A DNA stretch of 64,000 nucleotides from Elsinoe ampelina (taxonomy: Eukaryota): positions 62,001 through 126,000 of the forward strand of contig ML992513.1 of assembly GCA_010093995.1 (NCBI GenBank). The letters are read 5' to 3'. The number at the start of each line of letters is the position of its first letter. Positions within the stretch are counted from its first letter, which is position 1. The position numbers and the translations under genes are program-made. Below the pieces are notes generated by a model. The model made no database searches and had not been told where the DNA came from. It saw nothing but the letters and a program-made list of their open reading frames with translations. Of this stretch, positions 1-64,000 are shown in pieces.

Positions 1-1888
1 GCTTTCGCCGTATTTGACGCGGAAGTGGTCGTGCTGGAGCGCTCGCCTCGATCTGATCGAGATCCAAGTCGATAATGACCACGTCGTCGTTTGGCAGAGT
101 CACATCGTCGAAACGCTTCTCCACCCCAATAATGTACGGGCACGGCGCCTCAAGTGCTTGGAGCAGTCGAGCAGGTATGGTCGGTATGTAAACGCCAGTC
201 CATTTGAGCGGATAGAGCAGATTGACGAGTGCAGCACAGGCAAGATGCAGCATCGAGCCATGTGACGAGAGAAAGATGATTCGGCTCTCCAAAACTGCAT
301 ACTCGAAGAGCATGACGACATTCGGTATCGATAGCGCTCGGAAAAGAGCATAGATATCAATATTCCTCGATCCAGGTAGCTCGTTGATCGCTTCTTTCCG
401 CGCATACAGCCGTAATTCTCGAATGGCGACCTCGATCTGAGTGATGGAGGTAAGCGGGCTTGGTGCTTCGACGCACATGTTGACCACGTAGCGTTCAAGT
501 GGCTGCCACATGCCGACTTTCGGGGAGCTGGCTGGCACGTTGAGGATGGCGCCGTCCGTCATAGGCACAATGACAGCTTTCAGCCATTCTTTCCAGAATG
601 CCGTCAGACCTTCATCGCGACCAATCAGTCCGTAGACTCGCGGCACCCAGAAGCCAGTCTCGCTTTCTGTGAGACCTTCGATCTTTGAAGCAGCCGCGTG
701 CCGCACAGGTCGGAGCAAATCGGCCATCATGGCTATGCGCTCCTCCAATGCACTGATATCGTCCTCCAGCTGATCTCGCTCTTCCGACTCGGATTCGAGA
801 GTTGGTAGTCTCGACAGCAGCCGTGATAACTTTGCTCTTTCTCCCGCGAGTCGCTCGCCGAGGCTGTTAGCCATCTCGCGCTCCTCGACCGTCATGTTCG
901 CTTGTCTCCAAATTTCGCATTGTTGTTCCAGCTCGTTCGCAGCGTCGACGCCTAATGGTAGCCAGAGGGTGACGGATATGTTGAAGATCCTTGAACCATC
1001 TGCCGTGGTCATTGCGAATCCATGCCAGGTCGACCTCGGTCGCTGATCCGAAGCGACTACGCTGACATCGTTGGGGAAGGCGAACATGGGGATATAGTCG
1101 GGGAAGGCGCATCGTCTCTTTGACTCCTCAGTCATGGCCTTTGTTGGGTAGCGGTCGAGGAGTACGGGCTCGTATCTCCGCTTGAGAGGATGTGTGGTCG
1201 GATCGACCTTGAAGGGTTCAGGGGTAGGTATAACAGACTTGTAGTTGCTCAGTCGCTTAGACGTGAGGACAGAAGACTGTCTGCTCGGTGTTGTGCTCCT
1301 TCTCCTGTTCATGGTCGACAGTTTCCGCCGGAGACTGCCGACTCCTCCTCTTAAACCTGCGGCACCGTTCGTGCTGTCGTCGCTCATGATCCGGATCGTC
1401 TTCGGCCGTGCCTTGGCTGCACGAGGCTGGGCGGTAGTGACGGTGCCTGCCTGGAGGTGGACATCTTCGAGAAAACTGTCTCTCTCAGTAGCGAACTTGC
1501 GCAGCGCTTGCTCAAAGTCCTCTTCGCTGAGTACATTTGCGTTTCCCGTAGTTTGAACCTTGATGGTGGTGCTACTCCTGTTGCTAGCAGGAGAAGGAGC
1601 ATCGTCTGGTAGGTTGATGATACTGCCTATACTCTTGCGCGCATCCCAGCTGTACCTCTTCGACTTTCTGGCCGGAGTCTCCGAGGTGGGTGAGCCAGGA
1701 GTACCTGGGCGTGGACTCGTTGTGGCATCAGTCACCAAGGCTCTATCCTCCTCAATTGTCGTCTCAACTGGTGGCGGACCAGCAGTGATGTTGCGTTCGT
1801 CAAATATTTGAGTTGATTCTATACCAGCGATGAAGAAATAGTCTGCGAGGGGATTTGAGGTGGAATCATCCTGAGCGGTAGGCGCCAT
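1..1888 (-). CDS. DENN (AEX-3) domain protein, putative Rab GEF; 5' part only, runs off the left edge
   Basis: Manual minus-strand translation from ATG 1888 gives MAPTAQDDSTSNPLADYFFIAGIES...KRRYEPVLLDRYP...FPDYIPMFAFPNDV (uDENN) and ...ESRIIFLSSH..LHLACAALVNLLYPLKWTGVYIPTIPARLLQALEAPCPYIIGVE (cDENN). Probably missing from the ORF track because its stop lies outside the window. Confidence 0.9.
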   Translation of the reverse strand, partial: MAPTAQDDSTSNPLADYFFIAGIESTQIFDERNITAGPPPVETTIEEDRALVTDATTSPRPGTPGSPTSETPARKSKRYSWDARKSIGSIINLPDDAPSPASNRSSTTIKVQTTGNANVLSEEDFEQALRKFATERDSFLEDVHLQAGTVTTAQPRAAKARPKTIRIMSDDSTNGAAGLRGGVGSLRRKLSTMNRRRSTTPSRQSSVLTSKRLSNYKSVIPTPEPFKVDPTTHPLKRRYEPVLLDRYPTKAMTEESKRRCAFPDYIPMFAFPNDVSVVASDQRPRSTWHGFAMTTADGSRIFNISVTLWLPLGVDAANELEQQCEIWRQANMTVEEREMANSLGERLAGERAKLSRLLSRLPTLESESEERDQLEDDISALEERIAMMADLLRPVRHAAASKIEGLTESETGFWVPRVYGLIGRDEGLTAFWKEWLKAVIVPMTDGAILNVPASSPKVGMWQPLERYVVNMCVEAPSPLTSITQIEVAIRELRLYARKEAINELPGSRNIDIYALFRALSIPNVVMLFEYAVLESRIIFLSSHGSMLHLACAALVNLLYPLKWTGVYIPTIPARLLQALEAPCPYIIGVEKRFDDVTLPNDDVVIIDLDLDQIEASAPARPLPRQIRRK

Positions 1889-3458
1889 TAAAATTTACCG
1901 TCGGTAGTGTTTATCCAAGCAGGTACAGGTAGCCCCGCGGTGATTATTTTATTACTGGGACCGACTCTTCCATGTGATTCCACCTTGGAGCAGCAATTGG
2001 GAAGCCGAGGCTAGTGAAATGTTGTTGATAGATATGGCCGTGATAGAGGTCGCAGGGATATTAGTTGTCGATATGCATGCGCTCCTTGACCAGCAGGGCC
2101 TGACGCAGGAATGTTAATCTGTGCTGATTGCGAACGACGTGGACGTGGGTTTGGAGGAGCTCAGACGGTTACGACGGGAGGCTGTTTGAGGACGAGTCAG
2201 GGCCTGGTTCGGGACTGTGAAACCAGAGGGAGTGGGAGCATTGCCGATCGAATTCTGGTTGAGGAGAACAGAGACAGAGACAGAGGTAGGAAAAGGGTAG
2301 AGAATAGTGGTTGGTAGACAAGTCAGAGGTCGTCGAGGTTCGAAGTTCCGCGTCTGTTGGTGGGGGCCTCTTTTCGGTGCCTTTGTTCTCTCTTCTTCTT
2401 GAAAAAAAAGGTTGACCCAATAATTGATCTACTGGACTCTGACCAGAGGAATCCATTTCTTCCCAATCAATGCTAGCCAGGGCCGGACAAGGTTCCGCAT
2501 GCACGTCGTTGGGCACTTGGGCATTCTCTGCCGGCATCCGCGTGTGCTCGAGCTCCCTCTAGAGGTCGCCCTAAAGCACAATCCTACCATTTCTTCGTCA
2601 CGCACTGGTCCACCACAGCCGGCCGCATGTACATGGCGCGTGCCTACGCATGAAGGACCACGGGTTGGTACAGTACGTATCTATCAAAAGTACCTGTCTA
2701 CCAGAACAAATCAATGAGGTCGTATTCCTCTCGACCATGATCACCACATCTGTCTCGCATTGATTGCTGATCTGCACCGTCTCGGAGATCTCCCCTCCTG
2801 GTCAATTTGTCGATGAGAATGCATTTTGAGTTACTTGCGTCTTGCCCACGACGCGTCCTGGTCCGAACAGGCAGAGGGTTCCAACAAGGTTTCTCGTCGT
2901 CTGCCACATCGCGGCTTGACTCGCTCGTCACCGTGGGCCAAGTGCGCCAGCATCCTTGTCCATGCCCTAGTCCGACCGTCACATTGGAACACCTAGTTGT
3001 CTTTTTTGAGCGACTTGAGACGCTCTATCGACAGTCTTCGGGTCAGCAGAGAATCCTTCTACATTCTGGCTTCTGTCGCCCTGAATCATCTCGCACAGAG
3101 TAGAGCCTAAATCTTCATATCTTGAACAATTCTAGACTTTGAGCAAGGTTTGTGGCGGGATGGAAATCGAAAGAGCTTAGATCAGCCACACTGCAAGATC
3201 CAAATCTCCGTGTTCAGCGGCTGGACCGAAGCACGAGGGAAAGTGCTCCATACCGCCTAATGTCATGCAGGTACCCGTCTCTTTATCATTGTACATACTT
3301 ATCCAAAATGACCAAACTACTGGAAATGTCTATCAGCCAGCCGATCTGCCCACGCTAAGTCATCGTAACCTTCTCAATCCACGCAAGGCAGTCAAGGACG
3401 GTAGTTGGGCGGGTCATCAACCTCATCTCATTCATCATCTACAACATCCAATCACCAT

Positions 3459-4814
3459 CTACTTGCACTGATTCGGATACTGATACGTCCCCCCAGGCGT
3501 GGGAAATATCCCCTCCTTCACCAACCTCAACGCATCCCACTCTCCCGCCCCCTCGGTCTTGAAATTCCAAAACACCCATCCCCTCGTGTACTTCTCAAAC
3601 TCCTGCATCTGCACCTCGATATACTTCCTAGTCTGCTTCCTCATCGCCTGACTCCACGTACTGATGTCGCTCTTACCCTGGCACGATCCCACATACTTAC
3701 CCGTCTGGCCCGGCGGGGTATACGTATTGTCGTACCTCGCGCCGCGCTCGAACCCATTCAGCCACGTCGCGCAATCCGTCATGGCGCCCGACCACTCGCC
3801 GATGATGGTCCATTTGTCGACGCTGTTGTACTGGTCGACGGCTTTGCAGACTTGTTGCCGGTGTTGCGCGGGCGTCATGCCGATGAGATTGGGGTCGAAG
3901 ACTTGGTATTCGTGGTGGTCCATGGCGGCGTTTTGTGCCCCGTTGTCCGAGGGCGTGAGCATGCCGTTCCAGTAGGAAGTCACGCGGAAGGCGTCGGACA
4001 TTACCACCACGCGGTTGGCCAAGTAGTCGCGTTGTTGGTAGAAGCCGTCGTAGTAGAACTGCCGGAGGTAGGCGTCGTCGATTTTGGTGTAGAGGGGTTC
4101 GTTGAGGAGTTCGATGCCGAGAATCACGTCGTCGTAGCTGGCTGCGCCGTACTTCCTTTGGATCTTTTTCAGGACCGCCCGGGTGCGTTTGGCTTCTGGG
4201 TCGGCTTGTTGCCAGCCGGGATTCTCGCGTCTTCGGCCGGAGTTGTCGAAGCCGTTCTGGCTGCCCGGTGCACCGTGGAGGTCGATCAGGACTTTGAGAT
4301 CTACTTGACGAGCCCATCCGATCTGGAAGCATGTCAGTCCTGCACATGTATGACTAGTGGGAAGCTGCACTAACCAATTTGTCGACATACTTGGCTTGCC
4401 CTTTGATGTACGGCGTGTTCTTGTTGTCGTATGCCCAGAAACCGATTGGGAGGCGGACCATATTGAAACCCGCTGCCTTGATTTGTCGCATGTCCTTGAG
4501 CGTCACCCATTCATCCCAGTGCTTTTGCAGAATCGTCTTGGCCTGCGCTGGCCTCTTCTGTGTCAAGGTGAATTCATCCACAATTCCGGTGCCCTTGAAA
4601 GGGTTGAAGATGGACGGCCGAATCTACGCTTGGAGTCAGCACCATTGAAGATTCTAAGGCGTTAATCTGTGCCTACCCATGGCTCAAGCACCAACCAACC
4701 TCCCAGATTGACACCTCGGATCTTGGTGTTGCCATCAATGAAGGACACCTGGTTTGATTGAGCCGCCACCGCGGCAACGCATGTCGCGATCGTGGTCAGC
4801 AGGCTCACATGCAT
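3459..4814 (-). CDS. Secreted GH5 exo-beta-1,3-glucanase (EXG1-like), 3 exons: 4814-4677, 4623-4375, 4322-3459
   Basis: Signal peptide MHVSLLTTIATCVAAVAA. Motifs IRGVNLGGWLVLEPW, GFNMVRLPIGFWAY, IDLHGAPGSQNGFDNSG, IELLNEP (acid/base), DHHEYQVF, IIGEWS (nucleophile), GWVFWNFKTE. GT..AG introns at 4676-4624 and 4374-4323. Confidence 0.95.
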
Positions 4815-5322
4815 CTTGAATGCTCGAGATAGAAGAGAAGAGGCTGATCCGACAGCCCCGTCTGGCGTGGCGACTTTTTAAGAATGCCATGTGAGGGGGA
4901 AAGTCGTTTCGCGAACGGAGATACTATCAATTTCGCGAGATGAGGAACGCGCAACGGTCGTTTGCGGACACCATCTACATGGGACCTACGGGAATGTGTG
5001 CGGACGAGACATATATAACCAGCATCTTTCCACATTGTCGCAGTCATCGGATTGGATATCTGAGTGGACAACAACAGCGCCTTTGCTACGGTGAGGGGCA
5101 TCTCACTCGCGCGTGGAATGTCCGGTGCGTCGCGAAAATGGTACCAAAGGGATGTCCAACGGCTGCTCCATCGCGCCGCTGAAAGGTTCACACTGATGCC
5201 GGAAACGTGGTAGTTTTAAGTAAGGCCGATAAGAGCAGCTCAGGAGACTTTGGTTCGATAGCCTGGAAAGAGTGTAGAGATAGGTGGAGTGATGATGTGA
5301 GACTGAACTGTTCGCGCCCCGC

Positions 5323-5581
5323 TGTCAACCGAGGCATAAGCTGGAGCGCCAAGAAGACCCTGATTCAGTTCATCCCAAGGTTAAACTGAACACTTATCCA
5401 CTACTCTACTAATTCATGATCAAATTAAATGGTTAGTGTCTTAATCTGTTGTTACTTAGGAGTTCTATTAATTTATCTATCTCTTAGTTTATTAGGTTAA
5501 GTATTTATATAGTTATAATCTACCTTAGTTTAGTAGATTAGGTAGTAATTAATTCTTTTTCCTCCCCTATATAAGTTAATA
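5323..5581 (+). repeat. Copia 5' LTR
   Basis: Colinear with 41175-41433; the differences seen are C/T and G/A transitions. Confidence 0.95.
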
Positions 5582-5749
5582 GTTATAAGCCTAGTATAAC
5601 TACCCCTATACAAGTATATTACTTTGTTACTTTCCTACTCTATTTATTAGTTAATTCTCTACTATCTCGCTTTTTAAGTATTAGAATCTATTAAGAACTA
5701 CCTTAACTATAACTATAGGATTTAGGTATTAATAAAGGGATAAACAACT

Positions 5750-6512
5750 ATAGATACTAACACCTTAATAGCTAGAACACCTATTATTCTTACTACATTA
5801 GCTAAATAGGCTAGCTAGCTATATATTATTAAGATAAGAGCATTAAATACTAAGATATAGAACCTTATTAATCCCTAGAAGACTATTAAACTAGAAGGGC
5901 TCCTTAAGCCTTAGAGGCTAGAAGTAGCAAATATTAACTTCTTAGTACTCTTCTAGATATATAAGGAGAAATAAGTATAATATAATAAATAGTATAAGGC
6001 CTTAGCTAATTTAGCTAGCCTTATCTAGTTATTAATTACACTATAAGTTCTTACTATTATCTAACTAGAAGGAGATTCTTATCTCTAGGCTATTCTTAGA
6101 GTATTAAAGAACAGATTTACTCTATCTAATATAGCTATTTAGCTTAAGGTTAAAGCACTTTAGAGGAAGTAGCTATCTAGTTCTTCCTTATAGAATATAG
6201 ACTATTAGCTTTAGTAATAGGAAGAGGTTATAGATAAGGCTAGGAACTATAATCTACTAGAAGCTTAAGGCTTAAGGCTATAGAGAGACTTCTTACTCTC
6301 TATCTTAAAGACTAAACTAGTATTTGCTAATAAGTACCTTATTAATCTAGATTTACTAACTCTACTAACTATGCTTAAACTAATTACTAAGTTTAGATAG
6401 TTTTATAAACTCTATAAGCTATATAGCACTATAAAGGCTAGTAAGGGGGCTATAGCCTTCCCTATAGCTACTAAGGATATTCTTTATAAGAAACCTAGTC
6501 TCTCTAGAGAGC
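5750..6512 (+). pseudogene. Copia gag N-terminal part (RIP-mutated), interrupted by the Gypsy insertion
   Basis: De-RIP reading MDTNTSTARTPIILTTSAEWASWLHIIKTRALNTKIWNLIDP, typical of fungal Copia gag starts; many TAG/TAA stops. Confidence 0.75.
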
Positions 6513-6743
6513 TATTAGAGGTAGATTATATCAATACTAGTGAGTATATATAATAATTAACTTGTAGTAGTATAAGGATAGCTCTCGATTAGTAGTACGA
6601 ATAATACTTAAGGAAACTATCTTCCTCTACTAGTACGTAGCAAGATTAGAGCCTATACGTATAGGCTATCTAAAGCTAGCTAGACTCTAGATCCTTACAC
6701 CTAATTAGAAGCTTATACCTTATCCCTAAAAATCCCTATAATA
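6513..6743 (-). repeat. Gypsy 3' LTR
   Basis: Direct repeat of 13271-13501. Confidence 0.95.
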
Positions 6744-7105
6744 TTACCTCCTTCTCTAAGCTAATGTCCTTAGTAGCTAGCCTCGATAAAAATCTATTAG
6801 CCTTTATAACTATTATAGAAAAAGAGTATCTAGTATTGCTACTTTATCTACTTATATCCCTTATATAATTTTTGCATAGTCCGTATACAATTAGTAAGGT
6901 TATTATAGCTTTATTACTTCTAGAAAGGTAGGTGATATATACTTTATTTAGGCTTTATTTAGGATTTTTGCCTCCTAGGCCCTTAGTACTAGAACTGCCT
7001 TTGTTATATAGGATAACAATAATAACATAGCTAGAATATATTTCTATAACGCGCCTATACTTCTTAACTTCCTTAATAACACTTATTATATATACTACAC
7101 CTTCT

Positions 7106-8210
7106 TTGCCTATTATAGTCGCCTTTAGTAGACTAATATATATTAGCTCTACTATTCTTAGTTACGCCTATAACTATACTTTCCGCTGCCGAGTTACCTA
7201 TAATATAACTACGCCCTATACGCCGACTTATATACGCTATATATACAAGATTATAAAGTATAGTATAATTTATAGTAGGCTAGACCTTAAGAGATGTAAC
7301 TACTGTACTAGAGGCAATAGATCTTTCTATACCCTAGTAAGGACTTTACTAAGTAATACTCTCCTATAATATTACTAATATACTTAGGTTCCTATCGTAT
7401 TTAATAGTTACGTTAAGCGCGTATACTAGTTCTATAATACTTATATCTAGGCTATTAATACTAGCACCTTTCCTAGGAATAGGAGAAGCTAAGACTCTAC
7501 TATCTAGTATATAGGCTTAGCTCTTATACGCGCCTAGTATACCCTTACCTAGTAGCTTAAGCATTATAGGCATATTATAGCTCTTAGAGGAAATCCCTTA
7601 GAAATGCTAACTAAGGTACCTAAGTCTAGCTCTAATATAGAGAGGCTATAGCTATTAGAGTAGAGGAGGATTACTAATGTCCTAGAATAGATAGCTATTT
7701 AGTAGTTTAGCTATGTAAGTTTATACTCTACTTACTTCTAGTTTATATACTAATAGCTAGAATAGCCTAGTCCTCTTAGGTTTAGTAGTAGTACTCCTAG
7801 TAGTAGGCCTTACCTATACTTTAGGCCTAGTAGTAGTCCTAGAGGTAGTAGTAGTAGTAGAGGTAGAGGTAATAGAGGTAATAGTAATAGAGGTAATAGT
7901 AGCGAGGGTAGTAGTATAAGTTTACACTTGCCTATTACCTACATTGTATACTAACATTATAGCTAGGGTAGTAGAGGTAGTAATAATAGAGATAGGGATA
8001 GCCCTAGCCCTAATAGAGATAGAGAGAGTAGGGAGAATAGAGATAATAAGGATAGTAAGGAGTTTAGTAGTTTAAGTAATAAGGATACTAATAACTAAAT
8101 AGACGTAGTATAATCGCTACTATATATTATGTTAATCGCTTACTAATAGTATAGCTAGGATAAAGAGGATAACTTAGATGTTGTTATTAATAAGAATAAG
8201 AATAATAAGT
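7106..8210 (+). pseudogene. Antisense, intron-containing Cys-rich (Zn-cluster-like) gene inside the Gypsy 3' region
   Basis: RCNYCTRGNRSF survives RIP; de-RIP gives roughly C-x2-C-x9-C-x6-C-x2-C-x7-C. Intron-like GT..CTAA(C/T)..AG stretches at 7337-7387, 7715-7760, ~7914-7962 and ~8106-8157. Gly- and Asp/Glu-like low-complexity tail. Confidence 0.55.
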
Positions 8211-8499
8211 AGTTATCGCACTTATCGCTTATAGGTTAGCTATATAAAGTATATATAGTATAGGTGTTTCTAGCGTTGTTCTTACGAAGATACTAGGCTA
8301 AAGAGCTATAGATAGAAATAGATAGTCTTAATCCTTAAGCTAATGTTCCTATTAAAGTTATAAAGCTAAAGTCTCTAGTACTAAGTATCTTATTATAAGT
8401 ATATAACGGTATTACTATAAGTTATCTACTATCTACTACTAAGTTACTTATTCTTCTCTTAACTCTAGCTATACTTACTACTTTCTCTAAACTCCCTTA

Positions 8500-11400
8500 A
8501 TAAGTCGTCTATCTCCTTAAAGTCCTCTTCCTTTATCTATAAGCTCTTAGTCTTATTATACCTTTCCTACTTAAGTAGATATTCCTTCTTCCCTATATAT
8601 ATAGTACGCTTTATAAGAATCTTCTCTATATACTAAACTTATTCTCTATCTTCTACTAACTCTAGGGCTCTTATATTTAGTAATTCTTCCCCTTCCCTAG
8701 GGTAAAAGAGCTCTAGAAGAGATATATAAAATATATTATATATATAATAAGAGCTTAGTAGCTATAGGCGATATACCTAAGAGTTAATTACTTTCTTAAT
8801 ATAAAATAGACTTACGAATTTGTCTATTAGCTTCCTACTTAGAGCTTTAAGCTTAAGGTTCTTTATATTTAGCTATACTAAGTCCTTTAGCTTAAACTTT
8901 ATTAAGGTGTACTTCTTGTTATAGTACTAAGTTTAATACTTAGCTATAGCCTTTAAGCGCTCTTAAAGATTTACTTATAGTATATATATGTTTTATACTT
9001 ATTGTATAGCTACTAGTACTTCCCCCTCTAGCTACTTATCCTTAGGTAGGTTATAGAAGATTAGGTGCTTTTCTAGAACAATAAAGAACGAAGTTTCCTT
9101 TATTACTATATATATCGAGTTATTATATATAAATTCGGCTATATAAAGCAAATTTAGCTAATCTTTAGAATGCTCTCCTATAAATACTTAGAGGTAGTAT
9201 TCGAGTGTCTAATTCTAGCGTTCTATTTGCCTATCGGTTTATAGATAGAAAGCTATACTTAACCTACGCTTTACCTATAGTTAATAGCAAATTTCAGTCT
9301 AGAACTAGCTTATAAATAGAGATTCTCTATCTAATATAATTCCTTTCTATACACTGTATTTACAAATTATATACTTAAAATAGACATCTATAAAGTCCTT
9401 TATAGTCTATGTCTCCTTAGCTACAATGTAGATTACTAGCTTTAATAATCTATTATAGATTACTAAGATTGTGTTATATATGCTACTATTGTATATTATA
9501 GAGGAAAGCTTTATAATAAAGTCTAGTATAACTTCTTTAAAGATATTAGAAGGAATAGGTAGAGATAATAGCTTACTATATAGTATATACCTTAGTGCCT
9601 TTAACCTTTAGCACGTGCTATATGTCTTAATATACTTACGCACTTCCTAATCTAATAATAGCTAGTAGTAGTGTCTACTAATTAGATTATATATTCTTAT
9701 AGCGCTATAGTAGCTAGCTATACGAGAGTTATAGTGTTAATATAAGATTTCTTATCTTAGACTTAGTTTATTAGAAATATAGAGCCTACTCTTATATATA
9801 AGAGTTCTATCTTTATATTTGTACTATACTAGTAACTTCTTACTACTTCGGGTGTACTTTTCCTACTCTAGATCGGCTATATACTTTAAAGCAAAAGTGT
9901 CCCTCTACTAAAGTATATAGATAGTCTATAATATTAAAGTATCCCCTACTAATGTAAGTTCGCTAGTAACGAGCACTCTTACTAGATAGCGTAGTATATA
10001 TAGTATATATTTTATAGTACTAGCGGTTAGGCTAGATCTACGTTTATAGGTCGTAGGCTATTAACCTACAACCTCTAAGCTATACTCGGGGGTAAAGCTA
10101 ATTCTACCGACAAGTTATACCCTTATAGTAACTAGATCTAATCCTAGTTTACTTACTAAGTTTAGCTTATATTATAAGGTAGAGAGTAATCTTATAAGCG
10201 CGTAGTTCTCCTTAAAGTAGTCTACTCTTCTTAAGGGCCTATTAGCTAGATTTAACTTACTAGGGTAGTACTAGACTTTAAAGTTAAAGGCTCCTAGGTA
10301 GGACGCCTATTGCGCCTAGCGCGAGTTAAGCTTACTTACGTCGTATATGCCTTATAGGTTGTTATAGTCACTTAGAACCTATATAGTATACTAAGTGCCC
10401 TTAAGGTAGTAACGCTACTACTTAAAGCAATAGATAATTACGTATAGTTCTTAGTTATATACCTCCTAGATGCGCTCTGCTCCCTAAAGCTTCTTAGAGA
10501 TAAAGGTAACTAGGTGTTATTTCTTATCTTTATATAGCTAGGAGAGAATACCTACTACTATAAAGGTCGATATATCTGTCTCTAGGTATATCGGTAGCTA
10601 GGGGTTAAAATGTTATAGTAAAGGCGCTTCTATAAAGTACGCTTTAAGCTAAATAAAGCTAGCTTCTATAGCTTCTAGCTATATAAAGGTAGATTACTTC
10701 TTCTTTAAGAGATCTATTATAGGGACTATTAGTTTTATATAATTCTAAATAAATCTATAATAGAAGTTAGTAAAGCTAAGGAATAACTAAAGCTTCTTAA
10801 CGCTAGTTAGTCGAGGCTATCTAGAGATAGTTACTACTTACATAGGATTAGCATAGACACCTCGCGTGTCTATAATAAACCCTAAGAAGAACATCTACTT
10901 TATAGTAAAGGTGTACTTAGATAGGTTTATAAACAGTTTAGCCTACCTTAACTATTTAAGAATAGCACTTACTACTTGCTAGTAGGCATCTAGATCTTCG
11001 CTATAAGTATAGATAAGAATATTATCTAGGTATACTATATATAGATAGTCTACTAATCCTTTAAGAGTCTAGTTAATATAGGCCTAGAAGGTAGTAGGCG
11101 CGTTAGTAAGCCTAAAAGGCATAACTAGGTATTTAAAATAGCTATAACATATTCTAAAGGTAGTCTTCTACTTATCTCCTAGGCTAATATAGATTCTATT
11201 ATAAGCATTTTTTAGATCTAGAGTTATATAGTAACATACGCCTAATAGGTAGTCTAGCGTCTTACTAATTAAGGGAAGTAGGTAGTAATCCTTTATAGTA
11301 ATAGAGTTAAGGCCCCTATAGTTAATATATAAACGAAGGGTACTATCCTTCTTTAGTATAAATAGAATAGGTGCCTTTACTAAGCTTATACTATAATAAA

Positions 11401-13240
11401 TCTAGCTCTTCTTAAGTGTATCTTCGAGGTATAATTATAGCACCTTAAGCTTATATATAGAGAGGTTATAGAGCGGGCTATAAGGTAGCTTCTTGCCTAG
11501 TAGAATAGGAATTTAATAATCTTCTTCTTTAGTAGTAGGTAGGATTTTAGCAGTATTAGTATTAAAGACGTCCTAGTAGTCTAATAATACATCTAGTACC
11601 TAATTTTTCTAGGAGACACTAGCGATTTAGACGCGGGTAATAACTTTCTTACCTTAGAGGTTACTACGAACTACGCCTAAGAAGTATATATAGCTCTCCT
11701 CTTGTTCTAGCTACTAGATTGTTACTATCTAGATACGTAACTTGTCTTTAATGCTCTAAGCCTAAGTCTACTATCTATAGTCTAGCTATATAGCTTCTCT
11801 TTATAAGAAGGAGTTACCTAAGAGTAGCTCTAGCTCTTCTTTATCTACTCTATAGGTAATAGTTTTAACCTAGTATATCGCGCCTTAGTTATTAGTAAGT
11901 ACTACCTATATCTCGTATATAGTATATATAGCTTTCCTTTCTAACCCTACCTAGGCTAGTTAAGGTAGGTTACTTAGTACTAAGTTAAGGTTTATCTTAA
12001 TTACTATATGCTAGCTAATAAGGCTAACCTCTACTTAAGGATCTAAGATAACTCCTACCTTATAGTTAACTCTAGTCGCTTCTATTACAATATAGATATA
12101 ATATATCTCTAGTAAAATATTAATAGCTCTACGCCTTATAGTTCCGGAGGTAACTATAAGGCTCGGCCTTTTCTCTAGGCCTGTCTTATACGAGTAATAG
12201 GCTCCTTATTAGCGTCTAAGAGTTAGGCTTTCTTTCTATACTTGTTTACGTAGTAGCCTATCTTCTTATAGAAGTAGTATTTAACTTCTAACTTATAGGA
12301 GAAGTCTTTCTTAGGGGCTAACTCCTCTTTATATTAATCCTCGCGTTGTAGCTTTTAGCTATATCTAGCTAAGTAATTATAATAGTTCTATAGCTTGCCT
12401 ATGCTCTATAGGTTATACTCTAGCGTAGATTCTAAGATAATAAGACCTTCTCTTATTAGAGGTATAGTATAGTAGTTTATAATTGCTTACTAAAGTTTAG
12501 AGCGGAGTTTTAAGAACAAGTACTATATATAGTACTTCTCTAAGTAGAGGAGTAGCTAGTTCTTAATTGTTTCTAAATAGGTAGCGAAGGCTCTAATACT
12601 TTATCTAGAAAGTTATAGCGTAGTAGCATACGTAGTAGTTACTTCTAGAGTATAATTAATAGGATTAGAAAGTATATCTAGTAGAAAGGTCTTAAATTAG
12701 CCCTAGGTATATAATTTTATAAGCGGCTTATACTCTATATAAGAGTACTATACTTCGTATAGGTCTCCTATAAGATACTAGCTTACCTAAGTAACCTTCT
12801 CTTATTCTAACTAGAAGTTCTCTAGAGTAAGCTAGAAGGCTATCTTATAGCTCTAAGTAAATTCCTTATGTTTCCTTAGGTATTTCTCTTTATATTCCCT
12901 AGGATCCTTTAGCCTTATACTACGCTTCGTACGCGAAGGTTCTACATCTTAAGAGGCATAGCGCTTATAACTTTAAGCTACTAATCTTGTTCCTATATCG
13001 CTTTAGATCTTAATACTGTCCGGATTTGCTTCTCTCTTAAGGAGAGCAATTTGTTTCTCGATCTATTAGAGAGTTTATTCCTATAGGAGATAATCCCTTT
13101 ACTATTCTATATCGTAGATATACTTCTCGAGCGAGACAGTCGCTACTAGCAGTTCTCCCGGAGTAGTTATAGAGGTTCCTATACCCTCCTTATTGCTAAT
13201 AGAGCCTAACTATGTCCTTATAATAGCTATTCTTAGACTA
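8500..13240 (-). pseudogene. Gypsy gag-pol (zinc knuckle, PR, RT, RNase H, integrase, chromodomain), RIP-mutated
   Basis: De-RIP motifs: CCHC knuckle ~12238-12280; [29 protein letters not shown] ~11085-11170; VYLDDI ~11020-11037; LETDAS ~10570-10590; integrase HHCC ~9610-9740; chromodomain-like VEKIL...YLLKWKGY ~8555-8650. Confidence 0.9.
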
Positions 13241-13270
13241 CTTTCTAAGTAGAGTAAGGAAGTATTATTA

Positions 13271-13501
13271 TGTTAGGGGTAGATTATATTAATACTAGTA
13301 AGTATATATAATAATTAACTTATAGTAGTATAAGGATAGCTCTCGATTAGTAGTGTAAATAATACTTAAGGAAACTATCTTCCTCCGCTAGTACGTAGTA
13401 AGATTAGAGCCTACACGTATAAGCTATCTAAAGCTAGCTAGACTCTAGATTCTTACACCTAATTAGAAGCTTATACCTTATCTCTAAAAATCCCTATAAT
13501 A
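13271..13501 (-). repeat. Gypsy 5' LTR
   Basis: TGTTAGGGG...ATAATA, direct repeat of 6513-6743. Confidence 0.95.
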
Positions 13502-13506
13502 GGAGC

Positions 13507-15631
13507 CTAAATATATATACTAAGGCTAGTATAAGTAGATTAAGTACTATTACTTAAATAAGTATCTAAGGCTAGAAGGATAGACACTAAACTAGTAGAC
13601 TATAAAGGAGATTAAATAAAGGCTAAATAATAAGACTCTTAAAGAGAGAATTAAGACTTCTATTACTAAGGAAGTATAATATTAAAAGGAGTTAACTCTA
13701 CTAGTGTTAATTAATATAGCTATTACTATTAGATTATACTTAGTATTTATCTTAGCTACTAGTAATATCTCTAACTTATAGATACTAGATTCTAGAGTAA
13801 CTAATTATATCTATAATTACACTATAAAGGATAGATATAAGGTTACTAGAATTATAGAACCTTATAAGAAACTATTCTATAGTAATACTTTACTTAGTAT
13901 TAAGAGTTAGAGAACTATTAATATTATAGCTCTTTACAAAGGAAAGTCTATAACTATCTATCTTATAAAGGTAGCCTATATACTATTAATTATAACTAAT
14001 CTAGTTAGCCTTAGGAGGTTTATTAATAGTAGAGTCTACTAGAACACTTAAACTATAGAGATTAGCTATAAAGGAAAAGTGCTCTTCTTAGTTATACTAA
14101 AGCATAACTAATATATTCTTAAGGATAACTCTAAAGCTCCTAATATTACTACTATAGTATTAAGGGATAATAATAATTATCTACTATTAGTATTTACTAT
14201 AGTTACTATAAGGACTAATTAATCTTAGTATAAAGTTATAGGCTATCTAAGCCTAAAGTCTATTAATTACCTTCTAACTACTATAGTTAGTAGTAAACTA
14301 ACTCTAACTAAGCCTAGTTTAGCTTAACTAATTTATCTTAGGTCTCTATATTAGACTTATAAGCTATTAAATGCTTAGTAGATTATATTAAGGAGCTCTA
14401 ATACTAAACTTACTATATTAAAGCTATTTAAGAGAACTACCTTTAATATTATTATTAATAGATTTACTAGCTATAATAAGGTAAGATATATAAGCTACTT
14501 TACTTATAGGACTACTAACTATTAACTAGTTACTACCTATACTTATAGATATAAGATTAATAAAATCTATATTAAGATAATTACTTATATTAAAAGCAAT
14601 TTTAGCTTTAAAATTAGATTCCTTAGGAGTAATAATAAGAGGGCCTTTAGCCTTAAATTTACTATCTTTCTAGATAGTAAAGAAATCTATTATAAGCTAT
14701 CTACTCCTTATACTTAAGCTTAGAATAGTTATAATAAAAGGATAAAAGCTATACTATTAAGGAGAGTAAGGGCAATTACTATCTTTACTAATCTACTAAG
14801 GGAATTACACTCTAAACTATATAGATTAGTAGCCTATCTAATTAATAGAATACCTCTTAAGAAGCTAAACTAGAAGACTCCTTTTAAGCTAGTTTATAGA
14901 TACTCTCTATTAGTTACTTATCTTAGGCTACTTAGATATAAAGCTTATACTTTAGATAAGCTTATTATAAGTAGTAATAAGCTTATACTAAGGGCTTATA
15001 TTAGCTATCTAGTTAGCTATAACTTAACTAACATCTTTAGGATCTTTATACTAGCCTCTAAGAAGGTTATTAGAACAAGAGATGTTAGATTTAATAAAAC
15101 TTAGTTCTATAAGCTAGAGGAACAACCTTAGCTAAAACTAATTAGATTACTTAATCTACTAAGGCTCCTATAGAAGGTTAATAAATCTAAAGGGGTATAT
15201 AAAGTAGAGGGAACAACTAAACTAAATCTAGTTTAGCATCTAGTTTAGTATCTAGTTTAGTATCTAGTTTAGTATCTAGTTTAGTATCTAGTTTAGTATC
15301 TAGTTTAGAATCTAGTTTAGAATCTAGTTTAGTAACCGAACTAGATACTATCTTAGACTCTAAGTTAGAGTAAGCTAGATTAAGGGCTAAGCCTATCTTA
15401 GTAGCTAGATAAGGGTCACCCTATTACACTAGATTAGTTACTACCTCTATTAGACTAATTAGATAAGGCTATTCTAGATCTAAACCTAGCTTAGATCTAG
15501 GAATCTTTACTAAATAAACAGTTCTTTAATACTCTAGCCTTACTACTATCTATAGTAGTATAGCTATCTCCTCTACTACTAGGAGGAGATAAAGCTAAAG
15601 GAGATAAGATAGAAGTTTAGACTAAAGGGGT
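13507..15631 (+). pseudogene. Copia gag knuckle, protease and integrase (RIP-mutated)
   Basis: De-RIP motifs: WILDSGATDHICN ~13779; WHKVMGHL ~14226; RFLRSDN ~14615; STPYTQAQNG ~14700; GYLVGYDSTNIFRIF...VIRTRDVRFDE ~15003-15100. Confidence 0.9.
15228..15332 (+). repeat. Coding minisatellite, 9 x 12 bp (CTAGTTTAG(T/C/A)AT), de-RIP peptide PVQH/PVQN, in the Copia IN-RT linker
   Basis: Directly visible tandem array that preserves the reading frame. Confidence 0.9.
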
Positions 15632-15660
15632 ACGTCACGAAAGTCCTAAGCGTAGGGAGT
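15632..15660 (+). repeat. Left terminal inverted repeat of the giant element
   Basis: Inverted match to 39364-39392. Confidence 0.8.
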
Positions 15661-15714
15661 TAGAATATTAGGTTTCTCCGTATTAAACTAAGTTTAACTA
15701 CGTTAAGTCGCTAC

Positions 15715-15807
15715 AAACGCACTACACCTACCTAAATTTAGTTAAACGTACTATACCTACCTAATTTTAGTTAAACGCACCGTACGTGCCTTAGATTAGA
15801 TAAACGC
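15715..15807 (+). repeat. Subterminal tandem repeat, ~3 copies of 29 bp
   Basis: AAACG(C/T) recurs at 15715, 15744, 15773 and 15802, with unit AAACGCACTACACCTACCTAAATTTAGTT; the third copy is diverged. Confidence 0.8.
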
Positions 15808-15829
15808 TCTACTTGCTGCAACTAGAATA

Positions 15830-16600
15830 GATGTAGAAATCAACGAGTATCTTCCGGAGAGGGCCCTCTAAGCTAGTGTTATTATAGATCTTGTCCGCTA
15901 GATAGAGGGGAAGTATATACTCTATATTATCGAAGCTCGGTATAGAAGCGCTTTCGCTATAATAGGAAAGTAGACATTGTACGCCTTGTTCTCTAGCTTA
16001 CGACATAAAACCCTAAACTAATATATACTTATTCTAACTCTATTTTATTATCTCTACTTAGTTGTCTATTAAGGTGTTAGATGTCTCTAAAGATAAGCAC
16101 TTTCGCGTAACTATATAGCTAGCGATAAAGGTTAACACTAACGAAAAGCGCCTCTATTGCCCTATAGCCTATAAGTTCTACTATCTAGCGGCCTATATTG
16201 TCGATAATATAAAACAAGCTTATAGAGGGGTATTTATAACTTAGGCTCGTAGATGCAAGGAAGCTTTTCCTAAGAAGGACTTAATTATTATAGCTAAGTA
16301 TAGTTATAATATTAAGTATAAATACCTATAGACCTATTCTAGTACTTAGAAGTCGTTAGTAATATAGGAAGAGAATAACAATAGAAGCTAGATACACTAC
16401 ATTAATAGTGGCTATAGTAGCGAGGCTATAGCCTATTCTAAGAAGATCGACACTAACACGGACAGGTGCGGGAAATGTAATAGACATTTAGTTTAGGCTA
16501 AGCTAATTCCTCGTCTACTAACACGGAATAGTATACCTACTAGAAGGATAATTCTAGAGCTACGAAAGACTACCTAGAAAAGTAAGGTCCGATAGACATT
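15830..16600 (+). pseudogene. SprT-like (GCNA/Spartan family) zinc metalloprotease, RIP-mutated
   Basis: De-RIP in one frame: TIQLAIKVDTDEKRL..IAHEFCHLAAHIVD..KQAHGGVFMTWARRC..AKHGYDIKYKYLWTC...HSKKIDTNTDRCGKCNGHLVQAKPIPR. HEXXH at 16170-16184; CGKC survives unmutated at 16467-16478. Boundaries approximate. Confidence 0.8.
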
Positions 16601-18019
16601 AGTATAGTATCTAAGTAGCCCCGGAGATAGTACTAAGGATATAGTAGTCTAAATAACAGCTCGAAGGTAGTTATAGCAAAGAAGTAAATACTCTTTCTAG
16701 GAAGTTTAAGATCTACCCTAACTACCTATCTATAAGGTTATTAGTAAGGAGGTAATTAGTAATAATAAGAGGCTCCTTCCGCTTCTTACTCTTCTCCTCT
16801 GCCTTACCGAGCTTAATACTAGTATAGCTATAGATACTAGCGAAGGTAGGGGTAGTACGCTTCTTGCCTTACTAGCTCTCGGCGCTAGTTATAGCAGTCG
16901 TCGGAGAGGTAATAGAGGTAGTGTCCGGGTTAAGATTATAGCACTTTATTACTATATATTAAAGATAAGGTTACCCCGATATATACTAAGCTTCCGGCAA
17001 TAACTCGTAGTTATAGCTATATATAAGTAATAGTAGTTATAGAGGGAGTAGTAGTAGTAGCTTTAGTTATAGTATACCTTACTATAGTAGAGAGCGAGAA
17101 GGAAGATATAGGGGAGAAAGGGGGTATTTCCCTCTCGGAGGTAGATATAATAACACTTTTTCCTACTATATCCCGCTACTCTACTATTACTACTACTAAG
17201 TAGTAGTTACGGTAATAGCGTATATAGGATAATCTAGTATACAATCTTATAGACAGGATTTGTCGTATATATATTATGTACTAATAATCTTACAAGGAAA
17301 TACTTATAACCTACATAGATACGGAGGAGGCTTTAGAGGACAAGGAAGAGGCTACTTGCCGTACTAAAGGGTAGCTTCTTCCTCGACTCGTTTCCCGCGT
17401 ATAGTATATATATAGAGATCGATAAGAATGTTCCCTAGTAGGTCTTCTAAGCTAGTGTTATTATAGATCTTGTCCGTTAGATAGAAAGGAATAAGTCCTT
17501 AGTAACTGCTCTAGTAGCATCGAGTAGATCCCTACGATATAATAGTAAATAGGGCAAAGCGCTATTGTCTATATTAGAGTCTTATTAGTAAACTTATTAT
17601 AGAGAATAAACTTTCCTCTTAGACCGCTAACTCTATTAGTAAAACTAACCTAAAGATAACTTACTAACCTAAGCCTTTTACCGCTATTGCTAAATACTTA
17701 AGGTATATCTTAAGTATCTTAAAGACTAACTTCTATAACGCCTCGCTATAATTTCCTAAGCTATCGTAATTAGTAAAGGAATAGACTAACTCTTTAGCGT
17801 AAAAACTATATAAGGCACCTTAGGCCGTAAACCCTATATAGTTTAGGGACTAACCTAATAATACATAGGTATAAACTAACTAGTTAGGGTAATACCTACG
17901 GAAGTTATTATAACTCGCTTACCTAACATAGTCTAGTAGTTAACCTAAGTATACCTAAGCGTTAGGCTATTAATATAAGAGACAATTGTTCTAGCTATAA
18001 AAGAAGTACTCTAGCTTCG

Positions 18020-21000
18020 TTAATGCCTACTACGCTTACTAACTACGCCTAGGGATCTTAACCTCTCTCGTTTTAAAGCCTTAGCTAGGTAGAGCTATTT
18101 AGACTCCTATAACTTATTCTATAGCATGTTATATGTGTCGAAGTTAGCTATATTATTAATATATATCCGGCCGTATAGCTTCGTTTTATCTACTAGCACG
18201 ACGTAGATACTATAGTAGATTTATAAGGTAGAGTAGATACGCCTACTAGTAAGAGCGTTCCGTCTAGCTCGCGCGCGTCGATTTGTCTAAGGCTTAATTA
18301 GTATTATGCTATACTCTCGATTAGCTACTCTATCTAGCCGAGTAGGCTAATATAGATCTACTAGCGCTCCTATATAGTATAGGCATTAACGCCGGCTTAA
18401 TCTACTAGACTAGAAGCTATCCTCTATAGTTATTATAAATATAATACGAGCTAGTAACTTACCTTATAGGCTATTAGGTAATGCTCTATTAGTGCCTTTG
18501 TTATTCGTTGTCTATTCTTGTACCTAGAGCTAGTCTTGCCTCTTATTACTACGTATTCTCTACTATTTAGTTATATACTAGATAAAGTCTTATTTGTCCG
18601 TATTAGGATTATTAGGATTATAGTCGAATAGTTTCCTACACTTTAAAGAATAGTAGAACTTAACGCGAAGGTTACTTACCCGGGAAGAATCTAGTTTAAG
18701 TCTGTTAGGATCTAGTTCGGCATTAAACTAATTAGGGTATTTAGTTCTCGAGTTAGAGCCTATATCGGCTATACCTTAACAAGCCTTACGGACAAACACC
18801 GCTATTACTTACTATAGCAATAGCCTAGGTAGTATGTTAATAAGCGCCTCTAGTTCTCTTACTATACGCTATATAGCTCTCCCCTTAGCGCTAGGCTAGC
18901 TAAACTAAGAAGTAACGTTTACTACATCGCTTACGCCGACTAGCGTACTTTAGATCTTAATTAGTTTAGTAGCTAATAGCCTAACTAACTTCGAGGGGTT
19001 ATCGAATACTACTAATATGTTTACTAGTTTAGTGTTATAAGTAGTAACCTAGTCTTCCTATCTAGCCTTCTTATTTGTAAGTTTAAAGGCGTCCTTAATA
19101 AAGCATACATAATTGTGCTTTAAATAATTAGAATTAAGGCTAGTAACTACTTTAAAATTATAGATAGCCTTCGAAAAATGTATTATTAAGTGCTATTTTA
19201 GAAAGTTAAAGTTGCTCTCTTCTTTCCTGTTGCTATAATAGGCCCGGAAGGTTTCTTTATACTTGTTTATCCTAAAGAGCGTAAGGTTAATATACCGGAG
19301 TATATCGTCGTTATAGGTCTTATAGTTTACTAGTAATATAAAGTCGACTAGTACGCGTATAAACTTAATAGCTTAAGGCGCCTTAACCTCCTCGAGTAGC
19401 GGTATAAATACTAGAAGTATCTAGCGTATAATACTCTTCTACTCTTAACCTGTCTATTACTTAATAGCTAAGTAGTATAAGAAGTGTCGAATGCTAGGAA
19501 ACACTAGTATACTATCGAAACGCTTATTAATAATATTAAGTATAATCTTCTTTACTAAGCGCTAGTAGCCTATTCGCTATATAGTCTCTTTAGCCTTTAT
19601 ATACCGTAGTAATCTCTATATAGGTATTAAATCCTAGAGCAATTTTTAAGTCTAGCGTAAGACGTGTATTAAAACGCCTTTAAGAAGTTAGTATAGAATA
19701 TCTAGCACTATCGCGTAGTAAATATTAGTATACGAAAGATCCTATATAAAGTAACTAACTATATAAACCTAAGAGCTTATATCTATCTTCTCGCCTCGCT
19801 ACTAACTCTCGCGTGCTTTTCTCTATAAGCGCTATTATCGCTACGTAGAGTAGTAAGTTTAGAACGGCATAGTAACTACTAGATTCTCCCTTTTGTCCTT
19901 ACTAATTAGGCAACTTATACAATGATATAGTAACTTTATACCGGTTATAGTAACCTATTCGGTGTAATTTATAGACATAGTAGTAAGTATAGAGAAGTAC
20001 CTCTATCTCTTTCTATTTGTATAGGAGATTATTTCGCCCTCTCTCGAGTAGTAATTAATAACAGCGTTAAAGATTTTCTTTATACAAGCGTAGTAGGTCT
20101 TCTCCTTGACGATATTACTACTATCTTTAATAATAGAAAGTAAGCCGATTAGTAACTACCTCGGCCGGTAGTTGCTATTATATACTTCTACCTTTAGGTT
20201 GCCTAATAATAGATAGATAGTATATACTATAAGATCTCCTTAATAGTTTATTACCTAGGTCTAATTACTTACGACAATTAATGGAATAATAGTAGCCCCT
20301 AGTATCCTAAGTCGCTTTTGTGTGTTCTACTACTAGTCGCTACTTGCTATTTTAGTGTACACTCGTCGTAGTAGCTTACCCTCGATAGCTTCTATAAAGA
20401 CTCTATATAGGCTATAGTCTATATCTGCTATAAAACCGCGATAGCTAAGCAAGAAGTGTATCGCTATAAGAATATCTAGATGCCGGAACGTGTGTCTTTT
20501 AGGCCTACGATTAGTGTTTAGTATAAAGCTCGAGGTCTACTAGCCGTTAATACCCTCGCCTGTATCTAAATTCTCTATCTTCTCTATTAGTTCATTCGTA
20601 GTTCGCTAACTAAGGCTCTCTACTAGAGGTTATATACGTAGGTCTTTAAGCAATTACGTAATTATAGCTCTACTAAGTTTCTCCTTTATAAGCTACTAGG
20701 CAAGACCTACGTCTATACTACTAATAAAGGCTTCCTTTAGTTAAGTCTCGCCTAACTAATTATAATTTAGTTCATCGTCGGTGTTAGTATATATATTATA
20801 GACTTAGGGAGATCTAGATAAGATTAGTTAACGCGAACTAAGGATAAACTATATCTATAACTAACTCTTTGCTGCTAGCTAGTATACTAGTAGCTATCTT
20901 AAACATAGTATAATTAGATGTAGCTCTACTAAATAAGGACAACCTCCTAGTACTCCGCTCTATAGATATGCTACTAGTTATGCTTACTGTAATTACTTAC

Positions 21001-21557
21001 TCTTTCTCGTGTATATCTTCTATTATAACCTTGTCTATGCTCTCCTCTTCCTTGTGTACGTTACTATCGAGCCTACTATTACTATTACTGTCTATTCTAC
21101 GTGCTAGAGGTCGAGGATTAAGGTCGGTAAAGAGACTAAGAGGATTGTCCGCTATACTATGCTATATAGTAGGCAAAGGGGGAAGGACACTCTCTGCCGG
21201 CTATAGACTTTCGTTTTTACTCTAGTATTTAGTTTAATTCTTAGTTACTGTTATTCGCGGCGGAGTAAAGTAAACTAGCAAGTTATTTAGCATTAGCGGA
21301 CTATGTTATATATTACTAGTAATACTACCTCGTTAGCCTTTATTAGATAGTAAGCGCTCTCCCTTATTAAACAAGCGGAGATTGTTATTAGTATTGTCTC
21401 TACGTAGATGTCTATTACTACGTTACTCTAGTAAGACTTGCGCTATGTTACTTATTAGTAGCTCTCTTCTCTAGTAATATAGTAGATGTTAGATAAGGCC
21501 TCTACTAGATTATATAATCTTCCTATAGGCCGAGTATTTACTAATTTGCCTTAGTAT
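18020..21557 (-). pseudogene. Plavaka-family (CMC-related) transposase with N-terminal C2H2 finger and acidic linker, RIP-mutated
   Basis: De-RIP: RRVYTEMASGDWWWNTQKRL..GATIIPLIVASDQTQV...AIYLSLGNL...RPGWLLIGLLPI (~20140-20370); ADYTEQV..TGIKSHYHCTSC (~19915-19980); PDILHQLLKGVF (~19675-19705); C-terminal HVVP...YVNN..DFDTYNML (~18120-18215); N-terminal CSACGK...LIQHL (~21480-21540). Confidence 0.85.
20791..21257. repeat. Internal direct repeat 1, copy A (acidic N-terminal region of the transposase)
   Basis: Aligns without obvious gaps to 28143-28609 (offset 7352). Confidence 0.9.
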
Positions 21558-21639
21558 ATCTGTGTTTGTCGCTTAAGATCTAAATTCGTAGTTAGAGTTA
21601 GCTAGCTAAATTTTAGCAATAGTAGGAAGTAAGAAACGT

Positions 21640-24620
21640 TTAGATACTATATTATATTAGGTAACCTAAAAGATAGTTTAACATGTATAGGGAACTAAAT
21701 TAGTCTACTAAACTAAAGAATTACATTTTTAGGTGATATAGTTAGACTATTATCTAGTAATCTTAATTATTATCTATAACAATTGTGTTCTTCTTCGCTA
21801 TAGCTTATTAAAGTTTCTAGATCTTTGCCCTCTACTTCTCTATTTCCTCGTAGATAACCTTCTATATTATTAATAGCCTACTCTATCTACTATTAAGCTA
21901 TTCTAGAGGCCTATAGAATAGAGCTGTCGGCTTTATTATAAACGCCTCTATATAGTTAGCTTTCTAAGACTTAATATTTCTATAGACCCGAGCTAGATAC
22001 TAAAGGATAGATTATAACACTAACGCTATGTTAAGTAAGATTATAGTGTCGAAGCGGTTTAGATTAAGACTAGTCTTAATAGCTCTACTCTAGGCAATTA
22101 AGATCCTTAAGCCTTCCGGCCTATTAGGTTCGATAAACGTATTATTAGACATAGCTACGTCGACGATATCTATATAGGCAGGTATAGATGTTATTCTATA
22201 GTAGACAACAACTACATTAGCATTCTTATTAATCCTAATTGCTTTGCTGTCTAGGTGCTTCTTAAGCTATTTTAGATACTATGCCCTTGTTAGTAATAAC
22301 CTAAATAGACTAAATAGACCGAACTAACCGTTGTAGCGACTACTAGCACTAACAGTATAAACGTATAGACAATTACTTGCCTCTTTAGCTCCTTCGAATA
22401 GGAGACGTTCTACTTAATAATCTTAGAAATAACACTATAAAGGACCTTTATCTAAGGACTAGCGTAGATCTTATCTATGTGCTACTATAGCGCTATCTCC
22501 GAGGGGTTATATATAATTTTATAGACAAACTTAATAGTAAAGTCGCTAAACTCTTCTACGACTACGGGATTGTCCTAGAATATATCTATAAGAGCGAGAA
22601 ATATAGAGAAAAGTAGTAGTAGCGTAACTAGGCTTAGTATTTACTCCTTAGTCTTCTTATTAAGGATTGTCTCTAATATTACTTTAGGCTTGTTAGATTT
22701 GTCCTTTTACCTATTAATTGCCTCTTATATACTCTTATCTATATTCCGTTTAATCTTCTTCTATATATTTATAAGACTATAAAGATACTTATTCTCGATA
22801 GTAATCTCTAGGTTAAAGGTAGAATATAGTAGAACTCTAATAGCTAGTAGACTAGGAGTAGTATCGAAAGGTTTCTAGATGTAGTCTACGTTTATCTTAA
22901 TAAGAATGTTCGTAAGAATAGTGCCCTATTTGCCGACTATTACTATAATCTCTTTTATAAACTATATACTTCTCTTTTTGTTAAACTTACTAGAGTCGTT
23001 GTTCGCCTTATACTATTTATTAATTACAAAGGCATAGTCTAATACTATTTAGAAGTTAAGCTTGTTAGCGATAGCTTATTAAGTCTTATCTAGTGTTATC
23101 TTTAGTGTTACTTAACATTTGTTGTCCTTAGCCTTAGTTAGCTCCTACTTAGATTTATAGATATAGTTCTTGTTAAATTCTCCTATTCTACTTCTATTTG
23201 CATTAAGCTTTTCTAATCTAAAGTCCTTATATATAGCCGCTATTAAGAACGCTACTATATTTAAGCACTTAACAAATAGCGTCCCGCTTATACCTAGTAT
23301 AAAAGGCCTCCCCGGTAGTATTCCTAGATAACACTAGGTCTACGTCTTCTAGCTAGTAACCTAATAGAACTTATTAAAGATAACAGCGGCCTAGTTTATA
23401 GGCGTAGACCTCGGCTTTCTCTCTTGTCCCTTAGGAACAAAGTTCTAATCCTTAGTATTTATATTATTCTTACTAAGGAAGTAGTAGATTATAGTGTTAT
23501 AAGTGGTAAAGAAGAACTAATTATTTATCTATAAGGTCCGGGGGTGTCGCTTATGTATATTAACTAGTTATAAGACTATAATAGTGTCGATAGGCTCGCT
23601 AGACTTATCTATCGGCTAAGACTTCTATTAGCGGTAGTCTATAGGTAGATTCTCTTTGCAAATTAAAGTGTCTATGTTATATACGTCGCTATACTTATAT
23701 TCTCGTATAGCTTAGAATATCCTTCCCTAGTATAGAACGACCTTTATATTAGGTATAAACTTCCGTGTCTCCTACACTTACTATTTTATTACGTTTAATC
23801 CGCTAATAATTAGATTATAGTTAATAGTATCCGTAGAAGCGATATCTAGCTATAGCTCGTTAACTAGTGTCTTTACCTTCTAGTACTTGCTCTACTTGTC
23901 CTTAGGTATAGTAGTATAGTTAGTATCCTAGATAACCTTTTTATTTAAGTTCTAAATTAGTAAGAGGAAGAAGAGTCCTATCGGAGTCTTTCTAAATTCT
24001 ATCTTATATATAAACACAAATGCTAGATAGCCTTCGAGGTATTTCTTAAGTATAACAAGTGCTAAGTATATCTATACTACCTTAACTAGATACTTCTTGT
24101 TCTAACTAAAACACTATATACTAGCGTTTAGTAAGTAGATGTCTTTCTTAAAGCCTATAAAGTTATAGACTCTCTCCTAGAACTCTTCGGACTAGTAATT
24201 AATTCTAGTGCCTATAGAGATAAAGCTTTAGTTAGCTAGATTATTACTAGTTTACTTGTCGTCGTTGTTGTTTATAGTATAAAGTTTAACAAAGTTCGAG
24301 CTACTAAGAGTCTTATTAAATATACAAGTTACAAGCGCTAGGATAGGTATAGATAGTATCTTAGAGACTAACGGAATATAGTACCTTACTTACTCCTTAC
24401 TAGGTATAATTATAAAGGGATACTAATTGCTATCTCGGCATTGCTTGTAGTATTTGTCTTCTATTACCCGAGTAGGACGATAGTTAATAGTAGTATTATT
24501 CTCGTTAGGTAGTAGAGAGCTAGGTTGCTTCTTAGGGGTAGATTTATATAGTAGTAGGCGCTTAGCCGGAGATAGAGAGGCTAGAGGTTCCTCTTCCTCT
24601 TCCTCCTAGACTAGAGTCGA
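21640..24620 (-). pseudogene. SF2 helicase/ATPase, SNF2-like, RIP-mutated
   Basis: De-RIP: Walker A EMGFGKT ~23985-24008; motif Ia NLII...VIEQWVQE ~23765-23820; W.AVIFDEFH ~23364-23395; ILGMSGTP ~23277-23300; C-lobe ILI...AIETGLNL...IILLD...YLARVHR ~21980-22105. Boundaries approximate. Confidence 0.75.
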
Positions 24621-24849
24621 TAGCTTCTAACTATTATAATACTAAAGAGGGTTAACTAAGTATGTTAGTATATACCTAAGTCGAACTAAGTATTAAACTT
24701 ATAAAGTACTTCTTCGGGAAGCTTCTTAACTAGATCTATACTAGGCGTAAGATAGACGAAGATTATATTACTACCTTTAACTAGGGAGTTAATATAGTTA
24801 ATTATAGTAGTACGTAGGTCGTAGTTGTCTAAGATAGGTAGGATGTTAT

Positions 24850-25744
24850 ATAGCTCTATATAATCTATCTATATAAGAATAATGTTATTACTAACTAACT
24901 TCTTCTTCTTTAGAAATAGCTTAATATTATTAAGGCTATATACGTTCGAATTATAATCCCCTAGATGTGACCTTAAAATTCTTAGACTAAACGCCTATAG
25001 ACAACGTAAATATTCTCTCTTTATAATTATGCCTAGGCTAATGTCTAATTACTTAACAATTATAAAGTTAATAATAGTTTTGTTAATAATACTCTAGACT
25101 AGACGAGATATGTCCTCTAGTATTTGCTACTAACGTATAGGCTAACTAGTGTAGTAATTAATATCTATACCTATAAGTCCGCTACCGAGTATAGAAGTCT
25201 CTAATCTTTTAGAGAGTCTACTATTAGACTAGGTAGCGGAGGGGCGCTTTCTAATATACTTCTTAGGATAAGCCTTCTTGTCTACTTTAGTCTAATTCTT
25301 CTTATTCCTAAGCTCTTACGCCTTAATAGTAAGGACAAAATCTTTAATAACATTATAACTAGATATATCGTTATAGTTTCTAACGTTCCTCTTAAACTAG
25401 TCTTAGTCTTAATAGTGTAGTCTTTAAAAGAAGATCTTTGTATAGTTATCCTAAGAGTATTATAGGGAAGTTTTAATGTTGTCTATAATCGTAGTTATAT
25501 TAATGTTACTATCCTAAGGTTTCTTATATTTAAGTCTTAGAACTGTATAGGTATTCTTATATTCTTTCTACGCTCTTACGCGTGTAGCGGCGTACTAGTT
25601 GTCGTTCTAGTTAAAGAATTTAAGGAAGAATCTCTTAATCTTAAGGTTTTTATCGAGCTATACTTAAATTTCTATAGGAGGTCTTTTGTAAAGCGAAATG
25701 TTATTAGTAGCTATACTAGCGCTATTAGGCTAATTCTTAGACAT
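24850..25744 (-). pseudogene. Unknown cargo gene, paralog of the N-terminal part of the gene at ~30850-33020
   Basis: Surviving ATG at 25744. Shared blocks with 32630-32880: GTTCCTCTTAAACTAGTCT vs GTTCTCCTTAAACTAGTCT, and FFNQNDNWY vs FFFNQDNW.Y. Confidence 0.45.
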
Positions 25745-26675
25745 ATTACGTACGTCTATAAGCTTAGTATATGCTATAAATAAAGCTTAGAATAATATCT
25801 AGTAAATAGGTTAAGTAGGTGTAGTAGATATTAAAGAAGAGATTCTATAAAGGTGTTATGTATTTATAAGTTTAGAAGAATTAAGGAGAGGATTTGTTAA
25901 TATAGTAGGTCTATACACTTTGTAATATATGCCTAACTAAGACTTAACTAAAGAGGAGATATTTAAGTAAAGAGCGCTTAAAAGAGAGATTAAAGAGGTT
26001 AAAGAAATACTAGAGAGCTATATAAGTTATTTGTTTATATATAAGAGAGTATAAACAAAGGTAAACTAAAGCAATTAAGGAGAGAAGTGACCTAAATTTA
26101 GTCGACTTAGGTTAGGCCCTGAACTAAGCACGTAGTAGTATACTAGATACAGTATATATATAATAGTAGATCACTTAGTTTAGACACTAAACTAAGAGTA
26201 ACTATAGTCCGTATACTTAGTTACCTTTTATTTTACATGCCGTATATACTAAGGATACTATTGTCGTATTTAGGGTAGATCTTAAGGGATAATAGTCTAA
26301 TAAATAAAGGGAATATAGTAGTAGTTAACGTGAAATAATTAAACAATTTTTTAACAGCGAAACTAGTATTCGTATATAAAGGACAATAGTAATAGAACAC
26401 AAATAGAAGGTAGTTAGTAGCCTATAGCAGAATAAAGAGCATAGTATATATAGCGTATAGTATAGCTTATAGATGCTAGTAAAGGAACAAAGAAAGTAAT
26501 ATACTACTATCTAATTATCTAGACTTTATAATTGCTACATGTAGAATCGAGTAGTAGAGTAGAGTAAAGGCTATATATTCTGTAGAATAGGCAGTTAATA
26601 GTACATTCTACATAATTATAAATGCGCTTTATTCCTCGCCTAGCTCTACTAGAAAGGCAATAGCGAGAGAGGACG

Positions 26676-27442
26676 CTACTAGTATAGCTCCGCCTATAAC
26701 GCTCTCTATAGTAAGCTACTATCTAGTAGAAGGTAGTAGATATATCTTTGCCCGCGATATTTCTCTATCTCTTCCTCTTTGTTATACTAGTTATTCCTCT
26801 ATAATTCTCCTCTTAATATCCTTATACTATAAGGCAGATAATCCCTAGTAGACGCTAGCTCCTCTACCCTCTTTACGTACGCTAGAACCTCTAGTAGCAC
26901 TATCTATAAGATCGGGAGATGCTCCGCGATAGATTTGCTTAGTCGTAGCTACTAGGTAGAGATAGTAGCTAGTTCTACTAATAATACGTAGCTAGTGTAA
27001 AGGAAGCTATAGAGAGCAATAGTAGCGGAGAGAGAGAAAGAGATATTAGAGTCTCCTTATACACTCTTAAGCCTATAGCGGCGTAGTAGGCAAGATAGAG
27101 AGGTATACTATAATAGATTTACTCCGGCGTAACTACTAGGTACTAGTAGTAGTTAATCCTATAAACACGATATAGCTAGTATAGAGAATACTATTAGAAG
27201 TAGTAGCGATAGCGATATAGGAGTAAATATTAGAGTTACTATTATGTATATAGCAATAGATAATTGTAGTATACTAGGCGAGGGATCCGCTATAATAGAT
27301 AGCTAGCTATTATCGAGGTTAGATAGAGAGGAGAGAAAAGGTTACACTAGGGATGCCGATACCTACGTTTAGGTCGGTATAAGTAGAGAGCGTAAACTAA
27401 GATATTATAGTGAATCGTATCTACGATATAGTTATGTCGCTA
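26676..27442. repeat. Internal direct repeat 2, copy A (~770 bp, probably a small minus-strand gene)
   Basis: Colinear with 33848-34615 (offset ~7172), differing mostly by transitions. Confidence 0.9.
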
Positions 27443-27570
27443 TAAACAGGGTTTACGACGCGTTTATAATGCTATAAAGATTATAAGTCTCTAAACATAT
27501 AATACTTAACTTTAAAGAAGAATATAATTAGATAGCATTACGTAATTAAGTTCCGAGAAGTGCTTAATCT

Positions 27571-27770
27571 AGTTAGGTCGAAATTTTAGGTTATTCTTAA
27601 ACTTCGAGAGAGAGGACTAAGAAATTGTTAGTTCGACGCGATAAACTACTAGCTATCCCCTACCGGCCGTAGTTAGGTCGAAATTTTAGATCATCTTTAA
27701 ACTTCGAGAGAGAGAACTAAGAAATTATTAGTTTAACGTAATAAACTACTAGCTGTCCCCTACTAGCTGC
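27571..27770. repeat. Tandem duplication, 2 x 100 bp, at the junction between the duplicated cassettes
   Basis: AGTTAGGTCGAAATTTTAG...AAACTTCGAGAGAGAG...ATAAACTACTAGCT starts at both 27571 and 27671. Confidence 0.9.
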
Positions 27771-28142
27771 CCTCTACTACTACTATATATAACATGCTAG
27801 AGATAGAGTAAAGCGACGATTTATACTACTAAATTTAAGCTAAGTAAGCTTCCTACTAGCAAACACTATTTTGCTATTAGTTAGACTACTATAGCCTTCG
27901 CGTGTATAACTTAGATATATCTTTAGTACCCTTACGTAGGTAGAAGTAGATTTGTTAGAACATTATATAGAGGCTAGTAGTCTATAGCGAGTATATCCTA
28001 CTAGAAGACGCTTCTACTATAACGACCTAACTCGAATTAAAATTATCTATCTAAGTTAGTAGCTTACCTTTTATTAAACGTTAGAGCGCCGAGCCGAGGG
28101 TCTCTAGCTAAGCTATATCTTATTAATTGCTCGGGGCGAAGG

Positions 28143-28609
28143 ATATATTATAGACTTAAGAAGATCTAGATAAGATTAGTTAATATAAACTAAGGATAAA
28201 CTATATCTATTACTAACTCCTCGCTACTAGCTAGTATACTAGTTACTATCTCGAACGTAGTATAATTGGATATAGCTCTACTAGATAAGGACAACCTCCT
28301 AGTACTTCGCCCTATAGACGTGCTACTAGTTGTACTTACTATAATTACTTACTCTTTCTCGTACGTGCCTTCTATTATAACCTTATCTATGCTCTCCTCT
28401 TCCTCGTGTACGTTACTATCGAGCCTACTATTACTATTACTGTCTATTCTACGTACTAGAGGTCGAGGGTTAAGGTTAGTAAAGAGACTAAGAGGATTAT
28501 CCGCTATACTATACTATATAGTAGGCAAAGAGAGAAGGACACTCTATGCTAGCTATAGGCTATTATTTCTACCTCGTTACTTAGTTCGGTTCTTATTTAC
28601 TGTAATTCG
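28143..28609. repeat. Internal direct repeat 1, copy B (transposase N-terminal paralog lacking the catalytic part)
   Basis: Aligns to 20791-21257; the sequence to its left is not Plavaka core. Confidence 0.9.
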
Positions 28610-28989
28610 TAGTAGAGCTAATAGGACTAAGCTATTATATAGCGTCGGCGGACTAAAGCTAAAATTGTATCTACGCTATAGTACTAAACACGTCGAGACA
28701 GAGTTTACTCTAATATATCTAGGTAACAGGGTTTGTTAGCTGTCTCTTACTTAAGGACGATATTAAATACTATACTTAATTAGCTATTGTTGCGCTATTG
28801 TTCTTAGTAGAGGCTTTTATAGCAATTATAAAACAGAAAGTGCCGCGTAGGTATAATAATTTTAGCTAGTAAACAATTTATAGCTCTTACTATCTCGTGT
28901 CTCGACTTGTCGCTAGTATTATAATAAGTTAGTTATAAATAGCCTCTACGAAAAAATAGCAATAGTAGTATATAAAGACGCCTCGGCTA

Positions 28990-30650
28990 TATAACGTTAG
29001 GTCGTTTATGCCTATAGTTAATCTGTTAGGAGTAGTCGATTAGTTTGCTAAACTAAAACTAGTACTTTTTAGGTAAAAATTGTAGGCGTTCCCTTAACTA
29101 ATCTTAATAAGGATAAACTAATAATTTGCTATTACTCCTCTATTAGTTTAAACAACTACGCTTTTAGTTCGTCTACTTTGCTATATTGTCTTATATAACC
29201 TTCTATATTATCGTTGGTATATCGTAGCTATAGTTAACCTACTTCTTCGGCCGATAGGATAGTATAGTTAGCTTAAGCGTAAATACTGTTATTATATCTA
29301 CGCTAGCGAATGTTATATTTTCTAAGGCACTATCGAAAGCCTACTATAATAATTAGATCTATATACTAACTTTGTGTTAAGCGAAGTTATACTATTAAAG
29401 TAGAAGCACTAGCACTTTACTTGTTATAGAACTATATACTATTCCTAGTTATAAACTAACTAGCGTAGCCTTCTCGAAGTAAGTTTACTTCGATATAGCT
29501 ACCCTAATAATACCTACGTAGCTTACTATAGACTTCTCTCTATAATCGACAACGACGACTTTAGTGCCCTTACTAATCCTAATAGCTCGGCTATTTAGGA
29601 TTCTCTTAAGTTATCGTAGATATAGCTCTCTTATTAGTGACAACTAAACTAGACTAACTAAGTTAAACTAACTACCGTAGCTACTACTAGCGCTATAGAG
29701 TTACACGCACGAATAATCCCTTACTACCTCTTAGTCTTCTAACTATAGGCTTTCTATTCTATAATCTCGAGGATAATAACATAAAGGCTCTATATTCCTA
29801 ATCTAGCGTAGCGCTAGCTATATACTTGTCTACCGCTTCGGCTCGGAGTATAAAGTCTAAAGAGTATCTATAGCCCCTACTATAATGTTAGTCGATATTA
29901 TTACTCTTTCTATACTAGCGGGGCGGTAGAGTAAATAAAGTAAGCTTATAATAATATCTAGTATAATTACCTCTAGGTTCCTTTTGCTTATCGAATATAG
30001 ATATTATCCCGTGCTACTCTCTCCTATATAGCGTCTCTATAATCGTAGTTAAGGTATACTCCCCTATACGTAAAGCAATTTATATATATAGTGCCGCTAA
30101 AGAAATAAGATATCTATCCTCGATTGAAACTTTAGAGTTCTAGTTAGGAATATCTCGAACCTAATAAGACATAAAAGTAGGTATAGCCGCTAGATGTTTT
30201 ATAATTAGGTTAAGATACATGTCAAGAGGAATAAATAGAAGTCTAGCTATCTATATAGGGACTAATATAAAGATTTTAAACTAGAAACGAGAAGTGACTA
30301 TTATATTTACAAAAAGGAAGCCGCGATAGGCTTTAACTATTCTTATATTACCTTTATATAGGTAGAGAGCTACCTCTTATTATATTATATAGTAATATCG
30401 AGTTAAATCGTGTCTAGTTTATCCTCTCTTATCTTTTGTAATAGGTACGTCTTTACCGCCTATAGATAGAGACTAGCTCTACTATATCGAAGCTATCTTT
30501 GTTAAGTAGTAGGTATCTAATTCCTTTCTCTCGGTGTAATTAACCTTATATTAAATATTAAGCTTAATACTAAACCCACGTATATAGTTAGTAGAGCTAT
30601 ACTAATGCCGAGTAGTAATTGCCTAACGAGGAGAGACATAAGATAGCTAG
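28990..30650 (-). pseudogene. Diverged paralog of the C-terminal half of the SNF2-like helicase
   Basis: Patchy colinear similarity with 21650-22500, e.g. 29041 TAGTTTGCTAAACTAAA..TTTTTAGGT vs 21701 TAGTCTACTAAACTAAA..TTTTTAGGT; 29190 ATAACCTTCTATATTAT vs 21854; 29580-29700 vs 22230-22350. No Walker A or DExH seen. Confidence 0.55.
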
Positions 30651-30849
30651 GCGTTATAGTGTTCTCTTAAAGGACTTATCCGCCCTAATATAAAATAAGT
30701 TTGTCTCTAGTTTTAGACTAACTAAACTAACTTAAGTTTGTACTTAGTTAGGAGGCGCGACCTAACCTAAAGCATCTCTGCTATTTATTAAGAGGTAGTA
30801 GCTAGAACTAATAATAGTTAGTAGGAATTCTTTATTAACTTCTAAGCAT

Positions 30850-33020
30850 GCTACGTGTAAACCTCGCTAGTATATAAGGGTAAAGCCTAATAACTATATT
30901 AGTAGTAACATCTACGCGCTTCTTTATAGCACTATACTATTCTTATTTAATTTAGTTAACTCTAAGTTCGGCATAGAACTAAAACTTGTACTATTGCTTC
31001 TACTATAATAGAGAATAAGATTCTATCCTACTAACTTGTTTCGCTTATTATTAAACGCCCTAGTCTGTTATATCTATAGTAGCATTACTTTATTTCTATT
31101 GTTAATAATATTAAGAACATATTACTTTTTTAATACTAATATTAATCTTGTATTAGTAGAAGTAAGTCGTTATCTTCTTAGACTTACTCTTTTCGCTCTA
31201 ATATATTATAGCGTGCTAGGCAAGCTATAGGAAGTCACTAGTAACAAAGTAGAACTTAGGAGAGGTATTAAAGAGCTCCGAGAGATTATATTTATCTAGA
31301 TAGATAGCCGGCCTTAGGTGTATAGTAGCTTATATAATATTCTTTAAGCTATTAAAGCAGTAGGAACATAGATAGCGCCTCGGTAGTATATACTATAGTC
31401 TAAATAGGCTATGTTCTTCTAGCGGGAGAGAAGGAGCTATATTCTTCTAAAACTATATAAAGTAAAACTACACCCTAAACTAAGTCGCTAGGTTAGTTAA
31501 AATCTGTCTAGCTATAGTTATAGAACTATCGAGTAAGTTTGCTTCTAATAACAATAACGGAAATTGTAGGATTTATAGAGGCTATAGCCTCTTAGGGGTA
31601 GAACGAGCTAAATAAAACTTTATTAGTTAAGAACTAAATAGTTTTATAAATAATATAATAGCAAATAAAACATAGTAGCATCGCCGCTCTTGCCTTTAGT
31701 AGTTTAGTCGCTATTGCGGGTATTAAACGTTCTATATTATAATATTCTCTTTCTACTAATCTCTTTTACGCTTCTTATTAGTATTAATATCTATAAAGCG
31801 AAGCTTCTTAGGAGTAAGAAACACTTCCGAGTTCTCTTCTATAGTAGTCTTAGCTATAGGAAGTAGTCGCTAGCTACTATAATATTAATAAGAGTTATCT
31901 ATAAGTATTAGTATATATAGATAAATAGAGAAGGGGTAAACTTACTTCGTATAAAGTTAGGAAGATCTTTAACAAATGCTATAAAAGGAGTAAGATAGAG
32001 AAAGATCTTATAGGCACTAGGGATAAGAGTTATAACATGCTTAGTAATAGTAGCATCTAGATCGAAAGAGTCTTTAATAGCGAAGACTTATATAGAGTTA
32101 TATACGTTAAGCTAGTAGAGTTAGAGGTAATTACCTCTAATGTTAAGAATCTACCTAAGCTTACTAATGTAGTAATTAACGTAACGATTCTTGTCCTTGC
32201 TAGTACTAGGCTTTCTTAAGTCGTAAACGTGGATATTCTTTCTTAATATTAGATACGAGATAGTGTCCGCTTCGATGACCTCTATAATCTAGATCGTAGC
32301 GAATTTAATATCGATCTAGACATAATTAGACGCTAGCCCCTAGTTGAAGCTAAACATCCTATAACGAGGCTATATATATAAATCTAATCTTTTATCGCCT
32401 GTCTTTATATAAGTTATATATCTCTCCGAGGATAGTATTCTTACTTAGAAGAGTATTAGTATCTATACAGACGAGGTAGCTAAAGGATATAGACTCTAGG
32501 TGCCTTCTTTACCTAGCAATGTTATTCTTTCCCTTTTAACTAACGGGAGATTTGCTCTTATTAATTGTATAGTATTTCGGAATAATTGCTATATAGCTTT
32601 TATCTTATTAATATTAACTATAGTCTATAAGTTCTCCTTAAACTAGTCTAGATCTTTCTAATCTAGTTAGTTAACGAAGAGCTAGAAATTGTTAGGCGTG
32701 CTATTTAGTAGCCTAGTTTCAATTTTAAGGCGTGCTTTAAGCACCTTAGGATTACGTAACTCGCTTCTGTCTTATTTCTTAATTTTAATATTAGATTCTA
32801 TAAAGACTTTTAAGATTATTTCCTTTATCCTTGTAAACGTAGTAGAGTATTACTAGTTATCCTAATTAAAGAAGAATTAGATAGATTTCTTACTAACATT
32901 ATTATTATAAAGCGCATTCTTAATAAGAGCTAGTATAAGGTCGTTAAGTAGAATCTTTTCTATAGGTTTAGTAGCGACCTTTAGCTTCTTTATCTTCGGT
33001 AGTATAGTACTATTATATGT
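30850..33020 (-). pseudogene. Unknown multi-exon cargo gene, longer paralog of 24850-25744
   Basis: Coding-like minus-strand texture, GTAAG..CTAA..AG intron-like signals (~31140-31190, ~31890-31950), and paralogous blocks at 32630-32880. Confidence 0.4.
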
Positions 33021-33847
33021 ATTTAATAAGTATAAGAATATCTACTAGTAAAGGCGTCGTATAAGGTAGATAAGGTTAGAGGGGTTAAGATTATATAGCT
33101 AGGAACTAAGCGTAGTAAGTTAAGCGCTATAGAGCAAATAGTAGCAATTATAAATACCTACTATCTAGTATAATATTAAAATGCTACGCGGAAAGTAGGT
33201 AGTAACTTCTTAAATATAATAAAATTTGTATTTAAGATAGTATACCGAAGTAAGTAGTATACTTATAACTAAGATCTAGTTTAGGCCTCGACCTAAAAGT
33301 GAACTAGGTTAACTAAGTCTATGTTTTATATATGCTAATAGTAACACGTAATAATTACTAATATTAGGTCGATACTAGAACTAAAAGTAAATAAGTTAGT
33401 TTACTACTAACAAATATTATAGGGCGTAAATTAGGTAAGCAAATAAAACATAGCTATCGGAGGATATTATAAGTGCTAATTATCGCAGAAAATTAGTATT
33501 AAAGTAATTAACTATACTAAACGCTCGTATATTAGTGCTATATATAAAGTTATATATGCTCTAAACAGCTAGCGGACTATTTAATAAAGAGTATTATCGT
33601 ATAAAGCAACAACCTTAATATCTTTATAGTAGACAGGAGACAAGATAAATAACAAGGAATAAAGAAAGATATATAGTATACTTACACGTATTAGACAAGG
33701 AGATTTTATTTACTAGTTAGAGAAGAGAGATTAAAGCGATAGGTATATAATCTACATAGAAAGAAGTACATCGCTAACGTAAGGAAGTTATAATAAAGCG
33801 CTACTAATAACAAAACCCTGCTATAAAAGCAATTATAAAAGAGAATA

Positions 33848-34615
33848 CTACTAATATAGCTCCGCCTATAATGCTCTCTATAGTAAGCTACTATCTAGTA
33901 GGAGGTAGTAGACATATCTTTGCCCGCGATATGCCTCTATCTCTTCCTCTTTGTTATACTAGTTATTCCTCTATAATTCTCCCCTTAATATTCTTATACT
34001 ATAAGGTAGATAATCCCTAGTAGACGCTAGCTTCTCTACTCTCTTTATATACGCTAGAACCCCTAGTAGCGCTATCCGTAAGATTAGGAGATGCTCTATA
34101 ATAGATTTGCTTAGTCGTAGCTACTAGGTAGAGATAGTAGCTAATCCTACTAATGATATATAGCTAGTGTAAAGGAAGCTATAGAGGGCAGTAGTAGCAG
34201 GGAGAGGGAAAGAGATATCGGAGTCTCCTTACGTACTCTTAAGCCTATAGCGGCGTAGTAGGCAAGATAGAGAGGTATACTACAATAGATTTACTCTAGC
34301 GTAACTACTAGGTACTAGTAGTAGTTAATTCTATAAACACGACATAGCTAGTATAGAGGATACTATTAGAAGTAGTAGTAATAGCAAGGTAGGAGTAAAT
34401 ATTAGAGTTGCTATAGTATATATAACAATTGATAATTGTAGTGTACTAGGCGTAGGAATCTGCTATAATAGATAGCTAGCTATTATTAAGGTCGAATAGA
34501 GAGAAGAGAAAAGGTTATACTAGGGACGCCGATACTTACGTTTAGGTCGGTGTAAGTAGAGAGCGTAAACTAAGGCGTTATTATAAATCGTATTTGTAAT
34601 GTAGTTATATCGCTA
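33848..34615. repeat. Internal direct repeat 2, copy B
   Basis: Colinear with 26676-27442. Confidence 0.9.
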
Positions 34616-34849
34616 CGTAATAAGCATATAATAAAACTAAGAGGAGATAAAGTTTAGCGCGTTAAACTTTATAGTTCTACGAGTGTTAGTTTAGGCTAAC
34701 TAATTATAACTAAGCACAATTCTAGTATGTCTCTCTCGTAAGTAAACTAAGATCTAAGGCTTGTTTATTATAAGTAACACTTGCACCGAATTGCTACCTA
34801 TACCGCCGCTCTTCTACCCCTACTTCTCTTCTCCTCTCTATAGCTATAC

Positions 34850-37800
34850 CTATATCTACTTCTTATTAACTAGTAATATGCTTAATCGAAGCTATTAAGC
34901 AAGCTCTCGCCCTTAACAATAAAGGCTATAGAGACTTATATAGTCTCTTAGAGGATATTATAATAGGTAAAGGCATAGTTAGAAGAATATTTAGGTCGAT
35001 TTCTAATAGGAGAAGGTTAGAGAAGGAGGTACTTCTAGTAGTACTAGATAGTAATAATATTCGGTGTACGTTTCGGCGTACAATAGAGCTCTTAGAGAGT
35101 AGCGACAGTTAAGCTGCCTTTCGTGCTCTTATCTATAAGATAAGTACCAATTTTAGACATTAGCAGGTATAGTTATACTTAAGATTACATAAGCCTAGAG
35201 GAGCGTAGAATAGTGCTAATACGCTTACCTCGAATAAATCCTCGAATTGCTAATTGTAATTATAAGCGCCTTTACTCTCTAATCGACTAGACGACATACT
35301 ATTAGTAGTTTATAAGGATAGAGAGATATGTCCTATCTACTTAATTAGAGATCTTCTACTTACACGTTATAAAGCTATAACTACTATGTCTAAGGAGAAT
35401 ATAGATATTAAGTTTAATTAGCTAAGGGTAATATCAATTATAACGGACTACTATATATATAATAAGCAAAGTAATGTTATAGGTTAGAAGGACAATAAAA
35501 CGCTATATTTCGCTATAATAGAGAATACTATCTAGTTTAAGGCTGTTATCTTATCTAAGATATTACATAGTTTACCTCTTTATATTCTAATAAGGCGACG
35601 AGATTAAAGAAAGTATCTAGCCGAAGCAAGTATAAAGGAGAATAGTCCGGTAGTAGACTAAGTCGAACTAAAAAGTAGTAGGGCAATCTACGCTAAGCTA
35701 TACCTACTACTAAACCCTAGAGTTTTAGTTCGTTTACTACGCTTTATTCTTCCTTACCTTTTAACTAAATCGCCCTTTAGAATTACTTATCTATCCTCTT
35801 ACTATTAATCTATTAGGTCTATTAGTATCTTTCGGCTAGGCTCCTAAGTATAGATATCGATCGTACTAACCTTATTTCTCTAGCGGCTAATATCTAGACT
35901 ATAGGATTAAGTATATAGGCTTCTCTTATCTATTTAGGTGTTAAAGCATAGTCTTCTAATAGTCTCCCTAACTAGCTAGAGGCTTAAATTAGAAGCTCTC
36001 TACTATATATATACGGAGAAAAGTATAATTACATTAGTAGCTAGTAAAAGCGATATAGGACCTAGTAGCCTAAATAGCTTAATAGATAGTAACTCCTAGA
36101 GGAAGACATTACACTTGTTTAGTAGGAAGTAGGCCGATTGTAATTAATAGCGGAGAAGAACGTAAGCTTAATTAGATAACTCTAGCGAGAGAACAATATA
36201 CTTAGGAAGTATATTAGTAAAGCTTTTTACGCGTTTAGCGTCGCCTCTACGGACCTTACTAGTAGAGTGTTAAGGGACTTATTCGAATTAAACAAAAGTA
36301 TACGACACTATACTAATAGTACTACTCTACTATTACTATATATAGTTACTAATAGCTAATTAACACCTGCCCTCTATTACAACATAATTAGTAGAAGATA
36401 AGCTACTCTATCTAGCGTATCTTATTTAGATACCCTAGATAGCGAGATAGTAAGTAATTAATGCTTTTAGCACTTAGAAGATATACTACTTAGCAAAGAG
36501 GGGACTACTAACGTAATTAATAAGGAAGCTACTACATAAATCGTACTACCTATCTATATATATAATAGCTAGTTCCTATAGTCTTTCGAATTAGTATATA
36601 ATTACTCGGTCTAAGTTTAATCTGTAATTTCTCTCTACGTATTTCTACTCTAATTGTTGCTTAACCTAATAATAAATGCTATATTTAGTTTAAGCATTTA
36701 GTCTAAGTAAGTTCGAGTAGCTTTCTTTTTTAGTTTAGCTTCTAGCGATTAACACTCCGCGAGTTAGACCTAGCTATAAGTCCAATTTAATACCCTTACT
36801 AGTTAAGATTACCTTAGGGTATAGGCAAATATAACTAATTCTAATTAGAAGAAAGTCGCGCACTTTAAATACCTAACTAAGCTATTATCTAACTTAAACT
36901 AACGCTAAATTACTATAACGTATATAAGATAACTATCTATCCCTCTTATAGTATATATTATTCCGGCTTACCTTGCTAACTCTCTTATACCTATATACCT
37001 CTTTATTAGAACTATTATAAACTAAAATGTCTTAGGCACGTTAGCGCCTATATAGCTCGGACTATAAGACCGATAAGTATTTTAAAGATAATAATTTAGG
37101 TTATTTTAACTAGGATAAAGCAGAGTAAGGCTTTAGCATTAAGGGAGACTAAGCTAACTACGTAGGCTATAAATACAACATCGAAGACAAAGGAGAAGGC
37201 ATAAATTAGATATTACTACTCTCGATCCGAGTTTAAGAGAGCTATAACCTAACGAGAATAGCCTAACGTTAGTCTCTACGCCGGTTAAGATAGTAAAGTA
37301 GAGGTAATAGAACGTACTAAACTAGTATCTCGACATTTTCGAGGTAGTATATAACGATCTACGTACAAGTATAGCCGTCGGAGTAGATTATAATACAATA
37401 TTACTAACATTAGATAATTAATAGCTACTCCTACGAATTACACGGTACTAGCGCTTAGTCCGTAACTAGCTACTAGTACTTTATCTATAGAGGACTATAG
37501 GTAAATACTCTTCCGTAGTTATAGCTAGTAAGGTAAGTTACGTAGCTAAAGCTAATTACTTATTAATATACATATAGCTCCGAGAGGCGCTCCGCTATAG
37601 TTATAATAACATTACACGAATAGTAAGTAAGATACTCTACTACGAATAGCTAGCTAAGGGGCTAGAGGATAGCGAGCTACCGAATTAGGCACGTAGGCTA
37701 CTAGAGGAAAGAAAGTACTAATACAAGGACAGCAATTTAGTACGCGCTAGATATACTTATTAATTAATTGCTTATATATAGTAGCGTAAACACTTTAGGA

Positions 37801-39100
37801 GTCCTTTAATATATAAAGCCTTCTAAGTAGCCTTTATTAGACGTATAGGCTTAGCTATAATAGCTAGTACTTACTATTACTTTAACGAACTAATACTCTT
37901 TCTTATTTTCTCCCTTCTAGCGACGATTTATATACTCTTAGTTAAGTAAGTAGACGGGGTTAAGTCCTACTTACCTAAGAGAACGCTAGTATTTAAACGT
38001 ATAGAACCTTTAGAACTCGATTATGTCTGACTAAGCATTTAGAATAACTTCCTAGTGTAGATTAGCCCGAGATAGGTTCTTATCCTTCGTTAGCTAAAAC
38101 TTAGCTTTACTAAGTGCGTTAAGAGAAATAGACTTACTATCGTAGTAGTAGTATTAAATATATCCCTTTACGCTAATACTATAGAGAGACTATTAGATAG
38201 AGAAGATATAAGGGAAAGGTATGTATATACCTTCTCGTTTTAGTTTAGCCTACCTAACTTTAAACTAACTTATAGAGAAGTTAGGTATATAATAACGGGC
38301 CTAATAGCGGGGGTAATAGCTATTATATAGCACTAGTACGAAATGCTTCTACTAAGCACCTTTTAAGAGGTAAGCTTAATTCTCCTATCGGCTTCTTAAG
38401 TTTAATACTAATAGATTAAGAAGAGTATCTAATTAAGGCCGAACGCTCTATTACGGCGCATTAAGGTACTACTTAGTTCGCGTATAGGAGCGAAGTACTA
38501 AATTGCTCTATAGCGACTTCTACGACAGAAGTATAGCTAGCGTAGATGCCTAATATAGATAGCAACCTCGTTGTAACTTTAACTACTACTAAACTAAGTT
38601 AGGTTATAGTTAGTACATACGAGGATTAATAGACTTAATAGCGACATCTACCTAAGCTACTCAATTATATATGTGCTATACTGTCCTAAGACGGACAACT
38701 TAATAGCGATTTACTAGTAGTTAAGGCGTAGTAGAAGGATTTCTTAGGTACATAGACGTAGATAAACTTTTTGTCCTTCGCACGTAAGAAGTTTAGAGGC
38801 CTACTACGTAAACTAGTCTTATAGTACCGAATCGGCCTAAAGCATAGTAGTAGTATCTTAGACATTAAGGAGGATAGACATCTACTAGATAGAGATGCTT
38901 TTATAGAACTAAGAGATAAAAATATAAGATTATAAGAAGATAGTATATACATCGTTATTAAGAGTAGCGTTAGGTAGAACGTAAAGCAATATATATATTC
39001 TAGTAACCTTGCATAATTTTCTAGACGTAGTAGACGAATTATAAGGTCTGTATAATGTATAGACATATATAATATATACTACGAGGTAAGCTACGTAATA
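34850..39100. pseudogene. Three to four further RIP-mutated cargo genes of unknown function (plus ~34850-35610, plus ~37027-37730 spliced, minus ~37920-39100 spliced)
   Basis: Long stop-poor frame LIEAIKQALAL..YRDL at ~34885-35165. Intron-like GTAAGG..GCTAAC..TAG at 37125-37165 and GTAAGT..TAG at 37533-37577. Residual ORF 38686-39066. Confidence 0.4.
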
Positions 39101-39363
39101 GAATGTTTCTATAATTAATATTATTAAGCTTATAGAGTAGACACGAACTAATTACTTTACGAACTAAGAAACGCTTAAACTGAGATAAGAGATACACGTA
39201 GTGCGCTATCTACTATTAGGCCGTCTCTGTTTGCTACGTATTAGAGGTTTTTAGATTTCTACAGGGAAAAACTATATTACTTCTAAGTAGGACCTAGGGG
39301 TAACTAGGGGATTGCATTAAACTAAGTTAAACTAAGTTAGTTGCTTAGAAGTAGTCTAACGTA

Positions 39364-39392
39364 GCTCTCTAGCGTTAGGGATTTTGTAACGT
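39364..39392 (-). repeat. Right terminal inverted repeat of the giant element
   Basis: CTCTCTAGCGTTAGGGATTTTGTAACGT, inverted match to 15632-15660. Confidence 0.8.
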
Positions 39393-39395
39393 AGT

Positions 39396-41150
39396 TAAAG
39401 CTTAGCCTAAGTAACTCTCTTTAAAAATTGCTATAAGGTTAGCTAACCTTCTTCCTAAATATATTCTTATAATAAGAAGAATAAGAAAACTAAGAAGGTA
39501 AGTATATATTACTACNNNNNNNNNNNNNNNNNNNNNNNNNNNNNNNNNNNNNNNNNNNNNNNNNNNNNNNNNNNNNNNNNNNNNNNNNNNNNNNNNNNNN
39601 NNNNNNNNNNNNNNNNNNNNNNNNNNNNNNNNNNNNNNNNNNNNNNNNNNNNNNNNNNNNNNNNNNNNNNNNNNNNNNNNNNNNNNNNNNNNNNNNNNNN
39701 NNNNNNNNNNTATAAAGTTAATAACAAAGGAGAGGTTATAAAGTATAAAGTAAAAGTCTATATAAGAGATAATCTCTAATTAATAGAATCTAAGACTTAT
39801 ATAGCAACTCTAGTAGCTAAGATCTTTAGAATGCTTATAGCATTACTTACTTATAAAGATATAAAGGCTATCTAGATAGATGTTATTAATGCCTATATTA
39901 ATAGTCCTATTAATAAGACTACTTACTATACTATCTCTACTAGATTTAAGCTAGTTATAGAGGATCTTATAAAGGACTATCCTAGTATTACTCTATTAGA
40001 TATAATTCTGCTACTTAATAAGGCACTATATAGTCTAAAGTAAGCCCTAGCTCTCTAGTATACTAAATTTACTACTACTCTAAAGAGTATTAGATTTACT
40101 TAAGCCCCTAAGGCTCTATATCTCTAAATAATACCTAAAGTAATAATCTTCTTCTTTGTAGATAATATTACTATTATATATCTTAAGAAGTATAAGGAGA
40201 AAGCTAATACTATTATTATAGCTCTCTATACTAAATATAAAATAAAGATACTTAAAGATCTAAGCTAGTTTCTAGCTATCTAAGTTATAAGAGATAGACT
40301 AATAAAGAGACTCTAGCTTAGCTAAGCCTAGTATATACAATAGATATATAGCAAGTTTATTATAGAACTAATAAGGCTAGTATTAATACTACTACTAATT
40401 AAGATACTCTAACCTTATAAAGGCTAAGTATTACTATAAGAGATCTACCTATATTAGTAAAAGATAGAATCTATTAACTTTATAGTAGTTATTATAAGGC
40501 CTAATATAGCCTTTGCTACTTCTAGATTATTAGAGCATCTAATAAACCTATTACTAACTTACTAGAGGATAGTAAATAGAGTAATCTAATATCTCTATAA
40601 AACTAAGAATTTAGCTCTTACCTTTAATAGCTTAATACTACTACTAATCTTTTAAGCTTTATTAGATACTAGCTTTAGTAGCTACCTAATAAGGAAGAGC
40701 CTTTAAAGCTATCTCTTTAAGATGTTTTAAGAATTAATTAACTAGAAGGCTATAAAGTAACTAATAGTTATAACATTAACTATAGAGGCTAAATTACTTA
40801 CTCTTATAGAGACTACTAAGTAAGCTATATAGTAGAGAAGACTAATAGCCTCTATCTATCTCCTTAAGTATATTAGTATTTAGTGTAATAATTAGTAAAT
40901 AATTAGCCTTATTACTAGTCTAATTAAGAAGCTTAATATATATCTTTATTATATTAATATCTATTATTACTAGCTAAAACAAGAGATTAATCTAGCTAGA
41001 GATCTATCTAGCTCTATCTTAGTAATATAGACACTATTAGTAGACACCTTAGCTAATAGATTTACTAAATTATTGCTACCTAGGAGGTATAAGGCCTTCT
41101 TATAATAGCTATCCCTTAAGTTAGTAGTCTACTAACTAGCTATTATAGAG
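39396..41150 (+). pseudogene. Copia reverse transcriptase and RNase H (RIP-mutated)
   Basis: De-RIP: KYKARVCVRGDLQ ~39740; QIDVINAYINS ~39873; KALYGLKQAPALWY ~40020; FFFVDDI ~40148; RPDIAFA ~40497; TVTTSTTEAEL ~40765; HIDIHYHWL ~40950. Confidence 0.9.
39516..39710. other. Assembly gap (195 N) within Copia pol
   Basis: Run of N with Copia pol sequence on both sides. Confidence 1.
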
Positions 41151-41174
41151 TTATAGCTACTTAGTAAAGGGGTG

Positions 41175-41433
41175 TGTTAACTAAGGCATAAGCTAGAGCG
41201 CTAAGAAGACTCTAATTTAGTTTATCCTAAGGTTAAACTAAATACTTATCTACTACTCTACTAATTTATAATTAAATTAAATAGTTAGTGTCTTAATCTG
41301 TTATTACTTAGGAGTTCTATTGATTTATCTATCTCTTAGTTTATTAGGTTAAGTATTTATGTAGTTATAATCTACCTCAGTTTAGTGGATCAGGCAGTAA
41401 TCAATCCTTTTTCCTCCCCCACACAAGTCAACA
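41175..41433 (+). repeat. Copia 3' LTR
   Basis: Ends ...AAGTCAACA and is followed by TSD CCCGC. Confidence 0.95.
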
Positions 41434-41550
41434 CCCGCTTTGGGTCATGTGACGTGCTCGTGCGTGCTTAGCTAAGCAGCCGTGACTTCTCTGCCGGCCG
41501 ACCTCAACAGCTACATCTCGCTCTGCTTTGCTCGGTGACTATCGGGCCAA

Positions 41551-43988
41551 CTATCGTGACGGATCTTTGCCGATAATCCCGCCCGATTCATTAGGCTCCT
41601 TACCGATGACCCCGTCTGGATCTGACGTCGGATAAAAATCGTATCGCAGACATCCTGCATCGATAAAGCCTCCAGCACCACCATTGTTACCTGTTAAACG
41701 CTACGTCAGCACTATACACACGTTGGGGATAGCTTTGATGGACTCACAAAGCTGATAATTCTCCCTCATTAAAGTTGTGCAATTCAACGCATCGCCCTCG
41801 ATTGGAAACGTAGATTTCTGCTCTGCCGCACTGGTTTCGCACCCTTCGACCCATGAGATCTTGAAGTTCTGGTGGTTATCCGGCATGATCCCAGGTGGCC
41901 CGAAGTAGAGCTCTTTGTCACCTGCCTTCATCACAGCCCCTTCATAATACTGGCAAGCCATCTGGGAGTATTGGAGCTGTGCATTGTCCTGGACGTCGCG
42001 GTGATGGGAATCTGCATGACAGCTGCGTGGCGAGAACGATGGCTTCGGCAACGGTGCCGGCAGACTGTCGACCTGCCAGGAGAACTTCGCGCAGCCGACG
42101 TCAATGGACGCATCAACAAACATGCGATCCATGAGAGAGCCGTGATTGCTACCACCTGGTGGCTGTGTTAGCATCACGAAATCGTAAGAATGGATGGACT
42201 GCTTACACTTGCTCTTGACCAGCTTGTCCCATGCATTCTTGCAGAGATCATCTCGGGGTACTGAGCATTCGCCTTCCTTTGGTTCGTAAGCCAGGTGGAA
42301 TCGATAGTCAAGGAAGGATTCGGCCTTCTCCGGTGGTGTCCGTCTGAAGAGAGATCGGCCGCTAACTTGGCTGGCCATGACTTTCTTCAGCAAGGGGATC
42401 TCATCGCCAAGAATGTCATACGCTCTCGGACCCCACGCACTATCCAGACTCCCCATGACCTGGGCGCAGAATTTGATCGAGGTCTGCTCAAGAAAGAATT
42501 TGCTGGGTACCTTCGAGATATTTGGAGGACAATCCAGGATCGACTCTTTTGGCGCAGCATCGATGCTGTCGAGAGCTGCGAGAACGGCTTGCTTGAACAC
42601 CGAATCTGACAGCGTGATCCGGTCTTCGGTCTCTGGTAGGCATTGGCAACCTCTGTTGCTGCCTTCCGAGCAGATGCAGTCCACCACACCTGTTGGTTGT
42701 GCGTTGGGTACCGTCGTACTTGTGGGATTGCATTCTTGGCTGCAGCCGGGCTGTGAATTTGTCAGCTTCGTGGTATAGCTCGTTCAGTGTGACTCACTGG
42801 AAGCCCAGTACCTGTGGGACAGCTCGATGCAGAGCTTGTCGTAGCCGCCACTTTTGTCTTGGTGACTTTTTGAATGCTCTCTTTTGGTATCTGGTTCGCA
42901 AAAGGAATGGCCTTGCCATCTCTGAGATGAGCCCAGATGTAAGCCAGGAAAGACCCTGCGGTGACAGTGCCGCCACCCCAAATTGCAGCATTCGCGGCGG
43001 CAGCATCTCCGGATAGAGCTGCTCCAAGAGCAGCAGCCTCTTCAGCCGAGGAGAAGACGACAGCTTCGAGCGTTCCATCAGCTTCTGCACCAGCAGCTCC
43101 TTCGAAGAAACCTTCCTCGTCGTCCGAGAAGTATCCTTCGTCCTCGCCCGAAGCATGACTACCACCATCACCCTCCCAGCCAGGGTCTTGGACTGGATCG
43201 TCACCCGAATACCCTTCATCAACTTCACGCCACGCCTGGTCAGTAAAGGGATGACCAAAACTACCGCGAAGCTCCTCGTCAGCCCCGACCTTGCGGACAA
43301 AATCGGCGAGCCCGCAGGCGGGAGCTTGTCTTTTGTGATGTCGGGATCTGACAAAGGCCTTCTTTGCGGCACATGGCGTGGCTTCTTTGGCCAGCGCCTC
43401 CAGCTTGCTCTTCACCGCAGGGCTGAGCAGGATATCAAGCCCGCCGGCACCATTTTTGGTGACGCTGACGCCTTTGGTGATGGTTGCGAGACTAGCCTCG
43501 CCGCTTTTCCCGGTTGTGGTAGTAGTGGTCACTGCTATGTGCGACGGATCTGGACCAATCCACTGTCAGAGCATGTTAGCAAAGCCGGTCTTGGCAAGTG
43601 TTCAGGACCTTTACCTTGCTAGATCCGTTCTCCTCGAACAAGTAAAGAACATGATTCTGGATGTTCGCGGGCCTGTTATATCAGCTTACGAAACCTTACT
43701 GGTGGGTATACATACGTAGGCTCAGGACCTGGTGGATTGATGCCGATTTGTCCAGCTTCTGTTGGTACTATTGCAGCAGTCTTGACACTGACTCACTTGT
43801 CAGTCTCCTATTACTTTGATTCATTTCTCGGTCTCAGTAGGATACCCTTGGAATGTGTTTTCTGGTTCTTGTCGACGCAAGAGAGAGGCGCCGGGCGTCA
43901 CTGTAGGTGTAGGACTCCGCTCAAGGCGCATGGTATAAGCAAGAGGTGGTGCCAAAGCCAACGCAGTATATGCTACGGTGACTCTCAT
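41551..43988 (-). CDS. Multi-exon, probably secreted Cys-rich protein of unknown function
   Basis: Signal-like start MRVTVAYTALALAPPLAY (ATG 43988). ORFs 42762-43532 and 41701-42687 are joined by GT..CTGAC/CTAAC..AG introns. The last exon reads (C)NNGGAGGFIDAGCLRYDFYP to TAG at 41551. The 5' exon structure is uncertain. Confidence 0.7.
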
Positions 43989-44634
43989 GACTGGTAGGCC
44001 ACCAAAGGTCAGACAAAATTGATTGAACGAGGGTGAGGGATGAGGGCAGCGCTGACTTGAGAGCAGACTGACTGGTTCTCGGTATGGCATATAGCATTGA
44101 GGTACGATACGGCTCTTAACTCCTCCGCTGCTTCTATTCCTGCTCAGATGCCACATGACTGCGAAGCGCGCTGACATGGCAGCTGAACCTACTCCACCGG
44201 AAGCCTTCACTGTCCGTCTAATGCTCAGCCGTCGAAGTACGTCCAGGAATAGCTATTCACTCGAGAATGTGATACTCGCCACCTGTCGCAATGCTCGAAA
44301 CTGATACAACACACTAGACGCTGATCAGAGGCAGAAGCTGGGGCCGCCATCGGTCAATAGCCGGACGCTAGCGCAGCTCCCACGACCCTGCAGCAGCCGG
44401 AGGTAACGAAACGATAGGACTACGATGATGCTAGGATACCTTTAGCGCCCAACATGGGCCGTGCAAAATGGCGGAGTAATGTCGACGGCGGCGCGTCGAG
44501 ACCGGTGTACTCCTACACGGCACCCTGGAACGAGGCAGCTTCTTGGCACTGTTCAGCTCCCGTGCCACCTCCACGACCTCACTCCGGTCTACAGCACCCA
44601 AACCGCCTGAACACCTCAGCCTCAACATCTACGA

Positions 44635-45957
44635 ATGCAAGGCGTGACTCACCGGGTCAAACCATACGATGACGGCGGTGTGGGAACAATTCAGCTGCTG
44701 TGCCAGGCGGTAATAGAGACACAGCCTGAGCATGTACGCTTCTTGTGCATGCCAATGGCTATTCATAGAAGCTGTCTACTTGAGCATCGACGTTTCAGTC
44801 AGGATATCGGGCATGCTGCAGTCGCCACTGCGAGGTACAAGTAAGGTAGGTTCCCCTAGTAAGTCATCAGAGAACCCGATCAGTATACTTTCTATCAGCC
44901 ATGCTCTTCTCTTTCCTGCTTCTAGTCTTCTTGAACACTTCCTTGGTAGTGCATGCAGCGAAGGTCAAATGGACATTGCACAAGTCCTGCTGTTCGTGGA
45001 TCGCCACTGCCAGAATCCCAGTCTGCTGACTGTATCCTAGACAGAACAAAAGATGATACCGCTGATGACAACGATCTGGCCCAGCTCATGATCCAAGTCG
45101 TGCAAGATACTCAGTCATGGGCGAAAAATGGCGACCTCAAGCTCCGACAAACGATCGGTGCGCTGAGTCCACTGTATCGAGCTACGAAATCAGATCTGGA
45201 GCCTCTGCTAGGAAAGGATGAATACGGATCCGCTGTAAAGCAAGTTATCGGTTAGTCTGCTACGACTCTGATATATCACTGCTGACGAGTGACAAGAAAA
45301 GTTCAAACTGTTCGCAGATCTTGAGGGGCCGATAGGAAGAGATGGCGATGCGGCTGGCAGATTCGCCGATTCCCAAGCATGGATAGACCTCCAGAAGCTG
45401 AACACCCACTACCAGGATTTCGTGAGTTCGACACCCCTTGCTGCATGAGCCTGACATTGACAACTTGCAAGATAATTGCCTGCAGGCCAGAGATCACAGT
45501 TAGCCAAGATCGCAGATTCGTTTCAAGAGTCTATGATGTAGTCCGGAGTTCTCCACACCAAGCACCGCATACATTTCAAACGTTCCTTGACCAGGAGAAG
45601 AATCTAGGAGACTGGAATCGCATCGAAGGCCAGAAGATCCAAGCCCTGACACAGGTTGACCCTGAAAGCGTGGAGAACCCGAAGCTGCCGCCGCCAGGAG
45701 AGCGAGCTATGGTGGCTCAAAGCATCACTTTCCATCCGCTGTTGGTCAAATGGCACCGCGAAAGCCAGCAAGATACATGGAACGAGAAGCTGTTCAGCGA
45801 GGTGGCGGCCTCAAACGCAGGAGACGTGTTCAGACGCCTCTCGAGAGAAAGAGGAGTCACGATTCGGCCGGTGGACGGGTTGCTTGAAGCTTCCTTTGTG
45901 CGCTGCATGTTCCACGAGGTGCGTCGCAACTGTCGTCGGAGGGCTGACCCGTACTGA
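44635..45957 (+). CDS. Hypothetical multi-exon protein
   Basis: Chain of protein-like plus-strand ORF segments (44635.., 45042-45250, 45300-45420, 45490-45957) separated by intron-like stretches; no recognisable family. Confidence 0.4.
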
Positions 45958-46272
45958 TTGTTGTAGTTTTTCCATCTCTCTTATTTTGGAGGCATGACTG
46001 ATAGCCTCAACGGCCAGGCTTATGGGTGGCACAACAATGTGCAGAACAAGGATCTGCGGAATCCGGACCTTTACGCCATAATTGCCGCCGTCCTTCAGCT
46101 CAGGAACAGAGATGGTCAGAAGTATGCGGTGTCTGAGCAAGGCTTGGTGTCGAAGCTTTAGGAACGTCACTCCATCGCCTCAGTTTAAGCGCTTCAATCC
46201 CCTGCGTGGTGTATCTTATACAATTGTAGTCGAGCTCTCCAGTCAGTTCCGGTCATCAGATGTGCATCGAAC

Positions 46273-47502
46273 TCAAAAGTCCGGCATCAACTTGTGAAGA
46301 CCGTTGTAGCCACCAAGTCGCACTTCCCTGGCGTACGTCAGTCCATTTTCGTGGTATTTCGAGATCCGGATGAAGGACCTACTCGTGTTCACTGGTCAAT
46401 ATCATCCCGTCGAATTGCCCACGCACATGGACGGGTACCAGAAATGGGTGAAAGCGATCCCCGCTGCCTCTTTTGAACAGGGTGAAGCCCGGCCTCGATA
46501 GAGCCTCGACTGTACCGGACGTAGGCTCAATTTTTGAGCTCAATGGGCAGCTGATGAGCACTTCTGGTACCTCGGACAAGGACGAAAAGACTTGTTTCAG
46601 ATCCCCCAAATTCAGCTGCTTGATACCTCTCATATCAGGGTGGCAATCGATGTCGCCCATGATTGTACGAGTGGATATCCAGATTTTCAGACTTTGCAAG
46701 CTCTTGAAGGAGTCTAGCCTTAGCCAGTGGAAGTCCCAGGCATCATGACGATGTTTCAAACCAGGGAGATCAAAGTTAGCACATATGATCTCTACGGGGA
46801 ATTCAGGTGTGAGGGAGATCTCAAGCTTGCGGACGTGTTGAAAGAACGCAGGAGGTGGCATGCCTATCTTAGGCCATTCTGCCATGATCGGATGCAGTGC
46901 GCAATGTCCGAGAAACATTTGTACGCTCACGGTATCGGTGAAGATGAATGTCGTTTCTCCATAGATAGACCGGAGACACTCTGCAGAGCTACAGGACGTT
47001 AGAGGACTGATGGTCTGCGAACATGATTCTCACCTTACATGAGTTTGCAGCACAGCAGCATCGGCATGTAAGCAGCGGTGACGAGTTCCCGAAGATGAGC
47101 TGGCTGATCCGGCTTCCAGCAGCTCGTGAAAGAAGTCATCCCAACTATCGCTTTCTCGCCATACTTAGTGAACACATCTTCTCCACAATTCCCGTGGTTC
47201 AACCAGGGTGACTGCATACGGCGGCACAGCGGCGTCAGCCGCGGGTGCTTGTCACCAAAGATTCGTTCACCCAACGGGATGCCCAGCTCCTGTCTGATTT
47301 GCTCCAGCTCCTCCTGGACTGGATCGTTTCGTTGATATTGCGTCGAACATGGCCAGCGACAGAAGTGTGCCGAGTCCTCCGGGCCATGCCAGATAATGTG
47401 CTGTCGGAGGCCAGTCATTCGCCACAATTCCAGGTATATCATGTGGCGGATCTCCGGAGGCAGCATACGTACGAACGCTGAGTCGGCCTGAGAATTTCCC
47501 AT
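46273..47502 (-). CDS. Fungal hypothetical protein with F-box-like start (DUF7730-like), 3 exons
   Basis: SAFVRMLPPEIRHMIYLELW...RQHI, then MLLCCKLM-intron-SAECLRSIY..TTFIFTD. ORFs 47035-47502 and 46379-46930, plus a short last exon to TGA at 46273. Confidence 0.7.
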
Positions 47503-48012
47503 ATTGAACGTGGGATTTTACAGATGTAGAAGAAAAGAAGAAAATGTTCGTGCCATTCTGCAACAGATCGAACACAGGCTGGAATCCCAGCGGCTAAAGA
47601 CTTTGGGGCACAGCAGATGCCTCTTTCAGCTGAGGCTGAGTCTCTCATACATGCTACAAAGTAGATGAAACAGCGTACTATCACGATGCGCAGTCGTCGC
47701 TGAACTAGTATTGTGTCATGGATTACGCAGAAGCAGAAGGGGAGTCTGATACGTATCATGATTGACGGTACGCTGTCGCCAGTCTGAGTAACCTCGGCTA
47801 TTGCTGACTCTCAATGTACTTTTATGATAGTATATTCTCCGATCTGTGGACAAGCCATTAGGATATCTTGACATCTATGTACAAAGCATTAGGATGTCTT
47901 GAATACGTGAGATGATTGACCTTAGCGCCTCATTAGCGTGGACCCGTACATCCATCGCTGAGTACCGCATGCTCAGAAGCCAATCCTCGAAGCGGATCTC
48001 TTAATTCATCCT

Positions 48013-51000
48013 TCATTTTATCTCGTCCAGGTCAGTAACTTCCAATTCCCAACTACCAGGGTGGAAATCCGTGGCTTTGAGCGAGGTGGCAATTCTTTCC
48101 TGCTCGAGCCGAATGAGTTCGGCTCTTCTCTTCAATCCTCCATTCCCACTACGGTCACCAATCAGTGTCGTCAACGCAGAAACGTCCAGCTGCGAGATCG
48201 CCGGAATCTTAGCAATGTGGTGTGCTGCATAAGGCGTAGCGTAAGAGACAAAGTAGTTGAACTTTGCAGGACCTTCGGGTTGAAAGACAAGGAGGCAACG
48301 CAGGCAGAGGAATGCCATCATGTCAACGACGTCTTGTGCATCGAATTTGATGCTAGTGTGGTTGGTCTCACCCAGCAGGCAATCCCTGACCATGGGGCTG
48401 GACAAGCGTATTCCGCTTTCCGATACAATGAGGAGACCACCGGAGTCGTTCTTGATCATGTCGATCAGCCCGAAGTTTGCCCCGAGCAGTCCGACTTCAT
48501 CCCGGACGTGGTCATCTGGGAACAGTCTCAGAGCCCCGAAGAGCTCGAAGGCCGTGAGCGTCTGGCAGGCTCCGCTGACCAGCATGAAAATTGGTCGGAA
48601 GATGTGTGTCTTTGGGGGTGGAATAATGGCCAGAGTCTCCGTGTAGAATGATGGGATGCTTTTCGGCAGCCTGGACAAGACGACCAGAACCTCTTCATCA
48701 ACCATTCTTGATACCAGATTTCTGCGAAGCCACTCCAGTGCAAGATTGTGCCACATGAATGTGCCGTCACTTTTGGACATGAGCTGCTGGCCAATTCGCA
48801 GCATCGCGTTGTTAGACAATCCCATGTCCGCTCCGTGCTTGACGATCTCTTCCTTGGTCACGGCACTCAAATCTGCTTCAATGCCTACCGTCCCTGTGTC
48901 GTCCTTGTCAGATATAGTTGAGATGGGCCTTGAGGAAGCCTGCATTTGACTGAGATTTGTCGGGAAAGAGTGGCTTGTTACGAGGATTTTCAGAGAACCT
49001 TTGCACCATGGAGACTGGTCGTTGAGTTTGGTCAGATAGCTACAGAGCTGAGAGGTGTCTGGGTCGCGACACGCTTGCAACCCGTCCAGAATGCAGATAA
49101 CGGGTCGAGCTCGGGGGTCGGCGCATGAGTCGAGCAGGATTTTCCACAGTATATCTGTATTGTGCATCAATTCATCCTTCCGTGCCCTCCAATGAGGTAA
49201 TGCATGCTCGATCAAGTCAAGTTGGCCGTCGTACAACTTGTGGAGCACTGCGCACAAAGCAGTTGCAAAGTGGTTCTGCAGAACAGCATCGGCAAAGAAG
49301 AAGTGACAGACTGTGGTACCCCTTGGCATCTTTCCAATCAAGTCCTGATCAACCAGAGATCTCGCAAACACGGACTTCCCGACACCAGATCTCGCTGTGA
49401 TCCAGAGTAAGCTAGACGATGATCCATGAAGCCAACTCCGAAATTTGTCATTTTCAAGGACCCACTGGCAGGTCGACGGATGTCGGTGCCTGTGTACATC
49501 CTTGAACTCCTCGTACGGCGAGTTTTTGAACCACCATAGGCAGCGGATTGATTCATCATGTTGCGGTGCCAGAAGTGACAATTTTGGTGGATCTCCAGTA
49601 TTCCTGGTAGTACCACGACCAAAGAATAGATCCTGCCCGACATCGTCGTCCGAAGTCGACACAATCCCGTTATCAGAAGCACTTGAAGCAGCTGAGACTG
49701 ATGAAGCCTGTGCAGCCGGCTCACTGGCATCAATCACCGGGCTCAAATGAGGTGTGACAAAGTCTGCCGCTTCTTCCTGCGATACGGCGTCCGATACGTC
49801 TATTGAGAGTATGAGCTCCTTGACATAGGCAGCGGCAGCAAGACCGGCATACGGTTGCCAAAGCTTGGTTTTGTGAGAGTCCGCATAATCGCTAATGCCT
49901 CGGACGACCACGCAAGGTAGATAGCGCATGATATCCAGGGACGAATAATCGTCAGCGCATACCGCACCTGTCGCTTTTTGTAATCCATCCCGAACATCGG
50001 AGGATGTGATTACATAGTTACCGCTAGCAACGAAGCCATCGTGGTGGGCATGTGGTAGGATCTCTGTCCGAGCAGATCTGGGGACCTCGGCAGCTGATGC
50101 ACACGTCTCGCAGGACGGTGAATGTTCAGGATGACGGAAAGAGGGATGGATGAGCTTATCGGTCCTCGGGTCTGGACGTTCACTCGATGATATCAAGGTC
50201 TCTTCTGCGGAATCTAGTGCTTGTTGTAGGATTCGATCAAAGATAGCTTGGTGACCTTCTGTTTTTCTTCGCATCGTATACAGAGCTGCCAAAGTTGAAG
50301 GCGGTAATAGTTTGTAGTCCTTACCAATAGTGGTGGGATCTTTACCCCGCTGCCATTCCACAAGGCCAGTGGAGGTCGTGCTCGAGCATGCAATCACTAC
50401 GTCCCCGAGGCGAACATCCATAGCCGGGGTCGGAAGTGCTCCAGCAATGCCGGCTGAAATCGCTGACTCGATATTCGGAAAGAGATTGACTATGTCTCGA
50501 GCGACGGCGCCTGTAGACTTACCAGGAGGACATTGTGCGATCACGATATCCTGCTCGCCAATTCGACCGAGTGATAAATCACCACCTGCCGGTAATTCTC
50601 CGTTGTATTGCAGATCGTATTCGTCGAGCATGGCTCTTGCTACGACATAGTCGTTTTCCGTTGCACAAATCCAGGCGAACTTGATTGTGTCCATTTTCGC
50701 CTTATAACCTTCAACTATCGCAGAGGCATCGGAATATAATCCCTGAGCTGCGACTGATGTTTGTTCCTCTGCTCCAACTTCATTATCTTCCGAAATGGTG
50801 ATGACACGGGGAATTGAGAATTGGGCAAATCGGATCATATGGGCAGCCATGTGTTTCTCCAGGCCTTCGACGAATGGACCAACAGCATTGCAGAACAGAC
50901 AAGTTGATCTTGTGTCAACTGTAAATGAGCTAGTACCGGTGAGAAGCTGTTCGAGCTGAAGATGTGTCATGTCCGACTGATGTGAACTCTCGAGATGTCT

Positions 51001-52497
51001 TCTCAGAGCATCAGAAGACATGTAAAATGCCTCAGCATGTTGATAGCATTGCCAGATCTTGCGGTGCTGGGTCTTTTCGTGTTCCAGCCATTGCTTCGAT
51101 GAGGCGAAACAATGCGTCTCGTGTTTACAATCCTCATAGGTACAGATATATGGTTGGATATCTTGAACGACGTGCAGCTTCCAGGCCGTTCCTGTCCCAT
51201 CGCGGCGAGGGCAGGTTATGTTGCAGTAGGCGCATAGAAACTCTGACGCACGCTTCACAGGAGATGGCGGTAAGTCGTCATCTTCCGGGGACATCAAGAA
51301 GGTCGATGAAGAAAAGGAGATGACAGAGTCCGTGTCAATCAGTTCATCTAGGTTTCCAGCCGCAGTGGTCGCCTTGGTCCCCGAGATATGTGAACCCCCA
51401 AGGGTCCCGATGGGCTCCACAGGAAGCTTTTCGACTGCCACCGAGCGATTTCTCATCGAGTGTACCGGAGCATTTTCTTGTCGGGACGGCTCTAATCTAT
51501 TCGTCGGATCCGCTAAGGTCTTACCACGAGGAAGCTCTGCAAGCTTTCTTGCATGTCTTCGTCGATATGAGAGCATTCTCCGCCTTTGGTCCATGGTTCT
51601 AATCAATCGAGAGATCAGAAAATCGTCTGCGCTAGTGATACTAGCTGTTGTGCCAACGGCAGCTTTGCTCGCTGACTTTGCCTCTTTCCGCATCTGGATC
51701 AAGGCATCGATCACGTAGCCTCTGTCGAAAGCGGTGTATGAGGCTAGCTTGTCAAGGTTCAATGCAGAGTCCATGTCCTTATACTGCTTGGCTTTGGTGG
51801 ACATGTGGGCTCGGCCGCCACTTCGTCGGATCTTGAAGGAGAGGCGGTACAGATCACCAAGAATGTCTCTGATCGTCTTCATATGCATTTCGAGTTCTCC
51901 AATCGATTCCTCTGCCTGCGACTCCTCCTCCGACGTCGATGTATCGTCCATGTAATCTGTTGACCTGAACGCCTTTTCTAGTGGGTCTCGAATACCAGAG
52001 AGAATCTCTACACAGCTGGCGAGTGCCCGATAGAGATCACCCAGGCTTCGGAGGATCGCAGCTCTTGTCCCAGGTGCTTCTGAAAGCCTGGCATCGAGAG
52101 AGCTCGGACCCGCTTGTAACGCTCCCAAGTTGCCAGACCAGAGTCTGAACCTGCCTCTCTCCCACTCTAGCTGCTCAAAGGGGGCGGAATTGTCCTCCGA
52201 CATCTCGCTAGAGACCTGCAGTGCCGTAATCTGTGCGAAGGCACCATCACAGCTCATACCAGCATTGGCTATCGGCCATTCGACCGTGGCCTTGGCCTTC
52301 GACGGAGCGTCAATAGGAATAGTCCGGACGGAAGCTTCGACTGCCTGCTGAATCGGATCCAAAACCGCTGATACTGGAGACTCGGATTTCACTTGTCTCA
52401 GTGTTTGCCGCTTCGTGACTCGAGGATCACGAGAAGCGGGATCACCCTCGGCTTGCATCAGATAGTTCATTATGAGATTCTTACGCACTTTGCGCAT
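48013..52497 (-). CDS. NLR-like multidomain protein: helical N-terminus + AcuF-like C2H2 zinc fingers + PNP_UDP phosphorylase-like + NACHT
   Basis: 1494-aa ORF. RFRLWSGNLGA; FLCAYC, DIQPYICTYEDC..WLEHE; AWICA..ARAMLDE, GIAGALP..DVRLGDVVI, RGISDYADSHK..WQPYA; TCQWVL...LLWITARSGVGKS, HFFF, ICILDGL, GTFMW. Confidence 0.85.
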   Translation of the reverse strand: MRKVRKNLIMNYLMQAEGDPASRDPRVTKRQTLRQVKSESPVSAVLDPIQQAVEASVRTIPIDAPSKAKATVEWPIANAGMSCDGAFAQITALQVSSEMSEDNSAPFEQLEWERGRFRLWSGNLGALQAGPSSLDARLSEAPGTRAAILRSLGDLYRALASCVEILSGIRDPLEKAFRSTDYMDDTSTSEEESQAEESIGELEMHMKTIRDILGDLYRLSFKIRRSGGRAHMSTKAKQYKDMDSALNLDKLASYTAFDRGYVIDALIQMRKEAKSASKAAVGTTASITSADDFLISRLIRTMDQRRRMLSYRRRHARKLAELPRGKTLADPTNRLEPSRQENAPVHSMRNRSVAVEKLPVEPIGTLGGSHISGTKATTAAGNLDELIDTDSVISFSSSTFLMSPEDDDLPPSPVKRASEFLCAYCNITCPRRDGTGTAWKLHVVQDIQPYICTYEDCKHETHCFASSKQWLEHEKTQHRKIWQCYQHAEAFYMSSDALRRHLESSHQSDMTHLQLEQLLTGTSSFTVDTRSTCLFCNAVGPFVEGLEKHMAAHMIRFAQFSIPRVITISEDNEVGAEEQTSVAAQGLYSDASAIVEGYKAKMDTIKFAWICATENDYVVARAMLDEYDLQYNGELPAGGDLSLGRIGEQDIVIAQCPPGKSTGAVARDIVNLFPNIESAISAGIAGALPTPAMDVRLGDVVIACSSTTSTGLVEWQRGKDPTTIGKDYKLLPPSTLAALYTMRRKTEGHQAIFDRILQQALDSAEETLISSSERPDPRTDKLIHPSFRHPEHSPSCETCASAAEVPRSARTEILPHAHHDGFVASGNYVITSSDVRDGLQKATGAVCADDYSSLDIMRYLPCVVVRGISDYADSHKTKLWQPYAGLAAAAYVKELILSIDVSDAVSQEEAADFVTPHLSPVIDASEPAAQASSVSAASSASDNGIVSTSDDDVGQDLFFGRGTTRNTGDPPKLSLLAPQHDESIRCLWWFKNSPYEEFKDVHRHRHPSTCQWVLENDKFRSWLHGSSSSLLWITARSGVGKSVFARSLVDQDLIGKMPRGTTVCHFFFADAVLQNHFATALCAVLHKLYDGQLDLIEHALPHWRARKDELMHNTDILWKILLDSCADPRARPVICILDGLQACRDPDTSQLCSYLTKLNDQSPWCKGSLKILVTSHSFPTNLSQMQASSRPISTISDKDDTGTVGIEADLSAVTKEEIVKHGADMGLSNNAMLRIGQQLMSKSDGTFMWHNLALEWLRRNLVSRMVDEEVLVVLSRLPKSIPSFYTETLAIIPPPKTHIFRPIFMLVSGACQTLTAFELFGALRLFPDDHVRDEVGLLGANFGLIDMIKNDSGGLLIVSESGIRLSSPMVRDCLLGETNHTSIKFDAQDVVDMMAFLCLRCLLVFQPEGPAKFNYFVSYATPYAAHHIAKIPAISQLDVSALTTLIGDRSGNGGLKRRAELIRLEQERIATSLKATDFHPGSWELEVTDLDEIK

Positions 52498-52981
52498 CGA
52501 AGTGCCATCCTTGAAATCGCCGAAGGATGTCGCAGTGGCGAAACGATACTGTTGAGTGTTTCACGGCGTCGTGACTGAATTCTCGCCGTCCTCGCTGTCA
52601 GTAATCGTCAACAACCACGATGAATGCTTTGTACCAATGGTACATCGCGGCGCAGCCGTATCATGGAGACAGCATTGGGGATCACAAACAGGAAAAAGGC
52701 AAGAGTGCTGGCGACGTGCCAGATTGTGATTGGTTGATCTCCCAGCTGAAGGAGGGGCATCCTGAGGCCCACCACGAAATCGCACTCATCGCTTCTGCTC
52801 GGCACCTTCTAAGGATTCGAGCCCTTGGAATTGTACCGAGCAATGGGGAGGAGGTCATTGACCTGTCTCTGAACAGAGACGTCACAGAGATTGCTGTGAA
52901 GGTAGGCCCCGGAACTGGGTCGCAGCACTCGCCAGCCAGCCGCTTGTCGCCTGAGTTGACTACTCAAGGCATCATCTTATC

Positions 52982-54449
52982 ATGTCTGGAATTGAAGTGG
53001 CCGGCCTCGTCCTTGCGGCCATACCGTTATTGATTCCGGCATTGGAGCATTACGACGAGGTAGTAGACTCAACCACTGCGTTCTTTAGGTTTCAGGGAGA
53101 GCTTGGACGAATTATCAGAAGGCTCAGGAACTTGCTCGACTCCTTCGAGCAGTCTCTAGAAGTCCTATTGAGACCGATTACAGAGGCATCAGAGCGCCAG
53201 GACATGCTAGATAACACGCAAAGTCAATTGTGGCAAGATGCGGAGATAGCCCAGTCACTCAAGGACCATCTTGAAGGACGCTACGCACCATACATGCTAA
53301 CCATTCGGGACATTGAGAGGATTGTTTCTTTGATCGCAACAAAGTTGGAATTCTGCTCCGCCCATACATCTCATTCAGCCGGGTTGTTGCTTGAGCAGAA
53401 GTTCACCAAGAAGGTTAAGAGAGGAGATCCAGGGTGGCAGGCAATGGCCGCAAAACCTCAGACTTGTGATGTGAGCTGTTTCGGGCTCTCGGTCTCACAG
53501 ACACCCGGTCCGTCTCTGAACAAGTGGTTGGACCTCGAAATCCGACTTGCTGAGGCTGCTAGTCCCATCCCACCAGCAAAGTAAGTACATTTGATAGTTC
53601 CACATGCAGCCATGCGCTGATACTTGCAGTACCATGGTCCAATTCAGCATCTCGCCACCGCAGCCAATTCCATCGACGATAGTAGCGCCATATCACGATC
53701 CTGCAAAACTGCAAGTCATAACAGATATTTGCTCCGAGCTCCAGACAAGCTGCCACACCTGCGTAGGCTTCTGCATCGATGATCATGGCCGTCTCCGTGG
53801 CGGCTACGACGCACAACGACAGATCACCTACGTGAACGAAGAGGTCACTCTGCAGCAGATCCTCGCAAAGCAGCTGGGAAGCCTTCGACAACTCGAACGA
53901 TACCATCTAGCCATCTCTCTTACCGTGGCGCTTCTCCAACTAAGCCACACATCATGGCTCAAGCGGAGCTGGGACAAAGCGAGCATCGTCTTCCTACGAG
54001 CGAAGCAGAACCGACCAAGGTTCGGGCTTGTTGCCGATGTGGCTCACCCGTATCTCGTCCGCGAGCACGAAATACAGACTACGAGAGCCACCACACCCAG
54101 TAGAGAGATAACCGACTCATCCAAAATCGCTGCTCTGGGGATCATGCTTCTCGAAGTCTGCGAAGGCGTTCCCATCGAGGACTTCGTCGAGCCCGCTGAC
54201 CTTGGCCCGAATGGCCAACCGAACGAGATGTCGTACATGGTCGCCGCCAGACGATACCTATCACAAGATCCGACAGATGGCATCTCCCAGTATGCGTTCG
54301 GTCGAGCGATCGAGTACTGTCTGAAGTGCTTCTGGGAACCGAGAGCCAGCCTTGCAGATCCAGCTTTCGCGAAGAGCGTGGAAGAGAATGTCCTGGTGCC
54401 GCTCGAGCAGGAAATGAACACTATCAAGTACGGGCCGGCCACCCACTGA
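52982..54449 (+). CDS. Helical N-terminal domain + DUF7580-like C-terminal domain protein, 2 exons (intron starts 53581)
   Basis: MSGIEVAGLVLAAIPLLI.ALEHY start. C-terminal RYHLAISLTVALLQL.HTSWL..SW....IVFL, HPYL, LGIMLLEVC.G.PIE, AIEYCL. GTAAGT donor at 53581 and TGCAG acceptor near 53629. Confidence 0.8.
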
Positions 54450-54570
54450 TGCACACGAGCGAGCCCTGTGATACTTCTAGACCGGACGGATAGGACTTCC
54501 TGGTCGTGTGTGGTGAGGATTTGGAAGATTTCGAGACCTCGCGCTTCGAAAGTGGACTTTGCACGACAGC

Positions 54571-57500
54571 CTAGTCCAGGTCCTCCTCCGGCAACAGGCT
54601 TTTCTCGACCATCTCCTTGTACCACGGCGCAACCGGGAATTCTTCCTCAGACAGCCCCTCAATGCCATCGATCCTGCGTACTCCAGGGACAAGCAGTGTA
54701 TCTGGATCCAAATTCCTGTCGTTCCGCCACTCCCATTGCAAGCCTTCATACTCAAAGTGGGTGACGAAGCCGGCCTCGTGCGATGGGCCTTGGATAGGAT
54801 CGCCAGCCCATTTGATCTCGTGAGCGATGATCTTCGCTTTGATCTCGTTGGCCTGGTCCTGGCAGACTTTCCAGACGTGATCCAGCATTGTTTTTACTCG
54901 GGACGCCTCTTCGTGCGCCGGCTGGTAGGGACACCACGGTTGTTCTGTCAGGTTCGCGAATGCGTCGAGCGGTCCCTCGATGAGGTGGTGCGTGTCGGAG
55001 AGAATGAGTTCGCCAAGGTTCAGCGGGGCGTCGAACATGTAGTACTCGAAACCCAGAGGATGTACATCGATTCTTGGATCCATTTCCCACACGTATGTCG
55101 CGATTTGTGTCCACGCTCTGTTATGAGATGCTCGCCGGCAGAACGTAGCGGAGAGGTTGCAGGCGAAACGAAGGTGTCCGGTGCGGAAAGGTTCAGTTTG
55201 CGGTTGCATATCCACGGTGAAGCCGGTGCCCGAGATAGCTGCGCCATGTGCAACGAACAATTTGAAGAGGTCGAGCATGTCGAGCATTTGCGTGCTTCCC
55301 TCCACCAGATCGAGTTCGTGTCGTCCATCTCGGGACGAGAAGATTGTGGTGTTGACGACGAACGTTTTCCAGAGGCTGTCATGATCCCAGTAGCTATCGT
55401 AATGGTACTGTCTGTGGCCATACATGTCTTCTAGTGTATGTACTACGTGACCACGAGGAAGATCTATGAGAGCACCTGCTTGCATCAATTTGGACAATGA
55501 TTCAACTAATAGCCCGGGAAAGTGTCGACGATTGGTCGAGATCTGCTGTAGCTCGTTGTCAAGGGGTTCCCATCCAAGGCAACAAAACGCCTGATACGTG
55601 AGCTCTTCTATTGATGCCGTGGTCACAGCTTGTTGGCTCACGTGATCAAGGAGGATACCACATGCCGCGCCTGTCGAGTCGAGGGCAATGTCCCGCGGCA
55701 AGTGACATTTCTGGTAGAAGTAACGGTTCGCCAAGAGCTTCTGAACCCGATCTGGATCTTGCAAGATCTGCCATCCATCATCAAAGTGGCAGGTTATAAA
55801 TCCCATGTGACGCATGGATTGTGGCCATGACTGTAGCTTCAAGTCCAAGCCAAGACGTTGGTTCCATCGCTGCATGAGATGATGTGAAGACTGTGCGATA
55901 TCATTCCATGTAGTCTCAAGTCGTCGTTGAGGATCCTCGGTGATGCCACTCATGAATAATAGAGCATATACCTGACGATACCCCGCTACTGCACCCATGA
56001 TCCTGCAGTCGTCATCCGCAATTCGTACAAGATGCACTTGAGCCTCTGCTAGCAGGAACCTAGCATCGAGAGAACTGAACTTGCAACCAGATGATGAGAA
56101 GTAGCCTCTAAGAAAGTCGTGGGCGGTACGATGCACAAATGTCAGCTCCTCGGTCAAGCTGTGACGTCCAGTGGTGACTTCCACGAAATTACCGCATCTA
56201 CCAGTAGCGAATGATCGTACGGCATTCGTGTGTTCGATAACTTGTGCCGAAGTAAGGAGGGTGGGGCTTGGTCCCCTTAAGTCTGGGCAAATCAGGTCCA
56301 TCGCCGCGAGTTGGATCAGGTTCAGATCACCTGTGGTTTGGTCGGCTGACAGCATGAGTTGGAAATATATGAGAGCTTGCGCCTCATTGCGTGGACCAAG
56401 TCGAGAGAGCATGATGGCAAACATGGCATCGAGATCAGAGGGAAGCTCCTGAAGGAGTTTGTGGATATCTTTTACAGGCTCGCGGTACTCGATAGCCTCA
56501 AGAACGGCATTCGTGGCAACCTTCACCCAAAGAAAGACGCCCTGTGATTGTGAGACACCGGCTTCCACTAAGCGGCGATAATCCTTTCTAGTGATATAAT
56601 CATCGGCTGGTAGTACCTTGCCAAGGCGCTCTTCCAAGTAGGCTCGGATATCATCTTTGGTAAGATCTTGGACACGCATCTTCTTTGACGATTCGAAGTA
56701 GCGCTCAAGTGGTTGCAGAGTTCGACCACTTGCAAGCACTTTCGTCTGTTGCATTGCCGACAATTGATCAACGAGCTCAACGATCGCACGCATATCGTCT
56801 ACGGCTTCGTCTAGACCGTCCAGTATAATGAGCCAGGCTTTCCCAGAGGCCTCCACACTTGATATCAATGCATCCCGAAGCAGTCTCGGTGTCCAATCCT
56901 CAGATCCTCCGACAACTCCTGCAAGATCGCCACAGTCATCGTAGTGTTTGATCACTTGGAACAGTAGAGAGCGGAGTATGCCCTCGACAGACTTTTCCTT
57001 GATCGTAGCGCCGGCAAGCCATAGGTAATGCGATACAATATGCACATCAGAGGCGGGAAATGCGGTCTTGAGCCCGGCCTTGAGATCCGAGTGGCGCTCG
57101 ATATACTGTACGAGCGTGCTTTTGCCAGCTCCGGGTTTACCAGATATCCAGTATGGTGTTCGATCTTCGGCATCGGCGAGCCAAGAAGGAAAGGGGTCCC
57201 ATGAATGATCTACACTACTGTCGAACACCCAGCGGAAGGTCGCCTCGTGCGCTTTGCTGATCATATCTCGTCTGTATAAATTCTAGGAAAGCGAAGACTC
57301 ATGAGAAGGTGGGCTTTGGCTTCAGCCCGGGCTCGCAGCAATTGCTGTGCTTTGCTCTTGGCCTCTAAGGTCTCTTGCTGGTGCAACAGCTGACGGAAGG
57401 GGTGCAACATCTCATCCACCTGTCTCTTAGATGCATCTGGGGCTATCCCAGAAGTATCGAGGCGATTGCTGGGTAGGCAATGAGTATTGGTCTTTCATAA

Positions 57501-57951
57501 TTATTACAACGTACCTGATGCGAACATTGAGCTGAGTGTTGAGGTGGATCTCCTGTCGCTCTAGTGTCTTGGAAAGCTCGGAGATCTTGTCCTTTCCGCG
57601 AGCGACGTATTTGGTCCCCTTAAAGAGACTCTTGATTGTTCTTGTCGTGGAAGACTGGTCCTGCGCAACTTCATACTTGGATGCTTCCATTTGCAGGAGC
57701 CTCGCTTGCTCCTGAATAGCTCTGCATTGCTGCAGAAGGATTTCATCGTCCTTTGAGAGTGGTTCATCATTTGCAGTATCTAGACCATCCTCCAGGACCT
57801 TGATCGTGGTTTGCAGATCTTTTGTGCCTGCAACAAGATCCTTGCCTGCAGCAGTGCCTCGATAGATCTCGTGACAAGTTTCGACCACCGATTTGCTCAC
57901 CTTCATCAATTGTAGGATGTTGCATACCAACGACAAGCCCGCGGTCTCCAT
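54571..57951 (-). CDS. NACHT (NLR-like) protein with N-terminal helical SesA/HeLo-like domain; probable frameshift near 57280
   Basis: Exon 1 METAGLSLVCNILQL..VVETCHEIY (57951-57515). NACHT: AHEATFRWVF, YWISGKPGAGKSTL, LIILDGLDE, MRVQDLT.DDI..Y, GVFLWV, LPSDL..MF..ML, TFVHRTAHDFL. Confidence 0.85.
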
Positions 57952-59077
57952 AATTAGATGCCGTGCCGCAGAATTTGAGTGCTGATTGACACATAGGGAT
58001 GGGATGGGTTTGCCATCTCTCAGCTGAGTGCCAGCCCACCAGCCGACTCTTTCAAGACGCTAGTCAGCACTAGCCACTTGTCAATACTTAGCTGTGTTAC
58101 AATCGACCAAAGCATGGCCTATGTTCGTGGACAACCACTTCGATATCGACTTTGCCGTACTGATCAACTTGTACCCTACCAAATAGCATCGAGAGATGGA
58201 CCTGAGCGGAGGAGGTCCACCGGAAATGTCCAAAGAACGACGTCATTGAAATATTTTGGTTCGGAAAGAGCTTTGACCGAATGTTGAGACAATTGGGGTT
58301 GCGGCTCACCACCGTTCCTGCATCGTTGTCAATACCTCATCTTCCCTCCCCGAATCTGCCTAATATCGAGGGCGGATACAAGATTGCTGATGGCATCCGT
58401 CAAGGATGAGTAAGGAATGCAGCAGCAAAACTCGGCCCGGAGAAGCTCACGAGATGACCCGGTGCATCGCTAACACAACAACTTGCCGCACGTACCGGAC
58501 TGTAACATTCGCATCAAACGGCCTCAAAGCATGAATGTTTGTACCATCAGTGCCATTTACCCCTTGCTCAGGCCAATCATGATGGACCAATCTGGTCTTA
58601 CACGATCGGTATTCTCCATCCAACCACAGACGATTGTATTACGTATGGTTGTCATGTCTCACTTCTCTGGCGGATAGAGCTCATTCCGGGGAAGCAGAAC
58701 GGCGCCTCCTACCAAGTCGAGACACTCGATCTACAGTCGGTACTGAACAGAGCCGGAGAGACTAGATCGAAATAGGCCGCTCTCCTTACTAAAGTCATGC
58801 CCCGAATCAAAGGGATTTGCATTCCTGAGCCGGTTGTTGCAGTCCGCGACCATCGTACGACTAACACCTCATCTCCCATTGGTGGCATCGACAACATGGG
58901 GTTGTTTGCCGTGAATGTAATGTCTCAACGCCAACGTGGTGACGATCGAGGGGGCTTGATACCCATGTCATGAGGGCAGTACATGAAGGTAAAGAGATCC
59001 GGTCAGCATTCGTGCATTCTTCGCCCCTCACCTGTCCTGATACTCAATCAAACACATACACTCTTTACACATCCACC

Positions 59078-60022
59078 ATGCATCGCTCTTCGATCCCCAT
59101 CTTGGCTCTTGCAGCCATGGGCTCTGCCCAGAGACCTACCAACACTTCCATCTGCGACTACTACACAGCCGCTCTTTTCGGCGAGAATACTGGCGCCAAC
59201 CAGTACGCGCTCGTCAGCGCTGTCGTGAATCGGGCTGGCACTGGTAACCAGACCTCTACTCCCAAAGTCAACGGTATCGCCACCCCAGGCACCTTCAATG
59301 GACAGGAGATCAACCTCGGTGTTTACTTCACCGGCGCATTGAACAGCACCAACCGTGGAGGCTCGTCCGGTGTGTCAGTCAACTTCCTCGACGGTGGTGG
59401 CCCCGAGGCTCTCCTCATGGGCAAGGCCGCCAACAGCGAGCAGTCCAACCAGTTCACCCTCTTCACTCACCTTTACTCCTACTTCGGATCGCTCTTGATG
59501 TGCTCCCAGTACGGGATGGAGGGTTACGAGGCCTACAACGGCGCCGGCTCCCAGTACGAGGTCCACAAGTTCATGGACCTCGACGAAAACGAGGTCGGAT
59601 ATTTCAACCAGCAGGTCGGTCTCTCGGCGGCTTCTTTCGGCGTGACTGAGGAGGATGTTACTGCTGTCGGAACAGCCCTCAACTCTGTCTTTAACGTCAG
59701 GTGTGCACCACCTACCGCTGTTGTCCCTGCTCAGGGCGCTCAGCTTCAGTCCATTTGCATTGCCGAGAGCTGCCCGCTTTCGCCCAATGCCACCTGCGAC
59801 TCCTACATGGCACAGCCAAAGCCAGTTAACGCCACCATGGCCAACTCAAACGGCACCATGACTAACGGAACGTCGACTGGAGGCTCCATGACCGGCGGAT
59901 CCGCCACCTCGAGCGGTATGTCCAGCACCAGCAGTCGTCCTGCCCAGCAGACCACCAACGCTGGCTCCAACCTTGCCGTCGGTGGTGTCCTGGGTGCCAT
60001 TGCCCTCGCATTGGCTTTGTAG
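59078..60022 (+). CDS. Conserved fungal secreted/GPI-anchored protein with Ser/Thr-rich tail
   Basis: ATG in CACCATG context at 59078, signal peptide, SICDYYT..VNFLDGGG..THLYSYFG.LLMCS..VHKFM core, S/T/G-rich linker, hydrophobic C-terminus (TTNAGSNLAVGGVLGAIALALAL), strong codon bias. Confidence 0.9.
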   Translation: MHRSSIPILALAAMGSAQRPTNTSICDYYTAALFGENTGANQYALVSAVVNRAGTGNQTSTPKVNGIATPGTFNGQEINLGVYFTGALNSTNRGGSSGVSVNFLDGGGPEALLMGKAANSEQSNQFTLFTHLYSYFGSLLMCSQYGMEGYEAYNGAGSQYEVHKFMDLDENEVGYFNQQVGLSAASFGVTEEDVTAVGTALNSVFNVRCAPPTAVVPAQGAQLQSICIAESCPLSPNATCDSYMAQPKPVNATMANSNGTMTNGTSTGGSMTGGSATSSGMSSTSSRPAQQTTNAGSNLAVGGVLGAIALALAL

Positions 60023-61218
60023 ATGATGGAGAAGTAGTGGAAGCAAGTCTGTATACGTAATGACAATCGAAAGTCGTCACTTGAATTTTTGGAAATTTTC
60101 ATCACGTGATCTATGCAAAATTGAAGAGCCTCAGCCTCATGTCGAAATGAGGCACATCAAGGCAAATTGGTATAGCGCGCATCTTGGACATGACTCGTGT
60201 AGAAAAGTGTTGCTGGCATGTGATGGGACAGAAGCTACAACAGGCTCAGGATTGCGACACCCACAATTCCACGTTTGGCCTATTTTTTTTTCGGGCCAGC
60301 TGATTCTTAATCTGACGTATCATTTCAGCTATCGATCGCCACGTATCATCTTTTGAGCGTAAGATTGCGACTGCCTCAGCATTCCGCGTCGACGAGCTTG
60401 CGAAAACACCATCGACCAGTCTCCCCAGCTACTCTCTACAGAAGTTCAGAGCCCCTGAAATGAGGCTGAATCCTTGTGGAGGGCGCAAATGGCGTATTCT
60501 GGAAGGAGACGACACGCATCATCAGGCATGCGTAGATCTGCACCATTCTGCGGCACGACTGGGTATGCAGCCAATCAGACGCCAATCAGCCCCGTCGCCC
60601 GCTGCAGCTATCAGGGATGAGATGTGTCCAAACAGGAAAGGCGCCAGAGAGTCCGTTTGATCGCCCCCGAGACACAGCTCATGCCAGCTCAAGCCCGGCT
60701 TCCACGTCTCTTCCTCCCTCCCAAATCCCCCCCTTCCTCTCCCCCAAATCTTGCATCTCGCCCCAAAAAAGTGTCGCGCGTTTGTCGGATCCGGTACCGC
60801 GACGACGACTTGCTTTTTGCTTCCACCTCTCAATCACCACTCCCTCGTACCTCGCATATCCTTTTGGTTTACCCCTTGTTCGCGTTCAGCGTCTACCTCG
60901 TCAGTCTCTTTTGTCTTTCTTCTTTCGACCTCCAAACGAAACACAGAGTTGATCTCCGTGTTTTGCGACTGCCCAAGGTCATAGCGGCCTGACCACAACC
61001 AACGACCACCTCCTTGCCTTATTCTATCGGCCCTTCCCTCTCTGTAACACTATCTCTATTCCACCTCCTTCCACGACCTTGACGACACCTTCTATACGAT
61101 TTGTAATCCATTCTTCACTACCTGTACCACCACTTTTGCGCCGTCCGATACTTCCGGCGCAACTGTATCACTAAATTAATCGTCTGCCTGCTGCAGATGA
61201 CTGGATCTACATCCCGCT

Positions 61219-63078
61219 ATGCAAAGTATATTCCGCCTGCCCTGGTGTTCAGAGCCTCTAGGCGGCGAAAAACAAGATGTACTGTTGCAGAAAATGCGTC
61301 CTTCTCCCATCGACATTCCCATCTTCAATAAGCTCAAACGTAAGAGGTCGGATAGCCCAGACTTTTTGCAAGATGTCAAGAGGAAACGACCATGCGAGAC
61401 GGATTCGCTGCAGCTGAAGTCGCAAGGCAACGACAGCCTGAGGCAGGTGCCACCGGGGAATGTCTACAGTCTGGATACCAAGAAGCACGAGACAGTAGAG
61501 CCCTCTGCTCAGGGCAAGATGGACGACGGAGCTCCTCTCACAGCTCTTGTGGCCTCTGATCTCTCACCTCTGCAGCAGACGATCGTGGAACAGTTCAACC
61601 TGGAGATCCTCCTCAAACATCGGGAAGTGCGGACGATCGAGCAGGAGCTCGCCAAGTGTCAAGTGGCTCTTGAGCAGCTCCGGCGCTGCGAAATCATTCC
61701 ATACCCTGGACAAGATATCTCTGCAGACGTCTCAACTGGCACTGGACCATCTCTTCGCGCAGCTTCTGGCTTTACACAACCCGCTGCACCGGCTCCTTGG
61801 GGTGTCGTGGACGGCCCGTACAGCAAGCACTACTCTTCATGGCTCATTCCTGATTCAACTTTCGACTCTGTCTCAGTTGTGCAGACCCCTACACACGATC
61901 CCTACTCTACCATTCGCGGTGATCGCTCGACGAGGAACACTGGTGCTTCTTGGGCAAAGCCGGTGAAGAGCCGCCTCAACCGGGAGTCCATTAGCTTCTC
62001 TCCTCAAGCTCCAGTGGCCCAAGCTCCTTCCCGCAACAAAGGTGGTCCGCTGGTACTCAAACGGATGTCCGACAACCAATTCGTCAAGCTGGTCTGCACC
62101 AAGTGTCACCGCAGCGACTTTAGCAGCGTCCAAGGTTTCTTGAATCACTGTCGTATAGCACACAAGATCGATTACAAGAGTCACGAAGCTGCTGCTCAGG
62201 ACTGCGGTCATCTTCTGGAAGCCCACGAAGCTGACCTCGCCGCAACTGCTCCTCCACCTGTCGGAACTACTGTCCGTACGCCTGCGCCCAAGCCGACGCC
62301 TGCCGCCGTCCCTGCCCCTGTTGTTCCAACCACTACCAAGGTTCACGCTCTCAACCAAGAATTCATTCCGCGACCAACATGGAAACGTCAACGCCTGGCC
62401 TATGTTCAAGAGCTCAACAGCAAACCTGCGCCCCCTGCCAGCCAGCTGCCCAGACCTGCTAATGTTGTCTCATCCGCTGCTGCTCCGTTCTTGTCATCCC
62501 ATCTCGCTAAGCGCGGTGTCGGCGTTAATCTCGCCGCCATCATTGCTAAGCTTGGAGAGAAGATCGACCTCGGCCCTGAGTCATTCGAAGAGGTCGAGGA
62601 CAGTCAAGGCACCAGCACTCCTGTCGAGCCTGTCACCGGTGCTCGTACCGTCAGCGGCAAGCTAGACCGCCCCGGATCCCGCAAAGCCTTCCACCAGTCC
62701 GGCAATCGTCCTCGACCCGCTCCTTTGTCTACACCTTTGTCTACAGCTTCCATGTCATCTGATGAGATCCCAGAATCTCCTCAGGAGAACGAGCTTAGCC
62801 CACATACTGCAGACAGCAACCCTGGTCTCGTCAGTGACCATGAGGACGATCCTGTCTCTGATCCCGAAGAGACTGGCTCTGTCATCGCCGCCACTGAGCC
62901 CATCCGCATTCACAGTGGCTGCGGGGATGCCATGGATCTCGACGTCGAGGTCGATGACGACCATGATGGTCACGGTGTAATCATCCGCTCTCGTGGATCA
63001 ATGCAGGATGACACCAACATTCGAGATGCCGGCAGCCCCTCCAGGTCAAGAAGCAAGTTTGGAAGGCGGGAGAAGTAA
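61219..63078 (+). CDS. AHC1: ADA histone acetyltransferase complex component Ahc1-like protein
   Basis: 619-aa ORF with QFNLEILLKHRE...IEQELAKCQVALEQLRRC coiled coil and VKLVC.KC.RSDFSSVQGFLNHCRIAH C2H2 finger. Confidence 0.85.
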   Translation: MQSIFRLPWCSEPLGGEKQDVLLQKMRPSPIDIPIFNKLKRKRSDSPDFLQDVKRKRPCETDSLQLKSQGNDSLRQVPPGNVYSLDTKKHETVEPSAQGKMDDGAPLTALVASDLSPLQQTIVEQFNLEILLKHREVRTIEQELAKCQVALEQLRRCEIIPYPGQDISADVSTGTGPSLRAASGFTQPAAPAPWGVVDGPYSKHYSSWLIPDSTFDSVSVVQTPTHDPYSTIRGDRSTRNTGASWAKPVKSRLNRESISFSPQAPVAQAPSRNKGGPLVLKRMSDNQFVKLVCTKCHRSDFSSVQGFLNHCRIAHKIDYKSHEAAAQDCGHLLEAHEADLAATAPPPVGTTVRTPAPKPTPAAVPAPVVPTTTKVHALNQEFIPRPTWKRQRLAYVQELNSKPAPPASQLPRPANVVSSAAAPFLSSHLAKRGVGVNLAAIIAKLGEKIDLGPESFEEVEDSQGTSTPVEPVTGARTVSGKLDRPGSRKAFHQSGNRPRPAPLSTPLSTASMSSDEIPESPQENELSPHTADSNPGLVSDHEDDPVSDPEETGSVIAATEPIRIHSGCGDAMDLDVEVDDDHDGHGVIIRSRGSMQDDTNIRDAGSPSRSRSKFGRREK

Positions 63079-63403
63079 GGACGGATAAGCACATGCGTAT
63101 GACGAAGCGATTAAATTGTAGTATTATCTTCTAGCTTCAACCCTGTCATGACTACAGATTGGGATAACGAGCAGGGGTTACACCGAGCAGTTCTTCTCGG
63201 GTGCCTTGGGCTTGGGAACGCAGAGATAGATAGATTGTAATTGACTCTTCCCTCGATTTTGGTTCTACTTTCTGTTTCTGACCCAAGTGACCTGAACGCC
63301 GCGCTGATGCTTTGACAAAACCAGAGTGACTGCGTTGAGCTCCTGCTCTGATCGTGTATTGAGAGGCCGTGAATTGTGGCCACCTGCACTGCGTACACGT
63401 TGC

Positions 63404-63815
63404 CTACTGGCCGATGAGGAGGGAGACCTGCGCCCATCCATCAGCACTCGAGAAATACCCAAAGTCAAGAGCACTTACAGCCATGGCGACACAGCACAGA
63501 CTGACATACGGACTCAATCGCTCACCAACCCTCGCCGCCCGCCAAAATATACCCATCACGCTATCACGTGTTAGCTACCATGCCGAATCCGATTGCCTTG
63601 CTGACGAGATGTATCGAATCGCTTCGTGACTGATGCAAAGAGAGCAAGACTCACCCATCCTTGTGACTGTCCATGATTCGAGGGAAGACATAATGCGTGT
63701 AGGCACATGTGCAGATGAAGAGGAGGATGACCAGGAGGAGGGATTGGAAGTTGAAGAGGGCGGACTGGGGGATGTTAGTTTCGTTTTCATATTTGACGTG
63801 GGCAATATCTACCAT
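63404..63815 (-). CDS. KSH1: Protein Kish (TMEM167), 4 exons: 63815-63813, 63764-63655, 63560-63479, 63427-63404
   Basis: Spliced translation [72 protein letters not shown], with canonical GT..AG introns and an ATG-only first exon. Confidence 0.95.
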
Positions 63816-64000
63816 TTCTCCAGCTCTTCCAGATGATCTTGATTGAATTTGATGTGGACAGCTTCAGAGAGAGGACTGATGGCGAGAATAGCGTCGGGGG
63901 GTGAGGCAGGCCGCGAGGTGATGTCTTGGCGTGCTCCACGTGCTTCTGAACCTCTATCATTCTTCTTTGACACTTCTCTCACCTGCGCGATTCCCGACCA

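Follow-up and report, generated by a model that had tools for sequence, protein, structure and literature searches.

Hiltunen et al. 2021 (PMC8290104) use the presence of the Plavaka domain, PF18759, to define autonomous Plavaka elements. Plavaka belongs to the CMCT clade, its catalytic region carries C(2)C and H(3-4)H motifs, and the PlavakaA and PlavakaB families occur in Agaricomycotina (PMC12730594). Plavaka is also reported from an ascomycete, the Chinese white truffle (PMC12581995). Target site duplications (TSDs) of 2-3 bp are given in both sources (PMC12730594; PMC12581995), and the termini quoted there are TGT..ACA for PlavakaA, CATCA..TGATG for PlavakaB and CATAC for Tuber. A giant Plavaka of 17.4-19.1 kb with the accessory genes PAG1-3 is described from the red alga Bostrychia moritziana (bioRxiv 10.1101/2025.02.11.637652). 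We analyzed a 64,000-nucleotide stretch of the Elsinoe ampelina genome (hereafter the window), in which a single insertion of about 23.8 kb had been predicted inside the pol gene of a Copia retrotransposon. Our best explanation, with a probability of roughly 0.78, is that a multi-copy cut-and-paste transposon of the Plavaka lineage, not a Starship, inserted here, and that this copy, which carries an SNF2-like helicase, was inactivated by RIP.

The host Copia element and the ends of the insert lie at the following window positions.

5322-5582, plus strand: 5' LTR of the host Copia, paired with 41174-41434
41174-41434, plus strand: 3' LTR of the host Copia, paired with 5322-5582
15630-15632, no strand: left TSD copy, GTA (or GT at 15630-15631), from empty-site contigs and the window sequence
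39391-39393, no strand: right TSD copy, GTA, from the same evidence
15632-39392, minus strand (that of the transposase): the insert, probably of Plavaka lineage, within the limits first predicted, from terminal inverted repeats (TIRs) and the empty site
15632-15662, no strand: left TIR, compared with the reverse complement of 39362-39392
39362-39392, no strand: right TIR, an inverted match to 15632-15662
15715-15807, no strand: subterminal 29-bp tandem repeat, 3.2 copies (TRF)
39317-39339, no strand: subterminal 10-bp repeat, 2.3 copies (TRF)

The two Copia LTRs are 88% identical, with differences that are nearly all transitions, and are flanked by a perfect 5-bp target duplication, CCCGC (5317-5321 and 41435-41439). 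A domain search placed SH3_retrovirus, from the integrase end, to the left of the insert and RVT_2 to its right. A Gypsy element is also nested in this Copia within the window. The original prediction had proposed uninterrupted Copia copies as a check on the insertion, and this comparison recovered the exact junction. In five contigs from each of two runs, Copia flank up to 15632 continues into the sequence from 39394 on. Base 15631 adjoins 39393 in these contigs, not 39396 as had been expected, and the sequence reads ..GGGGTA followed by GTTAAAGC.. These contigs confirm one insertion of about 23.8 kb in the Copia pol gene. The short TSD that had been predicted is present, but it is GTA (at least GT) rather than GGT/AGT, a size within the 2-3 bp expected for Plavaka. 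If the TSD is GTA, the element proper spans 15633-39390. We also considered a 4-bp ACGT duplication with CAC..GTG termini, which fits the CA..TG rule and restores the reading frame; it was rejected because the empty-site contigs lack ACGT. The prediction that the Copia integrase-RT linker rejoins in frame is not supported. The integrase and RVT_2 frames lie one base apart at 15631/39393, provided that a run of 195 Ns (39516-39710) has its true length.

The imperfect inverted termini of about 30 bp and the subterminal 29-bp repeats had been described correctly. The TIRs agree at 22 of 31 bases, and at 27 of 31 in a purine/pyrimidine alphabet, which ignores RIP; the chance of 27 such matches at one fixed pair of positions is about 2e-5. 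Their ends coincide with those fixed independently by the empty site. The ends of the element read (A)CGTCACGAAAG.. and ..CTTTTGTAAC(GT), and a related AACTAAGTTTAACT motif lies about 55 bases inward from each end. The 29-bp repeats are candidate transposase-binding sites. Local alignment of the two whole arms scored at the shuffle mean and not above it. A scan of the AT block for additional terminus copies gave chance-level matches only. The left terminal 14-mer, with up to two mismatches, matched twice among 41 metagenome loci, and our own estimate of the chance expectation is also about two.

Within its termini, the insert is organized as follows.

15663-18040, no strand: left arm, downstream of the transposase (self-comparison, domain search)
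18041-20839, minus strand: Plavaka transposase relic in one frame (matches to PF18759 and to the homologs P0001 and P0002)
20791-27442, minus strand: unit U1, made up of block A (20791-21303, covering the start of the transposase gene and sequence upstream of it), block B (26646-27442) and the helicase gene between them (self-comparison)
About 21937-24128, minus strand: SNF2/SF2-like helicase relic (profile matches, colinearity, RIP-type motif changes)
27443-28142, no strand: spacer between U1 and U2 (self-comparison)
28143-34615, minus strand: unit U2, a colinear second copy of U1, with blocks A' (28143-28655), mid' (29473-29787) and B' (33818-34615) (self-comparison)
34616-39361, no strand: right arm (Pfam search, 3-base periodicity)

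The predicted Plavaka transposase is present as a single relic. It matches PF18759 with an E value of 2.5e-26 (93 bits against a cutoff of 26.3) over profile positions 38-322 of 325. Comparison with P0001 gave an E value of 1.3e-105, and P0002 aligned over amino acids 35-938 of 984 (E 3e-129). The relic contains 66 stops in 903 codons (counted over 18041-20749) and retains 52 of the 91 alignment columns in which at most one of 12 homologs deviates. Its changes are of the RIP type (D>N, H>Y, C>Y, E>K and W/Q>stop); the CxxC and HxxxH pairs are retained, and N stands in place of several conserved D residues. The closest transposases make up a Dothideomycete group sharing only about 30-34% identity with the Agaricomycete proteins. 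Plavaka was the sole Pfam family in 24 six-frame translations at E 0.01 or better, and domain searches of these translations found no second transposase, RT or recombinase inside the interval. As predicted, no tyrosine recombinase or DUF3435-type family appeared at this threshold, in a search whose sensitivity was reduced according to a control in which rve cores were missed.

An SNF2-like helicase relic was also borne out. P0121, an Aureobasidium pullulans gene model, and a three-sequence profile gave colinear minus-strand matches upstream of the transposase. Full-sequence E values for the profile were 7.1e-7 and 6.3e-4, among six frames and thus in a tiny search space, and the matches are weak when taken singly (i-E 0.43, 5.3e-7 and 9e-4). 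Helicase motifs are altered in the relic from DEFH to NKFY, from SGTP to SGTL and from Q..GR..R to stop..AR..R. Coding-like signal in two minus-strand frames extends to about 25750. Searching 22389-24698 (minus strand) against 1.84 billion representative proteins gave no matches, Pfam searches of both helicase-region frames up to E 10 gave nothing, and a PDB sequence search with P0121 likewise returned no match. Five other long Plavaka fusion proteins used as queries matched nothing outside the transposase.

The order of the two genes recurs in related loci. A helicase immediately precedes the transposase, in the same orientation, in the window, in P0121 and in three metagenome loci (L001, L002 and L003), which are all three of the close metagenome relatives with at least 2 kb of upstream DNA. 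A 1370-aa ORF in L003 matches Helicase_C (E 3.4e-8) and SNF2-rel_dom (E 4.7e-5). Any match in the upstream comparison was limited to 4 of the 41 metagenome loci, and in one of these (L017) it covered only the stretch between helicase and transposase. The accessory helicase appears to be a component of the element family and not cargo from the host.

The remaining cargo of the original prediction was not recovered. It had listed an SprT protease among some 9-10 other gene relics; transposase and helicase were the sole kinds of gene relic that the searches recovered. No SprT-like domain was found in the interval translations or ORF pieces, in P0121 or in the L003 ORFs, and all Pfam matches of 127 stop-free ORF pieces of at least 38 aa were at chance level. 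About 19 kb of the interval is without a recognizable gene. The right arm (34616-39361) matches no Pfam family and has 3-base periodicity at background level.

Self-comparison revealed that about 6.5 kb of the element's length is an internal partial duplication, not extra cargo. Blocks A/A' and B/B' differ almost only by transitions. The interior of U2 is much more diverged, differing from U1 by transversions and indels, a pattern for which a simple duplication with subsequent RIP does not account. A profile search detected no helicase in the U2 interior, and six-frame protein comparison of U1 with U2 scored alike whichever frame was used, which is uninformative about coding. The borders of U1 and U2 are sharp, and the left border of U coincides with the transposase gene start. 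This border, together with the presence in U of a helicase gene that belongs to the family itself, shows that U is not foreign. Two other interpretations were rejected. A/A' and B/B' are not the LTR pairs of two retroelements, since they interleave and the searches recovered no RT, and U1 and U2 are not nested foreign transposons, being colinear throughout, bordered at the transposase start and having the helicase inside. Smaller repeats are a 90-bp direct repeat in the left arm (15823-15912 and 17402-17491) and a 100-bp tandem repeat in the spacer (27570-27763).

The whole AT-rich block (about 5000-42000) bears the marks of RIP. TpA/ApT is 1.6-2.2, compared with 0.4-0.7 in the flanks, and (CpA+TpG)/(ApC+GpT) is 0.16-0.33, compared with 1.1-1.4. 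We compared 15200-28140 with contigs from two runs of one sample, probably from the window's organism. At 80% likeness or more, 9294 and 6730 contigs cover this stretch, and about 98% of their differences are transitions. Summed depth was 7.0-16.9 thousand (X1) in all 29 element bins and 72 thousand in the Copia bin; it is not usable as copy number, and 'tens of copies' is only a loose estimate from how many distinct contigs there are. Depth is flat over the left arm, transposase, U1 and spacer, and about 1.5-2 times higher in blocks A and B. At least five sequence variants cross the spacer-to-A' junction, so the left 12.5 kb, through the internal duplication junction, spread as one unit. The unit had been suggested to be multi-copy, and over at least this part it is.

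We consider it unlikely that the insert is a composite nest, in which a smaller Plavaka of about 10-16 kb grew in place and the 23.8 kb never moved together. Growth could have come from insertion of unrelated transposons or from local tandem duplication after insertion. RIP-degraded AT blocks are usually nests, as the Gypsy within the same Copia illustrates, and the sharp U1/U2 borders and the extent of sequence lacking a recognizable gene would suit such a history. The comparison with other copies also covered only the left part of the interval, up to 28140. However, the even depth over the left arm, transposase, U1 and spacer and the variants across the spacer-to-A' junction speak against it, and among the loose contig ends listed there is no cluster at either U1 border (20791 or 27442). 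The position of the left U border, the family helicase within U, the lack of a second transposase, RT or recombinase in the searches and the chance level of internal terminus matches likewise argue against assembly in place.

Far less probable still is a repeat that is no transposon at all, amplified by segmental duplication or recombination and with accidental similarity between its ends. The shuffle-level score of the arms and the fact that all copies seen are dead fit this proposal, but it must contend with an exact empty site and 3-bp duplication, with an inverted match placed exactly at independently defined ends and with a shared subterminal motif at equal distance from both. The full-length transposase, from a family known for 2-3 bp duplications, also weighs against it. 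We give least credence to a giant element of Starship type, or one driven by another recombinase, in which the Plavaka relic is only a passenger. Its size and unrecognized content could fit, and the reduced sensitivity of the domain search could hide a gene; nevertheless, that search returned no tyrosine recombinase, and inverted-repeat ends with a 3-bp duplication are typical of DDE elements. Starships are also usually far larger than 23.8 kb.

In our best explanation, a transposon of the Plavaka lineage, related to the CMC/EnSpm DDE transposases, landed in the Copia integrase-RT linker and duplicated GTA. Its minus strand carries first an SNF2-like helicase gene and then that of the transposase, an order shared with its nearest relatives in Dothideomycetes. 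The segment with the helicase gene and transposase promoter is present twice, and this duplication, with arms of 4.8 kb on the right and 2.4 kb on the left, accounts for the 23.8 kb. The transposase presumably bound the TIRs and subterminal repeats and mobilized the whole unit. The helicase may have served the element, for example by remodeling chromatin at its ends or by countering silencing. RIP would afterwards have inactivated all copies seen.

These results provide a full anatomy (ends, target duplication, gene order and internal duplication) of a Plavaka in a RIP-active ascomycete. In the accessible literature, Plavaka elements are otherwise characterized only from Agaricomycotina, truffles and red algae. 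An SNF2-like helicase joins TET/JBP, a methylase with a SET domain and a ParB with an oxygenase among chromatin-related Plavaka genes, and strengthens the idea that these transposons bring their own anti-silencing tools. AT-rich compartments in such fungi can be built not by Starships and retrotransposons alone but also by very large DDE elements. Since only the transposase stays recognizable after RIP, these elements will probably escape automatic annotation. More speculatively, and with doubts of our own, we suggest that the element could represent an undescribed third Plavaka sub-lineage centered on Dothideomycetes. Its ~24-kb members might exist in many tens of copies and form a sizeable share of the RIP-degraded AT-rich compartments, with the SNF2-like ATPase as an obligatory chromatin or anti-silencing partner. 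This helper role is modeled on those thought for TET/JBP and the red-algal PAG genes.

We compared the element to other large elements and to its closest relatives. It resembles Starships in its large size in a filamentous ascomycete and in carrying non-transposase genes, but it has TIRs, a short duplication and a DDE transposase, and it occurs in many copies whereas Starships occur in one or a few. No counterpart was detected of the captain tyrosine recombinase (DUF3435) that sits at one end of a Starship. ToxhAT (~14 kb, Dothideomycetes) is likewise a large DDE-type TIR element with extra genes; however, it belongs to the hAT superfamily and its cargo is a host-interaction gene. EnSpm/CACTA elements share the 3-bp duplication, short TIRs with subterminal repeat arrays, a second gene and related transposase folds, but our element lacks CACTA termini and its transposase matches PF18759 only (E 0.01 or better).

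The closest parallels are within Plavaka. Describing this element as a distinct type of giant multi-gene DDE element was an overstatement; the giant red-algal and the truffle elements had already been reported. The red-algal elements similarly combine a transposase with chromatin or DNA-modification accessory genes, internal tandem repeats, very large size and massive amplification into mostly degenerate copies. Their accessory genes differ (a 6mA methylase with a SET domain and a ParB with a 2OG oxygenase, rather than an SNF2-like helicase), as does their kingdom, and the copies described here were killed by RIP. With fungal Plavaka the element shares the PF18759 domain, TIRs, a 2-3 bp TSD and, as a member of the CMC/EnSpm-related clade, a cut-and-paste DDE mechanism. 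Its CxxC and HxxxH pairs may correspond to the cysteine and histidine motifs described for the catalytic region. It departs from fungal Plavaka in its SNF2-like helicase in place of TET/JBP, its 23.8-kb length, its strong-RIP host and its termini, which read (A)CGTCAC.. and not TGT..ACA, CATCA..TGATG or CATAC. These mismatched termini argue for a separate sub-lineage, not against membership in the Plavaka superfamily.

The AT-rich block of 37 kb lies between GC-rich flanks, and its dinucleotide ratios are of the RIP type. TpA/ApT is 1.6-2.2 in the block and 0.4-0.7 outside; (CpA+TpG)/(ApC+GpT) is 0.16-0.33 in the block and 1.1-1.4 outside. The flanks of the window (1-5000 and 42000-64000) are gene-like, with a GC content of about 0.51-0.54. 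Self-comparison identified two LTR pairs in the block, which were reproduced in a RIP-insensitive purine/pyrimidine alphabet.

Features of the block and of the element ends
5322-5582 and 41174-41434: Copia LTR pair with TGT..ACA ends, from self-comparison
6515-13501, minus strand: Gypsy element nested in the Copia 5' part, LTRs at about 6515-6743 and 13273-13501
about 14916-15110: Copia SH3_retrovirus domain (integrase end), left of the insert, E 4e-6 with stops read as X
15715-15807: left-end repeat, 29-bp unit, 3.2 copies
39516-39710: run of 195 N (an assembly gap or masking) inside Copia pol, just before the RT domain and 123 bases beyond the proposed right end
directly past the N run: Copia RVT_2 domain, right of the insert, E 1e-8 with stops read as X

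The entire AT-rich block is a single Copia insertion, because an LTR pair bordered by the perfect 5-bp duplication CCCGC encloses both the SH3_retrovirus and RVT_2 domains. With its duplications it occupies 5317-41439, set in GC-rich DNA. The nested Gypsy element has LTRs of 229 bp with 94% identity and still shows detectable RVT_1, RNase H, Integrase_H2C2 (integrase zinc finger) and SH3_Tf2-1 domains. By arithmetic, removing the Gypsy element and the interval at 15632-39392 leaves about 5.4 kb, a normal length for a Copia element. The RIP signal fades in the outer part of the Copia 5' LTR. A 12-bp tandem repeat (9.1 copies, 15226-15334) lies in the Copia integrase-RT linker, with the insertion site 300 bases to its right.

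We compared the window with contigs from two sequencing runs (X1 and X2) of one sample, probably from the window's organism, which served as a genome stand-in and not as independent evidence. The runs contain roughly half of the words sampled from 15200-25199, and contigs were aligned to 15200-28140 at 80% likeness or more. Five contigs in each run follow the Copia flank to base 15632 and pass into GTTAAAGCTTAGCC.., the window sequence from 39394 on. The uninterrupted Copia sequence is therefore known: it reads ..GGGGTA followed directly by GTTAAAGC.., and base 15631 joins 39393. These contigs establish the interval as one exact insertion in Copia pol, as the original prediction held; the predicted contiguity of uninterrupted copies was found as well, with the junction at 15631/39393 in place of 15631/39396. 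Flank and insert have GT in common at the left end and A at the right end, so the target duplication is GTA (15630-15632 and 39391-39393), or at least GT, and the duplication first proposed must be replaced. The same contigs exclude an alternative 4-bp duplication, ACGT, with CAC..GTG ends. Excision had also been said to restore the Copia frame. The integrase and RVT_2 frames are one base apart at the verified junction, assuming that the 195-N run has its true length, so rejoining in frame is unproven. The frame argument has little weight either way in a stop-filled relic, and the N run limits it further.

Imperfect inverted termini of about 30 bp had been predicted and are present at the ends fixed by the empty site. 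Comparing the 31 left-terminal bases with the reverse complement of the 31 right-terminal ones gives 22 identities, and 27 matches when transitions are ignored; the chance of 27/31 at one fixed pair of positions is about 2e-5. When the whole arms were searched, the best alignment sat exactly at both termini, but its score was no better than that of shuffles. The case for terminal inverted repeats thus rests on position, not score. A AACTAAGTTTAACT-like motif lies about 55 bases inward from both ends. Subterminal 29-bp repeats were confirmed at the left end; the right end instead carries a 10-bp unit in 2.3 copies. Scanning the AT-rich block for further copies of the termini gave only chance-level matches.

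We translated the interval in six frames as four overlapping segments, with stops as X (24 translations). The sole Pfam family at E ≤0.01 was Plavaka (PF18759, E 2.5e-26, minus strand). A control on the equally degraded flanks detected RT, RNase H and SH3 domains and missed both integrase cores, so a Pfam blank is weak evidence here. The transposase relic matched a Polychaeton citri protein (P0001, E 1.3e-105). Its close relatives comprise Dothideomycete proteins (Polychaeton, Taxawa, Aureobasidium, Meristemomyces) and metagenome proteins; Agaricomycete relatives appear only from about E 1e-62 on, at 30-34% identity. Thirty relatives searched against all six frames converged on a single site, 18041-20749, in one frame, equivalent to amino acids 35-938 of a 984-aa homolog (P0002). 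The 903 codons of the relic include 66 stops. Of the 91 columns that at least 11 of 12 homologs conserve, the relic retains 52. Its changes are of the RIP type (D>N, H>Y, C>Y, E>K, W/Q>stop).

Within the element, 3-base periodicity peaks at 22100-25400, where a simple model of codon positions, with the Copia and Gypsy genes as training set, selects the minus strand and the minus-strand reading resembles the relic of a long ORF. Used as the sole query, this reading had no match among 1.84 billion proteins and none in Pfam. Among the longer relatives of P0001 we recovered P0121, a 1972-aa Aureobasidium pullulans gene model with an SNF2-rel_dom (E 1.5e-8), weak ResIII/DEAD and Helicase_C matches, and then a Plavaka domain. 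Against the six frames, P0121 matched the transposase and, upstream in the same strand and order, three further stretches.

Helicase matches in the window
23408-23235, minus strand: P0121 amino acids 915-974
22580-22332, minus strand: P0121 amino acids 1193-1274, i-E 3.6e-4
22101-21916, minus strand: P0121 amino acids 1336-1397
24128-23745, 23402-22335 and 22122-21937, minus strand: colinear matches of a three-sequence helicase profile

In the P0121 alignments, the helicase motifs DEFH, SGTP and Q..GR..R read NKFY, SGTL and stop..AR..R in the window, and all changes are of the RIP type, the one exception being G>A in the last motif. Five further long proteins with Plavaka fusions had no match to the window beyond the transposase.

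Scanning metagenome contigs with ten aligned close transposases yielded 41 loci. The first 1560 residues of P0121 match four of them (L001, L002, L003 and L017), always upstream of the transposase and on the same strand; the remaining 37, mostly of 26-37% identity or very short, had no match to these residues. All three close relatives with at least 2 kb of upstream DNA contain the helicase core. L003 has an intact helicase ORF of 1370 aa, with Helicase_C (E 3.4e-8) and SNF2-rel_dom (E 4.7e-5). A profile of P0121, L002 and L003 matched two minus frames of the window with full-sequence E-values of 7.1e-7 and 6.3e-4, in a search space of six sequences only. We conclude that the predicted SNF2-like helicase is present as a relic and belongs to the element family. 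The remainder of the predicted gene inventory is not supported: Pfam at E ≤0.01 gave Plavaka alone, the helicase emerged through relatives, and neither the window nor P0121 or L003 showed an SprT domain. Upstream of the L003 helicase ORF (L003 1-3190) are additional ORFs (140-334 aa) that match no Pfam family and could be more parts of that relative's element. Other gene models fuse the Plavaka domain with a Piwi domain (P0009, Aureobasidium pullulans) or with an Ulp1-type protease domain, PF02902 (P0123, P0125 and P0128, Collybiopsis confluens), which hints that companion genes vary between Plavaka lineages. Neither partner domain had a match in the window.

Part of the element is duplicated internally.

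Conserved blocks of the duplication
20791-21303: block A, recurring at 28143-28655 (A')
22129-22443: block mid, recurring at 29473-29787 (mid')
26646-27442: block B, recurring at 33818-34615 (B')

Weaker colinear similarity spans all of 20707-27527 and 28059-34700, the offset moving from 7352 to 7172 along the way, and U1 (20791-27442) and U2 (28143-34615) are therefore two copies of one segment. Block A contains the first codons of the transposase and the region upstream. The helicase relic sits in U1, and the three-sequence profile detected no helicase in U2. The copies of A and B differ almost solely by transitions; in the interiors, transversions and many indels come on top. One possibility is that this uneven divergence arose by recombination of two diverged family members sharing conserved blocks.

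The contigs aligned on 15200-28140 (9294 in X1, 6730 in X2) represent all likeness classes, and about 98% of the listed difference kinds are transitions. Summed contig depth, which is not copy number, was 7.0-16.9 thousand (X1) and 10.1-25.9 thousand (X2) in the 29 element bins, peaking on blocks A and B, and 72 and 58 thousand, respectively, in the Copia bin. Only 1% of the aligned material continues into unlike sequence. Among the best-supported loose ends listed, the junction from the spacer (27443-28142) to block A' has at least five variants in X1 and at least four in X2. These data fit a family that is repeated many times and whose parts keep a constant order across the left 12.5 kb at least. 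The prediction that the whole unit was multi-copy thus stands for this portion, through depth in all 29 bins and the junction variants; the right 11 kb (28141-39392) may be repeated as well, judging by its equally strong RIP and matching terminus. Some contigs connect block B with the transposase's 3' part (26721 to 18451), and others have loose ends inside the transposase at 20168 and 20430, so rearranged or interrupted family copies exist.

We conclude that the interval is genuine and precisely bounded: it is a RIP-killed copy of a Plavaka-lineage transposon of about 24 kb that is highly repeated and has both an internal duplication and a companion gene for a helicase. The core of the original prediction holds; its gene inventory, target duplication and distinct-type claim fail as stated. 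Our literature search found neither a Plavaka element with an SNF2-like partner (a co-mention of SNF2 had an unrelated context) nor a characterised Plavaka from Dothideomycetes, a word without occurrence in PMC12730594. That paper describes Agaricomycotina Plavaka elements with 2-bp or 2-3-bp duplications and TGT..ACA or CATCA..TGATG termini; for truffle Plavaka, PMC12581995 gives CATAC termini with a 2-bp duplication. In red algae, giant Plavaka families measure 17.4-19.1 kb, carry three accessory genes together with tandem arrays, and make up one third of one genome (bioRxiv 10.1101/2025.02.11.637652). Large multi-gene DDE elements of the Plavaka lineage are therefore already known.

What the first reader, a model, noticed from the sequence alone, without database searches (positions are those of the whole stretch)
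15830..16600. SprT/GCNA-like metalloprotease as first gene inside the transposon terminus
Seen: HEFCHL, HG..F..W, KH.Y.I.YKY.W.C and HSK.ID....RCGKC.G.LVQ in one frame after RIP correction. Established: SprT-family proteases (Spartan, GCNA/ACRC) remove DNA-protein crosslinks. Inference: the element may carry its own protease to clear transpososome or other protein-DNA adducts, or to act in germline/meiotic chromatin. I do not know this as a standard transposon accessory gene.
Basis: partly seen in the sequence, partly recalled or inferred. Interest (0 to 1): 0.8.

Follow-up and report, generated by a model that had tools for sequence, protein, structure and literature searches.

The report
Captured SprT-like gene in dead transposon
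A mutation-riddled piece of a zinc-protease gene of the SprT/GCNA type really does lie just inside one end of a large, many-copy Plavaka jumping gene in an Elsinoe-like fungus, but it looks like a recently picked-up part of one of the fungus's own genes rather than a tool the transposon needs.

Summary
The + frame at 16077-16666 is the RIP-mutated remnant of a SprT/GCNA-type gene. Read with X at stops, it hits an unmutated Elsinoe ampelina protein (P0004, E 2.4e-25). It also aligns to true Pfam SprT-like proteins, with HEFCH opposite the window's YKFYY. Of 141 codons aligned to P0004, 83 are identical and 47 differ only by C>T/G>A.

The remnant lies 444 bp inside the left end of a 23,759-bp Plavaka transposon (15633-39391), defined by a TA duplication, a 27-nt inverted repeat and the Plavaka transposase domain. 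Many RIP-diverged copies in the same organism also hold the SprT part.

The idea that this is the transposon's own protease is weakly supported:
- Only the part matching residues 124-304 of full-length relatives is present.
- The N-terminal half of the protease domain and the acidic tail are absent.
- The nearest relative is a single-copy gene of the same species group.
- Close relatives occur only in Elsinoaceae.

My best reading is a lineage-specific capture of a host gene piece that was amplified and then killed by RIP. I rate it a new member of a known kind, of moderate interest.

The parts
15633..39391 (.). Whole Plavaka-type DNA transposon (23,759 bp), RIP-mutated and inserted into a Ty1/Copia element
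   Evidence: Five contigs of runs X1/X2 follow the window up to 15632 and then run on into other sequence (table 7). That sequence recurs in the window at 39394-39423, matching 27 of 30 letters. RIP indices are 1.9 and 0.27, against 0.55-0.59 and 1.17-1.34 in the flanks.
15631..15632 (.). Left copy of the 2-bp target-site duplication TA. The right copy is at 39392-39393.
   Evidence: Junctions printed...GGGGTA | CGTCAC... and ...GTAACG | TAGTTAAAG. The uninterrupted Copia form comes from the loose ends.
15633..15659 (+). Left terminal inverted repeat, starting CGTCAC
   Evidence: Over 27 nt, 19 positions are identical to the reverse complement of 39365-39391 and 4 more differ by a transition.
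39365..39391 (-). Right terminal inverted repeat. Its reverse complement starts CGTTAC.
15715..15807 (.). Subterminal 29-bp tandem repeat, 3.2 copies
   Evidence: Tandem Repeats Finder
15823..15912 (+). First copy of a 90-nt direct repeat that brackets the SprT segment
   Evidence: 80% identical to 17402-17491
17402..17491 (+). Second copy of the 90-nt direct repeat
16077..16523 (+). SprT/GCNA-like remnant: active-site helix, HG..F..W stretch and zinc ribbon. It has 7 in-frame TAG stops between 16062 and 16511.
   Evidence: tblastn hits: P0004 at 16236-16523 (58% identity), P0006 residues 124-269 at 16080-16514 (E 3.6e-24), P0007 (E 4.8e-17) and P0005 (E 4.3e-10). The RIP-aware score is 324 against a null maximum of 41.5.
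16170..16184 (+). HExxH remnant. The codons TAT AAG TTC TAC TAT read YKFYY.
   Evidence: Each codon has H, E, F, C or H among its C>T/G>A ancestors. It aligns to HEFCH of P0006, P0005 and P0009.
16221..16244 (+). HG..F..W remnant, reading YRGVFIT*
   Evidence: Aligns to KHGPAFMRW of P0006 and to MTW of P0004
16335..16478 (+). C2C2 zinc-ribbon remnant with a roughly 25-residue insert. Two Cys remain (CGKC) and two are now Tyr.
   Evidence: Aligned to the four Cys of P0004, P0006 and P0020. P0004 matches Pfam Zn_ribbon_SprT at E 5.6e-4, below the cutoff.
16508..16666 (+). Continuation in another frame, after a frameshift. This is the stretch behind the ribbon that aligns to the HMG-box-like region of the relatives.
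   Evidence: tblastn of P0004 residues 93-145, 57% identity. Of 49 codons, 28 are identical and 16 are RIP-explainable.
19658..20512 (-). Plavaka transposase domain. The gene runs roughly from 20800 to 17700 on the minus strand, tail to tail with the SprT remnant.
   Evidence: Pfam PF18759, E 4.1e-26, 92.4 bits, residues 1730-2014 of window:17400-25699:-. The one homologue found is a Marasmius Plavaka protein, E 1.3e-9. 3-base periodicity appears over 17733-20300.
14916..15110 (+). Integrase SH3-like end of the Copia element that the transposon interrupted
   Evidence: Pfam SH3_retrovirus, E 3.7e-6
39816..40358 (+). Copia reverse transcriptase, resuming beyond the transposon
   Evidence: Pfam RVT_2, E 1e-8

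Best explanation
The stretch is a dead, partial copy of a SprT/GCNA-family gene carried as a passenger by a giant PlavakaB-like cut-and-paste transposon.

Shown:
- The remnant is homologous to an Elsinoaceae-only clade of short SprT-like proteins (P0004, P0006, P0007, P0020).
- That clade branches from among the ordinary long fungal SprT/GCNA-type proteins.
- The remnant covers only the part from the active-site helix to about 40 residues behind the zinc ribbon.
- It sits 444 bp inside the left inverted repeat, tail to tail with the transposase.
- The same segment is present in many RIP-diverged copies in the same organism.
- Apart from RIP-type transitions, it is almost identical to P0004 of Elsinoe ampelina.

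Inferred:
- In the E. ampelina lineage, the transposon picked up an internal part of the host's short paralogue (transduplication). This may have happened during gap repair, since a 90-nt direct repeat brackets the 1.5-kb segment.
- The element then multiplied with the piece on board.
- RIP later mutated all copies, and probably also damaged the donor gene.
- As it stands, the remnant encodes nothing.
- Before RIP it most likely made no working protease either, because the N-terminal half of the catalytic domain is missing.
For: Homology:
- Search hits and alignments.
- Pfam SprT-like matches in the relatives: P0006 at 1.3e-14, P0007 at 3.2e-15, P0005 at 2.3e-24.

RIP as the cause of divergence:
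- Of 141 codons aligned to P0004, 83 are the same, 47 are explained by C>T/G>A and 11 are not. The reverse-direction control explains 6 differences and the transversion control 1.
- The RIP-aware score exceeds the plain score for all 6 relatives tested.
- The RIP indices fit.

Nearness to P0004:
- Six of the 11 remaining differences fit C>T/G>A in the P0004 lineage, and 5 need other changes.
- By contrast, P0004 is only 50% and 45% identical to P0006 and P0007.

The remnant is a fragment:
- Residues 1-123 of P0006, the N-terminal domain stretches of 5 relatives, and the tails of P0004 and P0006 all score at noise level. This holds for the target region and for the whole AT-rich block.
- Yet the P0004 tail aligns to the P0006 tail: query 1-209 matches 177-387.

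Transposon frame.

Many copies:
- 3466 contigs (X1) and 2507 contigs (X2) were laid at 80% likeness or more. They differ almost only by transitions (X1: 403 transition places, 3 transversion places).
- At listed variant sites inside the remnant (16231, 16248), 12-18 contigs show the other letter; at flanking sites (15833, 15979, 16679), 8-15 do.

Donor outside the element:
- A 42,666-nt contig (X1) and a 26,725-nt contig (X2) of single-copy-like depth match the stretch only at 16367-16497 plus 39 nt before 16156.

Lineage restriction:
- Only 3 of 284 hits reach E 1e-30 or better. They are P0004 itself, P0006 (Sphaceloma murrayae) and P0007 (Elsinoe fawcettii). The next best hit is at 1.4e-17.
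- In the tree the four short proteins form one group (SH-like support 98), next to long host-type proteins including that of S. murrayae.
Against: - I could not read the DNA around P0004, P0006 or P0007. That they are host genes outside any transposon is therefore inference. It rests on single-member clusters, on the long contig matching only the SprT part at 80% likeness, and on a neighbouring SprT-like gene (P0020) that the element lacks.
- The 80% threshold is close to the expected identity between a RIPped copy and an unmutated one. Other shared parts of that contig could have been missed, and table 8 is truncated.
- The N-terminus of the P0004 gene is unknown. Its annotated protein starts inside the domain, so the element's upstream 245 bp could hold a diverged N-terminus that my queries from other species cannot see.
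- All 19 stops of the frame from 15822 are TAA or TAG, so a longer pre-RIP reading frame cannot be excluded.
- The tree is a quick FastTree with long branches in the clade.
- Direction of transfer rests mainly on the missing tail.
Confidence: 0.58

Rival explanations
1. The element carried a working accessory protein of the SprT/GCNA type. This would be a DNA-bound zinc protease, or a DNA-binding derivative, made by the transposon to clear protein-DNA adducts at excision or insertion sites or to act on chromatin. It would have been kept by selection until RIP killed the family.
For: - The segment sits at a fixed subterminal place and is shared by many copies.
- The active-site HExxH, the HG..F..W stretch and all four ribbon cysteines are recoverable through RIP-type changes alone.
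- The full-length relatives P0006 and P0007 keep HEFCH/HEYCH and pass the Pfam SprT-like threshold.
- Other transposons of this group carry DNA- or chromatin-acting accessory genes: TET/JBP (PMC12730594, passages) and PAG1-3 (bioRxiv 10.1101/2025.02.11.637652, passages).
Against: - The N-terminal half of the catalytic domain is not detectable.
- There is a frameshift relative to P0004 at 16508-16523. No indel variant was listed there among the laid copies.
- Close relatives are confined to three Elsinoaceae species.
- None of the eight earlier notes listed for this element family in this genome (19 notes fitted the look-up) names a SprT gene. At least three of them report relatives elsewhere carrying SNF2 and the transposase (not tested here).
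Confidence: 0.15
2. The direction is the reverse. The short SprT-like clade is transposon-borne, or transposon-derived, throughout Elsinoaceae. On this view P0004 is an unmutated or domesticated remnant of the element rather than the donor.
For: - The clade evolves fast and has long branches.
- P0004 is annotated only as a 211-residue hypothetical protein that starts inside the domain.
- P0004 carries 6 differences of RIP type relative to the element copy, as a repeat member would.
Against: - P0004, P0006 and P0007 share an acidic tail, and P0006 and P0007 share an N-terminal half. The element lacks both.
- Each protein is a single-member cluster on one contig.
- The search with the window's transposase found no Elsinoaceae transposase protein. 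This is weak evidence, because only the 8000 best word-sharing candidates were scored.
- The long single-copy contig matches only the SprT part.
Confidence: 0.2
3. The motifs are a chance pattern produced by liberal de-RIPing of AT-rich DNA.
For: - Y and K are common in RIPped DNA, so [HY][EK]xx[HY] alone is cheap.
- The raw sequence has no SprT hit.
Against: - Hits to natural proteins reach E-values of 1e-24 to 1e-37.
- The RIP-aware score is 324, against a null maximum of 41.5 over 114 frame-pieces.
Confidence: 0.01

Closest known systems
GCNA/ACRC branch of the SprT-Wss1-Spartan protease family (Carmell et al. 2016, PMC5098910, passages read); Pfam SprT-like PF10263 plus Zn_ribbon_SprT PF17283
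   Same: It has the same order of parts after the disordered region: a zinc-metalloprotease motif helix (HExxH), then HG..F..W, a C2C2 zinc ribbon, and a short helical stretch where GCNA has its two-helix HMG box. The long fungal relatives (P0005, P0008, P0009, P0012) pass both Pfam models. Two of the four named sources call such proteins 'HMG box-containing'.
   Different: The Elsinoaceae short clade lacks the long disordered N-terminus and has a roughly 25-residue insert inside the ribbon. The window copy further lacks the N-terminal half of the protease domain and the acidic tail, and it is riddled with stops. I did not test the HMG-box likeness with a profile.
ULP1-type protease domains transduplicated into plant Mutator-like and CACTA elements (KAONASHI MULEs; Benjak et al. 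2008, PMC2528002, passages read), and Pack-type capture in general
   Same: In both, a cut-and-paste transposon carries part of a host protease gene beside its transposase. The piece can lie in either orientation and is amplified with the element. Most such captured pieces are thought to be non-functional.
   Different: This is a different protease class (zinc SprT rather than cysteine ULP), a different host kingdom and a different transposon lineage. Here the copies were then destroyed by RIP, which does not exist in plants.
PlavakaB DNA transposons of fungi (Kojima 2025, PMC12730594, passages read) and giant Plavaka elements of red algae with PAG1-3 (bioRxiv 10.1101/2025.02.11.637652, passages read)
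   Same: It has the Plavaka transposase domain, a short target duplication (2 bp here; 2-3 bp in PlavakaB), termini of the C-purine-TCA...TGA-pyrimidine-G form, large size and extra genes.
   Different: The termini read CGTCA...(TAACG, from TGACG if RIP is undone) rather than CATCA...TGATG. The published accessory genes are TET/JBP, a methylase-SET protein, a ParB-oxygenase protein and PAG1. Neither paper's main text holds the words SprT or protease. I did not open their supplements.

Membership tests
SprT-like / GCNA protease family | Significant sequence similarity to family members that pass the Pfam SprT-like model | tested here: met
   The window aligns to P0006 (E 3.6e-24), P0007 (4.8e-17) and P0005 (4.3e-10 by tblastn, 4e-14 by BLASTP). 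These proteins pass PF10263 at 1.3e-14, 3.2e-15 and 2.3e-24.
SprT-like / GCNA protease family | The sequence itself reaches the Pfam gathering score | tested here: not met
   The X-read window frame gives no SprT hit at E up to 10. NCBIfam and PDB sequences also give none.
SprT-like / GCNA protease family | Intact HExxH zinc-binding and catalytic motif, plus the downstream His of HG..F | tested here: not met
   The present codons read YKFYY and YRGVFIT*. All are reachable from HEFCH and HG..F..W by C>T/G>A alone. The motif is dead now and was probably present before RIP.
SprT-like / GCNA protease family | N-terminal half of the protease domain (roughly the first 50 Pfam SprT-like positions; the ...GG.x.I.W...AG stretch) | tested here: not met
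   RIP-aware alignment of this stretch from 5 relatives against 15633-16120 scores 19-31, against null means of 19-21 and maxima of 26-33. P0006 residues 1-123 find nothing in the whole AT-rich block.
SprT-like / GCNA protease family | C2C2 zinc ribbon behind the protease motif | tested here: inconclusive
   CGKC is kept. The two other Cys positions are Tyr codons (TAT/TAC), reachable from TGT/TGC. The unmutated P0004 matches Zn_ribbon_SprT only at 20.3 bits, below the cutoff of 28.1.
SprT-like / GCNA protease family | GCNA hallmarks: large disordered region and two-helix HMG box | not tested
   No long disordered N-terminus is seen in the short clade. The stretch 16520-16666 aligns to the region that in long relatives follows the ribbon, but no HMG profile was run.
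Plavaka DNA transposon (PlavakaB-like) | Plavaka transposase domain | tested here: met
   PF18759, E 4.1e-26, 92.4 bits against a cutoff of 26.3, at 19658-20512 on the minus strand
Plavaka DNA transposon (PlavakaB-like) | Short target-site duplication (2-3 bp) and inverted termini CATCA..TGATG (PMC12730594) | tested here: inconclusive
   A 2-bp TA duplication and a 27-nt inverted repeat are present. The termini are CGTCA.../...TAACG, which is similar to the published word but not the same.
Plavaka DNA transposon (PlavakaB-like) | Repeated, mobile unit with a sharp edge against its flank | tested here: met
   Thousands of diverged contigs cover 15633-20780. Five contigs leave the window at 15632 into the uninterrupted Copia sequence.
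Transduplicated (captured) host gene fragment | Near-identity to a gene that exists outside the element | tested here: inconclusive
   Of 141 codons, 136 match P0004 once RIP-type changes in either lineage are allowed. That P0004 lies outside an element is inferred (the long contig matches only the SprT part), not seen directly.
Transduplicated (captured) host gene fragment | Only part of the donor gene is present | tested here: met
   Homology covers residues 124-304 of P0006 only. The N-terminus and the tail are absent.

The most novel reading that the evidence does not exclude
Before RIP, this Plavaka family expressed its own SprT/GCNA-derived protein. This would be a trimmed DNA-bound zinc protease, or a protease-dead DNA binder with ribbon and HMG-like helices. 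Its job would be to remove or compete with proteins stuck on transposon DNA, such as the transpososome or topoisomerase adducts. That would make it the first cut-and-paste transposon known to carry a protein of the DNA-protein-crosslink repair family. A side reading is that amplification of the captured piece turned RIP against the donor gene and crippled it. This could explain the P0004 start inside the domain and its 6 RIP-type differences.
Probability: 0.13. Interest if true: 0.75.

Novelty: new member of a known kind. Interest (0 to 1): 0.4.

Why it matters
It adds a SprT/GCNA-type gene to the list of passengers seen in Plavaka and CACTA-like transposons. I found no paper naming that pairing: 0 papers for 'Plavaka' with 'SprT', and 0 for 'SprT-like' with 'DNA transposon' and 'transposase'.

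If capture is the right reading, this is a clear fungal case of transduplication, a process mostly documented in plants. In a RIP-proficient fungus it carries a special cost, because multiplying a host gene piece can expose the donor gene to RIP. That is directly testable at the P0004 locus.

It also flags a fast-evolving, Elsinoaceae-only set of short SprT/GCNA paralogues. One of them, P0020, has lost the first zinc-binding histidine. These may be of interest to people who study duplication of DNA-protein-crosslink proteases.

As a transposon mechanism, the finding is probably of little consequence.

Tried and rejected
- Raw X-read frame against Pfam, NCBIfam and PDB sequences gave no SprT hit.
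- P0006 against PDB sequences gave no protease structure. The only hit was a weak one to a His-tagged YycN entry, which I take as noise.
- No whole genome is held for the window, so the other copies and the P0004 locus could not be read.
- Pfam on X-read + strand 16601-20800 and 20801-30400 found nothing. The minus strand 17400-25700 gave only Plavaka, and no SNF2 at E up to 0.05. I did not scan 25701-39391 on the minus strand or 30401-39391 on the plus strand.
- Purine/pyrimidine-coded scans for inverted ends missed the TIR at my thresholds. It was found only after the loose ends fixed the edges.
- My first RIP-tolerant scoring took the maximum over ancestor sets. It was useless because every frame scored high. 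I replaced it with a log-odds model.
- A purine-at-1 / pyrimidine-at-3 periodicity scan marks coding stretches but cannot tell the strand.
The tree I report is FastTree on 128 domain rows. Of the 151 proteins with a profile hit, 24 were dropped for covering fewer than 150 profile positions, and P0004 was then added by hand.
- Transposase search: 1 hit among 8000 scored candidates, a Marasmius protein.
- Naming of the tree neighbours failed.
- Earlier-scan look-ups by place near the finding, by DNA and by the P0004 protein found nothing.
- No RNA holder was listed, and the two 'RNA?' runs X3 and X4 laid nothing. This says nothing about expression.
- The Gypsy-like element on the minus strand at about 6-13.5 kb was read by eye in the text printed. 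My one HMM try used the wrong frame and found nothing.
- Intron and exon borders between 15970 and 16062 could not be fixed by eye, so I make no claim about them.
Full report
**Setting.** The window has GC-normal flanks (about 0.52) around an AT-rich block from about 5000 to 41500 (GC about 0.32). Inside the element described below, TpA/ApT is 1.9 and (CpA+TpG)/(ApC+GpT) is 0.27. The flanks give 0.55-0.59 and 1.17-1.34. That is the signature of fungal repeat-induced point mutation (RIP); the usual thresholds are recalled, not taken from a call. No whole genome is held for the window, and an assembly gap lies at 39516-39710.

**The observation.** Translating from 15822 with X at stops gives P0001, 273 residues with 19 stops. 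It contains PIAYKFYYLAAYIV, AYRGVFITX, AKYSYNIKYKYLXTY and AYSKKIDTNTDRCGKCNRHLVX. As it stands, this frame matches no SprT model: Pfam gives only a weak TOP3B ribbon hit at E 0.006, NCBIfam gives nothing and PDB sequences give nothing.

A word-seeded search nevertheless found one protein. This is P0004, a 211-residue hypothetical protein of Elsinoe ampelina (E 2.4e-25, 1 hit among 24 candidates). P0004 is an unmutated version of the same sequence.

- tblastn places P0004 residues 1-96 at 16236-16523 (58% identity). After a frameshift, residues 93-145 fall at 16508-16666 (57% identity). The joint E-value is 2.7e-37.
- P0004 reaches P0005 of Meristemomyces frigidus, a 633-residue protein that passes Pfam SprT-like (2.3e-24) and Zn_ribbon_SprT (1.4e-7).
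- The window frame aligns directly to P0005 (BLASTP E 4e-14, tblastn 4.3e-10). HEFCH lies opposite YKFYY, and the His-Gly of KDQPHGKQF sits opposite the window's YRG region.

**RIP explains the damage.** I compared each window codon with the aligned P0004 residue.
- Of 141 codons, 83 encode the same residue and 47 can be turned into it by undoing C>T or G>A alone. The other 11 cannot.
- The same test run in the reverse direction explains 6 differences. A transversion version explains 1.
- Of the 11 leftovers, 6 fit C>T/G>A on the P0004 side and 5 need other changes.
- All 7 stops between 16062 and 16511 are TAG.
- A log-odds alignment allows a 35% chance of C>T/G>A per site. It scores the P0006 core at 324 half-bits, against 240 without the RIP model. 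The maximum is 41.5 in 114 frame-pieces of the rest of the block. All six relatives tested score higher with the RIP model.

**The family.** phmmer of P0004 against 1.84 billion representative proteins gave 284 hits at E 0.001 or better.
- Only three hits reach 1e-30: P0004 itself, P0006 (Sphaceloma murrayae, 388 residues, 1.7e-55) and P0007 (Elsinoe fawcettii, 371 residues, 2.6e-40). The next hit stands at 1.4e-17.
- P0006 and P0007 are full-length. They pass Pfam SprT-like (1.3e-14 and 3.2e-15) and keep HEFCH/HEYCH.
- Nearly all the other hits are fungal SprT-like proteins, many 600-800 residues long with long N-termini. Their architecture matches what Carmell et al. describe for GCNA: a disordered region, a zinc protease, a C2C2 finger and a two-helix HMG box (PMC5098910, passages).
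- E. ampelina also has P0020, a 301-residue SprT-like protein. Its accession number is adjacent to that of P0004 and it lies on a contig of the same length, so the two are probably neighbours. P0020 reads AREFCH in place of HEFCH.
- I built a FastTree on 128 domain rows. Of the 151 proteins with a profile hit, 24 were dropped for covering too little of the domain, and P0004 was added by hand. P0020, P0007, P0006 and P0004 form one group (SH-like support 98). This group sits beside long host-type proteins, including P0009, the 718-residue protein of S. murrayae.
- The short clade therefore looks like an Elsinoaceae-specific, fast-evolving offshoot of the ordinary gene.

**The transposon.** I laid the contigs of two DNA runs of one sample (X1, X2) on 15400-20780 at 80% likeness or more.
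- This gave 3466 and 2507 pieces. Their differences are nearly all transitions: in X1, A>G 76, C>T 114, G>A 122 and T>C 91, against 3 transversion places.
- At listed variant sites inside the remnant (16231, 16248), 12-18 contigs show the other letter. At flanking sites (15833, 15979, 16679), 8-15 contigs do.
- The stretch, SprT part included, is therefore one repeat family with many RIP-diverged copies. Summed depth is similar along it, but the tool warns that this figure is not a copy number.
- Five contigs follow the window up to 15632 and then continue into other sequence. That sequence recurs in the window at 39394-39423, matching 27 of 30 letters.
- The element is therefore 15633-39391 (23,759 bp). 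It is flanked by a TA duplication and has a 27-nt inverted repeat with 19 identical positions plus 4 transitions.
- It interrupts a Ty1/Copia element, with the integrase SH3-like end at 14916-15110 and RVT_2 at 39816-40358.
- On the minus strand, at 19658-20512, lies a Plavaka transposase domain (PF18759, E 4.1e-26). The single protein homologue found is a Marasmius Plavaka protein.
- Termini of the form CGTCA...TGACG (after undoing RIP) and a 2-bp duplication resemble PlavakaB, which has CATCA..TGATG and 2-3 bp duplications (PMC12730594, passages).
- The SprT remnant starts 444 bp inside the left end and runs inward, tail to tail with the transposase. Between the end and the remnant lie only a 29-bp subterminal repeat and one copy of a 90-nt direct repeat. 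The second copy of that repeat lies at 17402-17491, so the pair brackets the SprT segment.

**What is missing.** Homology covers only residues 124-304 of P0006.
- The N-terminal 123 residues of P0006, the corresponding domain stretch of five relatives, and the acidic tails of P0004 and P0006 all score at noise level. This holds upstream of the remnant and across the whole AT-rich block on both strands.
- Yet the P0004 tail is homologous to that of P0006, and the N-termini of P0006 and P0007 align well with each other.
- The element thus holds less of the gene than the unmutated relatives do.
- The frameshift at 16508-16523 relative to P0004 seems to be shared by the family, since no indel variant was listed there among the laid contigs.
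- A 42,666-nt contig (X1) and a 26,725-nt contig (X2) have depths of about 150-160, against thousands summed over the repeat. They match the stretch only at 16367-16497 (24 of 131 letters differ) plus 39 nt before 16156. I take this to be the unmutated P0004-type locus of the same organism, sharing only the SprT part with the element. This is inference, because the listing is truncated and the 80% threshold is near the expected identity.

**Reading.** The simplest account is capture.
- A giant Plavaka element of the E. ampelina lineage picked up an internal part of the host's short SprT/GCNA paralogue and multiplied with it.
- RIP then destroyed the copies.
- The 6 RIP-type differences on the P0004 side, and its annotated start inside the domain, suggest that the donor gene suffered too.
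- Protease-domain capture by cut-and-paste elements is known from plant MULE and CACTA elements carrying ULP1-like domains (PMC2528002, passages).
- A SprT-type passenger is not described in the Plavaka papers I read in passages, nor in two full-text searches. I did not open the supplements of those papers.
- Earlier notes of this scan describe the same element family in this genome, at 16.6 and about 24 kb, with an SNF2-like gene upstream of the transposase and relatives in other fungi. None of the listed notes names a SprT piece. I used these notes as leads only and did not test the SNF2 claim. My Pfam scan of that strand found none at E up to 0.05.

**Limits.**
- I could not read the DNA around P0004, P0006 or P0007, nor the other copies of the element. 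The direction of transfer and the host-gene status of the short clade therefore remain inferred.
- A real accessory function before RIP is not excluded. I put it at about 0.15.

Noticed in passing
window 20791-27442 and 28143-34615: Inside the transposon there is a large internal direct duplication with a spacing of about 7.2-7.35 kb. Its pieces are 60-85% identical. The 24-kb form may therefore be a tandem-duplication variant.
   Followed up: partly
window 15823-15912 and 17402-17491: A 90-nt direct repeat (80% identical) brackets the 1.5-kb segment that holds the SprT remnant. It may be a footprint of how the piece was inserted into the element. A pre-capture element should have one copy and no SprT piece.
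   Followed up: no
P0020 (KAF2227633.1) and P0004 (KAF2227634.1), Elsinoe ampelina: Two short SprT-like genes have adjacent accession numbers on a contig of the same length. P0020 reads AREFCH instead of HEFCH and QKKRID instead of HSRSID, so it has probably lost zinc binding. P0004 is annotated from a Met inside the domain.
   Followed up: partly
P0004 versus window 16236-16666: Six of the 11 residue differences not explained by RIP in the window are explained by C>T/G>A on the P0004 side. This hints that the single-copy gene was itself hit by RIP.
   Followed up: partly
window 5323-5579 and 41175-41431; 6515-6743 and 13273-13501: Two pairs of direct repeats (88% and 94% identical) look like LTR pairs. 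The outer pair would belong to the Copia element that hosts the transposon. The inner pair would belong to a second retroelement on the minus strand, whose Gypsy-like RT, RNase H and integrase motifs I read only by eye.
   Followed up: partly
window 15226-15334: A 12-bp tandem array (ATCTAGTTTAGT, 9 copies, 96% matches) lies in the Copia part just left of the insertion site. The summed contig depth there is several times that of the transposon.
   Followed up: no
alignment A1, ribbon region (P0009 and the short clade): The loop between the two cysteine pairs of the zinc ribbon is expanded in this fungal group. The insert is about 25 residues in the short clade and an even longer acidic run in the long S. 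murrayae protein. P0007 has Ser in place of one ribbon Cys.
   Followed up: no
window 39516-39710: A run of 195 N (an assembly gap) lies in the Copia element, 125 bp right of the transposon end.
   Followed up: no

Follow-up and report, generated by a model that had tools for sequence, protein, structure and literature searches.

PlavakaB transposons are defined by TSDs of 2–3 bp and the termini CATCA..TGATG (Kojima 2025, PMC12730594). Plavakas of mushrooms have been described with TET/JBP as cargo. The giant Plavakas of red algae are 17.4–19.1 kb long and carry the accessory genes PAG1, a methylase-SET protein, and a ParB-2OG protein, according to the main text that reports them (bioRxiv 10.1101/2025.02.11.637652). 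The helicase-bearing DNA transposons of fungi named in PMC10799480 are AcademH, KolobokH, and Helitron. The repeat X3X3R8 of Stagonospora nodorum (P. nodorum), which is 26 kb long and RIPed, has been read as an endogenous gene cluster (PMC3017866). ATP-driven motors are rare as cargo of eukaryotic cut-and-paste elements; those encountered in the literature searched are helicases of the DEAD/RecQ type or of Helitrons. In that literature, no description of SNF2 as cargo of Plavaka/CMC elements was found, and in the Plavaka papers checked for it, the term SNF2 was absent or unrelated.

The window, a stretch of 64,000 nucleotides from contig ML992513.1 of Elsinoe ampelina, contains a RIP-destroyed gene for an SNF2-family ATPase inside a 23.8-kb PlavakaB-type cut-and-paste transposon. 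The identification of the helicase as SNF2 and its status as cargo of the element are almost certain. The whole transposon is 23,759 bp long, is oriented on the minus strand, and occupies positions 15,633–39,391. Its ends are common to ~20 copies, a copy from a second subfamily is colinear with it, and its RIP indices identify it as RIP-inactivated. The similarity between copies ends abruptly at positions 15,633 and 39,391. Both ends start with a short TIR, 5′-CGTCACGAAA, which is partly RIPed. The TIR at the transposase-side end (15,633–15,667, plus strand) starts CGTCACGAAA, and the TIR at the far end (39,357–39,391, minus strand) is imperfect and RIP-mutated. The 2-bp TSD has the sequence TA at positions 15,631–15,632 and 39,392–39,393; empty Copia sites abut at the left copy. 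The flanking dinucleotides match in all 12 elements with both ends examined (TA in eight, CT in two, TC and AC in one each); another stretch included one end only. In 20 end stretches, the termini are mostly CGTCA or the RIPed form CGTTA, with CATCA and CATTA found once each. They depart from the published CATCA..TGATG consensus by one base, the second of the TIR, which in most cases is G. One copy on C10 is nested in the TIR of another copy.

The element is inserted in a Ty1/copia retrotransposon with an LTR pair at 5,323–5,579 and 41,175–41,431. The reverse transcriptase of this host of the insertion (39,720–41,100, plus strand, RVT_2 E 9e-9) lies outside the element, and uninterrupted Copia copies show both flanks abutting at the element ends. 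The insertion is part of an AT-rich block (~5,300–41,450) with a RIP signature: the TpA/ApT index is 1.9 in the block and 0.55 in host DNA, and the (CpA+TpG)/(ApC+GpT) index is 0.27 as opposed to 1.34. A comparison of 20 helicase-region copies shows 1,514 variable columns, of which 1,479 contain C/T or A/G differences. The signature suggests an ascomycete fungus.

The searched genome of 28.3 Mb in 161 contigs contains 37 matches to the helicase region. These comprise 21 full-length matches of at least 91% identity (the window included), four of 80–81%, two partial ones, and ten short ones, which correspond to a second helicase paralog. The 25 full-length copies form two subfamilies, with 21 copies in subfamily 1 and four in subfamily 2. 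One subfamily-2 copy is 23,805 bp long and is colinear with the window element at 70–82% identity. The family is estimated to occupy ~0.6 Mb, or ~2% of the 28-Mb genome (~26 copies of 23.8 kb). The TIR- and TSD-bounded Plavaka element reached ~26 copies and was then inactivated by RIP, with SNF2 and the accessory gene X carried as cargo. In this genome, 28 Plavaka loci were found, all rich in stops. Two of them, L136 and L135, represent a third, distant Plavaka family. At L136, the transposase is preceded in the same orientation by a homologous helicase (33–42% in tblastx), which is detected with E 1.5e-25 by a profile including the window family and with E 0.035 by a profile without it. The region upstream of L135 is broken by an LTR-flanked insertion.

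The transposase pseudogene is located at 21,557–18,300 on the minus strand. The first exon (21,557 to ~20,820) has a Cys-x2-Cys zinc-finger-like start, and the main exon spans ~20,797–18,300, with an approximate 3′ end. The transposase is a Plavaka according to its match to PF18759 (E 5.9e-27, 95 bits relative to a cut-off of 26.3). The ATG at 21,557 is kept in three of 24 copies. The window transposase is 33% identical to the Polychaeton protein P0005, and its nearest named homologs are from Polychaeton, Meristemomyces, and Aureobasidium. The CxxC motif and the ILxxLLKGVLxH block align with those of intact transposase homologs. The catalytic acidic residues of the window copy are altered by RIP, so we infer their assignment. 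In a transposase tree built from metagenome and NCBI homologs only, the window branch is long (2.05). Starships are defined by a tyrosine-recombinase captain at the 5′ end; the mobility of the element described here is accounted for by its TIRs, 2-bp TSD, and DDE transposase.

The element resembles PlavakaB of the CMCT clade in its Plavaka transposase and 2-bp TSD, and its termini come within one base of CATCA..TGATG. However, it is 23.8 kb long, compared to 9.9 kb for the one PlavakaB consensus compared, originates from an ascomycete-type RIP genome, and carries SNF2 and gene X as cargo instead of TET/JBP (PMC12730594). It shares with the giant Plavakas of red algae the giant size, several accessory genes, and a proposed chromatin or anti-silencing role, but the main text on the red-algal elements mentions no helicase (bioRxiv 10.1101/2025.02.11.637652). 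Like AcademH and KolobokH, it is a DDE-type transposon of fungi with a superfamily-2 helicase (PMC10799480). In contrast to these, its transposase is a Plavaka, and the homologs of its helicase are SNF2 proteins and not of the DEAD/RecQ type. The helicase of AcademH is of the RecQ type.

The SNF2-like ATPase gene has two exons on the minus strand, where an earlier note on this DNA had placed a helicase-like gene. The main exon (24,599–22,329, with an approximate 5′ boundary) encodes motifs I, Ia, II, and III and the start of lobe 2. It is followed by a putative 50-nt intron (22,328–22,279; GTTAGT ... CTAAC ... AG), recognized from the sequence and a frame shift. The last exon (22,278–21,763) encodes motifs IV–VI and ends with a likely stop at 21,765–21,763. 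The gene is positioned upstream of the Plavaka transposase and co-oriented with it, in agreement with the earlier note. Of the 27 main matches, 26 are directly followed by the transposase, each time at an equal distance; the remaining one is truncated. The gap between the helicase stop and the transposase ATG is ~205 bp instead of the previously proposed ~100 bp.

None of the motifs quoted in the earlier note (EMGFGKT, DEFH, SGTP, GLNL, and ARVHR) is literal in the window, where the letters read KIEFRKT, NKFY, SGTL, SLNL, and ARVYR, with 49 and 12 stops; the quoted forms were de-RIP inferences. DEFH and GFGKT were recovered over 24 copies, which include 20 of the 21 full-length copies of subfamily 1 and all four of subfamily 2. 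The E of motif I is present in one of the 24 copies and each G in two, whereas M is present in none (ATA in 24/24, RIP-compatible); the sequence GFGKT is literally intact in copy L054. In motif II, D is present in 4/24, E in 2/24, and H in 2/24 copies, and the literal forms are NEFH in L052, DEFY in L053, and DKFH in L054. The residues S-G-T of motif III are present, and its P is found in 0/24 copies (CTA in 24/24, RIP-compatible), as is the G of motif V (AGT in 24/24, RIP-compatible). Motif VI is ARVRR (CGT in 11/24 copies, His codon in 0/24), which replaces ARVHR. The union of the 24 copies contains motifs I, Ia, II, III, V, and VI in order, with the three residues absent from every copy (M, P, and G) inferred only, and all of these motifs are literal in intact homologs. 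The motifs strengthen in the multi-copy comparison, in which they might have disappeared. The helicase reading frame is unbroken in all four subfamily-2 copies, and the subfamilies are 66–75% identical in protein.

The RIPed helicase copies have no matches in Pfam, and the SNF2-rel_dom and Helicase_C profiles proposed for their identification were instead found in two intact homologs. Homolog L060 matches with 5e-14, over the cut-off, and L061 matches Helicase_C with 3e-8 and SNF2-rel_dom with 5e-5, just under the cut-off. Profiles of the RIPed copies gave no matches among 1.84 billion protein representatives, none of 7,997 scored candidates reached E<=10, and the PDB yielded nothing but one irrelevant GTPase. 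The window helicase scored 3.8 bits against an HMM of eight host SNF2 proteins, which is below the shuffle maximum of 9.5 and not significant. A custom Viterbi scoring reached modest 7–12 bits for motifs I–Ia only (null mean ~-1, maximum 2.5–9.0, 60 shuffles), and its RIP-aware version brought no consistent gain. The hhalign comparison of the RIPed and intact alignments was weak (probability 10.7%, E 0.003, motifs II–III only), and AlphaFold models with pLDDT of 26.6 and 33.3 were too poor for reading the fold. However, a profile of the three intact proteins L056, L060, and L061 matched the helicase with E 1.6e-3 for the raw window, 6e-14 for raw L054, and 1.3e-16 for the 20-copy pileup. The reading of the gene as an SNF2-family ATPase that travels with a Plavaka transposase is supported.

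An alignment of intact transposases identified 152 relatives in metagenome contigs, the best 80 of which were kept and grouped into nine lineages at 60% identity. The gene-neighbourhood analysis called for in the earlier note showed SNF2-like neighbours of the Plavaka transposase in six of the nine lineages (best 80 of the 152 relatives). The ~29 PF00176 matches over the cut-off in this genome set the host expectation at ~2% per 20 kb, and the corresponding binomial chance is 6e-9 for six of nine lineages and 1.6e-4 for three of the six lineages that gave no sequence to the profile; these figures overstate independence because the lineages are related. Gene X is also present in six of the nine lineages among the best 80 of the 152 relatives, often directly upstream of the SNF2 gene. 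A DEFH-type SNF2 gene, along with gene X, accompanies Plavaka transposases across divergent lineages. The three lineages that lack SNF2 within the available flanks have an SF1 AAA_11/12 helicase instead (L058/L059), short flanks, or gene X only. No relatives were found in viral contigs. The L072 cluster has a sharp common end with the terminus CATCG in 41 of 56 loci, and therefore represents a true element; for L055, L056, L060, L061, and L067, the link to the transposase is known from gene neighbourhood.

The layout of the two genes varies among the relatives. In L055, L056, L061, and L067, the SNF2 gene precedes the transposase on the same strand, which is the arrangement of the window. L060 and 34 of the 57 loci of the L072 cluster mostly have it upstream in divergent orientation, and L063, L094, and L105 have it downstream, where a convergent layout occurs. 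The helicase–transposase module envisaged in the earlier note is not supported in a fixed two-gene form; SNF2 is one of several accessory genes in a 23.8-kb element. Since position and orientation vary and other Plavakas are without SNF2, the SNF2 protein is very probably an accessory and not part of the cut-and-paste core. It is possible, but unlikely, that it acts in transposition by opening the target chromatin, by stripping the transpososome after strand transfer, or by a Rad54-like repair of the donor gap that raises the copy number. The earlier note had suggested chromatin remodelling at donor or target sites. The linkage is tight and co-oriented in the clade of the window (window, L055, L056, L061, and L136), which speaks for such a role. 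Among 76 PDB matches of an intact homolog, the 60 listed are all SNF2-type remodellers or helicase-like and cover the C-lobe only; the top match is Rad54-like, with INO80 and ISWI behind it by a narrow margin. In some relatives, the cargo includes an SF1 helicase or a Rad5/16-like SNF2 with a RING, a repair-flavoured set. However, the accessory genes of the giant Plavakas of red algae are three others, with no helicase named in the main text, and the main text of Kojima 2025 is without SNF2 (PMC12730594). Furthermore, three of the nine lineages (best 80 of the 152 relatives) are without SNF2 in the available flanks. The SNF2-free Plavakas and the variable layout indicate that SNF2 is not universally needed for transposition.

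The intact homologs resemble the host SNF2 remodellers Rad54, INO80, ISWI, CHD1, LSH/DDM1, and Rad5/16 in the seven-motif SNF2 ATPase core and top PDB matches. They differ from them in having DEFH instead of DEAH/DEGH, long insertions, no Pfam accessory domains, and very long branches. DEFH is present in L056, L060, L061, and L083, and L060 carries the canonical DEMGLGK in its canonical sequence GGIVADEMGLGK. The Atlas assigns an intact neighbour protein to SNF2 clusters with 0.97. By Pfam, L061 contains SNF2-rel_dom and Helicase_C only; chromo, SANT, HSA, and bromo domains are missing. Its best match in the host genome has E 1.9e-4 and covers motifs V–VI only, the N-lobe of L060 has no match in the host genome, and a word-indexed search with the intact L061 protein returned only L061 itself. 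Because of the match to the three-protein profile and the weak or absent matches of L061 and L060 in the host, the best homologs are transposase-linked proteins and not ordinary host remodellers; host remodellers as best homologs would have argued against the earlier note. An insertion in motif VI is common to the window, L055, and L061, the transposases of which are on one side of the tree. A tree of SNF2 C-lobes does not resolve the transposon-linked proteins as one clade. A canonical remodeller subfamily (ISWI, CHD, INO80, or SWI/SNF) was considered and rejected, given the missing accessory domains of L061 and its best host match of E 1.9e-4.

It is improbable that the SNF2 and SF1 cargo disturbs homology-sensing defences, such as meiotic silencing and RIP, by competing with SAD-6 (SNF2) and SAD-3 (helicase-like). 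The domains described for SAD-6 and SAD-3 are an SNF2 helicase and a helicase-like domain, respectively (PMC5555490), helicases of the SNF2 and SF1 kinds both occur among the Plavaka neighbours, and the fast-evolving insertions could reflect an arms race. However, L061 has only a weak best match in the host, limited to motifs V–VI, and stops abound in all 28 Plavaka loci found in the genome.

Selection between the subfamilies was estimated from transversions, which RIP does not cause. In the motif segments, which were chosen after the alignment was seen, transversions affect 19 of 896 sites at codon positions 1 and 2 and 11 of 163 fourfold sites (p=0.003). In the remaining segments, the counts are 74/910 and 6/116, at or above the neutral rate, and the difference for the whole helicase gene is not significant (93/1806 and 17/279, p=0.47). 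In a single pair, the transposase has a transversion ratio of 0.18, compared with 0.30 in the last helicase exon and 0.95 in the main one. The motif-segment transversions and the frame continuity in subfamily 2 provide moderate evidence that the ATPase core is probably constrained, with insertions that change fast. A single capture of a host SNF2 gene that has since been carried along with no function is very improbable. The result for the whole gene and the degenerate state of the second helicase paralog are consistent with such a passive capture. However, L061 has an open frame of 1,370 codons, the motifs of L056 and L060 are intact at ~20% mutual identity, the frame is kept across subfamilies as divergent as 66–75%, and no close host donor was found for L060 and L061 in this genome. 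SNF2 is very likely an accessory gene kept by selection.

SNF2 ATPases are translocases of double-stranded DNA that displace nucleosomes or other proteins. The best explanation overall, which we consider as probable as its alternatives together, is that SNF2 serves as anti-silencing or accessibility cargo of the Plavaka element. The DDE transposase would cut and paste at the TIRs with a 2-bp TSD, and the SNF2 protein would be an accessory ATP-driven translocase on double-stranded DNA, possibly recruited by gene X. It may strip nucleosomes or silencing proteins off the element's own DNA, so that the promoters and ends of the element would stay accessible. This specific clearing mechanism has slightly less than even odds. 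Clearing of chromatin is favoured because the other Plavaka cargo is chromatin-directed (TET/JBP, methylase-SET, 2OG-oxygenase). Nucleosomes need not be the substrate, since Pfam detects no nucleosome-binding accessory domain (chromo, SANT, HSA, or bromo) in the intact homolog. The element is fully RIPed here despite its SNF2 cargo, which counts against an anti-silencing role. VANDAL elements are Mutator-like elements of plants; their VANC offers a possible functional analogy, as a transposon-encoded factor that acts on the chromatin of its own element. A conserved SNF2 cargo would add displacement of nucleosomes or proteins to the counter-defence toolkit of transposons (TET/JBP, SET, VANC), and the intact homologs L060 and L061 allow direct tests of its function.

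It is conceivable, but rather doubtful, that ascomycete Plavakas are a widespread giant class with a co-evolving DEFH-type SNF2 translocase, targeted by gene X as an adaptor, that counters heterochromatin, RIP, or meiotic silencing. Such a class may account for SNF2-bearing repeats that lack a classification, among them X3X3R8. Like the window element, X3X3R8 is RIPed and has an internal tandem duplication and Rad5/SNF2-like helicases; unlike it, X3X3R8 has a ubiquitin-conjugating enzyme and no transposase or TIR named in its description (PMC3017866). X3X3R8 may be an unrecognised precedent for an SNF2-bearing Plavaka. Extra 'SNF2 helicases' annotated in fungi and some RIPed 'gene clusters' may likewise be transposon cargo.

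The remaining part of the element contains further coding-like sequences. Gene X (34,890–35,560, plus strand), which encodes ~270 amino acids, was detected in the raw window by an HMM of five intact homologs (E 1.1e-11). It has a low transversion rate between the subfamilies, no match in Pfam, and an Atlas score below 0.8. A coding-like frame predicted by a codon model upstream of the helicase (25,759–24,670, minus strand) may be a separate gene or an N-terminal exon; it has a paralog at ~31,860–33,100 and no match to the N-termini of intact SNF2 homologs. The region 28,143–34,615 (minus strand) is an internal duplicate of 20,791–27,442, a unit of ~7.2 kb, and includes the degenerate second helicase paralog, which can be recognised only at its N-terminal start (~31,830) and its C-lobe (~29,900–29,170). 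The direct repeats 20,791–21,303/28,143–28,655 and 26,646–27,442/33,818–34,615 were rejected as LTRs: they cross each other, represent the ends of the internal duplication, and are also present in other copies.

Gene X, the second accessory gene that accompanies the SNF2 gene in Plavaka elements, is conserved and encodes a protein of approximately 270 amino acids (window 34,890–35,560, plus strand). It is also present in the metagenome loci L059, L060 (two copies), L061, and L065, and in the L072 and L073 clusters of such loci. An SNF2 gene is often positioned directly downstream of gene X, the product of which is a candidate DNA-binding adaptor.

Helicases of another superfamily also occur beside Plavaka transposases. 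Superfamily-1 helicases (AAA_11/AAA_12) directly adjoin the transposases at L058 (1471–4353), L059 (5405–8287), L060 (12911–16843), and L062 (5791–9681), and two of the four contain zinc knuckles. The minus strand of locus L122 (approximately 3,500–1,500) encodes a RING-bearing, Rad5/16-like C-lobe, which has relatives in the L072 cluster and constitutes a second SNF2 within the same element. The mutation pattern of L122 and these relatives differs from TpA-type RIP.

Other Plavaka elements carry 2OG-oxygenase cargo, which is echoed by a transposase neighbour at L068 (2927–5326, minus strand), L071 (2–529), and L114 with a weak match to the 2OG dioxygenase family PhyH (E 0.015). Within the window, a coding-like frame with a CxxC motif (approximately 16,000–16,600, plus strand), convergent with the transposase gene, has only a weak zinc-ribbon match.

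Elsewhere in the E. ampelina genome, one 23.8-kb copy of the element has inserted into another copy's TIR, where the dinucleotide CT is duplicated (G000 contig C10, 288,985–336,558). In the window, two 94-bp direct repeats are positioned where the internal duplication of the element joins (27,570–27,763). The outer Ty1/copia element spans 5,323–41,431, with LTRs at 5,323–5,579 and 41,175–41,431. Another LTR element appears to be nested inside it (repeats 6,515–6,743 and 13,273–13,501), and the copia element also contains a tandem array of a 12-bp unit (15,190–15,380). Host NLR-like genes occupy the minus strand of the window at 48,013–57,282: one is of PNP_UDP_1-NACHT type, another also has NACHT, and DUF7580 is present as well. 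A GH5 cellulase is encoded at 3,459–4,502. A run of 195 N (approximately 39,516–39,711) is located immediately beyond the end of the transposon.
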